NCBI GenBank assembly: GCA_020632075.1
Contig: JACKGH010000001.1
Coordinates: 195,216 to 259,215 of the forward strand
Source: Candidatus Nomurabacteria bacterium
GTDB lineage: Bacteria > Patescibacteriota > Minisyncoccia > Phycocordibacterales > UBA918
Reading direction: 5' to 3'
DNA length: 64,000 bases
Made by a program: the position numbers and the translations under genes
In this document: positions 1 to 64,000 of the stretch, piece by piece
Layout: each line of letters begins with the position of its first letter
How positions within the stretch are numbered: the stretch's first letter is position 1
The notes under the pieces: model-generated
Seen by the model: the letters and a program-made list of their open reading frames with translations, nothing else
What the model was told of the DNA's origin: nothing
Databases searched by the model: none

Positions 1-1
1 T

Positions 2-1051
2 GAGCAGGTAATGGAACAGATCCAACAGATCACTGACCCTGAAGTGCTACAGGAGATCGTGAACGAAACTGTCAAGGCGATCCAAGGTATTACCGAAGAC
101 CTTACCATTGTTGGTCCGCCAACAGTTATTCCTGAAACTACCACAGCAATTGTGCGCTGGACCACGGATCGTGAAGCGTCCTCAGAGGTGCTTTTCTCAC
201 CAACAAAGGGCTTTGATGGGACAAATTATGCATACTCACAGAGGTCTACAGCTGGTAATACAACTGATCACGAAGTGCAGCTTATTGGTCTCGATCCGTT
301 TACCGAGTACAGCTTTAAGGTGCTTTCTACTGACACATACGGTATTGAGGGTGCTAGTCGCAACTTTACCTTTAAGACCAAGGCCACAGCTCCAGATATT
401 CGCAATCTTCGGGTGGTTAAGGTGGAAGAAAACTCTGCGACACTCGCGTGGGACACAAACGTTCCAGCAAAGGCTCTGGTAGAGTATCAAGATCAAACCA
501 CCGGTGAGCAGCAGTCTGTCGGTCGTCCGACCTTGGCTACGACTCACCAGATGCGCCTTTCTGATCTTACATTGGGCACTCGATACGTGGCCTTTGTAAC
601 TGCAGAAAACTCAGGTGGTGACCGCGTGCGTAGTCAGCCAATTCAGTTCATTACCGTCCGCGACGTGGTAGCTCCGATCATCACCAATGTAACAAACGAA
701 TCCACGCTCTTTCCGGGTGATGAATCACGAATTCAGACCATTGTTGAGTGGAACACAGACGAACCCTCGTACTGTCTAATGACATACAACGAAAGCGGTG
801 CATTGGCTGAAGAGGCAGTTACAATTGAAAAAGAGCAAATAGAGTACAAGACCAGCCATGTTGAAGTGGTAGTTGATTTTGCGCCAGCGACGGTGTATCA
901 GTTTTTCCTTGTGTGTGCAGATGAAGCTGGTAACGACATAAAGTCAGAAAATTATGTACTCTTCACACCGATCCAGGAGAAAAACATCATTGACTTGATC
1001 ATCGAGAACTTTGAATCAACCTTTGGTTGGGTAAAGAATATCGGCGCGTAG
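2..1051 (+). CDS. Secreted fibronectin-type-III-like repeat protein (5' partial; frame is open to the window edge)
   Basis: Repeated ~100-aa modules with the Fn3/purple-acid-phosphatase-N-like pattern (for example LAWDTNVPAKALVEYQ...YVAFVTAENSGG and IVEWNTDEPSYCLMTYN). No in-frame stop upstream of the first ATG. Confidence 0.6.
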   Translation, partial: EQVMEQIQQITDPEVLQEIVNETVKAIQGITEDLTIVGPPTVIPETTTAIVRWTTDREASSEVLFSPTKGFDGTNYAYSQRSTAGNTTDHEVQLIGLDPFTEYSFKVLSTDTYGIEGASRNFTFKTKATAPDIRNLRVVKVEENSATLAWDTNVPAKALVEYQDQTTGEQQSVGRPTLATTHQMRLSDLTLGTRYVAFVTAENSGGDRVRSQPIQFITVRDVVAPIITNVTNESTLFPGDESRIQTIVEWNTDEPSYCLMTYNESGALAEEAVTIEKEQIEYKTSHVEVVVDFAPATVYQFFLVCADEAGNDIKSENYVLFTPIQEKNIIDLIIENFESTFGWVKNIGA

Positions 1052-1106
1052 GCTAGTGTGGACGACTCGCTGGTAGAAGTCATACTAATGATGCGATAAT
1101 ACAAAC

Positions 1107-2429
1107 ATGGCAAAACCGCTCATTGTAGCTAGGGATCTTTCGATTATTTACAACAAGGGTAAGTCGAATGAATTTAAAGCCCTCCAGGGTGTGAACACTG
1201 ATATCTACGAAGGTGAGTACATTATTCTCTTCGGTCCGTCTGGTTGTGGGAAATCTACCCTCATGTATTCGATCCAAGGTTCTCTACCGCCGGGAGAAGG
1301 AACCTTGCTTATCAAGGGTGATGATGTGTACTCGTACCCGCCGGCCGAGCGTGTCTACTTCCAGCGTTACGTGATGGGTATTATTTTCCAGCAGTTCAAC
1401 CTCATCATGTCACTCTCAGTGCTCGACAATGTAGCGCTTCCAATGATCTTTTGTAATGAAGATAAGCAGACCCGTAACCGTCGCGCGCAATCACTCCTTG
1501 ATCGATTTGGCGTAGGTCACGTGTCACACAAGATCCCAGCAATGCTTTCTGGAGGTCAGCAACAGCGTGTGTCTGTGTCACGCTCCATGGTGAATGACCC
1601 GAAGATCCTTTTGGCCGACGAACCAACCGGTAACCTTGACTCCGTTTCGACACAGCAGGTAATGGACAAGATCGATGAGATCAACACGTTTGACCGCCGT
1701 ACCATTATCATGGTGTCCCACAACGCTGCTCACCTGAGCTATGCGCACCGGGTGTACTACCTCAAGGACGGACGTATTTTGCGCGAGGTGGTCAATCCAC
1801 AGCGTAAGCAGATAAAGCCTGTCCGAGAAGGGGAGACGATCGTGACTGAGCTTGAGCAGCTTGCACGTCTGTATCCGTATGACTCTGTAGACACTTGGCG
1901 AGTAAAAAGTATGGTCAATTACCTGACTCAGGACTACACATTTGATCAGTTGCAGCGTCTTGAACGAGCAACGAGTTTGTTTATTCAAGGCAAGATCGAT
2001 CGAGACTCATTCATCAAAGCACTGATACTTCCACTCGAGCGTGGTGGGGTAGAGGTGAGTGAGACAGAAGCACGCCGTATGGCAAGTGTCACTGAGCGCA
2101 TGCTCGATCAGGCGGCTGATATCAAGCGATATCGAGCTAGAAAGGATAATGACAATGTGTTCTTTAGTCAGCATAAGCTGGCTGAGCGTATGCGGGATCA
2201 TCTGATGCATGAATATCGGATTAAGCTTACCAAAGAGCAAAATAACAACATGACTGAACTGATCGCTGACCGCGTAACAGGGGTAACTGAAGCGGCAGAG
2301 ATGAACGAACGTATGACGAAGGGCATACGCTCTGGTGGTTTGGCTTTGAGTGAGAAGGAGGCAGACGACCTCTCGCGACATTTTGAAAAGATCGTTGCTC
2401 AAGGAGTAGACGTAAGTTACAAAAAATAG
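1107..2429 (+). CDS. ABC transporter ATP-binding protein, FtsE/MacB/LolD family, with ~215-aa C-terminal extension
   Basis: Walker A GPSGCGKST, Q-loop IFQQ, signature LSGGQQQRVSVSRS, Walker B ILLADEPTGNLD, H-loop VSHN. The C-terminal half is charged and coiled-coil-like and is not part of a canonical ABC domain. Confidence 0.85.
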   Translation: MAKPLIVARDLSIIYNKGKSNEFKALQGVNTDIYEGEYIILFGPSGCGKSTLMYSIQGSLPPGEGTLLIKGDDVYSYPPAERVYFQRYVMGIIFQQFNLIMSLSVLDNVALPMIFCNEDKQTRNRRAQSLLDRFGVGHVSHKIPAMLSGGQQQRVSVSRSMVNDPKILLADEPTGNLDSVSTQQVMDKIDEINTFDRRTIIMVSHNAAHLSYAHRVYYLKDGRILREVVNPQRKQIKPVREGETIVTELEQLARLYPYDSVDTWRVKSMVNYLTQDYTFDQLQRLERATSLFIQGKIDRDSFIKALILPLERGGVEVSETEARRMASVTERMLDQAADIKRYRARKDNDNVFFSQHKLAERMRDHLMHEYRIKLTKEQNNNMTELIADRVTGVTEAAEMNERMTKGIRSGGLALSEKEADDLSRHFEKIVAQGVDVSYKK

Positions 2430-2431
2430 AT

Positions 2432-3652
2432 ATGCGCGTCCAAGATCTAGCACAACTCTCAACTCGTATGTTCAAGACCAATCCACTCCGTACATGGTTG
2501 ACTATTCTTGGTATGGGTGTTGGGACAGGCGCGGTGGTGGTGTTGGTGGGGCTTGGATTTGGTCTCCAGAAGATCATTCTTGAGCAGATCGTGTTTGGTG
2601 ATTCTCTGCTTTCTCTCGGTGTCTCAGCAAGTGGTAGCGCGAAAGAGTTGCAGCTTACTCCAGAAACTGTTCAGGAGATCGAGGAAAATGAATTGGTGGT
2701 AGACGCTGCACCGCTCGCACGTTTTCCAGCTCTTGTCACGTATAAAGGATTAACAGGTAACGTTTTCATTCAAGGTGTTGAGCCACCATATTTGCGCTTT
2801 GCGGGTGTAACTGCTGAAGCTGGAGAAGCCTTTACTGATGAAGATGCGGGTGACACAAATACCATTATGCTTTCACCAGCCGTTTTGAAACTTTTCGGAG
2901 TTGCTGATGATGAGATGGATTCATTTATTGGTGAGAAAGTTTCATTCCGGCTTTTAGTACCTTCGGAGACCAACCCTGAAGATGTTAGCGAAATCGTGAT
3001 CGAGAAAGAGTACACTGTGCGCGGCATAACTAAAGAGCAGGGAGTACTCAATGTGATGATGATGCTTCCAGAGCTCAGAAACTACGTTGGTATCGATAAA
3101 TATGAACGCATTCAGGTTAACGTGATCGACAATGAAGCGCTACCAGTTGTTGAAAAATGGCTCGTAGAGGAGAAAAAGTTTAGAGTAACTGCTTTGTCTA
3201 AGACGGTTGAACAAGCCTCCAAGATCTTTCAAGGCATCCAGGCAGTACTAGCGGTCTTTGGTGGTATTGCGCTAGTTGTGTCGGCCATCGGCATGTTCAA
3301 CACTATGACAGTAACGCTTTTGGAGCGTACGAAAGAAATCGGTATTATGCGTACCATTGGAGCAGCGCCAAACGACGTAAAGTATCTGTTCGTTTCGGAA
3401 TCGATCGTAGTAGGTTTTCTGGGAGGAATAACGGGAATTTTAATGGGTGTGGTGCTTGGGTTCACAGTAAATGTGCTTCTTAACTGGCTAGCGAAGAGCC
3501 AGGGTGGTCAAGCTGTAAGCCTCTTCTCGTTCCCGTTCGATTTTTTGCTGTTCATTGCACTTTTCTCTGCTGCAGTAGGGTACTTGACCGGTATTTTCCC
3601 AGCTAGTCGCGCATCAAAGCTCAATCCGCTTGATGCGATTCGCTACGAGTAA
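2432..3652 (+). CDS. ABC transporter permease, FtsX/MacB family (TM1, large extracytoplasmic domain, three C-terminal TMs)
   Basis: One N-terminal TM, a ~220-aa ectodomain, and a C-terminal FtsX-like 3-TM bundle (GIMRTIGAAPNDVKYLFVSESIVVGFLGG). Sits immediately after the ATPase with a 2-nt gap. Confidence 0.8.
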   Translation: MRVQDLAQLSTRMFKTNPLRTWLTILGMGVGTGAVVVLVGLGFGLQKIILEQIVFGDSLLSLGVSASGSAKELQLTPETVQEIEENELVVDAAPLARFPALVTYKGLTGNVFIQGVEPPYLRFAGVTAEAGEAFTDEDAGDTNTIMLSPAVLKLFGVADDEMDSFIGEKVSFRLLVPSETNPEDVSEIVIEKEYTVRGITKEQGVLNVMMMLPELRNYVGIDKYERIQVNVIDNEALPVVEKWLVEEKKFRVTALSKTVEQASKIFQGIQAVLAVFGGIALVVSAIGMFNTMTVTLLERTKEIGIMRTIGAAPNDVKYLFVSESIVVGFLGGITGILMGVVLGFTVNVLLNWLAKSQGGQAVSLFSFPFDFLLFIALFSAAVGYLTGIFPASRASKLNPLDAIRYE

Positions 3653-3690
3653 AGTTATACACAGTTAGCGTAAAATGCTGTGTATAACTG
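3653..3690. repeat. 12-bp perfect inverted repeat hairpin (AGTTATACACAG / CTGTGTATAACT) downstream of the permease gene, without a U-tract
   Basis: Read directly from the sequence. No T-run follows, so its function as a terminator is uncertain. Confidence 0.4.
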
Positions 3691-3753
3691 ACTGATTCAG
3701 TAGACTGTTCTCGGTACAATATACACAAAGGTTTAGTTAGTTATTTAGTATGT

Positions 3754-5649
3754 ATGATGTATAAACACGAAGAGTTTCCGCGCTATGTCCGCACAGCAGG
3801 AAAAGTAACCATCCTGACAGCCACAGTCGGGTTGTTTGTCTTTTTCATGACCTGGATGTTTGACTTTGGTGCAGCGGAGCTAAGTAAAGTGCAGGCACAG
3901 GACTCTGCTACCACAACACTGACTGTGTTGAATACCCCGCCTGAATTCACGCTTAACGCGTACGAAGTAACTGACTCTTCAACCTCAACTCCAACTAACT
4001 CTGGTGATGTTATGCAATGGGCTGCTATCGGTACAGACAGTAACAGTGCTCCGTACTTCCTCCTCATCTGTAGCAATAACGCCTCGCCAACAGCCAACGC
4101 AGCGCTAGACTCATTTAGTCTTGGTACAGAACCACCAGAATGTGATGGTAGTGCCATACAGTGGGGTGTTTCTGCTGCGACAGTCAGTGGAGCAGTAGCT
4201 ACTGTGTCGACTACTACGGAAGAAGGTGGGCAGTTTGCTGAGAAGCAAGAGTGGTATGCCTGGGTATGTGACGATGATCCGACCAGTCCTCGCTGTAACA
4301 ACTACTCTGTAACCGGGCCAACTTCAACTGTTGCCTCATCATCGCCGTGGCACATGAACTATCGACCACAGCTCATTAATTTCTACAACGACGGTGGCGT
4401 CGATCCGCTTGCGACGCTTACTTTCTATTCAACATCGTCTGACCCTGACGTGGTGGACGATGATGTTAACGATGACTTCATCTACATTCTTGTTTGTTCA
4501 ACCAACTCAAACTACAGCAGTTCAACGAACACTTGTACTACAGAACTTGGTTCTAGTACCATTGGCGTCTATTCAAATGCCTCTACTTCAATCACTATTC
4601 CAGCACCGATGCAAGACCAGGGCTATGCTGCGTACGCGTACATCTTTGATGAGCATGGCCACACTGCAACTGGAAGTCCATTCTATGCGCCATACGTTGT
4701 TAATAACGTACCGCCGTATGTTGCTGGTGGAGACATAGATCTGTACGGTGACGCTGGCATTGGTTCAAACTTAGTACTCTCAGTGGAAGGAGGTGAAACT
4801 CCAAGTAGTACGATTGACTTTAAGGTTACTGACAATAACAGTTGTGAAAAGGCTGGCGGTGGTGACGAGATCGTTTCATTCGGTCTTTCAGTCTTCCGTT
4901 CAAGCATCGGCACTACAACCTGTGATGGTTCGGGGACAAATTATGACCCTAACAACTGTTACGATAGTGGTGTATCTTCTGCAGTCTGGGATCTTCAGTG
5001 TACCGCTACCACAACTTGCTCAGGGCCATCACAAGACAACATTGAATACACGTGTACCTTCCCGCTGTGGTTCGTGGCTGACCCTACTGATGCTGGCTCA
5101 GTACTTTTCTCAGCAGACAATTGGTCAGCCGGTGTCTACGGTGTAGATGATGACTTTGCTACCGGTACTATGGCAACCACCTCAAATGCAAAGGAACTCA
5201 ATGGTTATGCTGCTATTGATATTGCTGCTGCAGATATTGCCTACGGTCAGCTTGAACCAGGAAGTGATACAGGAACGCTCATTGCCACTTCAACACTGAT
5301 CAATGTTGGTAATACAGGACTCGACCAAGATATTGAAGGAGAGTCAATGTGTAATACTTTCTCACTCTCATCACTGTGTAAGGGTTCAGCTACTTCTACA
5401 ATCGATGCTAACAATCAATGGTTTGGAACATCAACTGCATTCTCATACGGTGTTGCTCCAGCACTTCAGCTATCATCGACAACAGTTCAGGAGATTGAGA
5501 CAAATGCATTCAAGAGTACGTCTACATCCAGCCCTGTTCAAAAGGACACTTACTGGGGTATTGGGGTCCCGTCAGGTATCACCTATGCAGGTTCGTATAC
5601 TGGACTCAACACCTTCTACGCGGTGGCGTCAGAAGACCTCTGGAACTAG
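3754..5649 (+). CDS. Thr/Ser-rich, Cys-rich secreted protein with N-terminal signal-anchor
   Basis: N-terminal hydrophobic segment, low-complexity T/S-rich composition, many Cys pairs. No recognised catalytic motif. Confidence 0.55.
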   Translation: MMYKHEEFPRYVRTAGKVTILTATVGLFVFFMTWMFDFGAAELSKVQAQDSATTTLTVLNTPPEFTLNAYEVTDSSTSTPTNSGDVMQWAAIGTDSNSAPYFLLICSNNASPTANAALDSFSLGTEPPECDGSAIQWGVSAATVSGAVATVSTTTEEGGQFAEKQEWYAWVCDDDPTSPRCNNYSVTGPTSTVASSSPWHMNYRPQLINFYNDGGVDPLATLTFYSTSSDPDVVDDDVNDDFIYILVCSTNSNYSSSTNTCTTELGSSTIGVYSNASTSITIPAPMQDQGYAAYAYIFDEHGHTATGSPFYAPYVVNNVPPYVAGGDIDLYGDAGIGSNLVLSVEGGETPSSTIDFKVTDNNSCEKAGGGDEIVSFGLSVFRSSIGTTTCDGSGTNYDPNNCYDSGVSSAVWDLQCTATTTCSGPSQDNIEYTCTFPLWFVADPTDAGSVLFSADNWSAGVYGVDDDFATGTMATTSNAKELNGYAAIDIAAADIAYGQLEPGSDTGTLIATSTLINVGNTGLDQDIEGESMCNTFSLSSLCKGSATSTIDANNQWFGTSTAFSYGVAPALQLSSTTVQEIETNAFKSTSTSSPVQKDTYWGIGVPSGITYAGSYTGLNTFYAVASEDLWN

Positions 5650-5664
5650 GTGACTCACATTTTG

Positions 5665-5703
5665 CAACAGCCGCTGTTATCCAACAGCGGCTGTTGCTTT
5701 TTG
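5665..5703 (+). terminator. Rho-independent terminator (AACAGCCGCTGTT / AACAGCGGCTGTT stem, then TTGCTTTTTG)
   Basis: GC-rich hairpin with a U-tract 15 nt after the stop codon. Confidence 0.7.
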
Positions 5704-5738
5704 CCCTTTAATTTCTGATAATAGGGAGGTATACATAC

Positions 5739-6692
5739 ATGAAAGTGCGCGCGACAAAGTTGCTATTTTTGGCTCTTTTTGTGCCTGTACTGTTTTTCAG
5801 TACAGGTGTTTCTGAAGTGCTAGCTGGATTCGGTATTACACCGCCGTATGTTCGTAATACTAGTTTGACTCGTAATTCCATTTATGAGCAACAGATTCTC
5901 TTGGTGCGCGGTGAAGCAAACGTTGCACATAATGCTGAAGTTTCAATTGATGCTCCTGAGATCCAAGACTGGATCGAGATTGTTGAAGGTGAAGTTATTC
6001 CAATGCCAAAGGGTGTGCAAAAAGTGCCAATGACTGTACGAATCAAAGTGCCGAGCGATGCTGAGTTCAAGGATTATGAGGGCGCTATCCGTATTCGTAC
6101 ACTTCCAGCTAGCGGTGAAGTCCCCTCTGGAGCAGTTAATATTTCACTCGGGGCACGTGTTGACATTGACCTCTCAGTTATCGATAGAGAAATCAAGGAG
6201 TTTAGAGTACGTAGAATTTCAGTACATGATTTGAACGAAGGTAAAAAAGTTGCTTGGTTGTTTTTTCCTGGAAAGATTCGCTTTGACATGATGATTGAAA
6301 ATACAGGAAATGTAGATGTCGCACCATCTCAAGTAGAGTTCAGGATATTTGATCGTGCAGGCAAGGTACTGCTCGAGGAAACTACTAACCTTGGTAAAAT
6401 AGTAAAAGTGGCACCATATGGTACTGAAACCGTTACAGCAGCTCTGCCAACTCGTTTGCCCGCTGGTGGATACATTGCTCGATATAAAATTTACAATGGT
6501 GAGGACGTAGTGCAAGAAGGAGATCTAACCTTGAATGTACTGCCTGCTGGAACATTGGACGTGGCAGGATTTGGCTTCATCGGGCTCTCACTCGCACACA
6601 AGGTCTCAATCTTGTTGCCGATCTTTGCAGTGATTATTGCTGGTCTCTACGTACTGCATGCACGCAGACGTAACAAAATGACCAGCATGTAG
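5739..6692 (+). CDS. DUF916/DUF3324-like cell-surface protein (signal peptide, two-domain ectodomain, C-terminal TM anchor with basic tail), CscA-like
   Basis: Signal peptide, then motif WIEIVEGEVIPMPKGVQKVPMTVRIKVPSDAEFKDYEGAIRI, then a second domain ENTGNVDVAPSQVEFRIFDRAGKVL, then a C-terminal TM followed by HARRRNK. Paralogous to the CDSs at 23000 and 23982. Confidence 0.6.
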   Translation: MKVRATKLLFLALFVPVLFFSTGVSEVLAGFGITPPYVRNTSLTRNSIYEQQILLVRGEANVAHNAEVSIDAPEIQDWIEIVEGEVIPMPKGVQKVPMTVRIKVPSDAEFKDYEGAIRIRTLPASGEVPSGAVNISLGARVDIDLSVIDREIKEFRVRRISVHDLNEGKKVAWLFFPGKIRFDMMIENTGNVDVAPSQVEFRIFDRAGKVLLEETTNLGKIVKVAPYGTETVTAALPTRLPAGGYIARYKIYNGEDVVQEGDLTLNVLPAGTLDVAGFGFIGLSLAHKVSILLPIFAVIIAGLYVLHARRRNKMTSM

Positions 6693-6693
6693 T

Positions 6694-7800
6694 ATGGCTG
6701 CACTTGTTCGTTATTGTATCGCTTTCATTCTCTTCGTACTTCCAGTTTCAGTCTGGGCTGGTAATCAGTATGCAACAACAACTCTCTCCTTGAGTATTTG
6801 TGGTAATGAACTTGTTGATGATGGGGAGGACTGTGATGTCATTGGTGAAATCGGTACCTATAGCCAAACCATTGCTGGTCGTCAGTGTACACCACAGTGT
6901 CTCTGGGGTCCGTACTGTGGAGACGGTATTCTGCAAACAGTACACGGTGAAGAGTGTGACGATGGTAATAATGATGACGGGGATTTCTGTTCAGCAGTAT
7001 GTCGCATTGAACCGGCAGGTTCTGGCGGCGGCGGTTCGTCTGGCGGTAATACCGGTGGCGGGGGAGGAAGAGATACAGAACTCGGCGACACTATCGTGAA
7101 TATTGTTGGGCGCGGATACCCATCTCGTACCATCAATTTTTTGCTAGACACAGAATCTGTCGGAACTGTGCAGTCAGATCGTGAGGGTAACTTTGAGTTT
7201 GCGACTGACGCTTCACCAGGCACTGCAACTCTTGGAATCTGGTCCACCGATAGTTCTGGGAGGCGTTCAATTACTCTAAACAATACCTTTGATATTACAC
7301 AAGGAGCAATCACTAACTTAAACGGAATCTTACTGCCACCAACCATTGCTGTGCAAAGTCAAAACATTGACCCTGGTGCGGTGATTACCGTATCAGGTCA
7401 GAGTGTTCCAAGTGCGCGAGTTGAGTTGCATGTAGACGATAGCGATCTTGTAGAAACCACCACCGCGGGTTCAAATGGAAACTGGACCATATCTCTAGAC
7501 ACCAGTCGGCTGAGCATAGCTGAGCACATACTTCGAGCCCGCACAGTAGTTGGTACTCCGCCACTTACTACAGAGAGTGCATTTAGTACCTCACTACAGT
7601 TGTTTGTTGGAGTTGATGGACAGATAAGTCAACCTTCAGACCTTAATCGCGACGGCCTCGTGAACTTGATCGACTTTTCTATTCTGATCTTCTGGTGGGG
7701 TACAAGTGGTGGCGATTCTGATCCTCCTGCTGATATTAATCAGAATGGACAAGTTAGCTTGGAAGACTTTTCTATTTTGCTATTTAACTGGACCGGATAA
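6694..7800 (+). CDS. Secreted protein with Cys-rich CxxDDGN repeats, Gly-rich linker, Ig-like region and C-terminal dockerin-like domain
   Basis: CGNELVDDGEDCD and CGDGILQTVHGEECDDGNNDDGDFCSAVC repeats. C-terminal pair DLNRDGLVNLIDFSIL and DINQNGQVSLEDFSIL matches the dockerin Ca-binding repeat pattern DxNxDGxVNxxDxxxL. Confidence 0.7.
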   Translation: MAALVRYCIAFILFVLPVSVWAGNQYATTTLSLSICGNELVDDGEDCDVIGEIGTYSQTIAGRQCTPQCLWGPYCGDGILQTVHGEECDDGNNDDGDFCSAVCRIEPAGSGGGGSSGGNTGGGGGRDTELGDTIVNIVGRGYPSRTINFLLDTESVGTVQSDREGNFEFATDASPGTATLGIWSTDSSGRRSITLNNTFDITQGAITNLNGILLPPTIAVQSQNIDPGAVITVSGQSVPSARVELHVDDSDLVETTTAGSNGNWTISLDTSRLSIAEHILRARTVVGTPPLTTESAFSTSLQLFVGVDGQISQPSDLNRDGLVNLIDFSILIFWWGTSGGDSDPPADINQNGQVSLEDFSILLFNWTG

Positions 7801-7801
7801 A

Positions 7802-7833
7802 ACACTGATGACCGTCAGTGTTTTACTTTATTT
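7802..7833 (+). terminator. Rho-independent terminator (ACACTGA / TCAGTGT, then TTTACTTTATTT)
   Basis: Hairpin plus T-rich tract directly after the stop codon. Confidence 0.65.
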
Positions 7834-7912
7834 GAGCAAAATTTGTGTATAAGTGACACATTCGAAAAGTGTGATGTCGTACAATTAGGTTGTATCTGCA
7901 AAGGAGGTGATC

Positions 7913-7951
7913 ATGTTTAGTATCACTGCACGCGTTTTTTTAAATGCGTGA
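7913..7951 (+). CDS. Candidate 12-aa leader peptide (MFSITARVFLNA) with perfect Shine-Dalgarno, followed by a CACGC/GCGTG hairpin containing a U-run
   Basis: AAAGGAGGTGATC sits 4 nt upstream of the ATG and is the strongest SD in the window. The ORF ends inside a small hairpin upstream of the WxL-like gene. Confidence 0.3.
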   Translation: MFSITARVFLNA

Positions 7952-8099
7952 GCACTTCAGCCGAGTGTCACTTTGCAGGTATGCTTACAGTGCATTATCA
8001 CAAGAAGCGGAGTGGAGACCACTTCTTGGTACGAGCGAAGCTCGTCTGTATAACCACACCACGGAATACAGGCTGTAAGACTAATACAACGTAGAGTAT

Positions 8100-9212
8100 A
8101 TGCACAGAGCGTCCAACACGTTCTCAGTGCTCCAAGCAACAGCAGCGATCGTAAGCTTCGCAGTGATCCTTTGGTCATTCGGCCTACCATCATTCCACTT
8201 TGCGGAAGCTGCAAATGTCACTTCGTACAGCGACACACTCTCGACCTCACAGCCGAGCGTTGCCGCAGATCACACTATTGTGTTTACAACCCCTTCAGGT
8301 GTTGCAAACAACAATACAATTACCATTGACCTTTCTTCCTTCAACGGAACAAGTTCTATTACAGCAACCGATATCGCTGTCTCAACAACTTCTGCCTTCA
8401 CCGTAGCCGCAACTTGTGGTGGTGGTGAGCAGATTGGAGCTGCATTCGGTACCAATGACAGTACACTCACACTGACATTGTGTGCTTCTGAAGGCTATAG
8501 TATTCCAGCTAATGGAACAACTACCATTGCAATCGGAGGTACAAATAAACTTGTAAACCCAACTGCTGGGTCATATCAGATCCCGCTTACTGCAGGAGCT
8601 TCTGACCTAGGAGAAACACGGGTTGCTATCGTTGATACAGTTACAGTTACTGCTTCGGTTGATACATACTTCCAGTTCTCAGTAGCTGGAGTAACATCCG
8701 GACAAACCGTAAATGGAACGACGACAGGTGGAGCAACAAGTGCAACTTTGATCCCATTTGGTGAACTGTCCGCTGGTTCAGCCAGTACAGCCGCCCAGGA
8801 TCTTACAGTTGTGACTAACGCTCGAAATGGTTTCACGGTGACAGTGACCTCAGACGGTCAGCTTGATTCTATTACTGGTGCTGACATCGATGGTTTCCGA
8901 AACGGGGGCTACGATGATACGCCACAGGCATGGGAAGCACCAAGTGTGACGATCGGTCAGGAAAATACGTATGGTCACTGGGGTATTACCTCAGACGATA
9001 CGGACATCTTTGCCGCAACTGAGACATACGTTTCAGCATCGACAACAGCAGTGCAGATCTTTACTCACGATAGTCCTGTAGATGGTGTTAATTTCCCATC
9101 AACTGGTACTAGTACGACGCGAGTAGGATACACCGTGCAGGTGAGTGCGTTGCAGGAAGCTGCAACGGACTATGAAGCTACGCTGACATACGTAGCAACA
9201 CCAGTATTCTAA
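8100..9212 (+). CDS. Secreted surface protein with divergent C-terminal WxL-like domain (aromatic positions F/Y instead of W), CscB-like
   Basis: N-terminal TM/signal, T/S-rich. The C-terminal ~190 aa align with the C-terminus of the giant protein at 15855: IPFGELSAGSASTAAQDLTVVTNARNGFTVTVTSDGQL against IGFGSVSIGTSQEAAQHLTINTNATEGYQLFLFVDQQL, and terminal ATLTYVATPVF against AAISYLVTPVF. Confidence 0.6.
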   Translation: MHRASNTFSVLQATAAIVSFAVILWSFGLPSFHFAEAANVTSYSDTLSTSQPSVAADHTIVFTTPSGVANNNTITIDLSSFNGTSSITATDIAVSTTSAFTVAATCGGGEQIGAAFGTNDSTLTLTLCASEGYSIPANGTTTIAIGGTNKLVNPTAGSYQIPLTAGASDLGETRVAIVDTVTVTASVDTYFQFSVAGVTSGQTVNGTTTGGATSATLIPFGELSAGSASTAAQDLTVVTNARNGFTVTVTSDGQLDSITGADIDGFRNGGYDDTPQAWEAPSVTIGQENTYGHWGITSDDTDIFAATETYVSASTTAVQIFTHDSPVDGVNFPSTGTSTTRVGYTVQVSALQEAATDYEATLTYVATPVF

Positions 9213-9243
9213 AGAATATTGGCTCTAAGCTTGGAGTTAAAAC

Positions 9244-9282
9244 GCAAAAAACCCTATCTCCCACCACGAGTGGGGTTTTTTG
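9244..9282 (+). terminator. Rho-independent terminator (CCCAC / GTGGG, then GTTTTTTG), with an A-run upstream
   Basis: AAAAAACCCTATCTCCCACCACGAGTGGGGTTTTTTG. Confidence 0.7.
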
Positions 9283-9436
9283 TTGCTTGAGCCAACGAGC
9301 GGAGCGACTATGGCGAAAGTACGCCAGTAATTTGCTTATTTCCTAAAGCAAATTATCGGCGTGTCAAATCTTCACGATTCGGAATCTGGCGGTAGCGAGC
9401 TGTGAACAAATGCTCTAAGAACAGGCATAAACTCCT

Positions 9437-9466
9437 TTGTGCACGTTGTGTACAGTCACTTAAAAT
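9437..9466 (+). promoter_or_regulatory. Putative sigma70-like promoter TTGTGC-N17-TTAAAAT upstream of the first cohesin-like gene
   Basis: Hexamer spacing read from the sequence. The likely ATG at ~9497 is preceded by AAGG. Confidence 0.3.
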
Positions 9467-9472
9467 CACTGC

Positions 9473-10570
9473 TTGCCATTGCTATACTTAAGGTACATGA
9501 AGAGAATGTCGGGACGTTTTAGCTGGTTATACTTCAGTTTACTTTTCCTTGCTGCGCCAAGTGTGTCCAGCGCCGCTTCACTATACATTGATCCTGCCAC
9601 TAGCGAACTCAATCGTGGGGACTCCGTCACCATGGCAGTGCGAGTCGATACTGACGAAAATGCTCGTGAGTGCGTCAATGCAGTTGATGCAGTCATCTCA
9701 TATTCTCAATCGATCGAACCAATTGATGTTTCGGTCGGTGACTCGATCTTTAGCATGTGGGTTGAAAGTCCAACCATCAACAGAGAGAGCCGCACCATCA
9801 CTTTTGCAGGCGGAATTCCAAATGGATACTGTGGTCGTGTTGTTGGAGACCCTCGCTTGACCAACGTTCTTGCTGAGATCGTATTTCGTTCTCCTGGTGT
9901 GCTTGTTGGTGGTGGTGATGTTGACCGCACAAAGGCAGAGGTGTTTTTTGAGGATGCTACGACTGCGTATCTAAACGATGGGTTTGGTACAAAGGCATCC
10001 CTTACTACTTATGGTGCAAAAATAGCTTTGAACGATCGTCTTGGCACTGAGCTCAAGAATGATTGGCGCACAGAGGTCGCTGCTGACAATATCCCTCCTG
10101 AGCCATTCACGATTGAATTGGTCACACCTGGTTCTGAGTCTCGAGGACAGTACTACATTGTATTCAACACAACTGACAAGCAGACAGGTATTGACCAGTA
10201 CCAGGTCATGGAAGAGCCGATCTCACAATTCAGATCCTTCCGTTGGGGCGCCTCTGATGCACCGTGGATTGAAGCACGTAGTCCATATGTACTTCAAGAC
10301 CAAAATCTCAATAGCATCATTCGCGTGAAAGCGATTGATAAGGCTGGTAATGAATACGTCGCTCATTTTATACCTGAAGACTCACTGCGAACGCTTTCTC
10401 AAGCGTCGATGATCATGGTTCTATTCATTATTCTCATCGTACTGCTTGTCCTAGCGATAGTGATCACTTTAATTCGTTACATAAAACGAAAACACCAGCA
10501 GCGCAAAGATTCTCTTCCAGAAGAGAACGAGGGTGATGCAGAAGAAGTAATCGAAACTGAACATGACTAA
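9473..10570 (+). CDS. Membrane-anchored surface protein with N-terminal cohesin-like domain (probable true start ATG ~9497, MKRMSGRF...)
   Basis: Signal peptide, then a cohesin-like beta-sandwich pattern (SLYIDPATSELNRGDSVTMAVRVDTD...SIFSMWVESPT...ITFAGGIPNGYCG). C-terminal TM followed by RYIKRKHQQRK tail. Paralogous to the N-terminal domains of the CDSs at 10563 and 13024. Confidence 0.6.
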   Translation: MPLLYLRYMKRMSGRFSWLYFSLLFLAAPSVSSAASLYIDPATSELNRGDSVTMAVRVDTDENARECVNAVDAVISYSQSIEPIDVSVGDSIFSMWVESPTINRESRTITFAGGIPNGYCGRVVGDPRLTNVLAEIVFRSPGVLVGGGDVDRTKAEVFFEDATTAYLNDGFGTKASLTTYGAKIALNDRLGTELKNDWRTEVAADNIPPEPFTIELVTPGSESRGQYYIVFNTTDKQTGIDQYQVMEEPISQFRSFRWGASDAPWIEARSPYVLQDQNLNSIIRVKAIDKAGNEYVAHFIPEDSLRTLSQASMIMVLFIILIVLLVLAIVITLIRYIKRKHQQRKDSLPEENEGDAEEVIETEHD

Positions 10571-12323
10571 GTATCACTGTACAATGCAGCATGTTGGCAA
10601 GTATCTCGTCGCACTGGCAGTGTCGTTAGTGCTTCATGCTGTATTTGTAGCGGTTGCTGACGCTGCAACTCTCTCACTCTCACCAGCGACTGGTGTCTAT
10701 GCGTCAGGCAACACGTTTACGGCGCGGGTAGTAGTGCAACCGCAAGGGAAGTCAGTCAATGCGGCAGAAGGGACTCTGGCCTTTAATCCAAACGAACTTG
10801 CAGTTGTCTCTGTGAATCGAACTGGCTCCATATTCAATCTTTGGGTCACTGAGCCTACTTTTTCAAACAGTGCTGGAACGATCTCCTTCAGCGGTGGTGT
10901 GCCATCAGGGTATAGTGGCAATTCAGGTACGGTGATGAACATCATATTTCGTGCAGTGGGTGCTGGTACAGCAAAAGTAAATTTCAAGAACGGTTCAGTG
11001 CTAGCCAATGACGGACGCGGGACGAATATTCTCACTTCCATGGGCGGTGGAACATACACCATTCAAGCAAAGAGTGAGGCTCCGATACCAGAAGTGATAG
11101 AGTATGTTGCTCCGGCAAACACTCCAGGTAAGCCAGTTATTTCATCGAAGACTCATCCTGACCCTGATGGCTGGTACGCAAACAATAAAGCTGAGCTGAC
11201 CTGGACACTGCCAAGTGGCATTACTGCGATCCGTACACTTCTCGACGATGTATCATCCAGTGTTCCCACAAAGGTCTATGACAATCCAGTTAGCTCAATT
11301 ACCTTGTCAGATCTTGATGAGGGAGTGCAGTACTTCCACTTACAATTCAAGAATGAAGATGGTTGGGGAGTGATCAATCACTACCGTTTGGCAGTTGATA
11401 CACGACCACCAACTTCGATCGTGATCAAACATCCAGAAGGAGCAAATCTTGCGAACCCGATCCAGACCCTAGTTGTAGAGGTGAAAGATGACCTCTCGCC
11501 TGTGAATCGTTTCATGATATCAGTAGACGGCGCTGACAAGTATGAGTACATCGACAAAACTGGCTCGAGCACCATTGAACTTCCTTCACTAGAACCGGGT
11601 CATCACACTATTGTTATAGAGGCATACGATGCAGCAGGCAACTTCATTGTCGGTACGCATGCCTTCATGCTTGAATCATTTGATCGACCGGAATTCACTG
11701 AGTATCCAACTGAGATCACTCCAGAGGTGATTCCAGTGATCAAGGGTCAGACACGTTCAAATGCCTCTGTGGAGGTTTCACTCAGCCGTGTTGGAAGTGA
11801 TGCGGTGCTGTATACCATATCAAGTGATGCGGCTGGTGAGTTTGTGTTCATACCAGAGGGCAGGTTTGAGACTGGTGTCTATGAGCTGACAGCAGTTGCT
11901 ACAGACGAGTTTGGCGCCAGGAGTGAAGTGTCTGATGCGATCAGGATCGCGGTGCAGCAGTCCGGATACCTTCGTATTGGTTCATTCTTAGTCAGTGTTC
12001 TTTCAGTGATCGTACCACTCATTGTACTGCTCTTTGCTCTCATTTTTGGTGTTTGGTATCTCTTCATGTATGCGCGGCGCTTCCGTCGTCGTGTGCGTGT
12101 TGAGTCGACTGAAGCAATGCAGATCCTTCGTCGCGAGTTTGGCGACCTGCAAATGACCTTACGTCAGCAAGAGTCAGCCCTGCAGCAGTCACGCAAGACC
12201 AAGAAGCTTACCAAGGCAGAGGCAGCAATGATCGAAGTGTTCGATAGGGCATTGCAGCAATCACAGATGAAGGTAGAGAAGGAGATCGAAGATGTTACAG
12301 ATTTAACCCGTAAACAAGAATAA
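10563..12323 (+). CDS. Membrane-anchored surface protein: cohesin-like N-terminal domain, Ig/Fn3-like repeats, C-terminal TM and cytoplasmic coiled-coil tail
   Basis: LSLSPATGVYASGNTFTARVVVQPQGKSVNAAEGTLAFNPNELAVVSV...ISFSGGVPSGYSG resembles type-I cohesin. The TM IGSFLVSVLSVIVPLIVLLFALIF is followed by an R-rich stop-transfer and a coiled coil. Confidence 0.6.
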   Translation: MTKYHCTMQHVGKYLVALAVSLVLHAVFVAVADAATLSLSPATGVYASGNTFTARVVVQPQGKSVNAAEGTLAFNPNELAVVSVNRTGSIFNLWVTEPTFSNSAGTISFSGGVPSGYSGNSGTVMNIIFRAVGAGTAKVNFKNGSVLANDGRGTNILTSMGGGTYTIQAKSEAPIPEVIEYVAPANTPGKPVISSKTHPDPDGWYANNKAELTWTLPSGITAIRTLLDDVSSSVPTKVYDNPVSSITLSDLDEGVQYFHLQFKNEDGWGVINHYRLAVDTRPPTSIVIKHPEGANLANPIQTLVVEVKDDLSPVNRFMISVDGADKYEYIDKTGSSTIELPSLEPGHHTIVIEAYDAAGNFIVGTHAFMLESFDRPEFTEYPTEITPEVIPVIKGQTRSNASVEVSLSRVGSDAVLYTISSDAAGEFVFIPEGRFETGVYELTAVATDEFGARSEVSDAIRIAVQQSGYLRIGSFLVSVLSVIVPLIVLLFALIFGVWYLFMYARRFRRRVRVESTEAMQILRREFGDLQMTLRQQESALQQSRKTKKLTKAEAAMIEVFDRALQQSQMKVEKEIEDVTDLTRKQE

Positions 12324-12327
12324 CCGT

Positions 12328-13014
12328 ATGCAAGAAAATCATAAGACAGGATGGATCACCAAGAAGAATATATTTGTAGCGCTCTTGGGAGCAGTACTGA
12401 CGTACATGCTCGTTACCTCAGTGGTAGATACTCGCATGCAGGCAGTTGAGCAAAACATCAGAGATCGACTTTCTGATCAAGAAGTACTGCTGGCTGCGAT
12501 CGCTGAGACAACCGCACGCAACGGTGCTGATGCGGTAACTGAGAGAGTGGTGCAGGACTGCTCACTTACTGAACGAAGTAGTTTTGACACTTTGCTTGGT
12601 CGTTTGGATAAAGGACTTTCATACAGTGAGCTCACTGAACTTGAACGGTTGTTTGGTCGGTGTGGTAGTTTCTACTCAGAACGAAAAGCAATGATGGTTT
12701 CTCGTCTGTCTCGCGAGACAGAGATCTATGAAAGTTACGTAGAGCAGCTAAGTACGGTCACTGGCGAAGATCATGCGGAAGAATTTCGTGTAGCTGAGTG
12801 GAAAGCCTTAGCTACAAATGAGCAAGAGCGCAGTGAGTTGCTTGCGTCTCTTGTTAACTTACAAGATCAGATCATTGCCACATTGCTCAATGGTGCTAGT
12901 GCAACATCGCCTGAAATGACACCAATCTTGTATGAGGTACGCGAAGCGCAAGACACCCTTATAGTTGTGACAAAGCAGATATCTGATCTCCGTACCAGCC
13001 TTGTTGCATTGTAG
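12328..13014 (+). CDS. Hypothetical N-terminally membrane-anchored protein
   Basis: One N-terminal TM. The soluble part is helical and coiled-coil-like. No recognisable family. Confidence 0.5.
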   Translation: MQENHKTGWITKKNIFVALLGAVLTYMLVTSVVDTRMQAVEQNIRDRLSDQEVLLAAIAETTARNGADAVTERVVQDCSLTERSSFDTLLGRLDKGLSYSELTELERLFGRCGSFYSERKAMMVSRLSRETEIYESYVEQLSTVTGEDHAEEFRVAEWKALATNEQERSELLASLVNLQDQIIATLLNGASATSPEMTPILYEVREAQDTLIVVTKQISDLRTSLVAL

Positions 13015-13023
13015 GTATGAATT

Positions 13024-13770
13024 ATGGATCGAATCTTTCAACTTCTAAAAAGAGCACTTACACTAAAGTCGAGAAGTCGGACAGTTCGTTTCATGTTTCC
13101 TGCAGTGATCTCGTTTGCAGCAGTGCTCGGCGCTGCTGTGATCACAGCTGATGACGTTTCGTATGTACGCCTTGAAAGCTCGTCTGCGACCGTTGAAGCA
13201 GGACAACCATTTTCAATTGCGGTGTATGCCTACGCACACGTTCCAGTAAATGCAGTCGATATCAAACTTAAGTTTGACGGCAATGCGGTCGAGGTTACTG
13301 GTGTCGATACAGGACAGTCTGTTATCACGATCTGGACAGAGGAACCTGTCATCGAAAAGAACAGCGTAACACTCCGTGGTGGTACGTATAGAAAGGGGTT
13401 TGTGTCTGAGCACTTGATCGCCACGATAAACCTGCGCTCACTGCAGACAGGACAAAAAAGTTTCTCTGTTTCCGATGTGGTACTGCTTGCTGGTGATGGA
13501 GCAGGTACTCCAGTAAGCATAGGTCAGACAACTGATTCATCAGTCAGCTTATTCGTCTACGATGAAAATACTAGTCCTGAGAGTATAGGTGTTAACGTCG
13601 AAGTTAGAATTCTTACCGACATTGACGGAAACGGAAAAGTTGACCTGCGAGATATTAGTGCCTTTATGTCCGCATGGCATGATAAAAAGGTGCTTTATGA
13701 CTTCAACGGCGATGGTAGAATGACGTTCAGAGATTTCTCGATCATTCTGGCTGATTTCTTCTTCAAATAG
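13024..13770 (+). CDS. Secreted protein combining an N-terminal cohesin-like domain with a C-terminal dockerin-like domain
   Basis: Cohesin-like VRLESSSATVEAGQPFSIAVYAYAHVPVNAVDIKLKFDGNAVEVTGVD...VITIWTEEPV. Dockerin pair DIDGNGKVDLRDISAFMSAW and DFNGDGRMTFRDFSIILADF. Confidence 0.65.
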   Translation: MDRIFQLLKRALTLKSRSRTVRFMFPAVISFAAVLGAAVITADDVSYVRLESSSATVEAGQPFSIAVYAYAHVPVNAVDIKLKFDGNAVEVTGVDTGQSVITIWTEEPVIEKNSVTLRGGTYRKGFVSEHLIATINLRSLQTGQKSFSVSDVVLLAGDGAGTPVSIGQTTDSSVSLFVYDENTSPESIGVNVEVRILTDIDGNGKVDLRDISAFMSAWHDKKVLYDFNGDGRMTFRDFSIILADFFFK

Positions 13771-13791
13771 GCCGCATATCTGTTGATAAGA

Positions 13792-13830
13792 ATACCAGCG
13801 TCTTACACGAGAGGCTGGTATTATTATAAT
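13792..13830 (+). terminator. Rho-independent terminator (ATACCAGC / GCTGGTAT, then TATTATTATAAT)
   Basis: Hairpin plus an AT/U-rich tract after the stop. Confidence 0.55.
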
Positions 13831-13853
13831 CAGCGAGGTTTTCTACCTGGCTG

Positions 13854-15818
13854 ATGTATAACGTAGAGCTTGAATTATGTGTAGAGCAAATGATTCAAGC
13901 GCCAAGACTGCTACCTAACGGTAAGCGACCAGTTTCGTACATATACGCTGTTGTTTTTAACAGTCGTTTTTCTGTGTTACTTGTTTTTATATTACTTGGA
14001 TCTTTCCTTCTACAACCAATTCATCAAGCATACGCGAATGAGGCAGCTGCAGAACAACAAGTTGAAGAGGTGGCGCCACAACTGCCAGCTGAGGTTGAAG
14101 AGCAACTTCCAGATGCAGGAGACCAAACCAGCGACGAGCCAGAAGTGCTCTCTGACTCTGCACCAAGCTCAGATACAAATGCTGAGAATAGTGACGGTAC
14201 CGACATAGTAATTGACGAAGCAACTGGAGAAGCTGAGGAGCAAGTGTCTACGAATGACACTACTGACGATGTTGCTGAAAGTGACACGGCGGAACCTGCT
14301 AACGTAGCCAAAAGTACTACGACAGACACTTCAACCCAAGATCCTATCGACACAGGAACGACGCCAACATCGACCAACACTGAAACAGAGATTGTTGACG
14401 ACCAGGCAAGCTCTACCGATGCTGAACAAACTGACACTAACGACCAAGGATCCACCTCGGGCGGGTCATCAGGAGGCAGCAGCAATACTGGAGGCACAAC
14501 AAATACAGCAAGCACCAGTACAGCGAGCTCAACTGAGACCACAACCGACAGCGCCAGTACTTCAACCGTGACAACAACGGCATCGAGCACTGATGATGGC
14601 ACGTCTGAGGAAGATCAAGCTAGTGATGAAATTCTGCCTGATACCACTGAAGATCCTTCAGAACCAGATGATCTTATCGACGCAGACACTATCGAGGATG
14701 GTGTTACTGGCCTTGTTGATAATGTAGTCAACGAAGTAGTGAATCTTACCCGACAGCTTGTGACGGAGGAAAACTACTACCAATTCAGTAAGCAGTCTTG
14801 TGTTGCTGTAGGTGATAGTACGTACCACTGTACAAGCAAGGAACAAACTGCGCTTGATCCTGATAGCGCGGTGTATGCAGAACAAGACGCTGACGGTGAT
14901 ATGGAGATCTACCTACGTACTTCAAAAGGTGACATCAAGCAGCTCACCGATAATGATTTTGATGATACATCACCAGATGTTGATCTCGCTACTATGCGCG
15001 TGGTATGGCAGCGTATCATTGATGGACGATACCAGATCATTTCGTACGACCTAGAGACACGTGAAGAAACTCAGCTGACATTCTCTCGCAACAACAGCAT
15101 GGAACCAAAAGTATCGAAGGAGGGCATTGTATGGCAAGCCTGGGATGGTACTGACTGGGAGATCATGTATTTTGACGGGAAATTCACTGATCAGATCACT
15201 CAGAATGACGGAATTCAGGATGTTACTCCAGTTATAGAAGATGGGTACATCCTATGGAGTGTACTTGGTGGTGAGAAGTCTGAGGCGAGAGTGTACTCAC
15301 TAGAAAGCGGCGAACGAATGACGATCTCTGGTCACGAAGGTGGTACGGTTGCAAATCCTCGCTTTGTGCTTGTGTACGACACTAAGTTTGAGAACGGTGA
15401 CGTGGTCACGGTTGGTTTCGACCCGGTAACTGGTTTGGCACAACCTGTCTCTGCCAAACCTGCAGAGTTGCCATTTGATATTCCAGAACCTGATCCAGTG
15501 GGGGAGATCCGTGCTTTGATCCAGAATAAGTCTACCCAGAAAGATAAAGACGTAGTGACCGTGCCAGTGGCTGACAATGATGTGGATCTTGACCTTGCAA
15601 GTAGCACGGCGACTTCTTCAGGAGCCCTTGTGATTGACACACAGCCGGACCTAGATCCAGATCTGGCAAGTACGACACTGCCAGAAATTCCAGAATTTGA
15701 ACTCACAGAGTATGACCTAGTGATCACCAAGAATGCAAGTTCAACTAACTCGATACTAAATACTGGATATGAGCTCGGCACCACTTCGATTAAGATCAGC
15801 ACTAGTACACAGGAATAA
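13854..15818 (+). CDS. Secreted protein: signal-anchor, ~230-aa highly acidic D/E/T/S-rich disordered region, PD40 (TolB-like) beta-propeller repeats
   Basis: Repeats of the type DGDMEIYLRTSKGDIKQLTDNDFDDTSPDV, GRYQIISYDLETREETQLTF and DWEIMYFDGKFTDQITQNDGIQDVTPVI match WD40-like/PD40 blades. Confidence 0.6.
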   Translation: MYNVELELCVEQMIQAPRLLPNGKRPVSYIYAVVFNSRFSVLLVFILLGSFLLQPIHQAYANEAAAEQQVEEVAPQLPAEVEEQLPDAGDQTSDEPEVLSDSAPSSDTNAENSDGTDIVIDEATGEAEEQVSTNDTTDDVAESDTAEPANVAKSTTTDTSTQDPIDTGTTPTSTNTETEIVDDQASSTDAEQTDTNDQGSTSGGSSGGSSNTGGTTNTASTSTASSTETTTDSASTSTVTTTASSTDDGTSEEDQASDEILPDTTEDPSEPDDLIDADTIEDGVTGLVDNVVNEVVNLTRQLVTEENYYQFSKQSCVAVGDSTYHCTSKEQTALDPDSAVYAEQDADGDMEIYLRTSKGDIKQLTDNDFDDTSPDVDLATMRVVWQRIIDGRYQIISYDLETREETQLTFSRNNSMEPKVSKEGIVWQAWDGTDWEIMYFDGKFTDQITQNDGIQDVTPVIEDGYILWSVLGGEKSEARVYSLESGERMTISGHEGGTVANPRFVLVYDTKFENGDVVTVGFDPVTGLAQPVSAKPAELPFDIPEPDPVGEIRALIQNKSTQKDKDVVTVPVADNDVDLDLASSTATSSGALVIDTQPDLDPDLASTTLPEIPEFELTEYDLVITKNASSTNSILNTGYELGTTSIKISTSTQE

Positions 15819-15854
15819 CCTAGTAATGACTGTCTCATAAAGTAAAATATACTT

Positions 15855-18800
15855 ATGCTTCAGTGGGAAACCTTGAGGGTTTATTTTGTGAACCAAAAAA
15901 GTAGATTTGGTCTGTATAGAAGAGCGGCCTCTTTTCTTTTAGTACTGCTCGTGTTTTTTTCTAATGTTACTAGCCCGCTTCTTCAGCTGCTACCGGGCAT
16001 TATCCGTGACCATGCGCCGATTGGACCCAGCACCGCATTTGCAGCTACAGGAGACTTCGCCACTTTCCGCGAAAGTACCGCTGGTGACACAATTTCACAA
16101 GGCGGACCCCCAGTTGCTATCAAATGGGATACTACGATTAGCTCTAATGCTAACCTTGGTCTACAAGCGAATACTTCGGATATAGATCTAGCAGATGGTG
16201 GCAAATACTTTGTTACCTACAGTGCATGGGCTTATGAAGGCACCGCTGGTGGTACTAATCGACGTACAGTAGATACATATCTTACACTCAATAACGTTCC
16301 GCTTGCATACGGTCGCGGTTCTGGCTACATCCGGGACAATGAGGGTGATACAAGCGCGTATGCGAACGGAGGCGCTATTATTAGTGCTGCTGCCGGAGAT
16401 GACCTCGAAGCCTACATTAAGCGAAATGATGGTAATGCAACCGCTGGCACTCAGTTGCAACCTGGTGTAAATGGCATATCGGTGCTTAAACTTCCTGAAT
16501 CTGCTGATTATTTGCGTGCGCGAATTGCAGCCACGAGCTCAAGTATCAGTGCTAACACCAGCTTTACCGATGTCGTGTGGGATACTGCTGATGAGGTCGA
16601 TACAGGCTCATTTGCTTTTACGCCGTCGTCTGGAAACATCACTATGAAAGGTGCAGCAGGTACTAACTTTATGATCACTGCTAATGTTGGTCTCTACGTA
16701 TCGGGCGGAGGAACCACTCGTCAAAATTATGAAATGCGACTGACACTTGACGGAGTTGAAGTGCCTGGTAGTCGCGTGACCACATACCTGCGCGGTTCAG
16801 ACAATACCTGGTATGGGACGCTCGCATACATGGGAATCATCAGCAAGACTTCAGCCTCGGATCAGACCCTCAATATTGAGATCAGGCGTGAATCCACTGG
16901 TGGCGCGACCACAGTGATACAGGGCGACAAAGCAGGTCTTGCGATCATGGCCTTGCCAGACATTGCTGAAGTGGTACGTCTTACTGATAACTCGGGTACT
17001 CAACAGCCAGCCCTAACTTCAAAGCCTCTTTATTTTGACACGAATGATGAGGTTGATGCTTCGGCTTTTGGACACAGCACTTCAGCCAACCAAGACAGAG
17101 TTACTATAAGTGCTGCTGGAGACTATCTTTTCTTTGCAACTGCCTACTCAACTACATCAAATTCTGATAATAATCGAGAACCTTTCAGAATAGACTGGAA
17201 TAAAACAGGCTCGCAGCAAAATTACGGTGGTTTTGGGGCGTTTAACCGCAGCAACAGTACCTTTAGTGGCGGTGCTTCTGGTGCCATATTGCTGAATGGA
17301 CTTGGTACGTCTGACTACGTACACCTCAAATATATAGATGAGACAACAAGTGCACCAGAAAACGGTACTTTTAATGCTGGGAGGGTAGCGCTCCAAGGTA
17401 TCGCACTCAATGATAACTTTTTTGGTCTAGACGTTGAGGTTAGCGCTAGCGGGACACAGACATCAGCTGTCGACATCCCAACCAGCAATACCTACGTCGG
17501 TGGACAATTTGTAGTCACGGAAAATTCTGGATCACGCAATGTCACGAATGTCACTATCACTGAGTCAGGTACCGTTGATGGGGCAAATGGTCTTGATAAC
17601 ATCAAACTGTACTATGACCTCGATACTTCGAGTCCGTATGACTGTGCTAGTGAATCCTACGGCGGAGGAGAGTCGCAGTTTGGTAGTACTGATACAAACG
17701 GCTTCTCGGGCGCAGACGGCAGTTCTAGCTTTTCTGATTCTGTAGCGATTACAACCACTAAAGCACTGTGTCTCTATCCTGTCATGGACATTGTTGCTGC
17801 CGCAACTGATGGTGATACTATAGAACTCTCAATCGATAATCCTACTACTGATGTAGTAGTAACTGGTGGTGCCTCAATCGGCCCCGCAACAACACAGGCG
17901 ATTAGTGGAGCGACGACTCTCCGGAGTGCTGATCTGACGCAGACACACTACCACTGGCGTAACGATGATGGCGACGAGACAGATACAGTTGCAAATGCCA
18001 CACCGACAGTCAAGAACACCACTTCAAGCGGTTTTGGCGCCAGTACTGCTGGTAATGACCCTGTGCTCACTGTTCCGGCAAACGCTGTAGAGGGTGATTA
18101 TATGGTTGTTATTTTTACCACCGATGATAACAACCCAACACAAACCCCGACACCCCCGAGTAGTGAAACCTGGACACTCCAAGAGTCTGGATTGATGCCA
18201 GTTGACGGTACAGCTGCCGTCTCACCTCCGGCCGCTTGGATCTATACGAAGTTTGTTTCAGCTGATGATGAGGCCAATGCGGGGACCAAGACCTATACCT
18301 GGCAAGACAGTGCTGGCAGCGAGGAACAGGCTGCGCAACTGATTTTGCTCAATAATGTGAAAGGCTGGGGTGAATTTAACACTAATCTACTCACTGGTAA
18401 TCAAACCAGCATCAATGCTCCAAGCGTGACCACCACTGAAACAAATGAGATCGTATTTCACGCTGCATTTAAAGATAACAATGCGACTTTTACAGCACTT
18501 CCGACAGGTTCTACAGTCGTGAACAGCGGTTGGGGTCCAGCTAGTGACGCTGGTGCAGCACTTGGAATCGTATATGCAGTATACCCAACAGTAGGAGCAA
18601 CCGGCGCTAAGACATTTAGTTTAGCTAGCAATGAAGCAAATGGTTTCACTTTTTCATTGCAGCCGACCAATGCAGGGGGAGCAACGTCCATCGAAGGTGC
18701 AGAGGACACTCCAGCTATTGGATTCGCTAACGGCACAGTGAGAAGGCTCCGCTTTGAGGTTTCTGCCGAAGGATCCACGTCATCACTTCCAACCGTGTTT

Positions 18801-21800
18801 CAGCTTGAGTACGCAACTAAAACTGCAGCGTGTAACGTACTTTCAGAGTGGGTTGATGTTGGAGTGTCCGACGGTGGAGATTGGGATGTCGTTGATTCTA
18901 CACATGTCACCAACGGCGCGAACACAACCAACATCACCTCAGCCGCTTACGGTGCTCTAACTGACGAAAACAGTAGTTTCCTCTCGTCAAATGGCGGTGT
19001 ACGAGACACTTCCTCACAAACAGGTTCGCTTATCCTCTCGAGTACGCAGTTTGTTGAGCTGGAGTTTGCGATCGAGCCGACCAGTGGCGCACCACAAGGT
19101 AACACCTACTGTTTTAGGTTGAGTGATGATGGAACACCACTACCCCGATATGACGTGTATGCAGAAGGAACCATTTCGGCTGATGTCGATGTGAGTGCAA
19201 GCGGAACACAAGCTACGAGTGTGAGTTTTAACTCGGCTAATAATTACCTTGGTGGGGTCTTTGTTATTGAACGACCAGGAACAAATCGAACAGTTACAGA
19301 CATCACCATCACTGAATCAGGAACAGTTGATGGCCAGGAGGGACTTGATAACATTGAACTTTGGTACGACCTTGATACTACAGCGCCGTATGACTGTACC
19401 GGAGAGTCTTACGGTGGGGGAGAAACACAATTTGGATCGACTGACACGAATGGATTCTCTGGTTCGGACGGAACATCTCAATTTACTTCTGCTGGGGTAA
19501 ATATAAACGAAACAACCAGTATGTGTGTGTATGTGGTATACGACACCACTGCCAGTTCATCAAACGGAGAAACTATCGATATCAAGATTGCTAGTCCATC
19601 TTCTGATGTTGTGGTGACAGGTTCATCAGTTGGCCCAAGCACAGCAGTCTCTCCGACCGGTAGTACTACTATCGCCGGGCCAATACTGACACAGATGCAC
19701 TACCACTGGCGGAATGATGACGGTACTGAATCTGGGGCAACCTCAGTCAGCGGTGGGGTGGAAGATACACCGATCAGTGCAGTGCCTAAAGAGTCGATCA
19801 GACGTTTGCGACTTGAAGTGTCAAACGAAGGGACTGTTAATGCCTTGGCGACCAACTTTCGCTTGGAGTATGGTACGAAAATCACAACATGCGATGCTGT
19901 CGTGACCTGGACAGATGTTGGGGAAGTCGCTGGAGCCTGGGACATGGCCTTAAGTTCAAATATTGCTGATGGCGACACAAGCGATATTGCGCTTGGCGCT
20001 AATGGTGCGCTGACCAATGAGAATACGACTTTCGATGGAGTGGGGGCGTTGCGTGAATCTACCTCTGAGTCTGGTGCGATCACATTGACCACAACTGAAT
20101 TCACTGAACTCGAGTATTCTATCGAAGCAACGGTTGATTCAGGGTATGATACGACCTACTGTTTTAGGGTCACTGATTCTGGTACTGAGCTGCAAGGGTA
20201 TGATGTGTACGCAGAACTGACTACACGCGAGAAGCAGGATTTTTACATTCAACGGGGAGTCACTTTTGTTTCTGGCACAAGCACCACTTTAGTAGCTGGG
20301 ACTGATTACATTGCACCTTCTGCAGCAGATGCAGCATTCATCAGAATTACAAACACACAGCTTACTGGTGCGGGCCGTAGCGCCGGAAACGCGACCCAAA
20401 ATGCTGATGATGTTACAGCGTATATTGAAAACCCAGACAATATTTTAAACAACATTGTTATTGCTCGTCCTACTGGTGCTTCTGATGACACGCGTGTGGC
20501 CTGGGAAATCATCGAGTATATTGGCATTGCTGGTGGCGATAATGAAATGATCGTGCGTGATCATGGTGTTGTTTCATTGGGTACTACAGATCTGACTGCT
20601 ACTGGGGCAACTGTTTCAGGAGTTTCAAACGACAGTGATATTGTCGTGTTTGTCACTGGTCAGCTCAATACGGATACGGGCACTAATTACAGTACGGGGT
20701 TGTACACTTCTGAATGGTCTAGTTCTACTGATGAACCTGTCTTCACTCGTGGTGTTAGTGGTGACACAGGTGAGGTTAGTTATGCGGTTGTTGAATTCAC
20801 TGGTGATAACTGGAAAGTGCAGCGAATTGAACATAATTACGCGGCTGGTGGTGTAACTGAGGTCGAGTCTGTGTCAGCAGTAAACAGTCTTTCACGAGCG
20901 TTCGTCCATGCGCAAAAACGCACCTCTGAACACGGGCTCGATGAAACAGGTCATGAAGTATGGCTTTCTAGTATTGGATACCTTTCCTTTGCACTAGAAT
21001 CTGGCGTAACCAGTCCTACTAATCACTATAGTGTTGCTTGGGTAATTGAAAATACCCAAAGCAGTAATGGTGCGATGAGTGTTCAGAGATCGAATGGAGT
21101 TCTGGCACGAAATACACCTTGTGGTGGAGTAGAGCCGTGTACCGAAGTTGTTTCGATCACGGCCGTCAATGAGTCTAATGCTTCACCGTGGGTGACCAAC
21201 AGGAGTTCGGGATCAGGTACGTTGTTTCCTCGTCCAATTGTCGGAGTGCGACTGGTTAACTCGGGAACAGAGATCGAGTACTGGCGTTCCGACACTGGAC
21301 AGCCGCAAACGTACCGTACCGAGATTGTCACATGGCCAGTAGCTGAAACTGCGGTGCGACAAAATTACTATCGATTTTATGTTGATAACGACAGTCTCAC
21401 ACCAACTGATGCCTGGCCTGTGGGTGCTGAAGATCTGGGTGAGAATACCACCTTGACTGCTGCAGATGATCCGCTTGGTGAAGGAGAACGTGTGCGCATC
21501 CGAATGTCTCTAAGAATCAGTAATGCTACCCTACCGGAATTAACCAAAACTTTTAAATTACAGTATGGGCTTCAGGAAACAACCTGCTCAGCAATTAGCG
21601 CCTGGACTGATGTAGGTACGCCAGGAAGCGGAACGATCTGGCGTGGTTACAATGGAACAGAAGTTGACGGCACAGCTATTGCGACCAGCACACCTGCAGC
21701 TGGCACACTACTTCTTACTCCGTCTGATGTAGCTGGTACCTATGAGGAGCAAAATGATTCTGCAGTTAATCCTTACAAAGTGGATATTGGGGAGGATGTT

Positions 21801-22994
21801 GAGTACGACTGGGTAGTGCAGCACAACGGTGCAGCACAACGATCAGACTATTGTTTTAGAGTTGTGAATAGTGATGACAGTGAAATCGCTGGATACATCA
21901 ATTACCCAGTGATTCGCACAACAGGCTACACACCAATTGTAGCGAACTGGCGATGGTACGATGACGAAATCAATGTGACACCGTCTAGTCCACTCGATCA
22001 AGAGAATATTGCACCCACAGATATCGCAAATCAAAACACAATAAAACTGAGAGTCACTGCAGCAGAAGTTGAAAATGCAATTGGTACCAACGTCAAGTTT
22101 GCATTGCAGTACTCAGAGTACGCCGATTTCTCTGACGGCGGAACCTTCCTTACAAGCACAAGTTCCTGCGTTGAGAACTCAATCTGGTGTTACGCAGATG
22201 GAGCAGGTGTTGATGGTGATCTTGTTACAAACGCAACTCTGAGTGATGCTGACAGTTGTGTTGGTGGTGTTGGTAGCGGGTGTGGAACCCATAACGAAGC
22301 TGCAACGACTACTAGTACATTCACTCATGGAGCAAGTGCTAATGCTGAGTTTGAGTTCACGCTCAAAAACGCGGGTGCTCGGGTCAATGCAGTGTACTAC
22401 TTTAGATTATACGATGTTTCATTCGACCAGCCTCTTGTCGCTAGTTCATCATATCCATCACTCGTAGTTGAGGGCCCGACACTTGTCTCCACACTTTCGG
22501 GTGTAGATGCTGGAACCGCAATTGCTGGTATTGTGACAGATGCGACCACCACTGCGACAGCTATTGGTTTCGGGAGTGTGTCTATAGGCACTTCACAAGA
22601 GGCAGCTCAACACCTCACCATCAACACAAACGCTACAGAAGGCTACCAGCTCTTTCTCTTTGTTGATCAACAGCTTGAAAATGCATACGGTGACGAGATC
22701 AAACCTATCACAGGCACAAACGCAGCACCGGTAAGCTGGGCAACTGGATGTGTGGCAACAGCAGTTAGTTGCTTTGGCTACCATACAACTGATGCGGTCC
22801 TAGAAAATGCATCTGCCCGATTCGCACCGATCGATTCATACGCGGCGCTCAGTACCGGTGCGGCAGAAATTATGTACAGTTCTATCCCAAGCGACGACAC
22901 TCATAGTATTGTGTATAGAATGTTTGTTTCTCAATACCAACCAGCTGGTGATTACGAAGCTGCTATTAGTTACTTGGTGACTCCTGTTTTTTAG
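15855..22994 (+). CDS. Giant (2379 aa) secreted surface protein with internal repeat modules and a C-terminal divergent WxL-like domain, CscC-like
   Basis: Signal-anchor. Two ~180-aa A modules (DVEVSASGTQ...HYHWRNDDGDETD and DVDVSASGTQ...HYHWRNDDGTESG). Four ~150-aa B modules (RRLRFEVS...FQLEYATKTAACN...WVDVG...YCFRLSDDG and variants). The C-terminal 190 aa are homologous to the C-terminus of the 8100 protein, ending ISYLVTPVF. Confidence 0.8.
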   Translation: MLQWETLRVYFVNQKSRFGLYRRAASFLLVLLVFFSNVTSPLLQLLPGIIRDHAPIGPSTAFAATGDFATFRESTAGDTISQGGPPVAIKWDTTISSNANLGLQANTSDIDLADGGKYFVTYSAWAYEGTAGGTNRRTVDTYLTLNNVPLAYGRGSGYIRDNEGDTSAYANGGAIISAAAGDDLEAYIKRNDGNATAGTQLQPGVNGISVLKLPESADYLRARIAATSSSISANTSFTDVVWDTADEVDTGSFAFTPSSGNITMKGAAGTNFMITANVGLYVSGGGTTRQNYEMRLTLDGVEVPGSRVTTYLRGSDNTWYGTLAYMGIISKTSASDQTLNIEIRRESTGGATTVIQGDKAGLAIMALPDIAEVVRLTDNSGTQQPALTSKPLYFDTNDEVDASAFGHSTSANQDRVTISAAGDYLFFATAYSTTSNSDNNREPFRIDWNKTGSQQNYGGFGAFNRSNSTFSGGASGAILLNGLGTSDYVHLKYIDETTSAPENGTFNAGRVALQGIALNDNFFGLDVEVSASGTQTSAVDIPTSNTYVGGQFVVTENSGSRNVTNVTITESGTVDGANGLDNIKLYYDLDTSSPYDCASESYGGGESQFGSTDTNGFSGADGSSSFSDSVAITTTKALCLYPVMDIVAAATDGDTIELSIDNPTTDVVVTGGASIGPATTQAISGATTLRSADLTQTHYHWRNDDGDETDTVANATPTVKNTTSSGFGASTAGNDPVLTVPANAVEGDYMVVIFTTDDNNPTQTPTPPSSETWTLQESGLMPVDGTAAVSPPAAWIYTKFVSADDEANAGTKTYTWQDSAGSEEQAAQLILLNNVKGWGEFNTNLLTGNQTSINAPSVTTTETNEIVFHAAFKDNNATFTALPTGSTVVNSGWGPASDAGAALGIVYAVYPTVGATGAKTFSLASNEANGFTFSLQPTNAGGATSIEGAEDTPAIGFANGTVRRLRFEVSAEGSTSSLPTVFQLEYATKTAACNVLSEWVDVGVSDGGDWDVVDSTHVTNGANTTNITSAAYGALTDENSSFLSSNGGVRDTSSQTGSLILSSTQFVELEFAIEPTSGAPQGNTYCFRLSDDGTPLPRYDVYAEGTISADVDVSASGTQATSVSFNSANNYLGGVFVIERPGTNRTVTDITITESGTVDGQEGLDNIELWYDLDTTAPYDCTGESYGGGETQFGSTDTNGFSGSDGTSQFTSAGVNINETTSMCVYVVYDTTASSSNGETIDIKIASPSSDVVVTGSSVGPSTAVSPTGSTTIAGPILTQMHYHWRNDDGTESGATSVSGGVEDTPISAVPKESIRRLRLEVSNEGTVNALATNFRLEYGTKITTCDAVVTWTDVGEVAGAWDMALSSNIADGDTSDIALGANGALTNENTTFDGVGALRESTSESGAITLTTTEFTELEYSIEATVDSGYDTTYCFRVTDSGTELQGYDVYAELTTREKQDFYIQRGVTFVSGTSTTLVAGTDYIAPSAADAAFIRITNTQLTGAGRSAGNATQNADDVTAYIENPDNILNNIVIARPTGASDDTRVAWEIIEYIGIAGGDNEMIVRDHGVVSLGTTDLTATGATVSGVSNDSDIVVFVTGQLNTDTGTNYSTGLYTSEWSSSTDEPVFTRGVSGDTGEVSYAVVEFTGDNWKVQRIEHNYAAGGVTEVESVSAVNSLSRAFVHAQKRTSEHGLDETGHEVWLSSIGYLSFALESGVTSPTNHYSVAWVIENTQSSNGAMSVQRSNGVLARNTPCGGVEPCTEVVSITAVNESNASPWVTNRSSGSGTLFPRPIVGVRLVNSGTEIEYWRSDTGQPQTYRTEIVTWPVAETAVRQNYYRFYVDNDSLTPTDAWPVGAEDLGENTTLTAADDPLGEGERVRIRMSLRISNATLPELTKTFKLQYGLQETTCSAISAWTDVGTPGSGTIWRGYNGTEVDGTAIATSTPAAGTLLLTPSDVAGTYEEQNDSAVNPYKVDIGEDVEYDWVVQHNGAAQRSDYCFRVVNSDDSEIAGYINYPVIRTTGYTPIVANWRWYDDEINVTPSSPLDQENIAPTDIANQNTIKLRVTAAEVENAIGTNVKFALQYSEYADFSDGGTFLTSTSSCVENSIWCYADGAGVDGDLVTNATLSDADSCVGGVGSGCGTHNEAATTTSTFTHGASANAEFEFTLKNAGARVNAVYYFRLYDVSFDQPLVASSSYPSLVVEGPTLVSTLSGVDAGTAIAGIVTDATTTATAIGFGSVSIGTSQEAAQHLTINTNATEGYQLFLFVDQQLENAYGDEIKPITGTNAAPVSWATGCVATAVSCFGYHTTDAVLENASARFAPIDSYAALSTGAAEIMYSSIPSDDTHSIVYRMFVSQYQPAGDYEAAISYLVTPVF

Positions 22995-22999
22995 GTGGT

Positions 23000-24019
23000 A
23001 TGATAGAGAACATGAAAAACTTCTTGTTTACAGCGCTCTTGTTTGCACTTATGCTGCCAGCTTCATCTGTGTTTGCAGGAGAATACACGGTCCGGCCATT
23101 TTTACTCGATCACACGGCAGTGCCGCGCGACGTGATCACTGATACCGTACTGCTCACCAATGATAGTCCGATCCGGAAATATGTCATTTTCGCAACAGTA
23201 AATGAGATCTCCGTTGACAAAGAAGGCGAGATAAAGGAGTTCGTCTCGCCAGTCATGACTGATCGTTCAGTCACACTTCCGAGTTGGATCGAGGTAAAAC
23301 GCAGTCGTATCGAGATACCGCCAGGGGAACAGATCGAAGTGCCCGTCACTTTCAGGATCAGCCCAAATGCTGAGCCAGGAACATACCATGCATTCATTGG
23401 ATTTGTTCCAGCTCCAAATCGACCGACTGCCGAACGAATCGCCATGGACGGTGAAGCAGACGGAGTAGTGGTCAAGATAACCATCTCTGATCAGCGGGAG
23501 GAAAGTATGCGTATCAGCAGCTTTGAGGTGGATCGGTTTGTTACTGGCGAAAATAATCGATCGATCGATATCACGCTTGAAAACAAAGGGGATATCGCCT
23601 CAGCACCAACAGGGGAGATCATCTTTTACGACTCACGCGGCGTTGAGATCACTTCAGTTGAGGTGAACCAGGACGGAGGCACTGTTGTTGAGCCGGGTGG
23701 CACAGCAACCATTCATAGTCAAGTGCCACTTGGAGAGGGACTTGGTCGTTTCAAAGCGAACCTCACACTCGACTACGGAGAAAAGCAAACAGCTTCACTG
23801 CATGACAGCACCATATTTTACATAGTGCCACTACACCTCCTCATTATTGGACTGATCTTTGTTATCTTTGGTTCATTGCTAGTAACCTTCCTCTTCAAGC
23901 GCACTTTCATGAGTGAGGAGTTCCACGACGGGACAGATGAGGTTACAATGTATATCAAAGAAGGCCACGACGCTGATCCACATGAACATGATATCGACCT
24001 TAGTAAGCCAAAAGAATAA
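23000..24019 (+). CDS. DUF916/DUF3324-like cell-surface protein with C-terminal TM anchor (CscA-like paralog)
   Basis: Signal peptide, then WIEVKRSRIEIPPGEQIEVPVTFRISPNAEPGTYHAFIGF and LENKGDIASAPTGEIIFYDSRGVEI, then a C-terminal TM followed by FKRTF. Confidence 0.6.
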   Translation: MIENMKNFLFTALLFALMLPASSVFAGEYTVRPFLLDHTAVPRDVITDTVLLTNDSPIRKYVIFATVNEISVDKEGEIKEFVSPVMTDRSVTLPSWIEVKRSRIEIPPGEQIEVPVTFRISPNAEPGTYHAFIGFVPAPNRPTAERIAMDGEADGVVVKITISDQREESMRISSFEVDRFVTGENNRSIDITLENKGDIASAPTGEIIFYDSRGVEITSVEVNQDGGTVVEPGGTATIHSQVPLGEGLGRFKANLTLDYGEKQTASLHDSTIFYIVPLHLLIIGLIFVIFGSLLVTFLFKRTFMSEEFHDGTDEVTMYIKEGHDADPHEHDIDLSKPKE

Positions 24020-25628
24020 ACGAGGCCTTTTCACTCTTTTTGCCAGCTTCTTCTTATTGGCAGTATTTGGAGTGCCGTCAGCTAGCGCACAAGAAACCGT
24101 ATCGCTCAGTGTCTCTCCGACCATATTTGATATGTCTGCGAATCCTAGCCAGGATTGGCAGAGTAGTATTCGAGTGATCAATTCAAACCCGCAAGAGCTG
24201 CAAGTGTACTTAGATGTTGTGAACTTTGCACCAAGAGGGGAACAGGGCAATGCGCAGTTCTTACCTGTGCTCGATGGAGAAGCACAAGGAAATACGATCG
24301 CCGAATGGATCGAACTCAGCGAAACGGAGCTACTCATCCCACCCGAACAGACAGTCCAGGTGCCGTTTACAGTGCATGTTCCAGAAGACGCTGAGCCAGG
24401 TGGTCATTTTGCTGCCATTCTCGTCGGTACCAAGCCACCCAAAGGCGATAACCGAAGTAATAAAGTAGAAACTTCGCAGATCATCACCTCTCTCATGTTG
24501 CTACGAGTGAGCGGGGACGTTGAAGAAAGTGGAATCATTAGATCATTCCGCCCGACGGAATACCTATTTGATAAGCCGCAGGTTGAGTTTGAGTTGCGAT
24601 TCCAGAACACAGGCAATGTTCACTTGCTGCCCCAGGGTGAGATCCGTATTACGAATATGTGGGGACAAGAGCGCGGAGTAATACCGATCAACCGCGAAAC
24701 CCTTTTTGGAAATGTGTTGCCAGACAGTGTCAGAAAGTTTGATTTTACCTGGACTGGACAGTGGTCGATCGGAGATATTGGTCGCTATTCAGCGGTCGCA
24801 ACGCTTGCGTACGGACAAGAGGGAAGAAAGTTTGCTTCAGCAGAAACTAATTTTTGGGTAGTACCTCTAAAGGCGCTCATGATCGTATTACTCATTGTGA
24901 CGGCGTTTATTGTGATTGTTACCTGGTCCATCAAAGCATACGTGCGCAAAATGCTCTCAATGGCAGGCGTCGCTCCAGAAGGAAGGGTCCGGAGGATACA
25001 AGGTTCACCGCGAAAAGTATCAGTCGTAGCGCCGATCGAGGCGGGCATCCTAGACCTAAGCGATCGCCTAAAGACTTCGGATAGCCTTTCCGATAAACTA
25101 ACATCAGTGCGCGAATTTGTACGAGTAAACCGAACATTCTTTGTTGCAGGTACACTCATGGTAATTGGAGTGGTTCTTATTGTATGGTTCGTGCTACTTG
25201 CCTCAACCCAGGAGCGGTCGTATGAAGTGACCATAGGTACTGGTGAGCATCCAGTCACAATTACTTCTGAGGACGTAGAATATGAAGCGTTGCGCGATAG
25301 TGCCCCCGCACCACTCGGAAACGCTACTACGACAAGTGATTCGCTGCCAACCCTCCGGATAGTCAACCAAAGTAGCATTCCTGGTCTCGCCGCATCACTT
25401 CGAGTCGAGCTAGAGGCTGCGGGATACACAATCGCTGATCTCAGTACTGACCTGAATGCCGACAAAAACAACACTGTCATTGTGTATGCTCCTGAATACG
25501 CAGAGGAAGCACTTGCGCTCAGCCAGCTTATCAATGGCGCGCTCCTCTCGGCTTTTGCTGAGGCATCAGATGCAGACGTCCCAATCACGGTCTATGTCGG
25601 ACGAGATTTCGAAAATGAGGTACAATAG
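23982..25628 (+). CDS. DUF916/DUF3324-like ectodomain, TM, cytoplasmic linker, second TM, C-terminal LytR_C domain. The start is chosen at the internal ATG (MNMISTLV...); the ORF-track start 23913 overlaps the upstream gene
   Basis: Signal peptide RGLFTLFASFFLLAVFGVPSASAQE. Motifs WIELSETELLIPPEQTVQVPFTVHVPEDAEPGGHFAAILVG and FQNTGNVHLLPQGEIRITNMWGQ. C-terminal TLRIVNQSSIPGLAASLRVELEAAGYTIADLSTD...TVIVYAPEYAEEALALSQLING...ITVYVGRDF matches the LytR_C (LCP-associated) domain pattern. Confidence 0.6.
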   Translation: MNMISTLVSQKNKRGLFTLFASFFLLAVFGVPSASAQETVSLSVSPTIFDMSANPSQDWQSSIRVINSNPQELQVYLDVVNFAPRGEQGNAQFLPVLDGEAQGNTIAEWIELSETELLIPPEQTVQVPFTVHVPEDAEPGGHFAAILVGTKPPKGDNRSNKVETSQIITSLMLLRVSGDVEESGIIRSFRPTEYLFDKPQVEFELRFQNTGNVHLLPQGEIRITNMWGQERGVIPINRETLFGNVLPDSVRKFDFTWTGQWSIGDIGRYSAVATLAYGQEGRKFASAETNFWVVPLKALMIVLLIVTAFIVIVTWSIKAYVRKMLSMAGVAPEGRVRRIQGSPRKVSVVAPIEAGILDLSDRLKTSDSLSDKLTSVREFVRVNRTFFVAGTLMVIGVVLIVWFVLLASTQERSYEVTIGTGEHPVTITSEDVEYEALRDSAPAPLGNATTTSDSLPTLRIVNQSSIPGLAASLRVELEAAGYTIADLSTDLNADKNNTVIVYAPEYAEEALALSQLINGALLSAFAEASDADVPITVYVGRDFENEVQ

Positions 25629-25661
25629 AGATAGCTTATTACTCGTAATCATTTAAAAAAT

Positions 25662-26144
25662 ATGAGTCAAAAATCTATCGTTCTCATTGTGACACTCTTT
25701 GTGCTTATTGTTGTAGGTATGTTCATCTTTGCAAATCTCAAAAAGGGGGAACTCCAACAACCACTAGACACACCAACAGTCACTGAAGAACCAGCATCAG
25801 TACCATATCCTGATATCACTCGGATCGATGCGAAGCATTATTTCATTGATGGAGTACACACCCTAGTGGGAGAGATTGTTTTCCCGACACCATGTGATCT
25901 GCTTGAGACATCTGCCATGGTCATGGAATCATACCCAGAGCAAGTAGATGTTGACTTTGACGTTATTAACAATGCTGACACCTGCGCGCAAGTACTGACG
26001 CCACAGCGATTCAAGGTTTCGTTTACCGCTTCTGATGCAGCTGAGATCAGCGCACACTTTATGGATCGCCACATTGAACTCAATCTGATCCCAGCAGCAG
26101 AAGGTGAAAACCCAGACGAGTTTGAATTGTTTATTAAGGGCTAA
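25662..26144 (+). CDS. Hypothetical N-terminally anchored secreted protein
   Basis: N-terminal TM. No family recognised. Confidence 0.5.
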   Translation: MSQKSIVLIVTLFVLIVVGMFIFANLKKGELQQPLDTPTVTEEPASVPYPDITRIDAKHYFIDGVHTLVGEIVFPTPCDLLETSAMVMESYPEQVDVDFDVINNADTCAQVLTPQRFKVSFTASDAAEISAHFMDRHIELNLIPAAEGENPDEFELFIKG

Positions 26145-26149
26145 TTTTT

Positions 26150-26698
26150 ATGAAAAAGGACGGGATTGTAACACTAGCAATAATGCTTATCGTTGTCTTA
26201 CTTTTAGCCAGCGCTGTTTGGTACGTCAGTAGTAAAAATAAAACGAGTAAAACAATCCCCACCCCAGCTGAACGATCGCTTTCATCTGCTGGTTATGCTC
26301 CATACACTGATCTAGACGGCAATCAAGTTCTTCTTACTGATTTCTTGGGTCGTACTTTGGTAGTGACTGTTTGGGCAAGCTGGTGTCCTGAATGTCGCAC
26401 TGACCTCACTTTATTTAACAGGATCTCACAAAATTATGATCTTGAAGAGGTAGTCTTTCTGGCAATTAATAGAGCTGAGCCCAAAGCAACAGCGCGTGCG
26501 TTTCTTGATACATTTAAACTGGCAGGGGATGTTATCTATATTTTAGACCCTGATGACCACTTCTACCATTCAACTGATTCATTCTCTATGCCAGAAACAA
26601 TCATTTTCAGCCCTAATGGAAATGAGGTGTATAGAAAAAGAGGTCGAATTAATGCTTCTGAACTGCAAGGAAAATTGCAAGAAAACACTGGAAATTAA
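26150..26698 (+). CDS. TlpA/ResA-like membrane-anchored thiol-disulfide oxidoreductase (thioredoxin fold)
   Basis: N-terminal TM. CxxC active site in VVTVWASWCPECRTDL. Confidence 0.7.
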   Translation: MKKDGIVTLAIMLIVVLLLASAVWYVSSKNKTSKTIPTPAERSLSSAGYAPYTDLDGNQVLLTDFLGRTLVVTVWASWCPECRTDLTLFNRISQNYDLEEVVFLAINRAEPKATARAFLDTFKLAGDVIYILDPDDHFYHSTDSFSMPETIIFSPNGNEVYRKRGRINASELQGKLQENTGN

Positions 26699-26789
26699 GG
26701 TCTTTACAGAATCAATTTTCTAGTTTATTATTTAAGAAGTAGAGATCGACTGCCTTTGCGACCCATCCATATGTAGTGGAGCCTCGTCG

Positions 26790-26981
26790 ATGAGGTTTCG
26801 GTTCGCAACACAGAACGATATGTTCAAAGCAATTGGTCTCTTGATCCTCTTATGGGGATTATCGCAGTTCTTCGGATCTGCATTTGCAGCTTTAGACAGC
26901 GCTGCTCGTGAATCGTTCAAAACGATCGAGATGGCAGCGATAGTGTCACAACAACAGCTACAAACACAGCTCCAGAATTAA
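26790..26981 (+). CDS. Small hypothetical protein (63 aa) with one hydrophobic segment
   Basis: The ORF ends 5 nt before a strong terminator. There is no other coding explanation for the 290-nt gap. Confidence 0.3.
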   Translation: MRFRFATQNDMFKAIGLLILLWGLSQFFGSAFAALDSAARESFKTIEMAAIVSQQQLQTQLQN

Positions 26982-26985
26982 CCGA

Positions 26986-27017
26986 AAAGCCGGCTTCTAC
27001 CCAGATGCCGGCTTTTT
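26986..27017 (+). terminator. Rho-independent terminator (GCCGGC...GCCGGC, then TTTTT)
   Basis: AAAGCCGGCTTCTACCCAGATGCCGGCTTTTT. Confidence 0.75.
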
Positions 27018-27049
27018 AAATTTCAAAACTAATAGGGTATACTAGAAGC

Positions 27050-28114
27050 ATGAAATTAAGTCGTGTCGTAGAGTATGCGTTCTTTTTTGGTTTGCTTGGT
27101 CTAGCTGGCTACATGGTGTGGCTTATCATGGCGCCGTTTGTGAGTGCGCTAGCATTAGCAGCCATTATCGTCACTATTTGTCACCCGTTGTACACACGCA
27201 TCAGACAAATTGTCCCGAGGAAAAACAAATCTCTAGCCGCCTTCGCATCGACAATGATCGTCCTGATCGCGGTGATCATTCCTGTAACCATTGTATCCTC
27301 GCTGGTCGTAAAAGAGATTGTCTCTTTTTATCAAGAACTTGAAACTGGTGGTCACTCCTTCCAAAACTCGATTGCTACTCTTGAGAGTTCGATTCAGACT
27401 TTTGCTCCTGGTTTCCAGATCGATCTGACCGAACAGATCAAGGTAACTGCACAATGGCTCACTGGTAATCTAGGCGCTATCTTTGCAAGCACACTTTCTA
27501 CCATCTTTGTTTTCTTCATTGCCATGATCGGATCATTCTACTTTTTCCGTGATGGAAAAGAGTTTTTGCAGTTAGTGATCAAGGCCAGTCCACTACCAGA
27601 CCATGAAGACCAGATCATTTTTGACCGCATGGGACGAGCTGTTCGCGCTGTTGCCACTGGCACACTGCTCGTTGCTTTGATACAAGGAACACTTGTTGCT
27701 GTCGGCTTCTCGATCGTTGGTCTTGGTGAACGTGCCATCTTATGGGGGTCGATCGCATCACTAGGAGCTCTGGTCCCGGGAGTTGGCACAACCATCGTGA
27801 CCGCACCTGCTATCATTTATCTGTTCTTTACAGGCCATCTTGTGAGTGGCGTTATCTTGCTCATTTGGTCTATGTTGATCGTAGGATTGGTAGACAACTT
27901 AATCGGCCCATATTTGATCAGTCGAGGTAATAACTTGCATCCATTCATCATTCTCATTTCTGTACTTGGGGGTATCTCACTCTTTGGTCCGGTTGGTTTC
28001 GTTATCGGTCCAGTGGTGGTAACTCTCTTTTTGGTGCTTCTTGAGATATATAATCAGTATATAGTTCAGGAGAAAAAAATAACTGAAGAAGGACTTAAAG
28101 AAGATTTAGTATGA
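27050..28114 (+). CDS. AI-2E family transporter (PerM/UPF0118)
   Basis: Eight predicted TMs. The YFFRDGKEF motif and overall layout are typical of the AI-2E/YhhT family. Confidence 0.7.
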   Translation: MKLSRVVEYAFFFGLLGLAGYMVWLIMAPFVSALALAAIIVTICHPLYTRIRQIVPRKNKSLAAFASTMIVLIAVIIPVTIVSSLVVKEIVSFYQELETGGHSFQNSIATLESSIQTFAPGFQIDLTEQIKVTAQWLTGNLGAIFASTLSTIFVFFIAMIGSFYFFRDGKEFLQLVIKASPLPDHEDQIIFDRMGRAVRAVATGTLLVALIQGTLVAVGFSIVGLGERAILWGSIASLGALVPGVGTTIVTAPAIIYLFFTGHLVSGVILLIWSMLIVGLVDNLIGPYLISRGNNLHPFIILISVLGGISLFGPVGFVIGPVVVTLFLVLLEIYNQYIVQEKKITEEGLKEDLV

Positions 28115-28536
28115 TCGGAAGGGAACAGATCGAAGCTATTTTAAAGATCAACGGTATTGAACCAACAGCACCAGATGAACAGATCAGGTCTGTACTTTTG
28201 AGTGCACGGTACACAAAGGATGAAGTTGACACAGCTATGATGGTCCTTCGTGAAAACACCAAGACCAACAAGACTCGTGTCGATGGTCTACACAAGATAT
28301 TTCGCACAGACGAAGCGCTTAGACCCACTGAGATCTCTCAATTACTTGGAATTGATGTAGAGATACAGGATGAGATAGATATTCGAACTCGCACCAGAAA
28401 GCTCAGTGGCCTACAAATACTCACTGTTGGCATCCTTTCTATTCTACTTGCGGCTGGTGGCGTCCTGTATTACATGAACCTGCATCACATCGGTCTTTTT
28501 CACCCCAGCAATCAACTAACACTCTTTAAGAAATAG
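28111..28536 (+). CDS. Hypothetical protein with C-terminal TM
   Basis: Overlaps the upstream gene by 4 nt (ATGA). C-terminal hydrophobic helix. Confidence 0.5.
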   Translation: MIGREQIEAILKINGIEPTAPDEQIRSVLLSARYTKDEVDTAMMVLRENTKTNKTRVDGLHKIFRTDEALRPTEISQLLGIDVEIQDEIDIRTRTRKLSGLQILTVGILSILLAAGGVLYYMNLHHIGLFHPSNQLTLFKK

Positions 28537-28539
28537 GTA

Positions 28540-29679
28540 ATGACCGTTCGCGCATTCTTTTGTGGAATTCTTTCAAGCATACTGCTGGTCCAACTATTGT
28601 CGATCGAGATCATTCCGATCGTGCCAAGCACACTACACGGAGCAATCGGAGAGCGTCTAGCAGAACTTGAAGACGCAATACGACCCTCCTTTCAACCGGC
28701 ACGTTTTGTCGCTGCTAATGATACTAATGCTGATGCGCTCATTTTTGTGGGAGATGTCCTGCTTGCGCGTAATGTTGAATTCTTGATGGAAAGGAATGGT
28801 GCAGATTATCCATTCTCAGGCATACATTTCAGTGATTATGCTGTCAGTCCAATGGTTGTTGGTAATTTCGAGTCAGCTATTCCGATGGTACACAAACCAA
28901 CTGAAATGCTCATGCTGAACTTTTCGGTTGATCCACAGTATCTCACAGTCGCGAGCAAAGCTGGATTTACCCATTTTTCAGTTGCTAACAATCACAGTTT
29001 TGACTTCGGCCTACACGATTTTGAAAATACTGTGTCGCAATTGGAGCAAGCACAACTTACTGCTTTTGGCCATCCGCGAGAGTTCACTGAACGATCAGTG
29101 ACTTTCGTAACAATTGACAATACTACTGTTGCGCTCATTGCGCTCCATGCACTAGAGCGAAAACCGACTCAGGCAGAGCTGACAGCTATTTTTAATTACG
29201 CAAATACGCAAAGTGAGTATCAGTTTGTCTATGTTCACTGGGGAACCGAGTACAAAGAAACTAGTGATACGACGCAGCAAGCACTCGCTAAAGAGCTAGT
29301 CGAAGCTGGTGCAGATATGATTGTTGGACACCACCCACACGTTGTCCAGGAGATCGAACTCATCGACGCCGTGCCGGTATTCTATTCGCTTGGCAACTAC
29401 ATCTTTGATCAGTACGCTGATAAGGAGACTGTAGAAGGGCTCATGCTGCATGTAACACTAGAAGACACGCCCACTGTTTCACTTCTTCCTGTTACGAGTG
29501 AGACCACATTTTCACAACCGCACGGGATGAAGCAAGAAGATCATCAAGAATTTTTAGAAGAACTAGCCAAGAAGAGTACACCAGAGCTCTCTACGTATAT
29601 ACAGTCTGGTGTGCTACCGTTGAAGATCTCGGTTGCATCTTCATCAAAAATGGCTATGATTGAACGTGTAAATTCGTAA
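28540..29679 (+). CDS. CapA/PgsA-family metallophosphatase-like protein (poly-gamma-glutamate capsule biosynthesis family)
   Basis: FVGDVLLARNVE, SVANNHSFDFG, YVHWGTEY, MIVGHHPHVVQ and YSLGNYIFDQ match CapA family motifs. Confidence 0.75.
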   Translation: MTVRAFFCGILSSILLVQLLSIEIIPIVPSTLHGAIGERLAELEDAIRPSFQPARFVAANDTNADALIFVGDVLLARNVEFLMERNGADYPFSGIHFSDYAVSPMVVGNFESAIPMVHKPTEMLMLNFSVDPQYLTVASKAGFTHFSVANNHSFDFGLHDFENTVSQLEQAQLTAFGHPREFTERSVTFVTIDNTTVALIALHALERKPTQAELTAIFNYANTQSEYQFVYVHWGTEYKETSDTTQQALAKELVEAGADMIVGHHPHVVQEIELIDAVPVFYSLGNYIFDQYADKETVEGLMLHVTLEDTPTVSLLPVTSETTFSQPHGMKQEDHQEFLEELAKKSTPELSTYIQSGVLPLKISVASSSKMAMIERVNS

Positions 29680-29681
29680 GT

Positions 29682-30233
29682 ATGTTTAATAAATTTGAAC
29701 TCATTGGAGCTGGTGTAAGTGTTTTCTTTATGGCTCTCGGTCTCTATCTGTTTCAGGCAGAGTCACTTCTTTTCAGCTCAGGTCCGGTTGGAGCACAATC
29801 CGCTCAGGCGATCGATGCACAGCCAGGCATCGTGGTGGTAGAGGCGTCTGACAATGTTGAGCAGGCACGAACGAACGCTTTTCTACAAGCAGCAAATGAT
29901 CAAGGTAAACTAGCAAGTATGGTAATTGACGATGTAAAATTTGGAACAGGCGATGCAGTACAAGAGGGGGATGTGGTTGCAGTGCACTACATTGGAACAC
30001 TCCAAAGCGGACAAGAATTTGATAACTCGCACAAGCGAGGAGCACCATTTGAATTCAAAGTTGGTGGCGGTCAAGTAATCGAAGGTTGGGATAAAGGACT
30101 AGTCGGCATGAAAGTAGGCGGACAGCGAATTCTCGTTATTCCACCAGCGATGGCCTATGGTGACTCTGGAGTTGGCCCGATCCCTGGTGGAGCAACGTTA
30201 GTCTTCTCGATTGAGCTAATGGAAATCAAGTAA
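29682..30233 (+). CDS. FKBP-type peptidyl-prolyl cis-trans isomerase, membrane-anchored
   Basis: GDVVAVHYIGTLQSGQEFDNS...GGGQVIEGWDKGLVGMKVGGQRILVIPPAMAYG is the canonical FKBP domain. N-terminal TM. Confidence 0.85.
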   Translation: MFNKFELIGAGVSVFFMALGLYLFQAESLLFSSGPVGAQSAQAIDAQPGIVVVEASDNVEQARTNAFLQAANDQGKLASMVIDDVKFGTGDAVQEGDVVAVHYIGTLQSGQEFDNSHKRGAPFEFKVGGGQVIEGWDKGLVGMKVGGQRILVIPPAMAYGDSGVGPIPGGATLVFSIELMEIK

Positions 30234-30244
30234 AAATACTATCC

Positions 30245-30384
30245 TAGCGTGTCGTTCAGTCCTTCTGACGAGACTCTGGAGCCGAAGTGCTTGGTCTTTC
30301 GTCAGAAAGTCTTCGGCGAAGCGTCAATACCGGCCCGCAGAAGGCCGGTATGGTCGTCAGAAGAACTGAGCGACTAAGCGACCT
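30245..30384 (+). promoter_or_regulatory. Highly structured leader upstream of tgt with competing helices (candidate attenuator/riboswitch-like element)
   Basis: Segment a (..CCTTCTGACGA) can pair either with segment b (TTTCGTCAGAAAG, itself inside a nested hairpin CCGAAG..CTTCGG) or with segment a' (TCGTCAGAAGAACTGAGCGAC). An ACCGGCC/GGCCGGT hairpin lies between them. Confidence 0.4.
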
Positions 30385-31584
30385 ATGAGTAATCCGATCA
30401 CATTTGAAATTGAAAAACGTATTCCGGGCACGCTAGGGCGTGCTGGCGTAATTCATACACCACACGGGGACATCCAAACCCCAGCTTTTGTGGTAGTCGG
30501 CACAAAGGGTACGGTGAAAAGCATCAAACCAGAAGACGTGCGCGACTACGTAGGCAATCAAGTTGCCCTAGCCAATACATACCATCTCTTTCTGCAGCCG
30601 GGTGATGATGTGGTCAAGGAAGCGGGTGGACTCCATAAGTTTGCCAACTGGAACATGCCAACCATCACTGACAGTGGTGGGTTTCAGGTCTTTTCACTCG
30701 GCGCGGCCTTTGGAAAGGGTGTAACTAAATTCGCCAAAGGAGAAGTGTCTGAAAATCCTGAAAAGTCTGAGCTGAATGTCTACTCTAAGAAAATGGCAGA
30801 AGACCATGGCAAGCTCTGTGTGATCGATGAAGAAGGGGTGACCTTTACTTCACACCACGACGGCTCTATGCATCGCTTCACCGCTGAGCGCTCGATCGAC
30901 ATTCAGCATAATATCGGTGCCGATATCATCATTGCGTTTGATGAGTGCACCAGCCCAACGGCTGATAAGGACTATCAGCGCGAAGCGATGGATCGTACAC
31001 ACCGCTGGGCTAAGCGCAGTATTTTGGCGCACATGCGCAACCATGACGCGCTTAAGAAGCAAGGTCTCTACGGCGTCGTGCAAGGCGGGCGTCATCTCGA
31101 CCTCCGTGCCGAAAGCGCCAAAATACTTGGCGCTATGGATTTTGCTGGCTTTGGAATTGGCGGTAGCTTCACTAAGGAAGATTTGGGTGAGGCTGTACAG
31201 GTAGTAAATGAGATCTTGCCGGAAGACAAGCCACGACATCTCCTTGGCATTGGCGAGCCAGAAGATATCACTGAGGGCGTAAAACTTGGCTGTGATACGT
31301 TTGACTGTGTCGCACCAACCCGCATTGCTCGCACCGGCACCATCTACGAGCGCACTAATGAAGGACATAAGCGTACAAACCTTTTAAATAGTAAATATCA
31401 ACGCGACTTCAGCAAGCCGGATGAATCGTGTGACTGTTATGTGTGCCAGAACTACACCAAAGCCTACCTCGCACACCTCTTTCGCAGCCAAGAAATGCTG
31501 GGGCCACACCTCGCCAGCCTCCACAATCTCTATTACATAGTGAATTTTACAAAGCGTTTACGTGAGGAGATCATGCGCATGTAG
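30385..31584 (+). CDS. tgt: Queuine tRNA-ribosyltransferase (tRNA-guanine transglycosylase)
   Basis: Full-length TGT: TIM-barrel motifs, LGIGEPEDI, and the zinc site CDCYVCQNY...H. Confidence 0.9.
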   Translation: MSNPITFEIEKRIPGTLGRAGVIHTPHGDIQTPAFVVVGTKGTVKSIKPEDVRDYVGNQVALANTYHLFLQPGDDVVKEAGGLHKFANWNMPTITDSGGFQVFSLGAAFGKGVTKFAKGEVSENPEKSELNVYSKKMAEDHGKLCVIDEEGVTFTSHHDGSMHRFTAERSIDIQHNIGADIIIAFDECTSPTADKDYQREAMDRTHRWAKRSILAHMRNHDALKKQGLYGVVQGGRHLDLRAESAKILGAMDFAGFGIGGSFTKEDLGEAVQVVNEILPEDKPRHLLGIGEPEDITEGVKLGCDTFDCVAPTRIARTGTIYERTNEGHKRTNLLNSKYQRDFSKPDESCDCYVCQNYTKAYLAHLFRSQEMLGPHLASLHNLYYIVNFTKRLREEIMRM

Positions 31585-31654
31585 GATTGCGTTTTTGTGA
31601 ATTTGTGGCACTATCACGGTAGTTTTAACCAAGTAATGCGAGGAGGTACTCGTC

Positions 31655-32320
31655 ATGCTTCCTCATATTTGGGAGCTCATTGAAAGTCACACTGACAAGC
31701 GATCTGTCATGCGGGCAGTAGCACAAGTGTGGGATAAAGGTTCGGCTGAATACGCTGATATCCAGGAAGCGTACTGTGATGCTTTTCGGGGGCATCGAGA
31801 TCAGACACGCGATAGCGGTGAGCGCTACTTCAGACATGTGCTTGGAGTCGTGATCATCATTTTGTGCTGGCTCAAGATCCACGATGCTGATCTTATCATC
31901 GCAGCCTTTTTGCACGATCTGGTCGAAGACAAGCCACACCTGTGGACGCTTCGCAAGATCGAAGCTAAGTATGGCAAACGTGTCGCGAATCTCGTGCGTG
32001 CAGTGACCAAGCCAGAGTACTCACGCTACGGCGGCAAGACAGAACGGCACGCAGTTGCCACTGCTAACAAGGTGCGGATGGGGGGCAGGATTGCCATTAT
32101 CCTCAAGTTGGCAGACAGGCTGCACAACATGCTCACCCTCTGGGGCACACCACGGAAGAAGCAAAGCAAGATACGGGAGACTACCATCTACTACTTGCCC
32201 ATGGCGCATCAAGTTAAGCTGCTCTGGCGTGAGCTACACCTAGCGATCGCCGAGCAGATCAAGTCCGACCACATGTATGACAACGAAGACAGTGAAGTGG
32301 GTCACGACTTACTAGCCTAA
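31655..32320 (+). CDS. Stand-alone HD-domain (p)ppGpp hydrolase-like protein (RelA/SpoT hydrolase domain only)
   Basis: RHVLGVVIIL...AAFLHDLVEDK...YGKRVANLVRAVTK...KLADRLHNMLTL matches the SpoT/RelA HD hydrolase motifs. There is no synthetase domain. Confidence 0.7.
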   Translation: MLPHIWELIESHTDKRSVMRAVAQVWDKGSAEYADIQEAYCDAFRGHRDQTRDSGERYFRHVLGVVIIILCWLKIHDADLIIAAFLHDLVEDKPHLWTLRKIEAKYGKRVANLVRAVTKPEYSRYGGKTERHAVATANKVRMGGRIAIILKLADRLHNMLTLWGTPRKKQSKIRETTIYYLPMAHQVKLLWRELHLAIAEQIKSDHMYDNEDSEVGHDLLA

Positions 32321-32355
32321 ACCGGGAGTATGGACACTCCCGGTTTTTTTATTTT
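32321..32355 (+). terminator. Rho-independent terminator (ACCGGGAG / CTCCCGGT, then TTTTTTTATTTT)
   Basis: Strong hairpin and a long U-tract immediately after the stop. Confidence 0.85.
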
Positions 32356-32544
32356 CTAAGTGCTATACTTTTAATATGACTTGGTACAAAGTATCATTAT
32401 TCGGATGGCTCTTCGCGCTACTGCATGTAGCATTAAGTTCGCTCATTGTGTATGGCCGTGTCACATACGATGTCGGGGAACCAGCGTACTATCTATATCG
32501 CGCTGCGTTTGGTATCCATATCTTTTTACTCTGTCTTTTTGTGT

Positions 32545-33087
32545 ATGCACGCTATAAGAAAGAACGCATTTTTGCAAAAAAATAACAATCGTGGCTACAC
32601 GATCATTGAGCTGCTGATCGTCATCAGTATCATTGCTATTCTTGCGAGCATTATTCTTCCCAAGCTAGGGGAAGCACGAGAATCAGCGCGTCTTGCTAGA
32701 GCGACACAAGAGCTAAGCTCAATTCACAAATCACTAGTGCAGTACCGTTCAAAATATGGTGAGTATCCAGCTGATACCAACCGTAATATCCCCCCTGGTC
32801 TAGAAGAGTTCCTCGGCCCTGGTATCTGGCCCGACGCAGCGTGGCCTGGCAGTGTGTTTGACTGGGACAATTGGGAAGACCCAGATGATCCATCAAAGCG
32901 GATCATGCAGGTCAGTATTCGTTTTTGCCCGATCGGACAACCTGCACAATGTAAGTTCCCAGACGCAGATTGGGCTGCTAGTTTTGATATCAATAGTGCA
33001 GTCTACTACTGTGTGGAAGGCGCTTGTCGTTCGCATCTTTCGAAGCCAATCAACCACCCAGGATACTGCGTAAACTGCCAGAATTAG
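32545..33087 (+). CDS. Type IV pilin-like protein (prepilin leader MHAIRKNAFLQKNNNRG, then YTIIELLIVISIIAILA), Cys-rich C-terminal domain
   Basis: Class III signal: basic leader ending in Gly, then Y-T-I-I-E-L-L-I-V with Glu at +5 and a hydrophobic helix. The start is chosen at the in-frame ATG 17 codons upstream of the cleavage Gly. The ORF-track start 32446 gives an implausible 50-aa leader. Confidence 0.65.
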   Translation: MHAIRKNAFLQKNNNRGYTIIELLIVISIIAILASIILPKLGEARESARLARATQELSSIHKSLVQYRSKYGEYPADTNRNIPPGLEEFLGPGIWPDAAWPGSVFDWDNWEDPDDPSKRIMQVSIRFCPIGQPAQCKFPDADWAASFDINSAVYYCVEGACRSHLSKPINHPGYCVNCQN

Positions 33088-33127
33088 CGCTGTTTCCACA
33101 TTTACTCATTCACGCTATAGTAGCAAG

Positions 33128-35152
33128 GTGAAATTTGAGATCGCAACCGACAAGCAACCAGCCGGAGATCAACCGAAGGCGATCGAGGCGCTGGTACAGG
33201 GGATCAAAGCTGGTAATCGACACCAGACGCTTTTGGGAGTGACTGGCTCCGGTAAGACCTTTACCGCCGCAAACGTGATCCAGCAGATCCAGAAGCCAAC
33301 CCTAGTGATCGCACACAACAAAACACTCGCAGCACAGCTGGCACAAGAGTACAAAGATTTTTTTCCAAACAATGCCGTACACTACTTCGTGTCGTACTAC
33401 GATTACTACCAACCAGAGGCATACATGCCGACCAGTGATACCTATATCGAGAAGGAAGCGCAGATCAACGAAGAGATCGATCGACTTCGTCACGCCAGTA
33501 CTCAAGCTCTTCTGACCCGAGAAGACGTGATCATTGTGGCGTCTGTCTCGTGCATCTACGGCCTGGGCTCTCCGGCAGAATATGAAAAGAAGCATTTGCG
33601 CATTGAACGTGGTTTCGAGACCACTCGCACTGACATGCTCCGAGTCCTGGTAGACATGTACTTCGAGCGCACCAATGCTGACCTCACTCCAGGACATTTT
33701 CGAGCAGTAGGGAACACAGTAGAGATCATGCCGACCAACGAGCGAGTTATTTATCGACTTGGCTTTTCTGGCAACAAGGTATCGAATATTACAAAAATTG
33801 ACGGCGTTTCACGTTCGATCATCGATGAACCTGAGGTATTCTTCCTTTTTCCAGCCAAGCACTTCGTTACTCCAGAGGACGAACGAAAGGTCGCTATGGC
33901 TGACATCAAGCTTGAGCTTGATGAACAACTCAAATATTTCAAGAAGGAAGGGAAGATCCTTGAAGCTGAGCGTCTCAAACGACGAACCGAGCACGATCTC
34001 GCGCTGATTCGAGAGGTTGGGTACTGTAATGGTATCGAAAACTACTCGCGCCACTTCGACCGTCGTAAGGCCGGCGAAGCGCCATACACACTCCTTTCAT
34101 ACTTCCCACACAAGGAAGACGGTACGCCAGATTTCTTAACCATTATCGACGAATCACACGTGACGATTCCACAACTCAATGGTATGTACGCCGGCGACCA
34201 GTCACGCAAGAAGACATTGGTTGAATTTGGTTTCCGTCTCCCGAGCGCGGTCGACAACCGACCGCTCAAGTTCGCGGAGTTCGAAGAACGTGTCGGGCAA
34301 CAAATCTACACTACCGCAACACCTGGCAAGTTTGAGCTGGCAGCACTTGAAAAAGAGGGTCTGAAGCCAATTGAGCAGATCATCCGCCCGACCGGACTGG
34401 TAGACCCCGAGATCGATGTGCGCGGGATCGTCGAGGAAGGTGAGTATCCAGGCCAAGTGAAGGACTTCATTGATGAGTCGGTAAAAGTGATCGGCAGGGG
34501 AGCGCGCGTGCTCGTAACCACACTCACGAAGCAAATGGCTGAAGACTTGGCAGAGTTTCTTGAAGAAAAGAACATCAAGACCAAGTATATTCATAGTGAT
34601 GTGGAGACCATCGAACGGATTGAGATCTTGACCGACTTTCGAAAAGGGACCTTTGACTGCTTGGTCGGTGTGAACCTCCTGCGCGAGGGGCTCGACCTAC
34701 CTGAAGTAGAGCTGGTTGCGATTCTCGATGCTGACAAAGCTGGGTTTCTCCGCAGCGAAACAGCCCTCATTCAGACCATTGGTCGTGCTGCTCGAAATGT
34801 AAACGGTCGGGTGATCCTCTACGCGGACGAGATAACTGATTCACTTGAATATGCGATCAGTGAGACAACACGTCGTCGTGAAATGCAGCTGACATACAAC
34901 AAGGAACACGGGATCACACCAAAGACTATCGCTAAAGAGATCAAGTCGATTGCTGATCAACTCCGCACTGATCACGACGAGACGGTAGACACATTACTCA
35001 AGGTAGACATGGAGCTCTTTAGGAAAAACCCTAAGAAAGTCCTGAAAGAAAAGCGCCGACAGATGGAGGAAGCCGTAGCCATTTTAGACTTTGAAACAGC
35101 TGCCATCATTCGTGATGAGATCAAATACCTGGAAGAGCAGAATGCCAAGTAG
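33128..35152 (+). CDS. uvrB: Excinuclease ABC subunit B
   Basis: Helicase motifs GVTGSGKT and DESH, a beta-hairpin region, and a C-terminal UVR coiled coil. GTG start per the ORF track. Confidence 0.95.
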   Translation: MKFEIATDKQPAGDQPKAIEALVQGIKAGNRHQTLLGVTGSGKTFTAANVIQQIQKPTLVIAHNKTLAAQLAQEYKDFFPNNAVHYFVSYYDYYQPEAYMPTSDTYIEKEAQINEEIDRLRHASTQALLTREDVIIVASVSCIYGLGSPAEYEKKHLRIERGFETTRTDMLRVLVDMYFERTNADLTPGHFRAVGNTVEIMPTNERVIYRLGFSGNKVSNITKIDGVSRSIIDEPEVFFLFPAKHFVTPEDERKVAMADIKLELDEQLKYFKKEGKILEAERLKRRTEHDLALIREVGYCNGIENYSRHFDRRKAGEAPYTLLSYFPHKEDGTPDFLTIIDESHVTIPQLNGMYAGDQSRKKTLVEFGFRLPSAVDNRPLKFAEFEERVGQQIYTTATPGKFELAALEKEGLKPIEQIIRPTGLVDPEIDVRGIVEEGEYPGQVKDFIDESVKVIGRGARVLVTTLTKQMAEDLAEFLEEKNIKTKYIHSDVETIERIEILTDFRKGTFDCLVGVNLLREGLDLPEVELVAILDADKAGFLRSETALIQTIGRAARNVNGRVILYADEITDSLEYAISETTRRREMQLTYNKEHGITPKTIAKEIKSIADQLRTDHDETVDTLLKVDMELFRKNPKKVLKEKRRQMEEAVAILDFETAAIIRDEIKYLEEQNAK

Positions 35153-35203
35153 TCTGTGAGTTACTAGCATGTAACGCCAAGGTTAGGTGCTATTATTTCA
35201 TAT

Positions 35204-36013
35204 ATGTCAGTACTCAGTAACAAGCGCGTCCTTGTTGTGGACAGCGAAAGTGCGCAGTTAAGCGAAGTTGCTTCAATGCTCACTTCAGAAGGAGTGGAGG
35301 TGGAATCACTTCCTTGCAGCGAGGTTACCCCGGAGAAGGTTGCCGAGCTGGACATTGATCTGGTCCTACTAAATCACCTCCATGAAGGAGTCGCCTGCAA
35401 CGACACTTTGGCTCTCCTCCGGAGCGTTGGTGTCACGGCTGTTATGCCGATCCTTGTGCAAGTTGATGATACGACAGAATCTATTCAAACCGCTCTCTCA
35501 AGCGGCGCAGCAGACTACACCACTCCAGACGAACCAGCAGCTTCAGTTATTCAGAAAATGCGTGCTATTTTTGACCAAGGAGACACCTTTGCTGGCAGTT
35601 CCGATATTGATATCACCCCAACTGAAACGACTGTTACAAAAACCGGTATCAGGGTGTATGTGGTTGAAGACGACCCACTACTACGAAATCTTCTCTCTGT
35701 GCGGATGGAGAAATCATCGTTCCCGTATGAATTCAGTGTGGATGGCTCTGGCGCGCTTGAGGCAATGCACCAATTTAAGCCTGACATCATCATTCTTGAC
35801 CTTATGCTCCCAGGCAAAAGCGGATTCGAAGTCCTGCAGGAAGTCAAGGCTGACGAAATGCTTAAAGACGTGCCTGTGATCGTCTTTTCAAACAAGGATG
35901 GTCAGGAAGATCGTGCTCGAGCTAAACAACTCGGAGCTGCTGGTTTCTACGTGAAAGCCATGACCGATCTCTCAGAACTCATTGATAAAATAGCTGCACA
36001 TGCAAAGGCATAA
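35204..36013 (+). CDS. Dual receiver-domain response regulator without output domain (N-terminal degenerate REC, C-terminal canonical REC)
   Basis: C-terminal REC has VEDDP...DLMLPG...K. N-terminal REC-like fold has the phospho-acceptor region replaced (DLVLLNH). Confidence 0.7.
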   Translation: MSVLSNKRVLVVDSESAQLSEVASMLTSEGVEVESLPCSEVTPEKVAELDIDLVLLNHLHEGVACNDTLALLRSVGVTAVMPILVQVDDTTESIQTALSSGAADYTTPDEPAASVIQKMRAIFDQGDTFAGSSDIDITPTETTVTKTGIRVYVVEDDPLLRNLLSVRMEKSSFPYEFSVDGSGALEAMHQFKPDIIILDLMLPGKSGFEVLQEVKADEMLKDVPVIVFSNKDGQEDRARAKQLGAAGFYVKAMTDLSELIDKIAAHAKA

Positions 36014-36027
36014 AAATACATATACCC

Positions 36028-38571
36028 ATGCCGTCACCAAAGCAGACAAAAACAGTAAAAAAAACTACTCAAGCTGTAAAGAAAACAGCTAAAAAGTCTG
36101 CTCGCAAGTCAGTGCGAAAAGCAGCTCCAAAGAAAGCGGTTGCTAAAAAAACTGCTGTCAAAAAGGTTGCGTCAAAAAAGAAGAGTGTCCCGCAGCCTAA
36201 GCCTGAAGCAACTGCTAGCGATGCGGTCACATTACCATCAGCTGTGCCTCCAGCAGTGCTTTCAAAAAGCAACAGTATTAGAGAATTCGATCGGGACTTT
36301 CGACATGCTATGTATCTCATAGCTTATGTGAGCTCATTTTGTTTTATGCTTGTTGGCTCAACTATGCTTGCTTCTGGCGTTTTATCAACACACAACCTAG
36401 CACTTAAAGCAGAGACGATCAGCATCAGCACCACAACAGACGGAACGCTCAGTGAACCAACAAATCTTATACCACCACCGCACTTCGACCTCATGTCGCC
36501 GGTGCCAACCGCTGTCGACGAGCCATTCACCATAAAATTCTTGTTGCGTAGCACAGAAAATGTACGAGCATATTTAGTTTCTGCTCCTTTGGATTTCAGA
36601 CATGAACTACCACTCAATGGAGTTACCACAGACACCTATAGCGTACTCATCCCATACGTAGAGCTTGAAAGAGGCTTTTACCGTGTTGTCGTGACCGGTA
36701 AGGCTCTCATTGATAATGAACTAGTCACTTTCGACACTCCAGTATTTGAAGTCGTGATTCCTGAGCCGACACCAGTTGAAGAAGTTGACAATTCTGGCAC
36801 AGGCAATGCTGCAGACGGCACAAGCTCCACTGATGTTTCCACCGACGGCACGGACGCTGACGCTGTTGTACCAGACGTGACTGGCGCGACAGACACTACA
36901 CTCGATGACACTCCGACCACTGATGCTGTTGATACTGTGCAAACCACAGATGACAACGCAACTGGATTGGTAGTAGTTGAAGATGAAGAACCAGCAGACG
37001 AACCAGAACCAGCAAAGCTTGACCTCAGAAAGAATTTCAGTGAGCCAGCTTCAGGCTTTGTGACATTAACTATTGACGCGCCTCTCGATCTCCGTTCCGT
37101 TGAGATATATGCTCGCAACCTCAAGTCAACTGAACGAACATTTGTTTCACTAGCATTCAAATCTACCAGTGGCTGGAAAGTGGTTTTTAATACAAAGAAC
37201 TTTGCTAATGGTGAGTACGAGCTACACGCTGTCACACAAGCTGATGGAGTAAAGATCCTCTCGAACCCCGTTAAGGTAAAAATATACAACGCGCCAACGA
37301 CCGTAACCAACACAGTAACTGAACCAGTGCTTGATGCTGCACTCAAAACAAACGGCACAGAACCAACTTCTGAACCATTTCCTGTTTCTGTCACTGAACC
37401 AAAACTAATCGAAGAACCAAAGGTTCGTGAGTTTATTACTGTTGAAACAGAATCTGAGGACTCAGCGAAAAAAGCAGAGAAACTTTCGACAGAAACATTA
37501 CAACCTCGCACAACAACAAACCCACTAACGCAGGTCGAACGTGACGCGGACACACTCCTGCGAACAAACTCTACCGACCTCAATACATTACTGAAGAACT
37601 ATGCTTCAGCTAAGCAATCAGGTGACCAGATCTTGATCGACGCGGCAAAGAAAGCATTGGCAGAAAAGCGTGAATCACTAATCCAAAACACCGTAGCGTC
37701 TGAGGAGGGAGCTTCTCTTGTGTCGGAACTGAGTGTAAAAGTAACAGAGCGCATCGAAGACCTCCAAAACCGTATCGATACCTTCGAACAACTTAGAAAG
37801 GATCGTTCAGCGGGAGAAACTGCCACTGACAGCGATGGTGATGGTATATCAGATATCGACGAACGTACGCTATACGGCACTGACCCAAATACTAACGACA
37901 GCGATGGTGATGGTATTGCTGACGGTATTGAGATCATGCGTGGATACAACCCAAAGGATGCATCTGCCGAAGCGATCATCGAATTTGAGTCACCAAAAGA
38001 AACGATTGGCGTCGAACGTGAAGAAGAGCTCATCGTGAAGGAAGTTGCGCCTGTTGTAGCAGTGGAAAACAACAACACTGACCGACGGGTACAAACTGAG
38101 ATTCGAGGACAAGCTTTACCAAACAGCATCGTCACTCTATACATCTTTAGCGCTCCGACTGTGGTCACGGTGCGTACTGATGCAGACGGAGCGTTTGTCT
38201 ACACCTTTGACAAGGAGCTTGAGGACGGTGAGCATGATGTGTACGTAGCGGTTACAGACAACGCCGGTGCCATCGTGGCGCAAAGTAAGCCATTTAGGTT
38301 TGTGAAGGAAGCTCAAGCGTTCACACCAGTAGACGCAGCTGAAGCTGGTGTCGTAACCGTTGATTCTGTTACGACCCCAAGCACAAAGCCGTACAATGCC
38401 GTAGTTGGTATGGGCATTCTAGCCTTTGGTATTATCCTACTCATGCTCGGCATCAGCCTTCGAACCAAAGACGAGACAGATACCCCCGACTCATCAGACA
38501 CTAACGATAGTGAGCCTGTCGTCACCGAAGCTCCCGTACTGATTGCACGCAAAGCTGATCAGCCAGCATGA
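36028..38571 (+). CDS. Two-TM envelope protein with histone-H1-like Lys/Ala-rich N-terminus, T/D-rich ectodomain, coiled coil, TSP3-like Ca-binding Asp repeats, Ig-like domain, and C-terminal TM with acidic tail
   Basis: KKTTQAVKKTAKKSARKSVRKAAPKKAVAKKTAVKKVASKKKS, then a TM, then DSDGDGISDIDERTLYGTDPNTNDSDGDGIADGIEI (thrombospondin type-3-like), then the TM AVVGMGILAFGIILLMLGISL. Confidence 0.6.
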   Translation: MPSPKQTKTVKKTTQAVKKTAKKSARKSVRKAAPKKAVAKKTAVKKVASKKKSVPQPKPEATASDAVTLPSAVPPAVLSKSNSIREFDRDFRHAMYLIAYVSSFCFMLVGSTMLASGVLSTHNLALKAETISISTTTDGTLSEPTNLIPPPHFDLMSPVPTAVDEPFTIKFLLRSTENVRAYLVSAPLDFRHELPLNGVTTDTYSVLIPYVELERGFYRVVVTGKALIDNELVTFDTPVFEVVIPEPTPVEEVDNSGTGNAADGTSSTDVSTDGTDADAVVPDVTGATDTTLDDTPTTDAVDTVQTTDDNATGLVVVEDEEPADEPEPAKLDLRKNFSEPASGFVTLTIDAPLDLRSVEIYARNLKSTERTFVSLAFKSTSGWKVVFNTKNFANGEYELHAVTQADGVKILSNPVKVKIYNAPTTVTNTVTEPVLDAALKTNGTEPTSEPFPVSVTEPKLIEEPKVREFITVETESEDSAKKAEKLSTETLQPRTTTNPLTQVERDADTLLRTNSTDLNTLLKNYASAKQSGDQILIDAAKKALAEKRESLIQNTVASEEGASLVSELSVKVTERIEDLQNRIDTFEQLRKDRSAGETATDSDGDGISDIDERTLYGTDPNTNDSDGDGIADGIEIMRGYNPKDASAEAIIEFESPKETIGVEREEELIVKEVAPVVAVENNNTDRRVQTEIRGQALPNSIVTLYIFSAPTVVTVRTDADGAFVYTFDKELEDGEHDVYVAVTDNAGAIVAQSKPFRFVKEAQAFTPVDAAEAGVVTVDSVTTPSTKPYNAVVGMGILAFGIILLMLGISLRTKDETDTPDSSDTNDSEPVVTEAPVLIARKADQPA

Positions 38572-39908
38572 TCTCAGAAACACTCACTGTCCTTGAACGA
38601 GGACTGAAGATCATGAAGTCAAACTCACGAATGGTGCTCGTTGCCATTTTAGTATTCGTGTTTCCACTGATCTTCGTATGGGTGACACAAAATTTCTTCG
38701 CAACAGCATACGACAACATCGACACCGCTGAAAAGAAGCGAGTTGCGATGCTGCACGACACTATTGCTGCAGTCTTGCAGACACCAGGATACCAGGATGA
38801 GCTTTTAAGCAATCTCATCAATTACTACGGTGCAGAAAATCCAGATATTACTAAGGTTAGAATCCTTAAAGTCACTGAGAGTGGTTTACTTATCACACAC
38901 GCACTACGTGAAGACCTGATCAATAGTTACGATGAGTCCACCGCTACATTTGAAACGCTTCCGGGTGCAGTTAAAAGTGGCCCCGTTATTGTGCCACTGC
39001 AAATTGACGGTGTTCGTGTCTGGCAAGTCTTCAGGCAAGTGCAGACCGATACAGTCGATTACTATGTCTTTTCAGAACATAGCTTCAGCATGATCGATGC
39101 GGTAATGGCTGCTCGACGACAAGAATCCTACTATGGACTTACCGCAATATTCTTATTTTTGATCGCGCTCGCATATTGGATCAACCGCCAAACGCACTGG
39201 AGCGTTGAACACAGCAAACTACAGACTCAACTACGAGACCGAGACCTCTTCTCCAACATGATCGCACATGAGTTCCGCGCACCGCTCACTGCCATTAAGG
39301 GCTATGCGAGTTTCTTGCAAGAATCTGAGTCAATTGAGGCAACAGACAAACGCTATGTGAGTAACATTCGAACTTCAGCTGAACGATTAGTAGCACTCGT
39401 TAATGACTTCCTTGAAGTGGCTCGTCTGCAATCTGGAAAAATGGATCTACAAATGGAGACGATCGACGTCAGAAAGGTAGTGATCGCAGTGGCAGAAGAC
39501 TTGAAGCCAACAGCTACAGAAAAGGGATTATCTCTAACGTACAAGCCAGGAACTAAGCCACTCCCAGTCTCTACGGACAAGAATCGACTCACTCAAGTTC
39601 TGATCAACATCGTAAATAACGCTATCAAGTACACAAATGAAGGATCAGTTGAATTAAGCGTCCAAGAAGAAAGAGAGCGAGTGATCATACGTGTCATGGA
39701 CACCGGTATGGGCATCAGTGCAGAAGACCAGAAAAAGCTGTTTGCTCCATTCGAACGAGTCGGAAATGTCGAACAAACTGCCACAACGGGAACTGGTCTT
39801 GGTATGTACATTACAAAAAAGCTTATTGAGCTTTTGGGTGGCACTATCGGTGTCGAGTCTATCAAGGGAGTCGGTTCACATATCGTACTGTCCTTGCCGC
39901 TAGAGTAA
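38568..39908 (+). CDS. Sensor histidine kinase (2 TM, periplasmic sensor, HisKA + HATPase_c)
   Basis: H-box [17 protein letters not shown]-box [11 protein letters not shown]-boxes DTGMGIS and [10 protein letters not shown]. Overlaps the upstream gene by 4 nt. Confidence 0.85.
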
Positions 39909-39971
39909 TTGCACCTAAGTCCAGTATCTGTATAATGACCAATACCAACCTTCGCCCACACGCGGAGGCCT

Positions 39972-42629
39972 ATGTATATGCCTACACCAAAGAAAAAACC
40001 ACAGACTAAGACCAAATGGGAGGAAGGAAACAGCGTCGATGGCGGGAAGATCATTGTACGTGGCGCGCGCACCCACAACCTCAAGAACATTGATGTCGAG
40101 ATGCCACGTGGCAAAATGATCGCTATCACCGGCCCCTCTGGTTCCGGTAAGTCATCGCTTGCATTTGATACTATTTTTGCCGAAGGACAGCGCCGGTATG
40201 TCGAGTCACTTTCGCCGTATGCACGACAGTTTCTTAACAAAATGCAGAAGCCTGATGTTGATGAGATCTCTGGTCTCTCACCAGCTATTTCAATCGACCA
40301 AAAATCTGCCTCACGCAACCCACGATCAACTGTCGCAACTATCACTGAGATCTACGACTATCTTCGTATCGTCTATGCGCGCATTGGACAACCATACTGT
40401 ATCGACGTCGATGTACCGATCCAAAAGCTCTCACAAGACGAGATCCTCGGCATTGTACTTAAGTCTATCGAAGACAGGGAAGTGAAGGCAGCAACCAAGA
40501 AGCAGTCAGAAAAAGTCCTCGGTATCGAGGTTTCAAAAGGCCGTGTCTCGATCTTTGCGCCGGTGGTGGTTGGTCGAAAGGGTGAATACTACCAGATGCT
40601 CTACGATCTGCTCGGCAAGGGATATGAAACAGTGAAAATCGATGGGGAAGTGAAGCAGCTCCGCGAGAAGATCGTACTCACCAAAACCAAACGACACGAC
40701 ATCGATGTCCTGATCGACGAGATCTATGTCAGTGAATTCACCGACGATCCAAAAGGCTCACGAGAGCGCCTCTCAGAGGCCGTAGAATTGGCTCTGATGG
40801 AAGCAAATGGCATGGTCAAGATCGAAAGTCCAGACGGCTCAGAACGCACACTTTCAGCCAAGTTCACCTGTCCGGTAGACGGATCATCCTTCCCAGAAGT
40901 AGAGCCACGTCTCTTTTCATTCAACTCACCATACGGAGCATGTCCCGAATGTAACGGTCTCGGGGTGGTTGGCATTTTCCAGTCAGACGAATGTCCGGTG
41001 TGTAACGGTGCCCGTCTCCGTAAGGAAGCACTTCGCGTGTACCTTGGTGGCGATGACAAGAAAGATCTCGGAGTGAACATCGTAGACTTCACCAAACTTA
41101 CAGTAAGTGAAGCAGCGAACTTCGTTGCAAATCTCAAGCTCAGCAAGAAGCAAGAGGAAATTGCCTGGCCAGCACTACGTGAGGTGATCGAGCGACTGGA
41201 CTTCATGAAGGATGTAGGTATCGAGTACCTCACGCTTGATCGCCGCGCGAATACACTTTCAGGTGGCGAAGCACAGCGTATCCGACTCGCCTCGCAGCTT
41301 GGTTCTGGGCTTGTAGGCGCACTCTACGTACTCGACGAACCATCGATTGGACTTCACCAGCGTGATAACGACAAGCTGATCAAAACGCTTCAGGAACTAC
41401 GCGATCTCGGCAATACCATCGTGGTAGTAGAACACGATGAGGACACGATCTATGCTTCAGATTATCTGGTGGATATCGGCCCGGGTGCTGGTGTGCACGG
41501 CGGTAGTGTGATCGTCGCTGATCATCTCGATAAGCTGCTGAGTGCAAAAACGAATCAATCAAAGTCGATCACGCTCGACTACCTTCGCGGTGATAAAAAG
41601 ATCGAAGTTCCTGAACGGCGTACGAGTGAAAAGGGAAAGATTCAGATCAAAGGCGGAAAAGCCTTCAACATTAAGAACATGAATGTCGACGTGCCACTCG
41701 GTCGTTTTGTGTGTATCACTGGGGTGTCGGGTTCTGGAAAGTCGACTTTCATGTACGAAATTCTTGACCGCAATCTCAAGGCTCGGCTCGAGAAGCGCTA
41801 CCGCACCGCCAAGACCTTCAACTGCTCATCGATCACTGGCACTGAGTACCTTGGTCGTTCGATCTTGATCGACCAATCTCCAATCGGTCGCACGCCACGC
41901 TCAAACCCAGCTACGTACACTGGGGCTTTTACACATATCCGTGATCTCTTTGCTGCCACCAGTGAAGCTCGAGCGCGCGGTTGGAAACCGGGACGTTTTA
42001 GCTTCAACGTAAAAGGAGGACGTTGTGAAGCCTGTCAGGGCAATGGAGTAATTGCAGTTGAAATGCACTTCTTGCCAACCGTGTATGTAACTTGTGATGT
42101 CTGTGATGGTACGCGCTTCACCAAGGAAACCCTCGAGGTGTACTACAAGGGTAAAAATATTCACGACGTGCTCCACATGACCATTGAGGATGCGCATGAG
42201 TTCTATATTGACGTGCCTGCGATTCAGGAGCGTTTGAAATCACTACTCGATGTTGGCCTTGGGTACTTAGAGCTTGGTCAAAGTGCTACAACACTCTCGG
42301 GCGGGGAAGCGCAACGCGTAAAAATCGCCTCTGAGCTTTATCGGCCACATACGCAAAAAAGTATCTACTTACTCGACGAACCAACTGTGGGTCTGCACTA
42401 CGAGGACGTCAAAAAGCTTATCGAGATTCTCCAACAGCTGGTAAACCACGGCAATACCGTGGTAGTGATCGAACACAACCTCGACTTTATTAAGAGCGCT
42501 GACTACATCATTGATATCGGTCCTGAAGGCGGTGCTGGCGGCGGTCAAATCGTCGCAAAAGGCACACCAGAAGAAGTGGCTGAAAACGAGAAGTCACACA
42601 CAGGACGATACTTAAAGAAGATATTGTAA
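39972..42629 (+). CDS. uvrA: Excinuclease ABC subunit A
   Basis: Two ABC modules ([22 protein letters not shown]), zinc-finger Cys clusters, two LSGGEAQR signatures. Confidence 0.95.
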
Positions 42630-42630
42630 A

Positions 42631-42663
42631 AAGAAAAAAGCGGCCACAGTTGTGGCCGCTTTG
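42631..42663. terminator. Bidirectional rho-independent terminator (GCGGCCAC / GTGGCCGC flanked by an A-run and a T-run) between convergent uvrA and a minus-strand gene
   Basis: AAGAAAAAAGCGGCCACAGTTGTGGCCGCTTTG. Confidence 0.75.
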
Positions 42664-42676
42664 AATATGCGGGACA

Positions 42677-43045
42677 TCACGCCAAGCTTGCTCGTTCACC
42701 GAGAGAACCGGGAGCAGCATTTTCTTGCTCGAGTTCGACGATCACTTGCTGGATCAACCGCAAAGCCTCCTTTGCAACCAGCAACTCGTCCCAGCGCGGA
42801 TCATTCGATCCGATTGGAGGCTGAGTCACTGTCAACCCATAAGGATTGCCCGGGGTCGGTAGCGACACACCACTGTCTTTAGGGTATTCACCGTAGAAGA
42901 AGTGGAAGACATGCATCCAGAAACCATGCTCATGAACGTTTTTCTTGTTCATAAGTTGACGGTTTTGAAGCAAGAACTCTCGCAGCTGTTTCTTGGTTTC
43001 GTCCTGCAATTTTCTCTTTTTCTCCTTTGCTATCCTCGTAGTCAT
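42677..43045 (-). CDS. Hypothetical protein (122 aa)
   Basis: Only sizeable ORF in this interval. Reads toward the bidirectional terminator. No family recognised. Confidence 0.45.
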   Translation of the reverse strand: MTTRIAKEKKRKLQDETKKQLREFLLQNRQLMNKKNVHEHGFWMHVFHFFYGEYPKDSGVSLPTPGNPYGLTVTQPPIGSNDPRWDELLVAKEALRLIQQVIVELEQENAAPGSLGERASLA

Positions 43046-43144
43046 CGTGCACCTCCGTAACTACGCTGCAGATTCAATTTTGAGTAACTGTTCTAGACTT
43101 TAATTGTAGCAGCTTCTGCAAAAAATTATGGCAGTTATGCACCT

Positions 43145-44407
43145 GTGATGACATCTGCTATAGTCATTTCTATGAATAAGGAAAGCCTGCAAAAGAAAAA
43201 ACTGCCAGATACGCCAGGTGTGTACTTCTTTCTAGGCGCCCGAAAAAAGATTCTCTACATAGGCAAGGCAACCTCACTACGCAATCGAGTACGCAGCTAC
43301 TTTACTGACGATATCAAGGAAAAACGCTCTGAACTGATTGAGAAAATGGTAGCCGAAGCCAAGACGGTTGAATGGACAGAAACGGACAGCGTGCTCGAAG
43401 CACTTATTCTCGAGACCAACCTCATCCGTACCCACAAACCGCACTACAATACCCGAAGCAAGGATGATAAAAGCTACAACCATCTTGTGATCACCAACGA
43501 GGAGTGGCCGCGTGTGCTGGTGGTGCGAGGTAAAGACCTGACAGAATCCTTTACTGAGAAAGAGATAAAGTATGAGTTCGGGCCATTTCCGAGCGGGATG
43601 TTATTTCGCGAAGCACTCAAGATCGTACGTCGACTGTTTAAATTTTACGATACTAAAGCACCCGTCGGAAAAGAGAAGACAAAGCTAGCGAAAGGACGGA
43701 TCGACTTCAACCGACAGATCGGACTCTATCCTGACCAACAATCTAAAACTGAGTACCGCAAGACGATCCGCCACATCAAACTCTTTTTTCAAGGAAAGAA
43801 GCAGCTAGTCATCAAAGAACTCGAGAAAGAGATGATGCAGCTTGCAAAAGCTGAGAGGTTCGAGAAAGCTCAAGTGATCAAGGGTCGTATTTTTGCGCTG
43901 CAGCACATTCAAGATATTGCCCTCATCAAAGATGACTCTCGTGTCTACCGCGACGAAAAACGCATCAGGATCGAAGCCTATGACATTGCACATTTACAGG
44001 GGACAGATATGGTGGGGGTGATGACCGTGGTGGAAGGCGGCGAGCCAGCCAAGAGTGAGTATCGGCAATTTAAGATCAGGACGCTCGACGACGCGAACGA
44101 TCCAGCAGCACTCAGTGAAGTGCTGGCTCGCCGCCTCAAGCACCCCGAATGGCCATTTCCACAACTGATCGTGGTCGACGGCTCAACGGCGCAGAAAAAT
44201 GCAGCAGAACGCACCTTGAAAGCCACTGGCTTTCATATTCCAGTAGTGGCGGTCGTCAAAGACGACCGCCACAAACCGATCCGCCTAATCGGCCAGAAGA
44301 GCCTCCTAGAGCTTCACCAGCAATCCATCCTCCTAGCCAATGCAGAATCACACCGTTTTGCAGTGAACTTCCATCGTGCTAGGCGCAGTAAAAAACTTCG
44401 CTCGTAA
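43145..44407 (+). CDS. uvrC: Excinuclease ABC subunit C, short form lacking C-terminal HhH domains
   Basis: GIY-YIG (GVYFFLGARKKILYIGKATSLRNRV), UVR domain (AERFEKAQVIKGRIFAL), RNaseH-like endonuclease region (IEAYDIAHLQGTDMVGVMTVV...YRQFKIR). Ends at 420 aa. Confidence 0.8.
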   Translation: MMTSAIVISMNKESLQKKKLPDTPGVYFFLGARKKILYIGKATSLRNRVRSYFTDDIKEKRSELIEKMVAEAKTVEWTETDSVLEALILETNLIRTHKPHYNTRSKDDKSYNHLVITNEEWPRVLVVRGKDLTESFTEKEIKYEFGPFPSGMLFREALKIVRRLFKFYDTKAPVGKEKTKLAKGRIDFNRQIGLYPDQQSKTEYRKTIRHIKLFFQGKKQLVIKELEKEMMQLAKAERFEKAQVIKGRIFALQHIQDIALIKDDSRVYRDEKRIRIEAYDIAHLQGTDMVGVMTVVEGGEPAKSEYRQFKIRTLDDANDPAALSEVLARRLKHPEWPFPQLIVVDGSTAQKNAAERTLKATGFHIPVVAVVKDDRHKPIRLIGQKSLLELHQQSILLANAESHRFAVNFHRARRSKKLRS

Positions 44408-44443
44408 CCAATCTGCTATACTGTCGGTTCTAATGCAGTAACT

Positions 44444-45343
44444 ATGAGTACAAAAGACATGACAATCGGATTTATCGGGCAAGGCTGGATCGGTAAGCAT
44501 TATGCGGACGACTTTGAGCGACGCGGCTACAAGACCGTACGCTATGCCCTAGAAGAACCATACCGCGAAAATAAAGATAAGATCGCAAGCTGTGAAGTGA
44601 CACTCATTGCAGTACCAACCCCAACCACTCCAGACGGTTTTGACGATTCGATCCTCCGTGATTCACTAAGCAACATTGGCAAAGGCAAGACGGCAGTCAT
44701 CAAATCAACCACTTTACCGGGTGTAGTTGAAGAGCTCCAAGACGCCTTCCCAGACATCATTGTGCTCCACAGCCCAGAATTCCTTGCCGAGAAGACTGCG
44801 GCCTACGATGCCTCAAACCCAAATCGTAACATCGTCGGCATTCCAAAGGACACTCCTGAACACAAGCGAGCTGCTCAGACTGTACTGGAAGTACTTCCAA
44901 ATGCACCATACGAGACCATCATGACCTCTCGCGAGTCCGAACTCGTAAAGTACGCTGGTAACTGTTTCTTGTATACAAAGGTGATCTTCATGAACACGCT
45001 ATATGATGCAGTCACCAAAGCTGGTGGAGACTTTGAAGTGGTTCGGCGTGCCCTTATTCACGATCCGCGCGTAGGAGAAAGTCATACTAAGCCGATCCAC
45101 ACGAGCGGTCACATTAACCAAGCAGACGAAGTACAACGTGGCGCAGGCGGCCATTGTTTCATCAAGGATTTTGAGGCCTTTCGCCGTTTCTACGAAACAA
45201 TTGCTGGTGATGAAGCTGGACACGCAATGCTTACCAAAATGGCTGAGTACAACAATGCACTTCTGCGAAAGTCACAAAAGGACCTCGATCTTCTCGAGGG
45301 TGTCTATGGGAGTGGAGTGCTTGATCACGAGCACAAGCTCTAG
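44444..45343 (+). CDS. Short NAD-binding nucleotide-sugar dehydrogenase-like protein (UDP-glucose/GDP-mannose dehydrogenase family-like)
   Basis: Rossmann motif IGFIGQGWIG. LHSPEFLAEKTA resembles the UDPGDH central NPEFLREG motif. Too short for a canonical UDPGDH. Confidence 0.5.
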   Translation: MSTKDMTIGFIGQGWIGKHYADDFERRGYKTVRYALEEPYRENKDKIASCEVTLIAVPTPTTPDGFDDSILRDSLSNIGKGKTAVIKSTTLPGVVEELQDAFPDIIVLHSPEFLAEKTAAYDASNPNRNIVGIPKDTPEHKRAAQTVLEVLPNAPYETIMTSRESELVKYAGNCFLYTKVIFMNTLYDAVTKAGGDFEVVRRALIHDPRVGESHTKPIHTSGHINQADEVQRGAGGHCFIKDFEAFRRFYETIAGDEAGHAMLTKMAEYNNALLRKSQKDLDLLEGVYGSGVLDHEHKL

Positions 45344-45364
45344 TGCTATACTTTACATATAGTT

Positions 45365-46327
45365 ATGAAAAGAGTTGCAGTACTTCGAGGCGGCCCGAGT
45401 GAAGAATATGCTGTCTCAATGGAAACAGGAAAGGGGGTTTTAAATGCGCTTCGCGGCCTCCAATATCCAACGAGAGATATAGTTATCACAAGGCAAGGTG
45501 AATGGCTGTACGACGGTATTGTACGCACCCCACAACAGCTCCTTGAGGGTATTGATGTCGTTTTTATTGCGCTACATGGACACTACGGAGAAGATGGGCA
45601 AGTGCAGCGTATTTTAGAGCGAAACAATATTCCATTCACCGGCAGCCGCTCTCTACCTTCAGCGATCGCATTCAACAAAGAACTCACCAAGCGAACCCTA
45701 CAGTCGCACGGTATCGCCATGCCAAGACATCGTCGCTTTGGGCGTGAAGAGGTAGACAATATTGCAGAAGCGGTTCCACAGATCGTCAGCGACATTGGAA
45801 AAGAGCTTTTTGTAAAGCCTATCGCAAGCGGATCCTCTGTTGGCGCTTACTATGTACCTAATCAGGAACGCCTTCATACAGTCCTTGAAGAACTCTTACA
45901 ACAACACGAGCAGGTTCTTATTGAAGAATTTATTCGTGGTCGAGAGGCGACAGTCGGTGTGCTTAACGATTTTCGTAATGAGTCTCTCTACATACTTCCA
46001 GTTGTGGAGATCGTTCCGCCAAACGGTAAACCGCTCTTTTCTTACGATGATAAATACAATGGACAAACTGAAGAGATAGTCCCAGGCAGATTCACCTACC
46101 ACGAGAAATCAAAGCTCGGCGAGATAGCTGCACTGGTGCACGATGTGATCGAGTGTCAAAACTACTCACGAAGTGACTTCATCGTACGCAACGGCGAAGT
46201 CTACTTCCTTGAGGTAAATACGCTTCCAGGACTCACATCTGAATCACTATTCCCAAAGGCAGCTGCTGCCATTGGTCTTGAGTACCCTCAGCTGATCCAG
46301 CATCTGGTCGAAACTGCACAAGTGTAG
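45365..46327 (+). CDS. ddl: D-alanine--D-alanine ligase
   Basis: N-terminal VAVLRGGPSEEYAVS, ATP-grasp motifs, C-terminal EVNTLPGLT. Confidence 0.85.
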   Translation: MKRVAVLRGGPSEEYAVSMETGKGVLNALRGLQYPTRDIVITRQGEWLYDGIVRTPQQLLEGIDVVFIALHGHYGEDGQVQRILERNNIPFTGSRSLPSAIAFNKELTKRTLQSHGIAMPRHRRFGREEVDNIAEAVPQIVSDIGKELFVKPIASGSSVGAYYVPNQERLHTVLEELLQQHEQVLIEEFIRGREATVGVLNDFRNESLYILPVVEIVPPNGKPLFSYDDKYNGQTEEIVPGRFTYHEKSKLGEIAALVHDVIECQNYSRSDFIVRNGEVYFLEVNTLPGLTSESLFPKAAAAIGLEYPQLIQHLVETAQV

Positions 46328-46336
46328 TAAAACGCC

Positions 46337-46365
46337 TTGACTTACAGAGGAGGGGACAGTAATAT
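46337..46365 (+). promoter_or_regulatory. Near-consensus sigma70 promoter TTGACT-N17-TAATAT
   Basis: Exact hexamers and spacing, read from the sequence 10 nt after the ddl stop. Drives the ~180-nt region leading to tRNA-Ala(TGC). Confidence 0.45.
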
Positions 46366-46473
46366 AGTGCGCACTTGAGGAGGTAGTGGCCAGTAAGCAA
46401 AGCTTTCTGCCCCTGCGTTCACAGGTATCATGCTCAGATGTGTACGCAAGCAAAGCTTGCTAAAACAAATTCT

Positions 46474-46511
46474 GGTGCAAAAATTAAATGCGAGCATTGA
46501 ATTTTTGCACC
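46474..46511 (+). promoter_or_regulatory. Perfect 12-bp inverted repeat GGTGCAAAAATT-N14-AATTTTTGCACC, followed by TTTGTTTTT, ~40 nt upstream of tRNA-Ala
   Basis: Read directly from the sequence. Could be an operator or an RNA hairpin/terminator. Confidence 0.45.
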
Positions 46512-46548
46512 ATAATTTGTTTTTCATCTAAGCATTCCCAATTCACTT

Positions 46549-46622
46549 GGGCCAGTAGCTCAGTTGGCTAGAGCGCCTCATTTGCACTGAGGAGGCCGGG
46601 GGTTCGAGTCCTCTCTGGTCCA
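46549..46622 (+). tRNA. tRNA-Ala (anticodon TGC)
   Basis: Cloverleaf: acceptor GGGCCAG/CTGGTCC with a G3:U70 pair, D-stem GCTC/GAGC, anticodon stem CCTCA/TGAGG, loop TTTGCAC, T-loop TTCGAGT (T-stem has two G:U pairs), discriminator A. CCA is not encoded. Confidence 0.8.
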
Positions 46623-46634
46623 CATATTCGAAAA

Positions 46635-46664
46635 CTGTCACAGCTTGTCTGTGGCAGTTTTTGG
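46635..46664 (+). terminator. Rho-independent terminator after tRNA-Ala (CTGTCACAG / CTGTGGCAG, then TTTTTGG)
   Basis: Hairpin plus U-tract 13 nt after the tRNA 3' end. Confidence 0.7.
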
Positions 46665-46751
46665 ATATGTGCTAGAGGACTCGAAAAGGTTAGTCAGATA
46701 TTTTGGAGCTTGCGAACAAAATATCGACAACCTGCACAGATTCTGTAAGAA

Positions 46752-46772
46752 TCGAGTCCTCTCTGGTCCACA
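46752..46772 (+). repeat. Exact 21-nt direct repeat of the tRNA-Ala(TGC) 3' end (TCGAGTCCTCTCTGGTCCACA). An inverted partial copy GAGGACTCGAA lies at ~46672-46682
   Basis: Sequence identity to 46604-46624, read directly. Confidence 0.8.
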
Positions 46773-46923
46773 GTTAAGTAAAGCTTTACACCTCGAAAAA
46801 GTTTTTATAAGATATCAGGAGCGTCGGTCTTTGAACGTCAGACGTGAAGAGGTGCCAGAATTTACGAATTCTGGCTGTCCGCGGGGCCACCATTTAATGT
46901 GGCCCCGTTTCAATTTTAAAATT

Positions 46924-47199
46924 ATGACAAAAGAACAGCTAGACGCAGCTAACCCCGAAGAGGTACTACTCGTAGACATTAGAGAAAGCGAGGAACTTCT
47001 CATGCAGCCGCCGTTATCTGGCGCAGTACATATTCCGATGGGTAATATTATCCGAGAAGCAGAAGATGGAAATCTGCCGAAAGATAAAACTATTGTGACC
47101 ATCTGTCGCAGCGGAGGACGTTGCCAAGTCACCAATGAAGCACTCAGCAAGCTTGGCTATAAGACAGACCTGCTTGAAGGTGGCATGATGAGTATATAA
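46924..47199 (+). CDS. Single-domain rhodanese-like sulfurtransferase (91 aa)
   Basis: EVLLVDIRESEE...TIVTICRSGGRCQ has the active-site Cys loop. The start is chosen at MTKEQLDAAN because the upstream part of the track ORF (from 46645) runs through the tRNA terminator and the repeat. Confidence 0.7.
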   Translation: MTKEQLDAANPEEVLLVDIRESEELLMQPPLSGAVHIPMGNIIREAEDGNLPKDKTIVTICRSGGRCQVTNEALSKLGYKTDLLEGGMMSI

Positions 47200-47220
47200 A
47201 AAGCCCGGCAAGCCGGGCAG
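47198..47220 (-). terminator. Minus-strand rho-independent terminator (GCCCGGC / GCCGGGC with a T-run on the minus strand)
   Basis: The plus strand shows AAAAAGCCCGGCAAGCCGGGC, so the U-tract is only on the minus-strand transcript. Confidence 0.55.
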
Positions 47221-47236
47221 AGATGGGTGACACAAC

Positions 47237-47452
47237 CTATTGATAATCGCGATCGTAATCACGAGGTCTGGCTGCATCCAGCGAATCAAACTCACGATGA
47301 TCATCGACCATCTTGGATGTCTTATCTTCAAAGAACAGGATCACCCCGCTACCAGGCTGCGCTCTCACTACCCGTACACGTTGTGTCTCACCATCAAAAT
47401 CGTCCTCCAGTCGTTTCATCAACCTCTCCCCAATGCAATATGATGCACGCAT
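47237..47452 (-). CDS. Possible small hypothetical protein (71 aa; internal Met of the track ORF 47237..47650)
   Basis: The longer ORF would run antisense through tRNA-Ala(GGC). The shortened version ends before the tRNA and has a downstream minus-strand terminator. Confidence 0.25.
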   Translation of the reverse strand: MRASYCIGERLMKRLEDDFDGETQRVRVVRAQPGSGVILFFEDKTSKMVDDHREFDSLDAARPRDYDRDYQ

Positions 47453-47526
47453 ACTGTACCACAGCTCAAAGCCAAAGAAACGCTTGGAATCACAGTTTTC
47501 ATCTGATAGAATCTCGTGGCAACAAC

Positions 47527-47599
47527 GGGCCATTAGCTCATCCGGTAGAGCGCATCCATGGCATGGATGAGGCGAGCGGTTCGAGTCCGCTATGGTCCA
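47527..47599 (+). tRNA. tRNA-Ala (anticodon GGC)
   Basis: Acceptor GGGCCAT/ATGGTCC with G3:U70, D-stem GCTC/GAGC, anticodon stem CATCC/GGATG, loop ATGGCAT, perfect T-arm AGCGG-TTCGAGT-CCGCT, discriminator A, then CC. Confidence 0.85.
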
Positions 47600-47606
47600 C
47601 CGATAG

Positions 47607-47638
47607 AAAAAGCCGGCTTGTGGCCGGCTTTTGTGTTT
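47607..47638 (+). terminator. Rho-independent terminator (AGCCGGC ttgtg GCCGGCT, then TTTGTGTTT)
   Basis: Directly follows tRNA-Ala(GGC). Confidence 0.75.
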
Positions 47639-47832
47639 GCTGAGGATCACCCAGACTATTTATTTTCTGCATGGAAATGCATCAGTATCCGATATGTAGC
47701 GATTGGGCAGGGCTTATGGTGGCCTGTGGTCCATTCAAAGCAGAGGCGGTGAGCATGCTCGTTTCTACATTGCAGTGTATTCCTCATGAGAATCACTTGC
47801 CGAAGACTGGTAAGGAACTGAGTAAATAAAAA

Positions 47833-47860
47833 TTCCGGCTTGTGGCCGGTTCTTGTTTTC
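47833..47860 (+). terminator. Second copy of the CCGGCTTGTGGCCGG hairpin with T-rich tail (TTCTTGTTTTC)
   Basis: Same stem-loop sequence as at 47611-47629. Lies 190 nt downstream in a gene-free interval. Confidence 0.5.
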
Positions 47861-48012
47861 ATCTACTTTTGACGTAAGTGCAACAAACCGGCCTAGGTGA
47901 TTCCTAGGACGAACAGCACGACAATGTTTTTGCGAACTGCTTGTTGCATATCCTGATTATATGAAAAGCCTGCCACCTGACAAGTGACAGACCTGTGCAT
48001 AAGTGTTCTAGA

Positions 48013-48708
48013 CTAGCCGATAAGCTCTTTGAGTTTGGTGTACGTATCGAGATGATCTTCAACTGACACTGTCTCGATCACTCCGATCACAGCTTCATCA
48101 TTCCCACCAGGATACAAGCCATCGCCATAGTAGACACAGTCATTTTTATCCCAGCCCTTTAGATCTATCAACTTCTGTACATTCGTCCCCTTATGCCGAT
48201 CTTTGTGAATGTAGTCAAAACTGGTTGAACCGCCGATCTTTACCACAAGATCGTTTGATTCAAATGGTACTTTTTCAATGAGTGCATCGCGCTTCTTTCG
48301 GTCAGGATCATATGTCATCTTGACCTCAACTGGCGCTGTGTTACCAATCGGACTGAAGGTGATCTGGGCCCCACGATCCTCGATCGGATCCCATTCGAGA
48401 TTAAGATCGTGGTCGAGAATATTCACAATAGCATCAATATGCGCCATGATCTCAGCTCGATGTGATTCATCAAGTGGTACATTCCACAATTCCGCACCGT
48501 CTACATCAACTGCATGATTTCCGTTCTGACCAAGCACTACCGCATGCAGGTTATTACTTTGCCACTTGATCTTTTCTACATCTTGACCAGAGACAATCAC
48601 AATATCCTGTGGAAGGGAAGAAAGAAGCTCGAACATCTCAGGCAAGATCGGTTGACGAGCCGGTGCAATGGTCTTATCCATATCAAAGAAAAGGTGTTTG
48701 TATTTCAT
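48013..48708 (-). CDS. HAD-superfamily hydrolase, subfamily IIB-like (sugar-phosphate phosphatase / phosphomannomutase-like)
   Basis: Motif I FFDMDKTI, motif III K...GGSTSFDY, motif IV YYGDGLYPGGND. The start is chosen at MKYKHLFFDMDKT; the track ORF extends to 48750. Confidence 0.7.
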   Translation of the reverse strand: MKYKHLFFDMDKTIAPARQPILPEMFELLSSLPQDIVIVSGQDVEKIKWQSNNLHAVVLGQNGNHAVDVDGAELWNVPLDESHRAEIMAHIDAIVNILDHDLNLEWDPIEDRGAQITFSPIGNTAPVEVKMTYDPDRKKRDALIEKVPFESNDLVVKIGGSTSFDYIHKDRHKGTNVQKLIDLKGWDKNDCVYYGDGLYPGGNDEAVIGVIETVSVEDHLDTYTKLKELIG

Positions 48709-48793
48709 GATGTGAACAGCATAAAGCTTTTTTGAAGACTGTAAATTCACACACGGGCATAACTGTGACCAAGTGCTCTGCTAGAATAGGCTT

Positions 48794-49333
48794 ATGACCT
48801 TTTTCCTGGTATTCGTCTCGATCCTGCAGTCGATCGGAATCTCGCTCGGAGTTGGCGCATCGACCTTAGCGATCGCCAACTTCTTTGCAGCGATCGCTGA
48901 TGGCGAGATCGACGACACAGAACGCCGCATGATGGGTATCGTGTACATTGTGCTTCGCGTTGCCATGGTGACTATTCTCGTGACCACGATCTTTTTACTT
49001 GCGAGTGAATACAGCGTGACCGGCCTACTCAACATGAGCGCATTCTCATACGCAGCACTACTCACCATCTTTGTACTGTTCACCAACGCCATGCTCATGA
49101 CCGCACACCTCATACCAAGCACTTTCGGTCCGGCTATTCAGGCAGGCAACTGGTACACCCTAGGTATACTCTCTGCACTTCAGTCAATCGGTTTGACGGA
49201 CTTCACGTTAACCCACTTCTTAATGGGATACGTCACCTGGCTGATTCTGGCGATCGGCATCGTCAATGGCATGATGGCACTCATGAAAGGCATTTGGGCA
49301 AAGCGAAAAAGCGAAGCGGAGGCGCCGCACTAA
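48794..49333 (+). CDS. Hypothetical integral membrane protein (5-6 TM)
   Basis: Hydrophobicity pattern. No family recognised. Confidence 0.55.
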   Translation: MTFFLVFVSILQSIGISLGVGASTLAIANFFAAIADGEIDDTERRMMGIVYIVLRVAMVTILVTTIFLLASEYSVTGLLNMSAFSYAALLTIFVLFTNAMLMTAHLIPSTFGPAIQAGNWYTLGILSALQSIGLTDFTLTHFLMGYVTWLILAIGIVNGMMALMKGIWAKRKSEAEAPH

Positions 49334-49369
49334 AAAACACCTCGGATGAGGTGTTTTTTAGTGCGGCGC
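49322..49369. terminator. Long perfect palindrome / bidirectional terminator (GCGCCGCACTAAAAAACACCTC ggat GAGGTGTTTTTTAGTGCGGCGC) between convergent genes
   Basis: 22-bp arms read directly. A-run and T-run flank the inner ACACCTC/GAGGTGT stem. Confidence 0.8.
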
Positions 49370-49371
49370 TG

Positions 49372-52300
49372 TTAACCTCGAACCTCACCCGGTCGATTGA
49401 GATACGTGATCGGAATCAGCACGAGAGTAATGATCACTGAGAACACAAGTCCGAACATTACAGCGTAGGCAAGCGGTGACCAAATGTCGCCAGCGTATGT
49501 AAGCGGAACCATACCAATGACCGTCGTAACAGTCGTGAGTAAGATCGGGCGCAAACGACTGGTCGCAGCATCAAGCACCACCTCTTCCAAGTCCTTGCTT
49601 GGATCTTCTCGGCGAATATTGTTCATCATGTCGATCAGCAAGATCGAGTTGTTTACCACGATACCAGAGAGCGCAATGAAGCCCATGAGAGAAGGGAAGG
49701 AGAGAGTATTGCCGGTGATCGCAAGACCAAACATGATCCCAATGAGCGAGTACGGCAAGATCGAAAGCACGTAACGCATATGGAGGTACGAGTTGAACTG
49801 GAGCACCAAGACTCCAACCATAAGCATTACACCCACAATAAGCGCCAGGAACATTTCCATGAATGCCTTGTTTGATTCTTCTGTCTCGCCACCGCCGCTA
49901 CTAAGAGTTACCGCATCTGGAATATCAAGCTGTGACCTGATCTCTTCAAGCGCGGTCGCTTGCGCTTCGCGTGCGTTACCACCTTCAGCAATGTCGGCAG
50001 TGACACTCACCACTCGCTTACCATCTTCATGAGAAATGACTGAGCTTGATTCACGAAGTGAAACCGACACCAAGCTCGAAAGCGGAATTGGTCCACTTTG
50101 ACTTGGGATCGTGATGTCTCGAAGCGCATCGATCGTGGTTACGTTCACTGAGTCTGTTCGAGCACTTGGATCATTGTTTACATTGAGCTTCACGACCACA
50201 TTAATATCTTCATCAAGTGTCGTGAGTGATGTCGCTTCAGTACCATAGAGTGCAGTTCGCGCTACCTGTGAGACCAAGAATGGACTCACGCCAGACGCAG
50301 CCGCCTTATCACGATCGAGCTCAAGCACAAACTCAGTACTGTTGTTATTGGTGCTTGTCTCAACATTCACCACACCAGGCTGTGTACGCATGATCTCAGC
50401 TGATTCATTCGCAAGCTGCATGATCTCACTGAGGTCATCACCGAGGAATTTCACCACAATCGCCGCACCAGTTGGCGGACCATCACTTGGCTGACTCACA
50501 TTCACCTTAATATCGTTCAAGACAGCCATCTTTTCGCGAAGATCCGAAACGATCTCGCTACTGGTTCGCTCACGATCGAGATCAAGATTAGCAAAGATGT
50601 TAGCAAACTTTTCACCCGTACCTCCATTTCCGAACTGACTTCCACTTCCGACGGTCACCGTGAACGAATCGATCTCATCCTCAGCATAGAGGATCTCCTC
50701 AACTCGACGAATTGAGATATCGGTCACCTCCTTGGTCGTTCCTTCTGGCTCTTCTACTTCCACAATAATGTAGTCAACGTCACTTTGATCAAAGAAGATC
50801 ACTCGCACCAGACTCGCCTGCGGCAAGATAGCGTTTGACACCACCACAGCAAGAACGATCGAGAGCGCTACCTGCGGCAGCCACATAAGCTTTCGCTTCC
50901 AGTTACTGATCGGGCGTGCAAGTTGCTTGTCCTTCGAACGTTTAGTAACCACATACACAAGCGGTCCAGCGATGAAGCCAGCAAACACATTGATCGGCAA
51001 AAAGATCGAGAAGACCAACAAGGCAAAGATAAGTGAGAGAAAATGATTCTGACGCGCCTTGCTATCAAGATAGTACTTGAGCTTCTCGTGATACCACGCT
51101 TCAAGCTTCTTGGCGTACGCAAGCTGCTTCACCTCAAATTCACTCGTGCTTCGTCGATGCAAAAAGGTTGAAGCAAGCAGTGGCACGATCGCAAGAGCGA
51201 CAAAGAGTGACGCGAACAGCAAGAAGACAAGCGTAAACGGAATACTTGCAATGAATTGCCCGGTCACACCAGACACAATGAAGAGCCCTACGAACATCGA
51301 TACGGTCGTTAGAGTTCCTGAGATAAGCGGCGCACGGAAGTCACGGATAGCACTGATCGCTGCCTCATTCTTATCGATAGTTGGATTATCCTTCATGCGG
51401 CGGTTGATACCTTCTACCATCACGATAGCGGAGTCCACCAAGATACCGATACCAAGAATGAGCGAGAAGAGACTCAAGAAGTTGATCGTATTGCCTGAGA
51501 AGTAGAGACCAATGAATCCAAAGAGGAATGACAGCGGAATGGCTGTCCCAGCCAAAAGTCCTTCCCGCCAACCGATCGCCGCCATGAGAAGCAGAACCAC
51601 CAGGATCACTGTCTGCAAGCCAGACATTGTGAGACGGAGCAAGTCTTTATTGATCATGTCACCTGAGTCGAGCACGACTACAGTTGTGACATCGGCTAAG
51701 AGTTCACCTGGCGCTTTGAGTTCCTCCATACGCTCATTTACGGCCTTCGTAATAGTAGTGATGTCACCACCAACTTGCTTGTACACATTGAAAGTGATCG
51801 AACTTTCAGAAGGTGCTCCAGCTACACTAAGACGAGACAAGGAAGACGCTGGAGCCAAACCATCTTCTACCACCGCAATGTCGCGCACATACACCGGCTG
51901 ACCACCACGACTCGTCACCGGCACATTCTGAATATCACTCGTATCGACAATATCGCCTTCAAACGCAACGTTGTATGACACGCCATTGTTTACGATCTGA
52001 CCGATCGGGAAGGTAAGATTCGCTGAGCGAAGCGCATTGGTAACATCAGTCAAACCGAGGTCATAGCGCACCAATGCTTCTTGATTTACGATCACGGTCA
52101 CTTCGCGCTTTCGGACACCACTCACATCCACTTTCTGCACACCCGTCACTGCTTCGATCTCACGCTCAACATCATCTGCGAGCGAGGTCAGTTCAAAATC
52201 AGGCAAGTCAGCCGAGACTGATAGTGTCAAGATCGGCTGATCCACAAAGTTCACTTCAGATACATATGGATCTTCGGCATCGTCTGGAAGATCTGGCTTG

Positions 52301-52638
52301 ATCGTGTCCACTTCATCTTTCAGGTCGAGAATCGACGCATCAAGATCAGCGTCCTCATCAAACTCCACTACGATCGTCGAGACTGATTCTCGCGACGTCG
52401 AGGTGATCTTCTTCACATTTTCAAGACCACGCAGTCCACGCTCGATCTCGTTGGTCACGAGCGATTCAACGTCAGCCGCTGGAGCACCCGGCAGTACCGT
52501 ACTTACGATACCAACCGGAATCACCACCTCAGGTGCGGATTCGCGTGAAATGGTCGTAATGCTGAACACACCAACACCAATGAGCGCCACCAAAAATAGG
52601 TACGCAAATCGGTTGTTTTTAATAAAGAATTCCCACAT
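49372..52638 (-). CDS. RND-family efflux transporter permease (AcrB/HAE-type, 12 TM, two large periplasmic loops)
   Basis: N-terminal MWEFFIKNNRFAYLFLVALIGVGVFSITTISRESAPEV, 1088 aa, canonical RND topology. Confidence 0.9.
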   Translation of the reverse strand: MWEFFIKNNRFAYLFLVALIGVGVFSITTISRESAPEVVIPVGIVSTVLPGAPAADVESLVTNEIERGLRGLENVKKITSTSRESVSTIVVEFDEDADLDASILDLKDEVDTIKPDLPDDAEDPYVSEVNFVDQPILTLSVSADLPDFELTSLADDVEREIEAVTGVQKVDVSGVRKREVTVIVNQEALVRYDLGLTDVTNALRSANLTFPIGQIVNNGVSYNVAFEGDIVDTSDIQNVPVTSRGGQPVYVRDIAVVEDGLAPASSLSRLSVAGAPSESSITFNVYKQVGGDITTITKAVNERMEELKAPGELLADVTTVVVLDSGDMINKDLLRLTMSGLQTVILVVLLLMAAIGWREGLLAGTAIPLSFLFGFIGLYFSGNTINFLSLFSLILGIGILVDSAIVMVEGINRRMKDNPTIDKNEAAISAIRDFRAPLISGTLTTVSMFVGLFIVSGVTGQFIASIPFTLVFLLFASLFVALAIVPLLASTFLHRRSTSEFEVKQLAYAKKLEAWYHEKLKYYLDSKARQNHFLSLIFALLVFSIFLPINVFAGFIAGPLVYVVTKRSKDKQLARPISNWKRKLMWLPQVALSIVLAVVVSNAILPQASLVRVIFFDQSDVDYIIVEVEEPEGTTKEVTDISIRRVEEILYAEDEIDSFTVTVGSGSQFGNGGTGEKFANIFANLDLDRERTSSEIVSDLREKMAVLNDIKVNVSQPSDGPPTGAAIVVKFLGDDLSEIMQLANESAEIMRTQPGVVNVETSTNNNSTEFVLELDRDKAAASGVSPFLVSQVARTALYGTEATSLTTLDEDINVVVKLNVNNDPSARTDSVNVTTIDALRDITIPSQSGPIPLSSLVSVSLRESSSVISHEDGKRVVSVTADIAEGGNAREAQATALEEIRSQLDIPDAVTLSSGGGETEESNKAFMEMFLALIVGVMLMVGVLVLQFNSYLHMRYVLSILPYSLIGIMFGLAITGNTLSFPSLMGFIALSGIVVNNSILLIDMMNNIRREDPSKDLEEVVLDAATSRLRPILLTTVTTVIGMVPLTYAGDIWSPLAYAVMFGLVFSVIITLVLIPITYLNRPGEVRG

Positions 52639-52641
52639 AGG

Positions 52642-54183
52642 CTATTCGGTTACCGAAACAGATTCACCAGCAATCAGTCCACGAGCATCAATCACAAACG
52701 AGTCAGTAGCACTGAGGCCTTCAACGATCTCAACCGAGCCGCCGAGAATATCTCCGAGCACGACTGCGTGCTGTTCTAGCTTTCCATCAGTCACACTGAA
52801 GACAAAGCCGTTCTCTCGCTCAAACTTCACTGCAGTAAGTGGCACTCGAACAGTGGTTTGTTTTGATTCGCCATTGAATTCCTTTGTCACCCGAACCGTG
52901 TCACCGTTTGAAATATCAGCACCTTCTGTCGCAATGCGCACTTCTGTCTTCCGCGTAGCACTATTTACTGCTGGCGCGATCTCAGAAATACGGCCTTCGT
53001 AGAGACCTTCCACTGTCACTACATCGCCAACTTGCAAAAGGTCACGTTCGATATCGCTCACATAGGTAACGATCTCAAGCGCACCGTTATTAGCAACCAC
53101 CGCCACCTCATCAAACCCGCCGATGAAATCACCCGGGCGGACCGAGAGGGAATTGACGGTTCCGCTGACTGGTGTACGAAGAATGGTCTTCGCTAGATTT
53201 GCTTGCGCTGCCCGAAGCGCACCAAGCGCTTGCTTGACCTGTGCATCAGCAGCTGAGGTCTCGCCCCCACTTGCAGCCAGTTCGGCGCGTCGTACTGCAT
53301 CAGCAGCACTCGCAAGACCAGCTTCTACGCCATCAATACTCGACTGTACAGCGATCAGATTTGAGCGCAGATTAGTAAAACTAGCAGTGAAAGACTGTAA
53401 TTCGCTGTCAGAGTACCGCGAGCTGTTGTCCTGAGTAGCGAAGACAGTTAGAAACGTATCGATCAAATTAATTGTTCGTTGTACAGATTCTTTAGCATAC
53501 GCAAGTTCTGTATTGAGATCAGAATCAGTTGAAATGGTATTGGCTTTCGTTTGCCAAGTCGCAAGCAAGGTCTGGTATGCGACACGCTCATTGTTGAGCT
53601 GACTGGTGAAACCTCGACCATCAATACGAAGGCCGGGCACACGAGCATCTGGGTCAGCGAAGAAAGTATCGATAGAATTTCGGACGATGCCATTGGTGGT
53701 GTTGTATGCCGACTTGAACGTTGAGACAGCGTTGCTTTTTGCATTCTTGAGTGCTGTCGCTGCTTCGTCGACACCAACATTTGTCTGAGCTGCTGCAGCA
53801 ACTGCTGCATCGTATACACCTTCTGCCTGTAACACAGAAGCGCGCTCAGACGCATTCTCAAGTGTCACCAAAATCGTTCCAGCTGCTACCTGCTGTCCAA
53901 GTGCAACTGGTACACTCGTAACCCGACCTGCACGTTCTGCAGTTACCTTCGCTTCAGTAAACGCACGAACAGTACCAATGACCGATAAAGTCTGACCACC
54001 AGCATACTCTGTAGCAGTAGTGAGACTTACCACTGGTAACTGAGGTTCTTGATCACTGGCTACTTCTGCGTTTCGGCTTTGCAAAACAAGACCAAAAACA
54101 ACAATAACCAGCACTACTAAAGCGCCCCGAACTGATTTGCGACCAAGCCACGGCCGAAGCTTCTGTGTGATATTCATAAACAT
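52642..54183 (-). CDS. Efflux RND periplasmic adaptor (membrane fusion protein, HlyD-like) with extended coiled-coil hairpin
   Basis: N-terminal TM, lipoyl-like half-domain (SVIGTVRAFTEAKVTAERAGRVTSVPVALGQQVAAGTILVTLE), long alpha-helical hairpin, beta-barrel C-terminus. Sits immediately upstream of and co-oriented with the RND gene. Confidence 0.8.
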   Translation of the reverse strand: MFMNITQKLRPWLGRKSVRGALVVLVIVVFGLVLQSRNAEVASDQEPQLPVVSLTTATEYAGGQTLSVIGTVRAFTEAKVTAERAGRVTSVPVALGQQVAAGTILVTLENASERASVLQAEGVYDAAVAAAAQTNVGVDEAATALKNAKSNAVSTFKSAYNTTNGIVRNSIDTFFADPDARVPGLRIDGRGFTSQLNNERVAYQTLLATWQTKANTISTDSDLNTELAYAKESVQRTINLIDTFLTVFATQDNSSRYSDSELQSFTASFTNLRSNLIAVQSSIDGVEAGLASAADAVRRAELAASGGETSAADAQVKQALGALRAAQANLAKTILRTPVSGTVNSLSVRPGDFIGGFDEVAVVANNGALEIVTYVSDIERDLLQVGDVVTVEGLYEGRISEIAPAVNSATRKTEVRIATEGADISNGDTVRVTKEFNGESKQTTVRVPLTAVKFERENGFVFSVTDGKLEQHAVVLGDILGGSVEIVEGLSATDSFVIDARGLIAGESVSVTE

Positions 54184-54253
54184 TTACAAATGATTCTGTA
54201 TTAATGTGCGAAAAGTACCATTAAATTGGTACCTTGTCTATACTTCTGACGCC

Positions 54254-54284
54254 TGTCTACCTAGTACGTGTTTTGTGGTACAAT
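54254..54284 (+). promoter_or_regulatory. Putative promoter with extended -10 (TGgTACAAT) about 10 nt upstream of ATG 54294, implying a near-leaderless transcript
   Basis: TGGTACAAT read from the sequence. The -35 is weak (TGTCTA, 19-nt spacing). Confidence 0.3.
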
Positions 54285-54293
54285 CTTGCCCAT

Positions 54294-54608
54294 ATGTTTG
54301 GAAAATTTAAACAGTATGCGATGAAGAAGGTGCTTCAGTCGCAAATGAAAAATGTGCCGGCAGACCAGCAGCAGATGATCATGGAAATGCTGGAGAAGGA
54401 CCCGGCACTCTTTGAAAAGATCGCCAAGGAACTGCAGGCGGAAATGAAGGTAAATGGCAACAACCAGATGGCGGCAGCAGCTAAGGTGCTACCAAAGTAC
54501 CAAGCTGAGATCATGGCGGTCATGAGCCCTGAAATGAAGCAAAAGCTTATGCAAATGCAGATGGGCACCCAGGGACAATTCAACCCGAACGGGAGCATTC
54601 GACAGTAG
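54294..54608 (+). CDS. Small Met/Gln-rich hypothetical protein (104 aa from MFGKFKQY)
   Basis: The ORF is followed by a strong terminator. Composition is M/Q/K-rich and helical. No family recognised. Confidence 0.5.
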   Translation: MFGKFKQYAMKKVLQSQMKNVPADQQQMIMEMLEKDPALFEKIAKELQAEMKVNGNNQMAAAAKVLPKYQAEIMAVMSPEMKQKLMQMQMGTQGQFNPNGSIRQ

Positions 54609-54616
54609 AAAGAAAC

Positions 54617-54648
54617 AAAAGCCGGGCGCTTCGCGCCCGGCTTTTGTG
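54617..54648 (+). terminator. Rho-independent terminator (GCCGGGCGC ttc GCGCCCGGC, then TTTTG)
   Basis: AAAAGCCGGGCGCTTCGCGCCCGGCTTTTGTG. Confidence 0.8.
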
Positions 54649-54661
54649 CTACCATAATCAA

Positions 54662-54907
54662 ATGAACTGGAAAAACATACTTTTAGGTGTCATTTGGAGT
54701 GTCTTGCTCATTGCCATTCTCTTTTTTGGATACATCGTTAGTACAATTCAAGGAAATGCCGAAGCAATGAATGTTTTCTCTCATTTTGGTGTGTTTGTAC
54801 CACTGATTATTGGACTAATCATCCTCGGCATCATTATAGCAATCATCATAACCGTCTCTGTGAGCACCAGCAAGAAAGTAGATTCGCTCACTGACACAGA
54901 GTTGTAA
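54662..54907 (+). CDS. Small two-TM membrane protein (~81 aa from MNWKNILLG)
   Basis: Two hydrophobic helices. Short ORF, weak evidence. Confidence 0.35.
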   Translation: MNWKNILLGVIWSVLLIAILFFGYIVSTIQGNAEAMNVFSHFGVFVPLIIGLIILGIIIAIIITVSVSTSKKVDSLTDTEL

Positions 54908-54954
54908 ACAGGGCGCTCGCTCCGCTCGCGCCCATAGCGTTACAATACTTACAT

Positions 54955-55536
54955 ATGCAACCAAAGAACATTGTGATCATTTGCGGTAATCCAGACGCAG
55001 ACAGTTTCACTGGTGCCATTCTCGATCAGTACCAAACTGCCGCCACTGAAGCTGGCCATGCAGTCCATCGCATCAATCTAGGCGAGCTTCACTTCGATCC
55101 GATCCTGCACCGTGGCTACAAGGAGATACAGGCTTTGGAGCCCGATCTTGAAATGGTCCAGAATGCCATCCGCGAAGCAGACCATGTGGTAATCGGCTAC
55201 CCGAACTGGTGGTGCACCATGCCAGCCTTGCTCAAGGGCCTTTTTGACCGCATCTGGCTCCCAGGCTTTGCGTTCAATTTCAATAAAGAGACCAAGAAGC
55301 TTGATAAGCATTTAGCAGGGAAGACAGGTCGTGTGTTCATCATTTCTGGTACCCACAGTCCATTTAAGACCTGGTGGCAGTTTGGTGACTACACCAACGA
55401 GATCCAGTACGGCATCCTCGAATTTGCCGGTATAAAGACCGATGTTTCTGCCTATGGACCAGCCGAAAAAGTAACCGATACAGTGCGAGAAAAGTGGATG
55501 AAAGAGGTTGCTACACTCGGTCAAAAAGGGAAGTAG
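54955..55536 (+). CDS. Flavodoxin-like fold NAD(P)H-dependent oxidoreductase (NAD(P)H dehydrogenase (quinone)/KefF family)
   Basis: NIVIICGNPDADSFTGAI...ADHVVIGYPNWWCTMPALLKGLFDRIWLPGFAF matches the Flavodoxin_2 family. Confidence 0.75.
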   Translation: MQPKNIVIICGNPDADSFTGAILDQYQTAATEAGHAVHRINLGELHFDPILHRGYKEIQALEPDLEMVQNAIREADHVVIGYPNWWCTMPALLKGLFDRIWLPGFAFNFNKETKKLDKHLAGKTGRVFIISGTHSPFKTWWQFGDYTNEIQYGILEFAGIKTDVSAYGPAEKVTDTVREKWMKEVATLGQKGK

Positions 55537-55629
55537 GAACATTGACTTTTACCTTATTTTGTGCAATAATATAAAAAGGCGGATATATTAAGTATCCACA
55601 GCAAACTGACAATCAAAGGAGGGTTCATC

Positions 55630-56010
55630 ATGAACACCTACTCAATCCTGCGCGCCGCAGTTATCGGCGCAATTGCACTTCTGACCGGGTGTACTATCTA
55701 CACCCGGGACGACGGTTACTATAGCGGTGGGGGTTCTGACTACTGGGACTCGTACGACCGCTATCGCCAGTACGAGTACGATAGGAAGTATCCAATCTCG
55801 GGCAGTCACGCGCGCGATCTCGAGGCATCGATCGACAAGATGGGGCGCGTTCGTGACAAATCCATGCACGAAAAACCGAAATATGGCGCATGGGAAAAAC
55901 GCACGTTTAGCACCGATGGCAACATCGGATATGACGTGAACGGTGGCGAACGGGGCGGTGTTGACGTCCGCTGGAATACCCAGGGCTACATCCCCAACGA
56001 CCATCCTTAA
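55630..56010 (+). CDS. Small lipoprotein (lipobox LTGC), Tyr/Asp/Arg-rich
   Basis: Signal peptide ending LLTGC. GC content noticeably higher than surrounding genes. Confidence 0.55.
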   Translation: MNTYSILRAAVIGAIALLTGCTIYTRDDGYYSGGGSDYWDSYDRYRQYEYDRKYPISGSHARDLEASIDKMGRVRDKSMHEKPKYGAWEKRTFSTDGNIGYDVNGGERGGVDVRWNTQGYIPNDHP

Positions 56011-56036
56011 ACGATCTACCCAAGCAGGAGTTTCAC

Positions 56037-56330
56037 ATGACCATACGTTTTGTGACACTCCTCTTGGTAGGAGTGTGCACGCTATGTGGCGGCTGCGCGA
56101 TGCAGACTAGAACCGGAGTCTATGGCCACGGCTTTCTCTACGACGCATTCGCCGAACCTTTGGCCGAAGGCCTGGATGCAAAGAACCGAATGCTTATCGA
56201 GCCCTTCATGGGACCCGGAGACAGGTTCGAGACTCAAGGTCATGGCCACATCGACTACGGTGGTGGTGACAACCACATCATCATCGATCGAAACTACGAA
56301 GTCGGCACGAGATACCTCGTGCCACGATAA
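56037..56330 (+). CDS. Small secreted/lipoprotein-like protein (97 aa)
   Basis: Signal peptide with Cys cluster TLCGGCA. GC-rich. Confidence 0.45.
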   Translation: MTIRFVTLLLVGVCTLCGGCAMQTRTGVYGHGFLYDAFAEPLAEGLDAKNRMLIEPFMGPGDRFETQGHGHIDYGGGDNHIIIDRNYEVGTRYLVPR

Positions 56331-56440
56331 CCTCCTTTAGTTGTCTCCCCATGGGCGTCGCCTGCGCAAGCTGCGACGCCCTTTCTTATGCCCTCACACC
56401 ACCAAAATACCCGACACAAGATTGTGTCGGGTATGAGCTT

Positions 56441-57055
56441 TCAGCGCAAAACAGGTACCAGGATCCTGTCAGCATTTTCTACTTGTACTTCGTACCAGAA
56501 GATGTGACGACTATCGTCGCGGAAGCGTCGTGAAGAAGCGTCGGACAAGCTACCAACAATTCCAGATGGACGACCAGGAATGGCTGGGTAACGCACCTGT
56601 CCACGGCTAGACTTGCGCGCAAGCCAGACGATCACTGAGAATAGTTTACCCAGCAATTTTTCACGATCGTACTTGGTGCGGTTATCAACGCAGTAAAAAT
56701 GCACCTTGCAAACCCTCTCGTCGTCCATCGATATCATACTTGCAGCAAGCGGCGCATTGCCACAATTTTCATCAAGCAGGTAGATTGCGGTATACCGATC
56801 TCGTGGCTGGTCATACGTATCCTCAGCCGTCTCTGTGTCTTTGGTGGTAAGCGCCATTTTGTTATGACGAACCGCACGTGCCAACTCACCAACTTCAGTG
56901 AGCGTCAACTCACCCCAGAGTGAAGGAGCCCTTGAAAAGCCGAGCAACTCTTGAACCGAGCAAGCGAAGCATCCTTGCAAAGCATAGCGACCAATGGATA
57001 CATCATCAACAAATGTCTTCCAGACGAGCGTCGTACGAACTACTCTGATACTCAT
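56441..57055 (-). CDS. Hypothetical protein (204 aa)
   Basis: Long ORF with no recognised motifs. GC-rich. Confidence 0.45.
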   Translation of the reverse strand: MSIRVVRTTLVWKTFVDDVSIGRYALQGCFACSVQELLGFSRAPSLWGELTLTEVGELARAVRHNKMALTTKDTETAEDTYDQPRDRYTAIYLLDENCGNAPLAASMISMDDERVCKVHFYCVDNRTKYDREKLLGKLFSVIVWLARKSSRGQVRYPAIPGRPSGIVGSLSDASSRRFRDDSRHIFWYEVQVENADRILVPVLR

Positions 57056-57153
57056 GTATGACCTCCCCAGATCAAGTTTTCTATGTGCAAACTTATTGCA
57101 CTATACCGTTATCTATAAAATATTTGCAAGCGGTACGTGGTACTATGTAGCGT

Positions 57154-57993
57154 ATGCAAAGATCATTTCTTCGTGAGACCGCTGGCGTAGTGATGCGCGC
57201 GGTTGTCGTAGTGCTCACGATCGTCATTGTCGTATTTGCTATTTCTTCGCTATTTGAATCAGAACTCGGCATCAGTGATGGCAACTGTAACATTGCCGTA
57301 CTGCCCATAGAGGGAGCAATTCTCCCATATCATGGAATCGGAGATTTCGAACTCATCACCACACCAGAATCAGTCGAATCATATCTACGCGCCGTTGAAG
57401 ACGACCCAGATATTCTAGGAATACTCGTCGAGATCAACTCACCTGGTGGCACACCGGTAGCGTCAGCACGGATCGCGGAACGCTTCCGCTCAACCAACTT
57501 ACCAGTAGTTGGACTAGTGGGAGACATGGCAGCGTCAGGTGGATACATGATCGCAGCAGCGACAGACTACCTCATCGCATCACCAATGTCTGATGTAGGA
57601 AGTATCGGCGTAAACATGTCGTATGTTGAAGAGTCAGCAAAGAACGAAGAGGAAGGGTTGACCTATGTACAGCTCACTACAGGAAAATTCAAAGATACTG
57701 GTTCACCAAATCGACCGATCACTGACGAAGAACGTGAACTGCTGCTCGCTGACCTACAGATCATTCACGATGAATTTGTCGGCATGGTAGCAACCTACCG
57801 CGACTTAGACCGTATGGACGTAGAGGCCATCGCTGACGGTTCTTCTATGCCTGGTGCAAGAGCGATCAGTGCTGGACTGATTGACGCACTTGGCGGAAGA
57901 ACCGAAGCACAGGAAGCGTTTGCAAACATTCTTGAGATCGATCCTGCTTATGTACAGTTCTGCGAATACGATCAGTGGGTACTGCCATTCTAA
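57154..57993 (+). CDS. sppA: Signal peptide peptidase SppA (S49 family, 36K type)
   Basis: N-terminal TM. GILVEINSPGGTPVASARIAERF...VVGLVGDMAASGGYMIAAATDYLIASP contains the Ser-Lys dyad region. Confidence 0.8.
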   Translation: MQRSFLRETAGVVMRAVVVVLTIVIVVFAISSLFESELGISDGNCNIAVLPIEGAILPYHGIGDFELITTPESVESYLRAVEDDPDILGILVEINSPGGTPVASARIAERFRSTNLPVVGLVGDMAASGGYMIAAATDYLIASPMSDVGSIGVNMSYVEESAKNEEEGLTYVQLTTGKFKDTGSPNRPITDEERELLLADLQIIHDEFVGMVATYRDLDRMDVEAIADGSSMPGARAISAGLIDALGGRTEAQEAFANILEIDPAYVQFCEYDQWVLPF

Positions 57994-58124
57994 GTGAAAT
58001 TGACATTTTTATAGCAAGCGCTAGTATGACATAGCGTGCGAGAGGGGAGGCACGATCACCTCCTCACTGCTTGCTCTGCAGCACTGGTGCTCGTCCAAAC
58101 ACGGGACCCCTCTCGCACGCCCAA

Positions 58125-58151
58125 GGCCCGCCAACTCTACGGGCCTTTTCT
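58125..58151 (+). terminator. Plus-strand rho-independent terminator (GGCCCG / CGGGCC, then TTTTCT)
   Basis: Follows sppA. Half of a convergent pair with the next feature. Confidence 0.6.
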
Positions 58152-58152
58152 A

Positions 58153-58188
58153 ATGAAAAACCCCGTCGCAAAGGATTGCGCGACGGGG
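58153..58188 (-). terminator. Minus-strand rho-independent terminator (CCCCGTCGC / GCGACGGGG with a T-run on the minus strand)
   Basis: Perfect 9-bp GC stem. The plus strand shows AAAAA before the stem. Confidence 0.7.
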
Positions 58189-58213
58189 TGTGCCACAAAC
58201 GGCTAGCTTCTGC

Positions 58214-58411
58214 TTATACCCTTACAGGCATAGCATACTTCCGACATTCGAAACTCCATGGGAGTTCCACGCACCGTTCTGGTGCCCCCTGTTGCAGGGA
58301 ACCGTCCTGGTAGTATGTCGGCTCAGCCGGCCGTTGTGGTTCTAAGGACGCGCAGCCCGTGGCTATTGTTGCCACTGTAACTAGCGCTAGCATCGTACTT
58401 AACTTGCCCAT
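58214..58411 (-). CDS. Small lipoprotein (~65 aa, MGKLSTMLALVTVATIATGC...)
   Basis: Signal peptide with lipobox IATGC. The start is chosen at the internal Met. The upstream part of the track ORF has no signal-peptide logic. Confidence 0.5.
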   Translation of the reverse strand: MGKLSTMLALVTVATIATGCASLEPQRPAEPTYYQDGSLQQGAPERCVELPWSFECRKYAMPVRV

Positions 58412-58688
58412 TTTTATACCTCCGATGATATGAGGGCTAAGGCCCGCAATATCGCGGGCACCTATAATAAAACACGAAAATAATGTTATGGCAATAGTGT
58501 AGTTACTTGACAAATTTAACGCCTCTGCTAGACTATTGACAGCATTGTACTTAAGACTATTTTTCCTTTTTTTGGAAACGGCGGCTTTCGTTTCGGTTTA
58601 ATCCGATGAACCAAACGAAAGACGCCTTTTCTTTTTGTACAAAAACTCATTCGCTATTTTTAAACTTTTCTGCTATTTTATCCGCACT

Positions 58689-59789
58689 ATGTCACTATCT
58701 GTAGGAATTGTCGGGCTCCCAAACGTTGGGAAATCAACCCTTTTTAATGCCCTTACCAAAAACTCAGTCGAGATGGCTAACTATCCGTTTTGTACGATCG
58801 ACCCATCAGTGGGTGTTGTTGCCGTACCTGACAACCGCCTCGAGACACTCTCAAAGATCTCTGGCTCTGCAGATATCTTGCCGGCAGTGGTGGAGTTTGT
58901 GGATATTGCTGGTCTTGTAAAGGGAGCTTCAGCTGGTGAAGGGCTTGGCAACAAGTTCCTCGCAAACATTCGTGAGACCAACATGATTGCCGAAGTGGTG
59001 CGCATCTTTGAAGACAGTGACATTCACCATGTATCTGGGGGAGTCGATCCACTTGGCGACATCGAAACTATCAACCTCGAACTCATCATGGCTGACGCTG
59101 AAACAGTGAGCAAGCGACTGAATAACCTGGAGCGAGATGTGAAGCGCGGCGACAAAGCAGCTGTGGCAGAGAAAGCAGTACTCGACAAACTACTCCCACA
59201 CCTTGAAGCTGGCCATCTCGCCAACGCACTCGGCATGACTGACGACGAACTGAAGCTGGTGAAGGGCTTGCACTTACTCACCATGAAGCCATTCTTGTAC
59301 GTCTGTAACAAGAAGCAAGACGCTTTCAACCTAGACGAACATAATGACGATCGCTGGCAAGAACTGTTGCAATTCTTTGCGGACACTGGCTCTGAGTACG
59401 TAGTAGTAGATGCTGGCATGGAACACGAACTCAAAGATCTCTCAGACGATGAGAAGAACGAGTTTCGTCGTGAGTATGGTGCACAAGACAGTGGAGTAGA
59501 ATCGCTTATCCGCGCTGCATACCACCGCCTTGGACTGATGAGTTATTTCACTACTGGCGAAAAGGAGACACGTGCGTGGACTGTACCAATCGGCTCAACT
59601 GGGCCAGAGGCGGGTGCAGCCATCCACACAGACTTCCAAGATAAATATATTCGTGCGCAGGTGGTTGCTTTTGAAGACTTAGTTGCAGCTGGCAGTAAAG
59701 CAGCCGCTCGCGACCAAGGCAAACTTCGCACTGAGGGAAAGGACTACATTGTCCAAGATGGAGACGTGATCGAATTCATGCACTCGTAA
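58689..59789 (+). CDS. ychF: Redox-regulated ribosome-binding ATPase YchF (Obg-like ATPase)
   Basis: G1 GIVGLPNVGKSTLFNALT, G3 DIAGLV, the YchF-specific helical insertion, and a TGS domain at the C-terminus. The start is at MSLSVGIVG. Confidence 0.9.
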   Translation: MSLSVGIVGLPNVGKSTLFNALTKNSVEMANYPFCTIDPSVGVVAVPDNRLETLSKISGSADILPAVVEFVDIAGLVKGASAGEGLGNKFLANIRETNMIAEVVRIFEDSDIHHVSGGVDPLGDIETINLELIMADAETVSKRLNNLERDVKRGDKAAVAEKAVLDKLLPHLEAGHLANALGMTDDELKLVKGLHLLTMKPFLYVCNKKQDAFNLDEHNDDRWQELLQFFADTGSEYVVVDAGMEHELKDLSDDEKNEFRREYGAQDSGVESLIRAAYHRLGLMSYFTTGEKETRAWTVPIGSTGPEAGAAIHTDFQDKYIRAQVVAFEDLVAAGSKAAARDQGKLRTEGKDYIVQDGDVIEFMHS

Positions 59790-60010
59790 TGTACATTCGC
59801 GTACGAGTAAAAGCAGGAGCAAGAAAGGAGTCAGTCTCGCGCGTCAGTGAGACTGAATTTCATATGAGTGTCCGCGAACCCGCTGAACGGAATATGGCGA
59901 ATAAGCGAGTGCGGGAGCTTTTGGCGGGCGCCGTAGGCGCCCGCCCGGAAGACGTGAAGATCATCACCGGCCACCACTCACCAACAAAGATATTTGATGT
60001 GCCAGAATAG
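59789..60010 (+). CDS. DUF167 (YggU-family) small protein
   Basis: MYIRVRVKAGARKE...HMSVREPAERNMANKRVRELLAGAVGARPEDVKIITGHHSPTKIF matches the YggU/DUF167 pattern. Confidence 0.65.
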   Translation: MYIRVRVKAGARKESVSRVSETEFHMSVREPAERNMANKRVRELLAGAVGARPEDVKIITGHHSPTKIFDVPE

Positions 60011-60037
60011 AAAACTCCCCGGTTTTAGCGGGGAGTT
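60011..60037. terminator. Hairpin CTCCCCG / CGGGGAG between convergent genes, with a T-run mainly on the minus-strand transcript
   Basis: GAAAACTCCCCGGTTTTAGCGGGGAGTTG. Confidence 0.55.
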
Positions 60038-60050
60038 GAATTGGTCATCC

Positions 60051-60743
60051 TTAGCGACCATTTTTCTTACGGAACCAAGTACGACGCAATTCTTGGATCA
60101 TTGAAGACGAGACACCGTACTCGTTAAGGAGCCAGTCTGGGTCTTCGGCCGGAAGTAAGAACACTTCACACACAGCGTCGTCGGGGACGTGCTCGAAGCC
60201 CTCAGTGGTCTTTTGTACGCGACCAAACAACGTGTGCACCGAGTACAGAGGTCCGGCTGTAAGCCACGACTCATCGTGTGTCCGAGTCGCCGGCATGAAG
60301 ACTTCACCACTGCGATACTCTGACCACTGGAAATGACCAGGCTCGACTGGCAGCCGCATTGAGATGCTGTCGATGTCGAACTCCGCTAAGTCCTTGCGCA
60401 AGGTGGCAAGCTGCACCATACGCAGCATGCCAAAACCTTCTTCATCGTAGTAACCAGCCTTTTTGACAACCAATATCTCACGGCCCGGAAACCTCATTCC
60501 AAGAGAGTGAATAACCCGATAGTTGAACTCCAGCACTTGTTCATCGAAAATGCCATCACAAGCCACCAGACAAAAGTCTTTGACCGGATCGCCAGTTGAC
60601 CAACCATCGATAAGGTCGAGTACAGTATCTTGACCAAGCTCATCGAGCTGATCGTTCATACGTCTGACTTTGCGGGAAAGACCCATAATACGACGCATTC
60701 TTGCCGGAAGGTACTGTTCTGCAGTGCGTTGGTTTACTTTCAT
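60051..60743 (-). CDS. Hypothetical protein (230 aa)
   Basis: Long ORF with a terminator downstream. No family recognised. Confidence 0.5.
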   Translation of the reverse strand: MKVNQRTAEQYLPARMRRIMGLSRKVRRMNDQLDELGQDTVLDLIDGWSTGDPVKDFCLVACDGIFDEQVLEFNYRVIHSLGMRFPGREILVVKKAGYYDEEGFGMLRMVQLATLRKDLAEFDIDSISMRLPVEPGHFQWSEYRSGEVFMPATRTHDESWLTAGPLYSVHTLFGRVQKTTEGFEHVPDDAVCEVFLLPAEDPDWLLNEYGVSSSMIQELRRTWFRKKNGR

Positions 60744-60865
60744 CCTACACCTCGCAAATTGACTATGTGTAACTATATGGACTTGTGCTGAGGAGTCAAG
60801 AGTGGGGTGAAGAAAAACGGCGGGCCCACTTCGTGGGCCCGCCGTTTTTCTTTCTGTCGCAACCT

Positions 60866-61135
60866 CTAACTCAACTCAGTTGGGGGATTCGCGCGCTGCA
60901 CAGGACTCACGATATTCGGATCCCATTTCGCATCGATCTCACCATTCTTATCTTCAAATTCCTTCACCTGATGCTCCAGATATTGCTGTAATCGCTTTGC
61001 ATGCTGTGGCGTAAGTGTGTAAATCGTACCCTGGCTACCGGAGGTAAGACCAACCACAAAATATTCAGGAGTGTATGCAACACTCACGCTTTCACAAAAT
61101 AACTTCGGCGCTTTCTTTAGATCTTCTTGTTTCAT
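60866..61135 (-). CDS. DUF3467-family small protein
   Basis: SVSVAYTPEYFVVGLTSGSQGTIYTLTPQHAKRLQQYLEHQVKEFEDKNGEI matches the DUF3467 pattern (xSPxEFVxDF...TPQHAKRLL...). The start is chosen at the internal Met (MKQEDLKK). Track coordinates are used. Confidence 0.6.
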   Translation of the reverse strand: MKQEDLKKAPKLFCESVSVAYTPEYFVVGLTSGSQGTIYTLTPQHAKRLQQYLEHQVKEFEDKNGEIDAKWDPNIVSPVQRANPPTELS

Positions 61136-61240
61136 ACCGACCAGTATAGCGCTTGAAACGAAATACACAAAAGCTTGCATTACTACTAGTAGAGGAGCAC
61201 AATGCATATAACAACTTACTAGGCCTAAATCTATTTATTT

Positions 61241-62206
61241 ATGAAATTTCGTACGTTTGTAGCGCCAGCATTCGTCTTGATGCTCGCGTTTACAATGACT
61301 TTTGCCGCAACCACACCTGCATACGCAGACTGTAGTGAAAACGGCTATTATCACTCACAAGGCAAGTGCAACAATTCATATAAGGACCGAGGCCGAGATG
61401 ATGATCGCGAGTATGCGTATCAGTACACAAACCGATTCTATGGTCTCCAGGACCAGAATTTGCTCAGTTTGATCTCGTACTTGCAGGAACTTATCCGTCA
61501 GCTTGAGTCTCAGGTAGGCGAAAATAGTAATGTACAAGTAACTACCCGAAGCGCAGTCGATGTAGATGAAGACACTGCAACCCTACGCGGTCATGTCTAC
61601 CTTGGCAACGCTGACGAGGCGGAAGTGTACTTCAAGTACGGCACCTCACGAACTGATCTAGATGAAGAAACAGATCATCAGACCATCGACGAAAACGACA
61701 GCACCTACTTCGAGGAGGATATCGATGATCTCGATGACAATACACTCTACTACTTCCGCGCCGTAGCTGAAGACGAAGATGGGGACGAGGACTATGGGGT
61801 CATCTATTCATTCCGCACTGATGACTCAAATAGCAATCTCGACGAACCAACCCTCAATACTCACAACGCTGAAGATGTAACTGACGACAGTGCAGAATTA
61901 CATGGTGTCGTTGATATGAATGACTTTAACAATGGTCGTGTGTTCTTTGTCTATGGTGAAGACGAGAATGCGATCGAAGACGTTGTTGACGATTTCAACT
62001 CATACAGTGCTATTGATGAGGATGGTGACAACCTGCAGAAAGTCTTGGTCGATAGCGACTTAGACACCAGCGCAACCTACCAGAAAGACGTGACGGGACT
62101 CGACGACAACACCGACATCTACTACAGCATCTGTGTTGAGTACGATGATGCAGACGATGATGCCGTACTTGCCTGTGGTGATATTGAGATGTTCACGACT
62201 GATTAA
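61241..62206 (+). CDS. Secreted, extremely acidic (Asp/Glu-rich) repeat protein
   Basis: Signal peptide ending AYA. Two ~90-aa internal repeats containing YYF.AVAEDEDGDEDYGVIYSF and IYYSICVEYDDADDD. Confidence 0.6.
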   Translation: MKFRTFVAPAFVLMLAFTMTFAATTPAYADCSENGYYHSQGKCNNSYKDRGRDDDREYAYQYTNRFYGLQDQNLLSLISYLQELIRQLESQVGENSNVQVTTRSAVDVDEDTATLRGHVYLGNADEAEVYFKYGTSRTDLDEETDHQTIDENDSTYFEEDIDDLDDNTLYYFRAVAEDEDGDEDYGVIYSFRTDDSNSNLDEPTLNTHNAEDVTDDSAELHGVVDMNDFNNGRVFFVYGEDENAIEDVVDDFNSYSAIDEDGDNLQKVLVDSDLDTSATYQKDVTGLDDNTDIYYSICVEYDDADDDAVLACGDIEMFTTD

Positions 62207-62212
62207 TACAGT

Positions 62213-62245
62213 GGCCGGCGCCTTCGGCGCCGGCCAGATATTCCA
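62213..62245 (+). terminator. GC-rich hairpin terminator (GGCCGGCGCC ttcg GCGCCGGCC), weak U-tract
   Basis: Read from the sequence. The same stem sequence recurs at 63212. Confidence 0.5.
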
Positions 62246-62281
62246 CAAACACCAACGCATTACTAAGTTAGAATACACAAT

Positions 62282-63202
62282 ATGGAAAATCACACAGCAA
62301 AACACTTCGTGCTCCAGCTTGGCTCGCTGGCAAGCCTATACTTATCGCTCAGCTTCTTACTCGTACTCTTATTTGGACTGATCAACATCCTGTATCCAGA
62401 TGCTGCAGATACCATCTGGGAGATCGAAAACGCAAACGGCATGGTACGTGTCGGTTTTGCGATGACCATTGTATTCTTTCCGACCTATCTGATCCTGACC
62501 CGCATTGTAAACAAAACCCGTCGCAAGGAACCAGACGGTAAGTACCTCGGACTAACCAAGTGGCTGATCTATCTCTCACTGCTCGTAGGCGGAGCAGTCC
62601 TACTTGGAGACCTAGTTTCGGTCATCATCAAGTATCTAGAGGGTGAGGTTACGGAACGCTTCCTGATGAAAGCCTTTTCGGTCTTAGTAGTGGTCGGTGC
62701 TGCTTTCAACTACTACATGCTTGACGCGCGCGGTCATTGGCTGAAAAAAGAAAAGAAATCGATCGAGTACGGAATAGTAACAAGCATCGCGGTAGTAATC
62801 CTACTCGTAACTGGAATTCTCTCGATTGACTCACCAACCAAGTTCCGCGAATACCGACTCGATCAGACACAGATCAGTGACCTACAAAATATCCAATGGC
62901 AGATCCAAGATTATCTTGCGATCAATAATGAACTCCCGACTGACCTAGAAACTATAGCGACCATCAAACTACCAACCGCACCTGAAGACAGACAGCCGTA
63001 CGAGTACCATCTGACCGAAAATGGATTCGAGCTATGCGCTGAATTTGCTGGAGAATCAAGACCAGAAGACATGATGTATGCTCGCACAGTTATGCCGGTA
63101 GGTCAGACGGGGTACATCATAAACCCAGACAACTGGGAACACCCGGAAGGAGAATACTGCTTCGAGCGGGTAGTACAACTTGAGACAAAAGAAGGGGAGT
63201 AG
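62282..63202 (+). CDS. Hypothetical integral membrane protein (5 TM) with C-terminal soluble domain
   Basis: Hydrophobicity pattern. No family recognised. Confidence 0.55.
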   Translation: MENHTAKHFVLQLGSLASLYLSLSFLLVLLFGLINILYPDAADTIWEIENANGMVRVGFAMTIVFFPTYLILTRIVNKTRRKEPDGKYLGLTKWLIYLSLLVGGAVLLGDLVSVIIKYLEGEVTERFLMKAFSVLVVVGAAFNYYMLDARGHWLKKEKKSIEYGIVTSIAVVILLVTGILSIDSPTKFREYRLDQTQISDLQNIQWQIQDYLAINNELPTDLETIATIKLPTAPEDRQPYEYHLTENGFELCAEFAGESRPEDMMYARTVMPVGQTGYIINPDNWEHPEGEYCFERVVQLETKEGE

Positions 63203-63211
63203 AGGAATAGT

Positions 63212-63245
63212 AAAGGCCGGCGCCAAAGGCGCCGGCCTTTACTAT
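63212..63245 (+). terminator. Rho-independent terminator (AAAGGCCGGCGCC aaa GGCGCCGGCCTTT)
   Basis: Perfect 13-bp palindrome arms with flanking A and T runs. Confidence 0.75.
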
Positions 63246-63294
63246 TCACCACCACACGCTATAGTACGAATCGGACTACACGAGGTGTACAGCC

Positions 63295-63585
63295 ATGAGT
63301 AAGACAGACTTTGGCATTCTTGGTGCCGCGATCATAACCGCCCTTACTTCAACCTGCGCCATCTACTTTCTGATCTTTGCACCACAGATCGATTTTGAGA
63401 CACTCGGCCTCAGTCGCTTCACGGCATGCAGCCTCACGTTTGTGTCCCTGCTTGCCATTTCGTACGGCATCATCAGTGGCCGACTACAAGCCAACAAGTC
63501 AGACCAAAACCCTCTCACCCAAGCAGCAAATACTGCGACACTACTGTTTCTCACAGTGGTTGCGGTTGGACTGCTTCAACAGTAG
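63295..63585 (+). CDS. Small three-TM membrane protein
   Basis: Three hydrophobic helices. Confidence 0.45.
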   Translation: MSKTDFGILGAAIITALTSTCAIYFLIFAPQIDFETLGLSRFTACSLTFVSLLAISYGIISGRLQANKSDQNPLTQAANTATLLFLTVVAVGLLQQ

Positions 63586-63594
63586 GAGCATTGA

Positions 63595-63723
63595 ATGAAA
63601 GACAGTAAACCAACAGCAAAGCGAAGGGTTGGTGAAGTGCTGGCTGAATCACGCATCTTCAGTTGGAGCGTAATCGCTTCACTTCTACTGCTTTTGCTTT
63701 CAATCGTGATGGAACACACTTAA
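63595..63723 (+). CDS. Small membrane peptide (42 aa, MKDSKPTAKRRVGEVLAESRIFSWSVIASLLLLLLSIVMEHT), not in the ORF track
   Basis: AGGAGCA Shine-Dalgarno 5 nt upstream of the ATG. One TM. A terminator follows immediately. Confidence 0.4.
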   Translation: MKDSKPTAKRRVGEVLAESRIFSWSVIASLLLLLLSIVMEHT

Positions 63724-63732
63724 AATGTGTGA

Positions 63733-63758
63733 GACCGGCTCATTGAGCCGGTTTTTTG
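63733..63758 (+). terminator. Rho-independent terminator (GACCGGCTC att GAGCCGGT, then TTTTTTG)
   Basis: Read from the sequence. Confidence 0.8.
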
Positions 63759-63804
63759 ACAACACGCCTCCGACTATAGTAACTTTATAAAAATTCACAA
63801 AATT

Positions 63805-64000
63805 ATGAGCTATATTACTGATGCACTGAGCTGGCTAGAAACGAATTCTGACACACTAATGGTTGTTGCAACATACGGACTTCTAGCAGTAGCAGTCTTG
63901 GCCTTGAGGCAGATATCTGAGGCACGTCGAACGCGGACAAATCAAGCCAAGAGAGATTCTATGGAGTATGCCGACAGGATCATCAGCTACCATCTCAACA
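63805..64000 (+). CDS. Hypothetical protein, 3' partial (continues past the window end)
   Basis: ATG at 63805 with an N-terminal TM (MSYITDALSWLETNSDTLMVVATYGLLAVAVLAL). Confidence 0.4.
   Translation, partial: MSYITDALSWLETNSDTLMVVATYGLLAVAVLALRQISEARRTRTNQAKRDSMEYADRIISYHLN

What the first reader, a model, noticed from the sequence alone, without database searches (positions are those of the whole stretch)
5739..25628. Csc/WxL-like cell-surface complex locus with a variant WxL-like domain in which Trp is replaced by Phe/Tyr
Three paralogous proteins (5739, 23000, 23982) have the DUF916+DUF3324-like architecture: signal peptide, two beta-rich domains, C-terminal TM plus basic tail. In Firmicutes this is the CscA component of WxL loci.

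In the same island, a 370-aa protein (8100) and a 2379-aa giant (15855) share a ~190-aa C-terminal domain whose conserved blocks correspond to the WxL domain. Where WxL has its first motif these proteins have ...NARNGFTVTVTSDGQL / NATEGYQLFLFVDQQL. The terminal block is ATLTYVATPVF / AAISYLVTPVF, where WxL domains have the second W-x-L motif, but with F/Y at the Trp positions.

WxL domains mediate non-covalent peptidoglycan attachment. A systematic W-to-Y/F variant, in a genome that otherwise looks CPR-like, would be an undescribed branch of this surface-display system.
Basis: partly seen in the sequence, partly recalled or inferred. Interest (0 to 1): 0.8.

Follow-up and report, generated by a model that had tools for sequence, protein, structure and literature searches.

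The report
Pam-like pilus locus with WxLIP-type chaperones
A conserved gene cluster of an ultrasmall (Kaiserbacteria-type) bacterium most likely builds a surface fibre with a giant sticky tip, and its parts resemble both the newly described "Pam" pili of such bacteria and the WxL surface-protein clusters of lactic-acid bacteria, hinting that the two systems are related.

Summary
A 370-aa protein (8100-9212) and a 2379-aa giant (15855-22994) share a ~190-aa C-terminal domain (CTD). Three membrane-anchored two-domain paralogs (5739, 23000, 23982) are related to each other.

The paralogs are WxLIP/DUF916-like. The model of paralog B has the solved E. faecium WxLIP at ranks 2-4 in the PDB (E 1e-10). 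Profile-profile comparison gives 90% probability, and some orthologs of paralog C are already annotated DUF916.

The CTD gives no Pfam WxL hit. Its resemblance to WxL is weak (hhalign P 0.005, above all shuffles), although the blocks are collinear and the Trp positions are always F or Y. The CTD does match NCBIfam's 'CPR Pam pilin C-terminal domain' end to end, below the curated cut-off (E 8e-5 and 4e-4 here, down to 4e-10 in relatives).

Best reading: a divergent Pam-type, usher-less donor-strand pilus of Parcubacteria. It would have a conserved shaft pilin, a giant tip adhesin, and WxLIP/PapD-like anchored chaperones, one of them fused to a LytR_C domain. The gene order is conserved in 22 of 22 long metagenomic loci.

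This is not an undescribed system, because a 2026 preprint describes Pam pili. It is a new variant, and it hints at a Pam-WxL connection that I found in no paper.

The parts
8100..9212 (+). Small CTD protein (370 aa), the candidate major (shaft) pilin. It has a conserved signal peptide, an N-terminal beta-sandwich, a linker with alternating hydrophobic residues, and the C-terminal Pam-pilin-like domain.
   Evidence: More than 1340 homologues at 58-72% identity, all those named being CPR, and none with a Pfam hit. AlphaFold model with pLDDT 86.5 and two beta domains. NF058581 hit at E 4e-4 covering profile positions 4-148 of 148.
8622..8684 (+). Inter-domain linker (residues 175-195), the candidate donor strand.
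   Evidence: Conserved hydrophobic residues at alternate positions: V175, I177, V181, V183, A185, V187, F191, F193, V195. Linker conservation is 2.39 bits, against 1.52 bits for the N-terminal domain. The model has no assigned strand at residues 178-190, and pLDDT is 66 for residues 181-190.
8652..9209 (+). Shared C-terminal domain (CTD) of the small protein.
15855..22994 (+). Giant CTD protein (2379 aa), the candidate tip adhesin. It has an N-terminal signal/anchor segment, an internal duplication (about residues 526-1090 against 1110-1440), and the CTD at the extreme C-terminus.
   Evidence: No Pfam or NCBIfam hit for the full-length protein. Internal duplication with 171 of 329 residues identical. 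Syntenic giants are present in relatives.
22422..22991 (+). Shared C-terminal domain (CTD) of the giant.
   Evidence: NF058581 hit at E 8.2e-5 covering profile positions 2-148 of 148. 75.7 bits to the CTD HMM of the small-protein family.
5739..6692 (+). Paralog A (317 aa): signal peptide, beta-rich region related to paralogs B and C, C-terminal membrane helix and a basic tail. Candidate anchored chaperone or terminator.
   Evidence: 63-74% identical in 20 of 20 metagenomic loci that extend upstream of the pilin gene.
23000..24019 (+). Paralog B (339 aa): WxLIP/PapD-like two-domain protein with a membrane helix (residues 278-304) and a conserved His/Asp-rich cytoplasmic tail.
   Evidence: Model with pLDDT 83.4. 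Foldseek matches: WxLIP 1e-10, RbmA 6e-9, FimC 1.4e-8, PapD 1.3e-6. hhalign against WxLIP gives 90% probability.
23982..25628 (+). Paralog C (about 548 aa): DUF916-like two-domain module, membrane helix, cytoplasmic loop, second membrane helix, then an external LytR_C domain (about 25350-25610).
   Evidence: PF06030 at E 6.7e-5 and PF13399 at 5e-12. Orthologues annotated PF06030/DUF916. Hydrophobic segments.
3754..5649 (+). Conserved syntenic 631-aa Thr/Ser-rich envelope protein with an N-terminal membrane segment. Role unknown.
6694..7800 (+). Conserved syntenic secreted protein with a Cys-rich repeat (DUF4215), a Big_6 Ig domain and a dockerin.
9473..15818 (+). Five conserved syntenic envelope genes: 9473 (C-terminal membrane helix), 10563 (Big_13, membrane helices, cytoplasmic tail), 12328, 13024 (weak cohesin plus dockerin) and 13854 (acidic region plus a propeller-like repeat).
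9259..9275 (+). Terminator-like hairpin just after the small-protein gene. Similar hairpins lie at 5664-5697 and 7798-7825.
   Evidence: These are consensus matches only.

Best explanation
The locus is a divergent, Parcubacteria-type version of the CPR 'Pam' pilus. Pam pili are fibres built without an usher by donor-strand exchange at the cytoplasmic membrane.

Proposed roles:
- The 370-aa protein is the repeating shaft subunit. Its C-terminal domain would be an incomplete Ig-like fold, completed by the alternating-hydrophobic linker strand of the next subunit.
- The 2379-aa giant carries the same acceptor domain at its extreme C-terminus. It would sit at the tip as the adhesin, as FimH and PapG do.
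- The three membrane-anchored two-Ig-domain paralogs are homologous to Firmicute WxLIP (DUF916) and shaped like PapD/FimC. They would hold subunits by strand complementation and hand them to the growing fibre.
- Paralog C, with its external LytR_C domain, would tie the base to the cell wall.

Shown: the homologies, the domain architecture and the synteny.
Inferred: polymerisation, tip and shaft order, and the division of labour among the three paralogs.
For: CTD and Pam pilins:
- Both CTDs match NF058581 (CPR_Pam_pilin_C) over the whole 148-position profile, at E 8.2e-5 and 4.4e-4.
- 59 of 91 diverse relatives match it, best E 3.7e-10, and two match PamT.
- Ten divergent relatives all match it (eight over nearly the whole profile), and the match always runs to or within two residues of the protein's C-terminus.

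CTD family:
- It has 910 representative clusters.
- In all 150 listed it lies at the C-terminus, on proteins that are either about 340-400 aa or 1000-3400 aa long.

Small protein:
- The model shows an N-terminal beta-sandwich, a linker and a C-terminal beta domain. This is the Pam pilin plan described in bioRxiv 10.64898/2026.03.03.709456.
- The linker and CTD are the most conserved parts. The linker has conserved hydrophobic residues at alternate positions, as that paper reports for the donated strand.

Paralogs:
- Paralog B is modelled as two beta domains plus a C-terminal membrane helix.
- It matches WxLIP, FimC, PapD, Caf1M, EcpB and RbmA.
- This matches the description of PamC, PamD and PamR.

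Locus:
- Gene order is identical in every one of 22 long metagenomic loci, over the part each covers, and in a complete Kaiserbacteria genome.
- The pilin gene is flanked by terminator-like hairpins.
- Its sequence is very strongly conserved.
- Both points would fit an abundant structural subunit.
Against: - The NF058581 scores (20-23 bits here, at most 40 in relatives) are well below NCBI's 55-bit cut-off.
- No Pam chaperone, PamR or PamT model matched the window proteins.
- I could not obtain real Pam operon sequences for a direct comparison.
- No multimer prediction was possible, so strand exchange is untested.
- Apart from the PamA and PamB filament structures, the Pam paper's own assembly model is AlphaFold-based.
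- No Pam structure was in the PDB copy.
- No ATP synthase, the Pam neighbourhood hallmark, was found among the window ORFs I scanned.
- The locus has seven further conserved genes, some with cohesin- or dockerin-like modules, that have no place in the Pam model.
Confidence: 0.58

Rival explanations
1. A static WxL/Csc-type surface-display complex. The CTD would be a WxL-like docking domain that is completed by a strand from a membrane-anchored WxLIP-like partner. It would hold the small protein and the giant adhesin on the cell surface one-to-one, without polymerisation.
For: - The paralogs are WxLIP homologues.
- The cluster composition mirrors the canonical WxL cluster of one WxLIP, a small WxL and a large WxL with the domain at the C-terminus (PMC10599100).
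- There is a weak but collinear CTD-WxL profile match, above all shuffles.
- F or Y occupies the Trp positions, apart from one His at the first.
- A solved WxLIP-WxL complex exists (9i25).
Against: - No PF13731 hit in any of the 91 sequences scanned, which include the window's small protein.
- 9i25_A is not among the listed structural matches of the pilin model.
- The CTD matches the Pam pilin model significantly, and Pam pilins are shown by cryo-EM to polymerise.
- The conserved alternating linker is unexplained by simple docking.
- Three anchors for two cargo proteins is an odd ratio.
Confidence: 0.25
2. A surface coat or biofilm-matrix protein set (BslA/YweA-like hydrophobin or S-layer-like) with generic Ig-like domains. 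On this reading the similarities to the Pam pilin domain and to WxL would reflect common beta-sandwich features, not homology.
For: - Two of 91 relatives weakly hit Pfam BslA.
- Foldseek E-values against multi-Ig proteins are generically low.
Against: - The NF058581 hits are nearly all end-to-end, run to the C-terminus and recur in 59 of 91 relatives, down to E 4e-10.
- The WxLIP link is supported at sequence-profile level as well as fold level.
- The CTD co-occurs with the anchored paralogs in a fixed gene order.
Confidence: 0.1
3. The C-terminal similarity between the two proteins is compositional (Thr/Ser/Ala-rich) and the 'domain' is not real.
For: Both proteins are Thr/Ser/Ala-rich.
Against: - E 7e-13 with compositional adjustment.
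- 75.7-bit HMM hit.
- 910 representative clusters share the domain, always at the C-terminus among those listed, with invariant G244 and Y358 and W278 in 145 of 146.
Confidence: 0.01

Closest known systems
Pam pilus of Candidatus Mycosynbacter amalyticus (PamA/B/E/T pilins, PamC/D chaperones, PamR anchor). Sources: bioRxiv 10.64898/2026.03.03.709456; NCBIfam NF058581 and NF058579.
   Same: - Restricted to CPR bacteria.
[quoted passage not shown]
- The CTD matches the NCBIfam Pam pilin C-domain model end to end.
- The partners are two-domain PapD/FimC/RbmA-like proteins with a C-terminal membrane helix, encoded in the same operon.
- There is no usher.
   Different: - Scores lie far below the curated cut-off, so this is a sister family rather than an annotated member.
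- The lineage is Parcubacteria/Kaiserbacteria, whereas the paper stresses Saccharimonadia and Microgenomatia.
- A single small pilin is paired with a 2379-aa giant carrying the CTD.
- One partner is fused to LytR_C.
- There are extra conserved genes with cohesin- or dockerin-like modules.
- No ATP synthase neighbourhood was seen.
- No PamT or PamR equivalent was identified.
WxL / WxLIP (Csc) clusters of Lactobacillales and Bacillales (Pfam PF13731, PF06030, PF11797; PMC10599100; PDB 9i1y, 9i25).
   Same: - The cluster logic is the same: an anchored two-Ig-domain protein with a membrane helix, a small protein and a large protein that share a C-terminal domain.
- The anchored proteins are homologous (fold, hhalign 90%, PF06030 in orthologues).
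- WxLIP is predicted to complete the WxL sandwich with a donated strand.
- The FG block, motif 1 and the terminal motif are collinear.
   Different: - No PF13731 or PF11797 hit.
- The hallmark NQIDKxxxYFDLK motif is absent.
- The two tryptophans are replaced by F or Y (one His at the first position), and the second 'L' by A, V or C.
- The phylum differs.
- Peptidoglycan binding is untested here, and a filament role is more likely.
Chaperone-usher pili of Gram-negative bacteria (Pap, Fim, Caf1).
   Same: The paralog model matches the FimC, PapD, Caf1M, FaeE, EcpB and CupB2 chaperones. The proposed tip adhesin would have its pilin domain at the C-terminus. The proposed assembly is by donor-strand complementation and exchange.
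   Different: There is no outer membrane and no usher. The chaperone-like proteins are membrane-anchored. The subunit has two domains, and the donor strand would be an internal linker rather than an N-terminal extension. No sequence similarity was detected.

Membership tests
WxL domain (Pfam PF13731) | Match to PF13731 at or above the gathering score (25 bits). | tested here: not met
   No hit at E <= 0.1 for the 370-aa protein or the giant, nor for 91 diverse relatives. Bona fide small WxL proteins score 174-237 bits. Caveat: one bona fide long WxL (L006:205-1896) also lacks a PF13731 hit.
WxL domain (Pfam PF13731) | Two Trp-x-Leu motifs. | tested here: not met
   The aligned positions read G-F-T-V / G-Y-Q-L and T-Y-V-A / S-Y-L-V. 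Across 146 representatives, position 245 is Y in 76, F in 69 and H in 1. Position 364 is Y in 141 and F in 5. Neither is ever W.
WxL domain (Pfam PF13731) | Profile or structural similarity to bona fide WxL domains. | tested here: inconclusive
WxL domain (Pfam PF13731) | The domain sits at the C-terminus of one small and one large secreted protein, clustered with a WxLIP gene. | tested here: met
   The cluster definition is from PMC10599100.
WxL domain (Pfam PF13731) | Non-covalent peptidoglycan binding. | not testable with these tools
   Needs biochemistry.
WxLIP / CscA (PF06030 DUF916 + PF11797 DUF3324 + membrane helix) | PF06030 at or above 27.3 bits. | tested here: inconclusive
   Paralog C scores 23.4 bits, E 6.7e-5. 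Paralogs A and B have no hit. 8 of 43 orthologues of B hit weakly. About 20 of 120 orthologues of C carry a precomputed PF06030 hit, and one is named DUF916 by NCBI.
WxLIP / CscA (PF06030 DUF916 + PF11797 DUF3324 + membrane helix) | PF11797 (DUF3324 / HBD) second domain. | tested here: not met
   No PF11797 hit, nor among the precomputed domains. The low-stringency hhalign does run through the second domain.
WxLIP / CscA (PF06030 DUF916 + PF11797 DUF3324 + membrane helix) | Signal peptide, two Ig-like domains, a C-terminal membrane helix, and a fold like the solved WxLIP. | tested here: met
   Model of B. Foldseek ranks 2-4 are 9i1y_A, 9i25_C and 9i1y_B at E 1e-10 to 5e-10. hhalign against 53 WxLIPs gives 90.3% probability, P 1.5e-6.
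WxLIP / CscA (PF06030 DUF916 + PF11797 DUF3324 + membrane helix) | Conserved NQIDKxxxYFDLK motif. | tested here: not met
   The motif region is an 11-column gap in the CPR family in the hhalign alignment.
CPR Pam pilus (NCBIfam NF058581 / NF058579; bioRxiv 10.64898/2026.03.03.709456) | Pilin C-terminal domain matching NF058581 at or above 55 bits. | tested here: not met
   The window CTDs score 22.7 and 20.4 bits (E 8.2e-5 and 4.4e-4), with full profile coverage. Relatives reach 40 bits at most. The similarity is significant but below the membership cut-off.
CPR Pam pilus (NCBIfam NF058581 / NF058579; bioRxiv 10.64898/2026.03.03.709456) | Pilin plan: N-terminal beta-sandwich, a single conserved linker strand, and a truncated Ig-like CTD. 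| tested here: met
   Model and the conservation pattern. Whether the CTD is truncated or open could not be inspected.
CPR Pam pilus (NCBIfam NF058581 / NF058579; bioRxiv 10.64898/2026.03.03.709456) | Membrane-anchored PapD/FimC-like chaperones in the same operon. | tested here: met
   (FimC 1.4e-8, PapD 1.3e-6, plus the membrane helix). Synteny. There was no direct comparison with PamC or PamD sequences.
CPR Pam pilus (NCBIfam NF058581 / NF058579; bioRxiv 10.64898/2026.03.03.709456) | Assembly into filaments by donor-strand exchange. | not testable with these tools
   No multimer prediction was available, and no Pam coordinates are in the PDB copy.
CPR Pam pilus (NCBIfam NF058581 / NF058579; bioRxiv 10.64898/2026.03.03.709456) | Neighbourhood with ATP synthase genes. 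| tested here: not met
   None was found among the window ORFs scanned. Not every ORF was scanned.
Chaperone-usher pili | Outer-membrane usher. | tested here: not met
   No usher-like Pfam hit in the locus. That CPR bacteria lack an outer membrane is established knowledge.

The most novel reading that the evidence does not exclude
Pam pili of CPR bacteria and the WxL/WxLIP (Csc) clusters of Firmicutes are two branches of one ancient monoderm donor-strand system, with this large Parcubacteria family lying between them. If so, WxLIP proteins would be membrane-anchored chaperones or assembly platforms rather than peptidoglycan or host binders. WxL proteins might then be assembled into oligomers or fibres. 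The 'WxL' tryptophans would be one lineage's version of a conserved aromatic position (F/Y in CPR).
Probability: 0.35. Interest if true: 0.8.

Novelty: new variant of a known kind. Interest (0 to 1): 0.55.

Why it matters
CPR bacteria live attached to other cells, and how they attach is largely unknown. This locus is a conserved, widespread attachment apparatus. The shared domain has 910 representative clusters, and the gene order is identical across many metagenomes.

It would extend the newly described Pam pilus into Parcubacteria, where it carries a giant adhesin. That protein is a concrete candidate for host recognition.

The locus also ties the anchored Pam-type chaperone-like proteins to the DUF916/WxLIP family by sequence profile and by a solved structure. 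If the client domains prove homologous too, this would change how the long-puzzling WxL clusters of enterococci, listeriae and lactobacilli are understood. It would also make that question testable with existing structures (9i25 and the Pam cryo-EM maps).

Tried and rejected
- The AlphaFold-database fold search (afdb50) was not available. The direct test against predicted WxL folds could not be run, and all three fold searches went to the PDB.
- PDB sequence searches with the pilin and paralog profiles found nothing. The Pam structures are not in the copy.
- A small bona fide WxL protein did not retrieve 9i25_A by sequence. A long WxL did.
- hhalign in global mode gave nothing.
- A WxL HMM against the locus and against the six-frame window gave nothing.
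- The search for related loci with the diverse alignment A4 failed for lack of a conserved stretch.
- Look-ups of the relatives closest to the Pam model (P0384, P0243, P0385) returned only 1-2 kb contigs. No Pam-proximal neighbourhood was obtained.
- NCBIfam has no matching model for the three paralogs.
- I considered whether the 631-aa protein (3754) ends in a related CTD, because its C-terminus reads ...YTGLNTFYAVAS. The CTD HMM does not support this.
- Self-BLAST of the giant listed no internal repeats. A direct local alignment showed the duplication.
- I rejected the compositional-artefact reading.

Full report
**What is there**

Between 3.7 and 25.6 kb the window carries an unbroken run of + strand genes for envelope proteins.

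The 370-aa protein (8100-9212) and the 2379-aa giant (15855-22994) share their last ~190 residues:
- BLASTP gives 31% identity and E 7e-13 with compositional adjustment.
- An HMM of the small protein's C-terminal half scores the giant's C-terminus at 75.7 bits.
- A six-frame scan finds no third copy in the window.

The proteins at 5739, 23000 and 23982 are paralogs:
- Pairwise E values run from 8e-7 to 2e-20.
- Each has a signal peptide, a beta-rich region and a membrane helix.
- Only A ends in a short basic tail.
- B has a conserved His/Asp-rich cytoplasmic tail.
- C continues through a second membrane helix into a LytR_C domain.

**Origin and conservation**

- The small protein has more than 1340 homologues at 58-72% identity. 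All those named are Kaiserbacteria, Parcubacteria or Patescibacteria, and none carries a Pfam annotation.
- A complete Kaiserbacteria genome (CP060228.1) has the same gene order, from the ABC transporter upstream to TGT downstream.
- All 22 metagenomic loci of at least 12 kb keep the order 3754, A, 6694, pilin, 9473, 10563, 12328, 13024, 13854, giant, over the part each covers.
- The rest of the window is housekeeping: TGT, UvrA, UvrB, a histidine kinase and an AcrB-like pump.

**The membrane-anchored paralogs**

- Paralog C hits PF06030 (now named WxLIP_PGBD) at E 6.7e-5, just under the cut-off.
- About 20 of 120 orthologues of C carry PF06030, and NCBI names one 'DUF916 domain-containing protein'.
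- Using the published motif NQIDKxxxYFDLK (PMC10599100), I fetched 68 Firmicute loci and extracted 53 WxLIP and 75 WxL proteins. A sample of ten was checked with Pfam: all four WxLIPs and five of six WxL proteins matched strongly, and the one long WxL did not.
- The profile of paralog B's family aligns to the WxLIP profile with 90.3% probability, P 1.5e-6. At low stringency the alignment runs over 304 columns from signal peptide to membrane helix.
- The AlphaFold model of B (pLDDT 83) has two beta domains and a helix at residues 278-304.
- Its PDB matches at ranks 2-4 are the solved E. faecium WxLIP, alone and bound to a long WxL (9i1y, 9i25; E 1e-10). RbmA, FimC, EcpB, CupB2, FaeE, PapD and Caf1M follow.
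- Two WxLIP features are missing: the NQIDK...YFDLK motif and any PF11797 hit.

**The shared C-terminal domain**

Pfam WxL (PF13731) does not match either window protein or any of the 91 sequences scanned, the small window protein and 90 diverse relatives. NCBIfam gives a different answer.
- Both CTDs match NF058581, 'CPR_Pam_pilin_C', over the whole 148-position profile, at E 8.2e-5 and 4.4e-4. The scores of 20-23 bits are below the 55-bit cut-off.
- A whole-library HMMER search with the two CTDs found 910 representative clusters, 493 of them at E <= 1e-10.
- In all 150 listed, the domain lies at the C-terminus of proteins of either about 340-400 aa or 1000-3400 aa, apart from shorter entries.
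- Of 91 small representatives, 59 match NF058581 (best E 3.7e-10) and two match PamT.
- Ten of the most divergent all match it, eight over nearly the whole profile.
- The domain is thus a significant but sub-threshold relative of the Pam pilin C-domain.

**What Pam is**

The source is bioRxiv 10.64898/2026.03.03.709456. It reports cryo-EM structures of filaments from a Saccharimonadia parasite.
- The linker of one subunit completes the C-domain of the next.
- The operon encodes PapD/FimC-like chaperones with a C-terminal membrane helix (PamC, PamD), a C-domain-only tip (PamT) and an RbmA-like anchored terminator (PamR).
- There is no usher.
- The assembly pathway in that paper is AlphaFold-based.

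The window proteins fit this plan.
- The pilin model (pLDDT 86.5) has two beta domains joined by residues 178-190, which have no assigned strand. pLDDT is 66 for residues 181-190.
- Across 91 relatives, the linker (2.39 bits) and the CTD (2.36 bits) are more conserved than the N-domain (1.52 bits).
- Residues 175-195 have conserved hydrophobic residues at alternate positions: V, I, V, V, A, V, F, F, V.
- The giant, with the acceptor domain at its end and about 2200 residues of other domains before it, is the natural tip adhesin. This role is inferred.

**Is the CTD also a WxL domain?**

Three blocks line up by eye:

| Block | CPR CTD | WxL |
|---|---|---|
| FG block | IPFG | DFG / FTFG |
| Motif 1 | LTVVTNARNGFTVTVTSDGQL | VQVTDNRGNNAGWRLTVKQNGQF |
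| Terminal motif | DYEATLTYVATP | DYQATLTWSLLDAP |

(The WxL strings come.)

The statistics are weak.
- hhalign of a 146-sequence CTD profile against 75 WxL domains gives score 24.4, P 0.0053 and probability 7%. At low stringency the alignment is collinear.
- The score exceeds all 60 column shuffles (mean 10.1) and all 60 block shuffles (mean 13.0, maximum 19.1).
- Unrelated profile pairs give P 0.05 to 0.84.
- HMM cross-hits reach only 10-11 bits.
- AFDB was unavailable.
- A bona fide long WxL also escapes PF13731, so the Pfam negative is not decisive.
- The positions opposite the two tryptophans are Y 76, F 69, H 1 and Y 141, F 5, and never W.

I rate the CTD-WxL homology as suggestive only.

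**Synthesis**

The cluster has the logic of a WxL cluster: an anchored two-Ig protein plus a small and a large protein sharing a C-terminal domain. It also has the sequence signature of Pam pilins. WxLIP is predicted to complete the WxL sandwich with a donated strand, and the Pam chaperones are proposed to do the same for the pilin CTD. The Pam preprint does not mention WxL or DUF916, and I found no paper in the library linking the two.

The most likely function is a Pam-type fibre with a giant tip. The main rival is a static WxL-like docking complex. The system is a new variant of a known kind, not an undescribed one.

Noticed in passing
window 23900-24016 (C-terminal tail of paralog B): The cytoplasmic tail after the membrane helix is strongly conserved across 43 orthologues. 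The consensus is DEVTMYVRDGHDPNPxDHDIDL, with invariant H323, P327, H330, D331, I332 and L334. This suggests a cytoplasmic partner or metal site, which neither the WxLIP nor the Pam description includes.
   Followed up: no
window 8100-8215 (N-terminus of the 370-aa protein): The signal-peptide region is unusually conserved (MHRASNxFSVLQATAAIV..LWSxGLPSxRFAEAANVT). Ordinary Sec signal peptides are not. This may point to a dedicated peptidase or to a retained anchor.
   Followed up: no
window 6694-7800, 10563-12323, 13024-13770: Dockerin domains are present in 6694 (26.5 bits, above the cut-off) and 13024. Weak cohesin-like hits occur in 13024 and in orthologues of 10563. A cohesin-dockerin type assembly may be wired into the same conserved cluster.
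   Followed up: partly
window 15855-22994 (giant), residues about 526-1090 and 1110-1440: Internal duplication with 171 of 329 aligned residues identical. The motif copies (SASGTQ, TITESGTVDG, GGGExQFGSTDTNGFSG, YHWRNDD) are spaced exactly 584 residues apart.
   Followed up: partly
window 23982-24019: The likely start of paralog C (ATG 23982) overlaps the end of paralog B by 38 nt, which suggests translational coupling.
   Followed up: no
window 26150-26698; Cys positions in 8100 and in the giant's CTD: A TlpA-like redoxin gene lies just downstream and is syntenic in Kaiserbacteria. The pilin has two nearly invariant cysteines (C106, C128). In 56 of 146 CTD representatives, Cys also occupies each of positions 282 and 293. 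The giant's CTD has two cysteines in that region (WATGCVATAVSCFGYH), the first aligned with position 282. This may reflect extracytoplasmic disulfides, as reported for Pam pilins.
   Followed up: partly
window 2432-3652 and upstream: A MacB/FtsX-type ABC permease lies immediately upstream of the cluster. An ABC ATPase precedes it in the syntenic Kaiserbacteria genome and in a second assembled contig. A role in the apparatus is possible but untested.
   Followed up: no
L006:205-1896 (Gottfriedia solisilvae): A bona fide 'large WxL' protein (LRR domains, ending ...INWTLIDAP, next to a WxLIP gene) gets no PF13731 hit at E <= 1e-3. The Pfam WxL model therefore misses at least some long-WxL C-terminal domains.
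   Followed up: partly
P0441, P0447 (orthologues of paralog C): JGI names these CPR proteins 'phage pi2 protein 07'. The name is unexplained and was not traced.
   Followed up: no
window 46549-46623 and 47527-47601: Two tRNA-Ala genes (anticodons TGC and GGC) lie about 1 kb apart.
   Followed up: no

What the first reader, a model, noticed from the sequence alone, without database searches (positions are those of the whole stretch)
6694..13770. Cohesin-dockerin-like assembly set: membrane-anchored cohesin-like proteins plus dockerin-bearing secreted partners
Two proteins end with textbook dockerin duplicated Ca-binding segments:
- 6694: DLNRDGLVNLIDFSIL + DINQNGQVSLEDFSIL
- 13024: DIDGNGKVDLRDISAF + DFNGDGRMTFRDFSII

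Three neighbouring proteins (9473, 10563, 13024) begin with a paralogous ~140-aa domain whose pattern resembles type-I cohesins (LSLSPATGVYASGNTFTARVVVQP.GKSVNAAEGTLAFNPNELAVVSV ... ISFSGGVPSGY). Two of these are C-terminally membrane-anchored, which would make them anchoring scaffold candidates. The 13024 protein carries both a cohesin-like and a dockerin module, which would make it an adaptor candidate. The 6694 protein couples its dockerin to Cys-rich CxxDDGN repeats.

The arrangement suggests a modular, calcium-dependent protein-docking system on the cell surface, embedded in the WxL-like island.
Basis: partly seen in the sequence, partly recalled or inferred. Interest (0 to 1): 0.8.

Follow-up and report, generated by a model that had tools for sequence, protein, structure and literature searches.

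The report
Membrane-anchored cohesin-dockerin set in Patescibacteria
An ultra-small Candidatus Kaiserbacteria bacterium carries three real cohesin modules and two real dockerin modules (the plug-and-socket parts known from cellulosomes), with no enzymes attached, inside a roughly 25-kb surface-appendage operon found in many related species, where they probably help assemble or anchor a surface structure.

Summary
Both C-terminal modules (6694 and 13024 proteins) pass Pfam's Dockerin_1 gathering score. The three N-terminal domains (9473, 10563, 13024) are one paralogous family. AlphaFold2 models of two of them (10563: pLDDT 96.9; 13024: moderate confidence) match only cohesins among the 50 best solved structures listed by Foldseek. 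None reaches Pfam's Cohesin threshold directly, but homologues do.

The window is from a Candidatus Kaiserbacteria MAG. The set is fixed in composition: across 80 species loci, cohesin and dockerin profiles hit only orthologues of these genes. It lies in a strongly syntenic operon: ABC/FtsX, two proteins sharing a C-terminal domain distantly related to the CPR Pam-pilin domain (one 2379 aa), three two-domain membrane proteins, and a beta-propeller protein.

This is not a cellulosome. There are no CAZymes, no CBM and no multi-cohesin scaffoldin.

Best reading: helix-anchored single cohesins dock non-enzymatic dockerin proteins to build a surface adhesion or fibre complex. Binding itself is untested. 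Co-evolution weakly favours 6694-dockerin with 10563-cohesin.

It is a new variant of a known kind. I found no description of it in the literature searched.

The parts
6694..7800 (+). Secreted dockerin client: signal peptide, Cys-rich CxxDDGN repeats, Gly/Ser linker, Ig-like domains, C-terminal dockerin.
   Evidence: Pfam DUF4215, Big_6 and Dockerin_1. TIGR02232. Orthologue present in 54 loci.
7627..7797 (+). Dockerin module D1 (residues 312-368 of the 6694 protein), with two near-symmetric Ca-loop + helix segments.
   Evidence: Dockerin_1 26.5 bits against GA 22.9. It is the most conserved part of the protein: 72-97% identity per block against a 61% mean. Retained in 54/54 orthologues.
9473..10570 (+). 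Membrane-anchored cohesin protein 1: signal peptide, cohesin, about 130-aa domain, C-terminal TM helix, short acidic tail. The TTG start is uncertain.
9575..10027 (+). Cohesin module C1 (about residues 35-185). It has an insertion relative to C2.
   Evidence: External cohesin-family profile E 1.9e-20. Alignment.
10563..12323 (+). Membrane-anchored cohesin protein 2: signal peptide, cohesin, Ig-like stalk (Big_13), TM helix, and a charged cytoplasmic tail of about 90 aa that looks coiled-coil by eye.
10665..11072 (+). Cohesin module C2 (residues 35-170).
   Evidence: AF2 pLDDT 96.9. The 50 best Foldseek matches listed are all cohesins, best E 3.5e-11.
12328..13014 (+). Small protein with an N-terminal TM helix and a helical domain, co-operonic between the cohesin genes. 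Role unknown.
   Evidence: Conserved position in the loci. No family hit.
13024..13770 (+). Cohesin+dockerin protein (candidate adaptor). The N-terminal hydrophobic segment is either a signal peptide or a signal anchor.
13156..13563 (+). Cohesin module C3 (about residues 45-180).
   Evidence: Profile E 9.8e-18. Pfam Cohesin 14.4 bits, below threshold. AF2 block pLDDT 58-83, lower toward the C-terminal end of the domain. The 50 best Foldseek matches listed are all cohesins, best 2vo8 with target-normalised TM 0.81.
13609..13767 (+). Dockerin module D2 (residues 196-248).
   Evidence: Dockerin_1 24.0 bits against GA 22.9. AF2 helices at 208-220 and 235-247, block pLDDT 75-85. A dockerin-type tail is present in 67 of 68 orthologues, by my reading of the tails listed.
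5739..6692 (+). Context: two-domain beta-rich protein with signal peptide and C-terminal TM helix. Its stop is 2 nt before the 6694 start. Paralogue of the 23000 protein.
   Evidence: Weak FxLYD/PACE hits.
8100..9212 (+). Context: 370-aa secreted protein with a pilin-like C-terminal domain, flanked by terminator-like hairpins.
   Evidence: CPR_Pam_pilin_C hits 12 of the 90 scanned members, which included 18 orthologues of this gene; best E 2.7e-6, below the cut-off. Hairpins.
15855..22994 (+). Context: 2379-aa giant surface protein ending in the same C-terminal domain as the 8100 protein.
   Evidence: 31% identity over 180 aa, E 4e-14.
1107..3652 (+). Context: ABC ATPase plus MacB/FtsX-type permease, always at the head of the syntenic block.

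Best explanation
This is a genuine, non-cellulosomal cohesin-dockerin set that forms part of a conserved cell-surface assembly operon of Paceibacteria-type Patescibacteria.

Shown:
- There are three cohesin-fold modules and two dockerin modules.
- Two cohesins sit at the distal end of type-I membrane proteins anchored by a C-terminal helix.
- One dockerin ends a secreted Cys-rich/Ig-like protein with no enzyme domain.
- One protein carries a cohesin and a dockerin together.
- The composition and gene order are fixed across dozens of species.
- The dockerin of the 6694 protein is the most conserved segment of that protein.

Inferred:
- The anchored cohesins (9473, 10563) capture the dockerins in a Ca2+-dependent way.
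- The most likely pairing is 6694-dockerin on 10563-cohesin, with 13024-dockerin on 9473-cohesin or on another 13024 copy.
- The result would be a membrane-tethered protein platform that displays an adhesive Cys-rich head. It may organise or anchor the neighbouring Pam-like fibre proteins and the 2379-aa protein used for contact with a host cell or substrate.
For: - Dockerin_1 scores above gathering score for both modules.
- Cohesin fold: AF2 pLDDT 96.9. The 50 best Foldseek matches listed are all cohesins, including type-I cohesins solved in complex with dockerins and single-cohesin anchors OlpA and OlpC. The 13024 model gives the same result.
- Family link to Pfam Cohesin: 14/20 members hit it. 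The best library match to the profile, P0143, has 9 Pfam Cohesin stretches (275 bits) and a Dockerin_1.
- Synteny across the fetched species loci, drawn from 334 matching stretches found in species-representative genomes.
- In those loci, cohesin and dockerin profiles hit only orthologues of these five modules.
- Dockerin tails are retained in 54/54 orthologues of 6694 and in 67/68 of 13024.
- The 6694 dockerin is 72-97% conserved against a 61% protein mean.
- A reduced variant locus (L069, L071, L080) keeps the 6694 dockerin protein directly next to the two anchored cohesin proteins.
- 17 of the top 150 representatives fuse 9473-like and 10563-like proteins.
- Partial Mantel tests: 6694doc-10563coh r=0.24, p=0.005. 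13024doc-13024coh r=0.19, p=0.005. 13024doc-9473coh r=0.16, p=0.03.
Against: - No binding test or complex prediction could be run.
- The full-length 13024 model has only moderate confidence (pLDDT 66), and inter-domain contacts are not reported.
- The window's own cohesin domains fail Pfam's Cohesin gathering score.
- Many non-cellulosomal cohesins and dockerins have no demonstrated partner (own knowledge).
- Three cohesins against two dockerins leaves one socket unexplained.
- Partial Mantel tests are known to be anti-conservative with related sequences. The 13024doc-13024coh signal may only reflect being in the same polypeptide.
- Neither the Pam-like protein (8100) nor the giant protein (15855) carries a dockerin, so their link to the cohesins is purely positional.
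Confidence: 0.65

Rival explanations
1. The modules are real cohesin and dockerin folds but do not pair with each other. The dockerins would act as Ca2+-stabilised terminal modules binding something else, such as host-cell surface, cell-wall polymer or S-layer. The cohesin domains would be generic beta-sandwich spacers or ligand-binding heads on membrane stalks.
For: No interaction was tested. One cohesin has no in-locus partner by count: three cohesins and two dockerins in the window, with profiles hitting only those orthologue classes in the loci. The 13024 dockerin also scores near EF-hand models (23.2 bits against GA 25.4). Orphan cohesins and dockerins are common outside cellulosomes (own knowledge).
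Against: Both module types co-occur strictly within one operon across the species loci and nowhere else in the 20-kb flanks. The reduced variant retains dockerin plus cohesins together. The 6694 dockerin is unusually conserved. There is a co-evolution signal with one specific cohesin.
Confidence: 0.2
2. The cohesin-like N-domains are parts of a donor-strand-exchange fibre system related to the CPR Pam pilus. The anchored 9473 and 10563 proteins would play the PamR role, terminating and tethering the fibre by donating or accepting a strand. The dockerins would be accessory.
For: CPR_Pam_pilin_C hits 12 of the 90 scanned members, which included 18 orthologues of 8100. The giant protein shares that C-terminal domain. 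5739 and 23000 are two-domain proteins; a signal peptide and C-terminal TM helix are seen in 5739. This is the architecture reported for PamC/PamD chaperones, and PamR is a C-terminally helix-anchored terminator (bioRxiv 10.64898/2026.03.03.709456). Pam pilin N-domains are nine-strand beta-sandwiches.
Against: The Pam hits are below the family cut-off. The Pam paper mentions no cohesin or dockerin and finds Pam pilins mainly in Saccharimonadia and Microgenomatia. The cohesin models match complete, closed cohesin folds rather than strand-deficient Ig folds. This rival does not explain two conserved dockerins.
Confidence: 0.12
3. It is a miniature cellulosome-like system for polysaccharide degradation.
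For: Cohesin and dockerin are best known from cellulosomes (own knowledge). Single-cohesin anchors such as OlpA and OlpC are among the structural matches.
Against: No glycoside hydrolase, CBM or other enzyme domain was found on any dockerin or cohesin protein, or on the neighbours scanned. There is no multi-cohesin scaffoldin in the window. The only dockerin clients in 81 loci are the two non-enzymatic proteins.
Confidence: 0.03

Closest known systems
Single-cohesin cell-surface anchoring proteins of cellulosomal clostridia (C. thermocellum OlpA and OlpC; PDB 3ul4, 4dh2)
   Same: One type-I-like cohesin on a cell-anchored protein that captures a dockerin-bearing protein directly at the surface. 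These structures are among the best matches to the model, with query-normalised TM 0.73-0.80.
   Different: The anchor here is a C-terminal transmembrane helix. From my own knowledge, OlpA and OlpC anchor through SLH modules. The clients here carry no enzymes. The host is a non-cellulolytic ultra-small Patescibacterium. Sequence identity in the structural alignments is only 10-17%.
Ruminococcus flavefaciens ScaE-CttA (an adhesin docked on an anchored cohesin)
   Same: A non-enzymatic adhesive protein uses a C-terminal dockerin to sit on a cell-anchored cohesin (own knowledge). A ScaE type-III cohesin (2zf9) is among the matches.
   Different: From my own knowledge, ScaE is sortase-anchored and its partners use X-dockerin dyads, and CttA binds cellulose. 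Here the head is a Cys-rich DUF4215/myxo-disulfide repeat of unknown ligand.
Non-cellulosomal cohesin/dockerin proteins of Archaeoglobus fulgidus (PDB 2xdh) and Clostridium perfringens (2vo8, 2jh2)
   Same: Cohesin and dockerin occur outside any cellulosome. From my own knowledge, the A. fulgidus protein carries both modules in one polypeptide, as the 13024 protein does. These are top structural matches: 2xdh TM 0.77 and 2vo8 target-normalised TM 0.81.
   Different: Different organisms and gene contexts. No conserved multi-gene surface operon is described for them in what I know.
Pam pilus system of CPR bacteria (Troman et al., bioRxiv 10.64898/2026.03.03.709456)
   Same: A CPR-specific surface-fibre operon with Sec-exported subunits and helix-anchored accessory proteins. 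The neighbouring 8100 family is distantly related to the Pam pilin C-domain.
   Different: The Pam operon description contains no cohesin or dockerin. Its pilins are reported mainly in Saccharimonadia and Microgenomatia. The hits here are below the family cut-off.
WxL / Csc cell-surface complex loci of Firmicutes
   Same: Clusters of secreted proteins sharing a C-terminal domain, plus two-domain proteins with a C-terminal TM anchor (own knowledge). There is a weak WxLIP_PGBD hit on the 23913 protein.
   Different: No WxL-domain hit was found. The WxLIP hit is below gathering score. Cohesin and dockerin are not part of WxL loci as I know them.

Membership tests
Dockerin type I (Pfam PF00404) | Score at or above the Pfam gathering score. 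| tested here: met
   26.5 bits (6694 protein) and 24.0 bits (13024 protein) against GA 22.9. Close homologues of the 6694 dockerin all carry PF00404.
Dockerin type I (Pfam PF00404) | Two tandem segments, each a 12-residue D-x-[ND]-x-[DN]-G...D Ca-binding loop followed by a helix. | tested here: met
   Four loops found by regex, two per protein. AF2 helices at 208-220 and 235-247 in the 13024 protein, block pLDDT 75-85.
Dockerin type I (Pfam PF00404) | Ca2+-dependent binding to a cohesin. | not testable with these tools
   No complex prediction or experiment is available. There is only indirect co-evolution evidence.
Cohesin (Pfam PF00963) | The window protein itself scores at or above the Pfam gathering score. 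| tested here: not met
   13024 protein: 14.4 bits against GA 24.1. The 9473 and 10563 proteins give no hit at E<=1.
Cohesin (Pfam PF00963) | Homology to the family through intermediate sequences. | tested here: met
   14/20 aligned family members hit PF00963, best E 6.7e-10. The best library match to the profile, P0143, scores 275 bits with 9 Cohesin stretches. The top PDB hits to the profile are cohesins, but marginal (E 0.022).
Cohesin (Pfam PF00963) | All-beta sandwich fold superposable on solved cohesins. | tested here: met
   10563 domain: pLDDT 96.9, all-beta. The 50 best Foldseek matches listed are all cohesins, best E 3.5e-11, query-normalised TM up to 0.80. 13024 domain: the 50 listed are all cohesins. 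The 9473 domain is inferred from the profile only (E 1.9e-20).
Cohesin (Pfam PF00963) | Binds a dockerin. | not testable with these tools
   Not tested.
Cellulosome | Dockerin-bearing carbohydrate-active enzymes. | tested here: not met
   The dockerin proteins carry only Cys-rich, Ig-like or cohesin modules. There are no other dockerins in the window or in 81 loci.
Cellulosome | Scaffoldin with multiple cohesins and a CBM. | tested here: not met
   Each protein has a single cohesin and no CBM hit. A 9-cohesin relative exists elsewhere in metagenomes (P0143) but not here.
Pam pilus system (CPR) | Pilin with the Pam C-terminal truncated-Ig domain (NCBIfam NF058581 at cut-off). | tested here: inconclusive
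   8100 protein: E 0.017, 15.2 bits against cut-off 55. 12 of the 90 scanned members hit; these are presumably the 8100 orthologues, of which 18 were included. Best E 2.7e-6.
Pam pilus system (CPR) | PapD/FimC-like chaperones with a C-terminal TM helix. | not tested
   5739 has a signal peptide and a C-terminal TM helix, and it aligns with 23000 over two domains.
WxL surface-complex locus | WxL domain (PF13731) on secreted proteins, and DUF916/WxLIP on a TM-anchored partner. | tested here: not met
   No WxL hit on 8100 or 18 orthologues. WxLIP_PGBD 23.4 bits against GA 27.3 on the 23913 protein only.

The most novel reading that the evidence does not exclude
In Paceibacteria the cohesin-dockerin pair has been recruited as the tethering or organising device of a Pam-like, donor-strand-assembled fibre and its 2379-aa tip adhesin. 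The helix-anchored cohesins would take the place of the PamR anchor. The cohesin+dockerin protein 13024 could chain head-to-tail. This would be the first case of cohesin-dockerin building an attachment organelle of an episymbiotic ultra-small bacterium rather than an enzyme complex.
Probability: 0.2. Interest if true: 0.75.

Novelty: new variant of a known kind. Interest (0 to 1): 0.55.

Why it matters
Patescibacteria (the CPR) make up a large share of bacterial diversity, and how they attach to hosts or surfaces is mostly unknown.

This locus offers a concrete, testable protein-docking system. It has three sockets, two plugs, and defined membrane anchors. It is conserved across the fetched species loci, which were drawn from 334 matching stretches in species-representative genomes. 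The cohesin family has about 13,000 representatives (50%-identity clusters) in metagenomes.

The few source names attached to the 13024 homologues were 'hypothetical protein' or, in JGI, 'archaellum FlaF'. One homologue of the 10563 domain is already named a cohesin domain-containing protein by NCBI.

The locus also extends the cohesin-dockerin principle to helix-anchored, enzyme-free surface assemblies. It links them by position to the recently described CPR Pam-type fibres.

Practically, the very conserved 6694 dockerin and its partner could serve as an orthogonal affinity pair.

Tried and rejected
- The genome scan with the 20-sequence alignment A2 failed because it had no conserved stretch. 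It was redone with the closer set A3.
- A dockerin-only homologue search, meant to find other dockerin-bearing clients, returned only 12 short fragments. It says nothing about clientele.
- PDB sequence searches with the 8100, 9473 and 5739 proteins found nothing meaningful.
- The marginal hit of the cohesin profile to 9rwu 'Pilus assembly protein' (E 0.49) could not be followed. The two papers holding the string '9RWU' are unrelated to it.
- The afdb50 fold library was unavailable.
- The full-length 13024 model was intended to show whether the dockerin packs on its own cohesin. It has pLDDT 66 and the tool reports no inter-domain contacts, so nothing can be said.
- A chimeric Coh-linker-Doc construct was considered as a stand-in for a multimer prediction.
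- The cellulosome reading is rejected for lack of any enzyme or CBM.
- The strict WxL reading is rejected because the Pfam thresholds are not met.
- Literature searches for cohesin or dockerin in CPR, Parcubacteria or Patescibacteria found no description of this system.
Full report
**1. What is in the sequence**

The region holds a run of same-strand ORFs:

| ORF | Length | Features |
|---|---|---|
| 5739-6692 | 317 aa | signal peptide, C-terminal TM helix |
| 6694-7800 | 368 aa | see below |
| 8100-9212 | 370 aa | see section 5 |
| 9473-10570 | 365 aa | see below |
| 10563-12323 | 586 aa | overlaps the previous gene by 8 nt |
| 12328-13014 | 228 aa | N-terminal TM helix, helical domain |
| 13024-13770 | 248 aa | see below |
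| 13854-15818 | 654 aa | see section 5 |
| 15855-22994 | 2379 aa | see section 5 |

A Ca-loop regular expression over all six reading frames of the 64-kb window finds exactly four loops, two in the 6694 protein and two in the 13024 protein.

**2. Dockerins**

- Pfam Dockerin_1 scores 26.5 bits (6694 protein, residues 315-362) and 24.0 bits (13024 protein, residues 198-241). The gathering score is 22.9.
- The 6694 protein also carries a Cys-rich DUF4215/TIGR02232 repeat and Big_6-type Ig domains, and no enzyme domain.
- In the AlphaFold2 model of the 13024 protein, the dockerin region forms two helices (208-220 and 235-247) with block pLDDT 75-85.
- Read directly from the sequence, each dockerin has two near-symmetric segments.
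- The two dockerins differ at loop positions 10 and 11, counted from the first Asp. From my own knowledge, these positions are specificity determinants in type-I dockerins. The residues are L-I and L-E in 6694, and L-R and F-R in 13024. This suggests different partners, but it is inference.

**3. Cohesins**

- The three N-terminal domains align with each other at 31% and 26% identity to the first.
- A profile built only from external homologues of the 10563 domain recovers 10563 (E 2.5e-76), 9473 (E 1.9e-20) and 13024 (E 9.8e-18). Nothing else among the window's 522 six-frame ORFs scores better than E 0.75.
- Directly, Pfam Cohesin is not reached. The 13024 protein scores 14.4 bits against 24.1, and the other two give no hit.
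- Indirectly, the link is solid. Of 20 aligned family members, 14 hit PF00963, best E 6.7e-10. One homologue is named 'cohesin domain-containing protein [Candidatus Paceibacterota bacterium]' by NCBI. The best library match to the family profile, P0143, has nine Pfam Cohesin stretches (275 bits) and a terminal Dockerin_1.
- The AF2 model of the 10563 domain is very confident (pLDDT 96.9, pTM 0.89, all-beta). The 50 best Foldseek matches listed in the PDB are all cohesins. They are led by type-I cohesins of C. cellulolyticum (2vn5_C, E 3.5e-11, TM 0.77). They include OlpC and OlpA, C. thermocellum CipA cohesins, and the non-cellulosomal A. fulgidus cohesin.
- Type-II cohesins match less well (TM 0.62-0.71). 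The model has no helix, so it resembles compact type-I or non-cellulosomal cohesins.
- The full-length 13024 model is of moderate quality (pLDDT 66). Its N-domain again matches only cohesins among the 50 listed; the best is C. perfringens 2vo8, with target-normalised TM 0.81.
- The 9473 domain was not modelled. Its assignment rests on the profile E-value.

**4. Source and distribution**

- The 13024 protein is 100% identical to 'hypothetical protein KC877_00685 [Candidatus Kaiserbacteria bacterium]' on a 1.0-Mb contig.
- A scan of species-representative genomes found 334 matching stretches that encode a relative of the 10563 cohesin. The 80 best are nearly all labelled as Patescibacteria lineages: Kaiserbacteria, Nomurabacteria, Paceibacteria, Parcubacteria, and many automatic 'Saccharibacteria' labels. 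One is labelled Acidimicrobiales.
- In a library of 1.84 billion 50%-identity representatives, the family profile finds 13,020 proteins at E<=1e-3 and 6,941 at E<=1e-10.

**5. Context: a fixed, syntenic operon**

In nearly every locus with enough flank, the gene order is:

1. fn3/purple-acid-phosphatase-N protein
2. ABC ATPase
3. MacB/FtsX permease
4. 3754
5. 5739
6. 6694 (dockerin)
7. 8100
8. 9473 (cohesin)
9. 10563 (cohesin)
10. 12328
11. 13024 (cohesin+dockerin)
12. 13854
13. 15855 (giant)
14. 23000
15. 23913

Further observations on the loci:

- Across 81 loci, dockerin and cohesin profiles hit only orthologues of these genes.
- Dockerin tails are retained in 54/54 orthologues of 6694. By my reading of the listed tails, they are retained in 67/68 orthologues of 13024.
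- The 6694 dockerin is the most conserved part of its protein, at 72-97% identity per 20-residue block against a 61% mean.
- A reduced variant (L069, L071, L080) keeps ABC/FtsX-3754-5739-6694-9473-10563 but lacks 8100 and the downstream genes. The dockerin protein plus the two anchored cohesins therefore look like the core set.
- Seventeen of the top 150 representatives are fusions of 9473-like and 10563-like proteins. In the junction inspected (P0145), the fusion keeps the TM helix followed by the second signal peptide. This points to the two proteins acting together.
- Terminator-like hairpins follow 3754, 6694 and 8100. This suggests the units [5739-6694], [8100] and [9473 onward], though consensus scans are weak evidence.

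Neighbouring proteins:

- The 8100 protein and the giant protein share a 180-aa C-terminal domain ending in ...TPVF (31% identity, E 4e-14).
- NCBIfam 'CPR_Pam_pilin_C' hits 12 of the 90 orthologues scanned. The set included 18 orthologues of 8100, which are presumably the ones hit. The best E is 2.7e-6, below the 55-bit cut-off.
- The 5739 and 23000 proteins are paralogous two-domain proteins. The 23913 protein has a sub-threshold WxLIP_PGBD hit.
- The 13854 family contains TolB-like beta-propeller repeats.

The Pam pilus was described in 2026 (bioRxiv 10.64898/2026.03.03.709456). It is a CPR-specific, donor-strand-exchange fibre with helix-anchored PapD-like chaperones and a helix-anchored terminator, PamR. 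That paper mentions no cohesin, dockerin, WxL or Paceibacteria.

**6. Mechanism**

Shown:
- module identities
- membrane topology elements
- fixed composition
- synteny
- conservation

Inferred:
- The helix-anchored cohesins present sockets away from the membrane. The 10563 cohesin sits on an Ig-like stalk, and the protein has a charged cytoplasmic tail of about 90 aa.
- The secreted 6694 protein plugs in through its near-invariant dockerin and displays a Cys-rich head.
- The 13024 protein either bridges, as an adaptor, or self-associates.

An exploratory partial Mantel analysis on 44 loci controlled for the divergence of the non-modular parts and of two neighbouring genes:

| Pair | r | p |
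|---|---|---|
| 6694 dockerin with 10563 cohesin | 0.24 | 0.005 |
| 13024 dockerin with its own cohesin | 0.19 | 0.005 |
| 13024 dockerin with 9473 cohesin | 0.16 | 0.03 |
| 6694 dockerin with 9473 cohesin | 0.13 | 0.057 |
| 6694 dockerin with 13024 cohesin | 0.06 | 0.19 |
| 13024 dockerin with 10563 cohesin | 0.04 | 0.41 |

Such tests are anti-conservative for related sequences. The second signal may only reflect one polypeptide. I treat the pairing as a hypothesis with a probability of about 0.3. The link between the cohesin-dockerin set and the Pam-like proteins rests on position only.

**7. Comparison and novelty**

The system works like a single-cohesin surface anchor (OlpA or OlpC) or like the ScaE-CttA adhesin dock. 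It differs in several ways:
- It is anchored by a transmembrane helix.
- It has no enzymes, CBM or multi-cohesin scaffoldin.
- It sits in a CPR surface-appendage operon.

It is therefore not a cellulosome. Cohesin and dockerin outside cellulosomes are long known (own knowledge). Relatives are already auto-annotated as cohesin-domain proteins. The module-level finding is therefore not new.

The conserved operon, the helix-anchored architecture and the association with Pam-like proteins were not found in the literature searched. I rate it a new variant of a known kind, with interest 0.55.

**8. Limits**

- No complex prediction was possible.
- Only two structure jobs were available.
- The fold of 9473 was not modelled.
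- The Pam-like and chaperone-like assignments for neighbours are sub-threshold or rest on architecture only.
- The wider genome was not available to look for further dockerin clients.

Noticed in passing
window 8100-9212 and 15855-22994: A 370-aa secreted protein and the 2379-aa giant protein share a 180-aa C-terminal domain ending ...Y[VL]xTPVF (31% identity, E 4e-14). The NCBIfam CPR Pam-pilin C-domain model gives sub-threshold hits on 12 of 90 scanned orthologues, a set that included 18 orthologues of 8100. This suggests a Pam-like fibre with a giant tip subunit in Paceibacteria, a class not mentioned in the Pam paper.
   Followed up: partly
window 5739-6692, 23000-24019, 23913-25628: Three paralogous two-domain beta-rich proteins. 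5739 and 23000 are 25% identical over 275 aa. 5739 has a signal peptide and a C-terminal TM helix, the architecture reported for PamC/PamD chaperones and seen in WxL-interacting proteins. 23913 also has a LytR_C domain and a sub-threshold WxLIP_PGBD hit.
   Followed up: partly
window 7798-7825 and 9259-9275: Terminator-like hairpins flank the 8100 gene, which sits between two gaps of about 260-300 nt. This is the layout expected for a separately and highly expressed structural subunit.
   Followed up: no
P0144-P0149 and others; window 10563-10570: The 9473 and 10563 genes overlap by 8 nt. In 17 of the top 150 family representatives, the two proteins are fused into one ORF. In the junction inspected (P0145), the first TM helix is followed by the second signal peptide. 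This is either recurrent real fusion or gene-calling read-through.
   Followed up: partly
P0143 (metagenomic protein, 2276 aa): The closest library match to this cohesin family is a scaffoldin-like protein with nine Pfam Cohesin stretches, Big_7 and fn3 domains, and a C-terminal Dockerin_1. Its organism and context are unknown.
   Followed up: no
window 1107-3652: An ABC ATPase with a long C-terminal extension (440 aa) plus a MacB/FtsX-type permease always head the syntenic block. Their role in exporting or assembling the surface proteins is unexplained.
   Followed up: no
window 13024-13092 and 9473-9508: Start codons are uncertain. NCBI calls the 13024 protein 23 codons shorter (P0023, 225 aa), yet most homologues cover the long form. 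The 9473 ORF starts at TTG, with in-frame ATGs 8 and 11 codons downstream.
   Followed up: no
homologues of the 13024 protein: JGI names several homologues 'archaellum component FlaF (FlaF/FlaG flagellin family)'. This looks like a mis-annotation of a cohesin+dockerin protein with an N-terminal hydrophobic segment.
   Followed up: no
window 13854-15818: A 654-aa protein with a long acidic, Thr/Ser-rich low-complexity region followed by TolB-like beta-propeller repeats. Only the C-terminal half is conserved among orthologues.
   Followed up: no
L069, L071, L080: A reduced variant of the locus lacks the 8100, 12328, 13024, 13854 and giant genes but keeps the dockerin protein next to the two anchored cohesin proteins. 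L080 has an extra cohesin-like ORF on the opposite strand (11656-12249).
   Followed up: partly

What the first reader, a model, noticed from the sequence alone, without database searches (positions are those of the whole stretch)
15855..22994. Internal architecture of the 2379-aa giant protein: two A modules and four B modules, each B preceded by an aromatic W-R-x-D-D motif
At the protein level, ~nt 17440-17980 and 19185-19735 are near-duplicates (DV[ED]VSASGTQ...ITESGTVDG..GLDNI.L.YDLDT..PYDC..ESYGGGE.QFGSTDTNGFSG.DG...F).

A second module type recurs four times (~18700-19180, 19760-20225, 21490-21930, 22040-22480): R.R...S/V...F.L[EQ]Y......C......W.DVG ... YCFR. Each copy is introduced by HYHWRNDDG, HYHWRNDDG, NYYRFYVDND or ANWRWYDDE.

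I do not recognise these as a named domain. They could be a new carbohydrate-binding or adhesin module family. The nucleotide-level repeats also make the gene assembly-collapse prone.
Basis: seen in the sequence. Interest (0 to 1): 0.55.

Follow-up and report, generated by a model that had tools for sequence, protein, structure and literature searches.

The report
Giant modular surface protein, Kaiserbacteria
The 2379-residue gene product is a real, secreted, many-domain cell-surface protein of a tiny symbiotic (CPR) bacterium; its repeated "A" and "B" modules are two unnamed beta-sandwich domain families, and B is widespread in metagenomes and probably serves as a stalk and display scaffold for host attachment.

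Summary
The repeats are real. A1 and A2 share 55-60% identity (E 1e-54). B1, B2 and B3 share 28-43%, and B4 is found by a profile.

- The "W-R-x-D-D" motif is the first beta strand of B itself, not a separate lead-in.
- In B1 that strand lies about 225 residues upstream of the rest of the domain, because another domain is nested inside.
- A third repeat type (N, three copies), a 370-residue orphan domain (M) and a strictly C-terminal domain were missed.
- The DNA copies are only about 70% identical, so assembly collapse is not a concern. About 50 orthologues from independent assemblies keep the same architecture.

AlphaFold2 models of A and B are confident beta sandwiches (pLDDT 95-97). They have no Pfam or NCBIfam hit and no close PDB match. 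B occurs in more than 5,600 protein clusters, with up to 21 tandem copies. Paired cysteines point to extracellular disulfides.

The gene sits in a conserved Paceibacteria cluster. Two membrane-anchored genes follow it, one weakly like the WxL-interacting protein.

Best reading: a C-terminally docked, fibrillar adhesin-like protein. B1 is a hot spot where lineage-specific domains, some lectin-type, are inserted.

This is a new variant of a known kind, of moderate interest.

The parts
15855..22994 (+). Giant gene, 2379 aa. It is 100% identical to the NCBI MAG protein KC877_00695 (Candidatus Kaiserbacteria), whose annotated start is 32 aa too short.
   Evidence: The start 'MLQWETL' is conserved in orthologues.
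15855..16034 (+). N-terminal leader (aa 1-60). It has a basic region, then a hydrophobic segment (SFLLVLLVFF), a spacer, and a conserved A-x-A / ATGDF junction. This is a signal peptide or an N-terminal anchor.
   Evidence: Read from the sequence and from an orthologue comparison. No signal-peptide predictor was run.
16035..16619 (+). N1 module (aa ~61-255), the first of three N-type repeats.
   Evidence: Self-BLAST: aa 113-249 ~ 267-401. hhalign N1 vs N2: probability 100%. Also.
16620..17084 (+). N2 module (aa 256-410).
17085..17417 (+). N3 module (aa 411-521; labelled 'preA' during the work), a shorter copy of the N type.
   Evidence: hhalign N1 vs preA 99.5%, N2 vs preA 98.3%.
17418..17945 (+). 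A1 module (aa 522-697).
   Evidence: Two invariant Cys.
17946..17990 (+). B1, first beta strand only (aa 698-712, HYHWRNDDGDETDTV).
   Evidence: The family HMM matches positions 2-33 here and positions 13-183 again at aa 937-1110.
17991..18662 (+). Ins: a ~224-aa domain nested inside B1 (aa 713-936). It is an orphan, shared only with the three closest orthologues.
   Evidence: No Pfam or PDB hit.
18663..19184 (+). B1, remainder (aa 937-1110).
19170..19697 (+). A2 module (aa 1106-1281). This is the copy that was modelled.
   Evidence: AF2 pLDDT 95.1, pTM 0.90. Foldseek result.
19686..20240 (+). B2 module (aa 1278-1462). This is the copy that was modelled.
   Evidence: AF2 pLDDT 96.6, pTM 0.92, ten strands. 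Foldseek results.
20241..21350 (+). M domain (aa 1463-1832), a 370-aa orphan with 20 invariant residues.
   Evidence: No PDB or Pfam hit.
21351..21929 (+). B3 module (aa 1833-2025), which starts NYYRFYVDND.
21930..22490 (+). B4 module (aa 2026-2212), which starts ANWRWYDDE. It is a divergent subtype with four Cys and YYFR.
22491..22991 (+). C-terminal domain (aa 2213-2379), ending ...DYEAAISYLVTPVF. This is the putative docking/anchor domain.
   Evidence: 88 of 88 copies end exactly at the protein C-terminus. No Pfam or PDB hit.
8100..9212 (+). Small (370-aa) secreted protein carrying the same C-terminal domain (...DYEATLTYVATPVF).
   Evidence: 71.5 bits; E 1e-21
23000..24019 (+). Conserved downstream gene. 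Its 339-aa product has a signal peptide, beta-rich domains and a C-terminal transmembrane helix. It resembles WxLIP in layout only.
   Evidence: Pfam gave only weak CARDB/fn3_5 hints.
23913..25628 (+). Conserved downstream gene. Its 571-aa product has a sub-threshold WxLIP_PGBD (DUF916) match, transmembrane segments and a LytR_C domain. The true start is probably near 23982.
   Evidence: (4 of 5 orthologues repeat the hit)

Best explanation
**What it is.** The gene encodes a secreted, disulfide-stabilised, multi-domain cell-surface protein of a Kaiserbacteria/Paceibacteria (CPR) bacterium. Its domain order is: leader - N x3 - A - B(with nested insert) - A - B - M - B - B - C-terminal domain.

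**The modules.** A (~175 aa) and B (~185 aa) are two unrelated beta-sandwich module families that have no name. The 'W-R-x-D-D' motif is the first strand of B.

**How it most likely works (inferred).**
- The C-terminal domain holds the protein at the cell surface by docking to the two membrane-anchored proteins encoded just downstream. One of these weakly resembles the WxL-interacting protein.
- The A and B sandwiches form an extended stalk, as in fibrillar adhesins.
- The loops of B1, and perhaps the distal N repeats, carry the variable binding surface. In this lineage that surface includes an orphan 224-aa insert. In other lineages the insert is an H-type lectin or a LamG-type domain.
- The protein therefore probably recognises and attaches to a partner surface: the host cell of the episymbiont, or a glycan.

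**Shown:** the modules, their folds, the nesting, conservation of architecture and synteny, and the cysteine pairing.
**Inferred:** surface docking through the C-terminal domain, the stalk role, and the adhesion function.
For: **Repeats and their boundaries**
-.

**Folds**
- Confident beta-sandwich models: B pLDDT 96.6, A pLDDT 95.1.

**Extracytoplasmic location**
- 142 of 143 A copies have exactly two Cys.
- B copies have 2 Cys (430 copies), 0 (183) or 4 (88); odd counts are rare. C70 and C158 co-occur with odds ratio 23, p 3e-66.
- The leader sequence is conserved.

**Stalk-like behaviour of B**
- 5,622 cluster representatives match at E<=1e-3.
- Tandem arrays reach 13-21 copies.
- B-B-Cterm is a recurrent terminal cassette.

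**C-terminal domain as anchor**
- It ends at the protein C-terminus in 88 of 88 copies.
- It is shared with a small secreted protein in the window.
- 55 of 72 gene ends are followed at once by both downstream genes. Synteny holds in 59 of 78 loci.
- The 571-aa partner gives a WxLIP_PGBD hit at E 7e-5. The hit is reproduced at the same profile positions in 4 of 5 orthologues.
- This layout matches published WxL clusters: a small protein and a large protein sharing a C-terminal domain, plus a transmembrane-anchored DUF916 protein (PMC9772566, PMC10599100).

**B1 as insertion hot spot**
- Inserts occur at about four different positions in different lineages, and 24 of 48 orthologues have none. 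B2, B3 and B4 keep constant length.
- Inserts include H_lectin (24.6 bits against a cut-off of 24) and Laminin_G_3 (63.8 bits).

**Context**
- All relatives come from Patescibacteria MAGs.
- Giant surface proteins of CPR bacteria have been proposed to mediate host attachment (PMC8080830).
Against: - No binding activity or ligand is known, and neither A nor B shows a recognisable sugar-binding site.
- The C-terminal domain has no detectable sequence similarity to the WxL domain: 30 members scanned, no hit at E<=1. A profile search returned only unannotated Paceibacteria proteins.
- The WxLIP_PGBD match stays below Pfam's cut-off (18-23 bits against 27.3).
- The orthologues are fairly conserved (47-68% identity) and syntenic. 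That would also fit a housekeeping envelope or S-layer-type structural role rather than a variable adhesin.
Confidence: 0.55

Rival explanations
1. It is a structural envelope or S-layer-type component. On this reading the protein is a conserved building block of the Paceibacteria cell envelope, tethered by the LytR_C/WxLIP-like partners, and is not mainly a host- or ligand-binding adhesin.
For: - The architecture is conserved.
- Identity is 47-68% across many genera.
- Synteny with membrane and cell-wall-associated partners is tight.
- The partner carries a LytR_C domain.
Against: - B1 carries lineage-specific inserted domains of lectin type, which looks like diversification of a binding surface.
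- Some genomes hold two paralogues (L013/L025 and L022/L071).
- No S-layer homology or known lattice-forming domain was found.
Confidence: 0.2
2. It is a scaffoldin-like hub of a cohesin-dockerin surface complex. The A modules (cohesin-like sandwiches) would bind the dockerin-bearing small proteins encoded nearby. The giant protein would then organise a multi-protein, possibly polymer-processing, complex, with M as the functional core.
For: - Dockerin_1 hits occur in window ORFs 13024-13770 and 6694-7800.
- Foldseek places cohesins among the top matches of A (E 1e-4 to 1e-3).
- One B copy hits Pfam Cohesin at E 9e-4.
- Upstream genes are syntenic in 27-43 loci.
Against: - TM-scores of A to cohesins are low (0.31-0.38), and the best match is a sialidase N-terminal domain instead.
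- No Pfam Cohesin hit was found for A.
- By eye, the dockerin proteins and their neighbours carry their own cohesin-like N-terminal segments, which are more obvious partners.
- M has no similarity to any enzyme.
Confidence: 0.1
3. The repeat count is an assembly artefact (collapse or expansion).
For: None found. The only basis is the presence of internal protein-level repeats.
Against: - The DNA copies are 70% identical over 192 nt at best, and no tandem repeats were found.
- The identical module order appears in about 50 orthologues from independent assemblies.
- A1 and A2 are positionally orthologous in 30 of 47 orthologues.
- An identical protein is deposited from a 1.0-Mb contig.
Confidence: 0.02

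Closest known systems
WxL / Csc cell-surface gene clusters of Lactobacillales (small WxL protein, large WxL protein, WxLIP = DUF916-DUF3324-TM)
   Same: - A large multi-domain beta-rich secreted protein has a last domain that is always C-terminal, and a small secreted protein in the same region carries the same domain.
- Signal-peptide-plus-TM-helix proteins are encoded directly beside the large gene. One gives a reproducible weak WxLIP_PGBD (DUF916) match.
- Evidence: PMC9772566 and PMC10599100.
   Different: - The C-terminal domain has no detectable similarity to Pfam WxL and lacks the two W-x-L motifs. It ends in Y-[ILV]-x-[TV]-P-x-F instead.
- The partner carries an extra LytR_C domain.
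- The host is a CPR bacterium, not a Firmicute.
- The small protein lies 6.6 kb upstream, not adjacent.
- Homology is unproven.
Fibrillar adhesins (stalk of tandem beta-sandwich repeats + binding domain + anchor); general concept, cited from my own knowledge
   Same: - Tandemly repeated beta-sandwich modules: B reaches 13-21 copies in relatives.
- The protein is secreted, giant, and carries lectin-type accessory domains in orthologues.
   Different: - The stalk modules are not any of the catalogued stalk families (Ig-like, Big, Fn3, CARDB and so on); only sub-threshold CARDB noise was seen.
- In this protein the repeats are few and interleaved (A-B-A-B-M-B-B) rather than a long homogeneous array.
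- There is no LPXTG or other known anchor.
N-terminal beta-sandwich (BNR_assoc_N, CBM-like) domain of Bacteroides GH33 sialidases, and the GH123 N-terminal domain
   Same: - These are the best structural matches of module A: 9db6_A at TM 0.56, E 4e-5; also 4bbw, 6mrv and 5fqe.
- One A copy gives a PF14873 hit at E 0.034.
   Different: - Sequence identity is 10-13% and the TM-score is modest.
- There is no significant sequence-profile match.
- A has an invariant Cys pair and is not attached to any glycosidase.
Galactose-binding-domain-like / F5/8 type C modules (CBM32; Pfam PF22633)
   Same: - The motif R-L-R...F-x-L-[EQ]-Y...W of B aligns with the CBM32 of C. perfringens NagH (2w1q), but at E 0.42.
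- A protein with 13 B copies sums to 37 bits on PF22633.
   Different: - No single B copy reaches significance.
- Foldseek lists no CBM32 or discoidin structure among the top 50 matches (TM<=0.40).
- B is larger (185 aa, 10 strands, a long ordered loop region).

Membership tests
Any named Pfam-A / NCBIfam domain (Ig, Fn3, CBM, CARDB, cohesin...) for modules A and B | A match to the family profile above its curated cut-off. | tested here: not met
   - The whole protein has 0 families at E<=1.
- Of 44 B copies, the best hits are CARDB at E 0.011 (5 copies) and Cohesin at E 9e-4 (1 copy), all below cut-off.
- The 36 A copies give nothing recurrent.
Galactose-binding-domain-like (CBM32 / F5_F8_type_C) for B | Significant sequence-profile similarity. 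| tested here: inconclusive
   - The PDB profile search gives 2w1q (CBM32) at E 0.42.
- PF22633 reaches 37 bits only as a sum over 13 copies in P0057, with no single significant stretch.
Galactose-binding-domain-like (CBM32 / F5_F8_type_C) for B | Jelly-roll fold superposable on known members. | tested here: not met
BNR_assoc_N / sialidase N-terminal CBM-like domain for A | Structural and sequence similarity to the family. | tested here: inconclusive
   - Foldseek's best match is 9db6_A: TM 0.56, E 4e-5, 10% identity.
- Pfam PF14873 hits 1 of 36 copies at E 0.034.
- The PDB sequence profile found nothing.
Cohesin for A | Cohesin fold and profile match. | tested here: not met
   Cohesins appear in the Foldseek list (E 1e-4), but with TM 0.31-0.38. 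No Pfam Cohesin hit was found for any A copy.
WxL surface-protein cluster | A C-terminal WxL domain (Pfam WxL, two W-x-L motifs). | tested here: not met
   - 30 diverse copies of the C-terminal domain gave no WxL hit at E<=1.
- The profile search returned no WxL-annotated protein.
- The PDB profile found nothing.
WxL surface-protein cluster | The shared domain is always the last domain, and is present in both a small and a large secreted protein of the locus. | tested here: met
   88 of 88 copies end at the C-terminus. The giant protein and ORF 8100-9212 share the domain.
WxL surface-protein cluster | An adjacent DUF916(-DUF3324)-TM protein (WxLIP). | tested here: inconclusive
   - WxLIP_PGBD scores 23.4 bits (cut-off 27.3), covering profile positions 17-117 of 121, in ORF 23913-25628.
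- The hit is repeated in 4 of 5 orthologues at 18-22 bits.
- No WxLIP_HBD hit was found.
- No match was found to the solved WxLIP 9i1y by sequence.
- Adjacency holds in 55 of 72 loci.
WxL surface-protein cluster | Binding of the C-terminal domain to peptidoglycan or to WxLIP. | not testable with these tools
   This needs complex prediction or biochemistry.
Fibrillar adhesin | A tandem stalk-domain array. | tested here: met
   B occurs as 2-21 consecutive copies in 143 of 143 top family members. In this protein, B3 and B4 are in tandem, and the A-B unit is duplicated.
Fibrillar adhesin | A recognised adhesive (ligand-binding) domain. | tested here: inconclusive
   - None was found in the window protein.
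- Orthologues carry H_lectin or Laminin_G_3 inserts in B1.
- The window's insert is an orphan.
Fibrillar adhesin | A known cell-surface anchor (LPXTG, SLH, LysM, TM...). | tested here: not met
   No such Pfam or NCBIfam hit was found. Only the novel C-terminal domain is present.

The most novel reading that the evidence does not exclude
The locus is the CPR (Paceibacteria) counterpart of the Firmicute WxL/Csc surface complex.
- A previously unrecognised C-terminal docking domain (ending Y-x-x-[TV]-P-x-F) would attach giant and small secreted proteins to a WxLIP-like, LytR_C-bearing membrane protein.
- The loops of module B1 would serve as a cassette site where lectin-type domains are swapped between lineages.
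- That swapping would set which host cells these obligate episymbionts can attach to.
Probability: 0.2. Interest if true: 0.7.

Novelty: new variant of a known kind. Interest (0 to 1): 0.4.

Why it matters
CPR/Patescibacteria make up a large share of bacterial diversity. They are thought to live attached to host cells, yet how Paceibacteria attach is essentially unknown.

This gene and its conserved neighbours offer a concrete candidate for an attachment apparatus. They also define several domain families missing from Pfam:
- B, found in more than 5,600 protein clusters
- A
- N
- M
- the C-terminal domain

The variable lectin-type inserts in B1 give a testable handle on host or glycan specificity.

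On the practical side, naming these modules would annotate thousands of 'hypothetical' giant proteins. The result also shows that the repeat structure is genuine and not an assembly problem.

Tried and rejected
**Methods that failed or returned nothing**
- Whole-protein self-BLAST returned only the identity hit. It was replaced by BLAST of 150-aa pieces.
- The B-profile search in the search for homologous proteins returned only 29 short, unnamed fragments.
The whole protein was used instead.
- The promoter/terminator scan gave counts no higher than the shuffled controls.

**Ideas tested and rejected**
- The idea that the pre-A segment is a B remnant, suggested by BLAST 458-600 ~ 1030-1184, was rejected. 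hhalign shows it is a third N repeat, with B probability 2%.
- A and B are not related to each other (probability 1.5%).
- WxL homology of the C-terminal domain was tested three ways, all negative.
- The downstream proteins show no sequence match to the solved WxLIP.
- M, Ins and the N region show no PDB or Pfam relatives.
- The window's insert is not related to the P0009-type insert.
- Assembly collapse was rejected.
Full report
**1. The gene and its source**

Window 15855..22994 (+) is one uninterrupted ORF of 2379 codons. An identical protein is deposited as a hypothetical protein (KC877_00695) of a Candidatus Kaiserbacteria MAG, on a 1.0-Mb contig. The deposited version starts 32 residues later. 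Orthologues, however, begin with the same MLQWETL... peptide, so the ATG at 15855 is the likely start.

The N-terminus has a basic stretch, a hydrophobic segment, and a conserved A-x-A/ATGDF junction. This is a secretion leader by inspection; no predictor was run.

The gene is packed tightly between other + strand genes, with gaps of 36 and 5 nt. No terminator-like site lies on the + strand between 13854 and about 26700. The promoter/terminator scan as a whole found no more sites than its shuffled controls.

**2. Check of the observation**

BLAST of 150-residue pieces against the whole protein gave these matches:

| Pair | Identity | E-value |
|---|---|---|
| A1 (aa 526-709) vs A2 (1110-1293) | 55-60% | 3e-54 |
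| B1 (934-1112) vs B2 (1294-1462) | 43% | 2e-30 |
| B1 or B2 vs B3 (1847-2020) | 28-31% | 1e-8 to 3e-10 |

An HMM of B1-B3 finds B4 (aa ~2094-2204) at iE 3.5e-6. A family-level HMM finds it at 6e-49.

- *The motif belongs to B.* It is the first beta strand of the domain, at residues 2-11 of the AlphaFold2 model, with block pLDDT 98. It is conserved across 744 B copies as Q-x-x-[YFW]-[RH]-[WF]-[YR]-x-D-[DN]-[GD].
- *B1 is split.* The B HMM matches positions 2-33 at aa 694-726 and positions 13-183 at aa 937-1110, so a ~224-residue domain is nested after strand 1.
- *B4 is a divergent subtype.* It has YYFR, four cysteines, and no C...W.DVG.
- *The DNA repeats are weak.* The best match is 70% over 192 nt and 84% over 38 nt, and there are no tandem repeats.

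**3. What else is in the protein**

Profile-profile comparison shows that aa ~61-255, 256-410 and 411-521 are three copies of a third module type, N (hhalign probability 98-100%). A and B are unrelated to each other (1.5%).

Between B2 and B3 lies M (aa 1463-1832). It is a 370-residue domain with 20 invariant, mostly polar or aromatic residues and no relative in PDB or Pfam.

The last 167 residues form a domain ending ...DYEAAISYLVTPVF. In 88 of 88 occurrences it ends exactly at the protein C-terminus.

The full architecture is: leader - N-N-N - A - B(Ins) - A - B - M - B - B - Cterm.

**4. Conservation and the artefact question**

About 50 proteins of 2100-2450 aa (47-68% identity) share the same module order. 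All confirmed genomic loci come from Patescibacteria MAGs: Kaiser-, Nomura-, Pace-, Lloyd-, Azam- and Harrisonbacteria, and Minisyncoccia. A few bins carry doubtful labels.

In 30 of 47 orthologues, including all 18 of the closest, the first A is closer to the window's A1 and the second A is closer to A2. The duplication is therefore old. Together with the ~70% DNA identity, this rules out assembly collapse or expansion for practical purposes.

**5. Folds of A and B**

AlphaFold2 was run with alignments of 44 B copies and 36 A copies. Both models are very confident:

| Module | pLDDT | pTM | Secondary structure |
|---|---|---|---|
| B2 | 96.6 | 0.92 | ten strands, plus a long ordered loop region at residues ~66-121 |
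| A2 | 95.1 | 0.90 | all-beta, with two short helices |

Foldseek against PDB:
- For B there was no hit at E<=1e-3 and TM<=0.40. The matches were generic sandwiches: GH66 and GH123 accessory domains, cohesins, RhoGDI/PDE-delta, a CLIPPER adhesin domain, and WxLIP.
- For A the best match was the N-terminal CBM-like domain of Bacteroides sialidases (9db6_A, TM 0.56, E 4e-5). Next came GH123 N-domains, cohesins, the diphtheria-toxin R domain and TTHA1873.
- BFVD gave nothing for B.

Sequence profiles against PDB:
- B gave a non-significant CBM32 hit (2w1q, E 0.42) over the R-L-R...F-x-L-E-Y...W segment.
- A gave nothing.

Pfam and NCBIfam give no hit for the whole protein, and only scattered sub-threshold hits for single copies. 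One 13-copy relative sums to 37 bits on PF22633, a galactose-binding-like family, without any single significant stretch.

**6. B is a large, unannotated family**

An exhaustive profile search of 1.84 billion cluster representatives found:
- 5,622 proteins at E<=1e-3
- 3,196 proteins at E<=1e-10

Copy number reaches 21 per protein.

Among the best 143 proteins, B always occurs in two or more copies. It is often in pure tandem arrays, and B-B-Cterm is a frequent terminal cassette. A, M and N recombine with it in various orders.

The family reaches beyond CPR. A Chloroflexota-labelled protein has 13 copies and a pilin-type N-terminal methylation motif. One member lies on a 4.5-Mb contig.

**7. 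Evidence for an extracytoplasmic location**

- 142 of 143 A copies have exactly two cysteines.
- B copies have two (430), none (183) or four (88); odd counts are rare.
- The two conserved B cysteines (HMM positions 70 and 158, the latter being the C of YCFR) co-occur with odds ratio 23, p 3e-66.

This is the signature of disulfide-bonded secreted modules. A Redoxin/thioredoxin-like gene lies at the end of the cluster (26150-26698).

**8. B1 as an insertion hot spot**

In 24 of 48 orthologues B1 is uninterrupted, with an inter-A distance of 177-181 residues. The others carry inserts of 200-350 residues after HMM positions ~20 (the window's lineage), ~55-66, ~137-140 or ~165. B2, B3 and B4 keep constant length.

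| Insert type | Pfam result |
|---|---|
| ~138-type | H-type lectin domain, 24.6 bits (cut-off 24) |
| ~165-type | Laminin_G_3 63.8 bits, plus DUF2341 |
| Window's insert | orphan |
| ~55-type | orphan |

The window's insert and the ~55-type insert are unrelated to each other.

Some of the longer 'inserts' may include partial extra B copies, because their HMM ranges overlap. This was not resolved.

**9. Genomic context**

Homologues of the two downstream genes follow the C-terminal-domain gene end at once in 55 of 72 cases with enough flanking DNA. Synteny overall holds in 59 of 78 loci, and the four upstream genes are conserved in 27-43 loci.

- ORF 23913-25628 (571 aa) has a signal-like N-terminus, a WxLIP_PGBD (DUF916) match at E 7e-5 (23.4 bits, cut-off 27.3) covering nearly the whole profile, transmembrane segments, and a LytR_C domain. 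Four of five orthologues repeat the sub-threshold hit at the same positions.
- ORF 23000-24019 (339 aa) has a signal peptide, beta-rich domains and a C-terminal transmembrane helix.
- ORF 8100-9212 (370 aa) ends in the same C-terminal domain as the giant protein.

This layout parallels the WxL clusters of Lactobacillales: a small protein and a large protein sharing a strictly C-terminal domain, plus a membrane-anchored DUF916-type partner (PMC9772566 and PMC10599100).

The C-terminal domain itself shows no sequence similarity to WxL, so this is an analogy with only a weak hint of homology.

Upstream genes carry dockerin and Ig-like domains.

**10. Interpretation**

Most likely (about 0.55) this is a C-terminally docked, extended, adhesin-like surface protein. 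A and B would act as stalk and scaffold modules, and B1 would display lineage-specific binding domains. This fits the general proposal that giant CPR surface proteins mediate host attachment (PMC8080830).

Rivals:
- A structural envelope component (0.2).
- A cohesin-dockerin scaffoldin-like hub (0.1).
- An assembly artefact (0.02).

**11. Verdict**

This is a new variant of a known kind (modular beta-sandwich surface proteins) and is of moderate interest. Its main value lies in domain annotation and in a testable CPR attachment locus.

Noticed in passing
window 15855-15950: The public annotation of this protein (KC877_00695, 2347 aa) starts 32 codons downstream of the ATG at 15855. Orthologues share the longer MLQWETL... 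N-terminus, so the deposited start is probably too short and clips the leader.
   Followed up: partly
window 8100-9212: A 370-aa secreted protein ends with the same ~167-aa C-terminal domain as the giant protein (...DYEATLTYVATPVF). It is followed by the only convincing terminator-like hairpin of the region (9259-9275).
   Followed up: partly
window 20241-21350 (aa 1463-1832 of the giant protein): The M domain is a 370-residue orphan with 20 invariant residues (R, E, N, W, Q among them) and no PDB or Pfam relative.
   Followed up: partly
orthologues P0025, P0023, P0013 (inside module B1): Different lineages carry different nested domains in B1: an H-type lectin, or Laminin_G_3 plus DUF2341. 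Half of the orthologues have no insert.
   Followed up: partly
window 26150-26698: A Redoxin/AhpC-TSA/thioredoxin-like protein with a hydrophobic N-terminus closes the gene cluster. It is a possible extracytoplasmic thiol-disulfide oxidoreductase for the cysteine-pair modules.
   Followed up: no
window 6694-7800, 9473-12323, 13024-13770: These neighbouring surface-protein genes carry Dockerin_1 (two genes), Big_13/Big_6 Ig-like domains and, by eye, cohesin-like N-terminal segments. This suggests a cohesin-dockerin type assembly around the giant gene.
   Followed up: no
window 13854-15818: This conserved upstream neighbour (654 aa) has a long acidic, T/S/D/E-rich low-complexity first half. Its second half is conserved, with faint beta-propeller/TolB-like hits. 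It is syntenic in 43 loci.
   Followed up: no
window 23913-24019: The mechanical ORF 23913-25628 (GTG start) overlaps the end of ORF 23000-24019 by 107 nt. An in-frame ATG near 23982 (MNMISTL...) just before the signal-like segment is the more likely start.
   Followed up: no
proteins P0057 and P0122 (B-family members outside the window): B modules also occur outside CPR bins. A Chloroflexota-labelled protein has 13 tandem copies and a type IV pilin-like N-terminal methylation motif. Another member lies on a 4.5-Mb contig.
   Followed up: partly
loci L002, L004, L028, L029, L054 and others: Several GTDB records that encode clear orthologues are titled Saccharibacteria, Acidimicrobiales, Gammaproteobacteria or Azotimanducaceae. 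These are probably generic or wrong bin labels, or contaminant contigs, rather than true occurrences in those taxa.
   Followed up: no
loci L013/L025 and L022/L071: Two genomes (contigs CAYGTV010000001.1 and DFRJ01000002.1) each hold two paralogous copies of the giant gene. One has the N-terminal N repeats matched; the other matches from about aa 483 onward.
   Followed up: no
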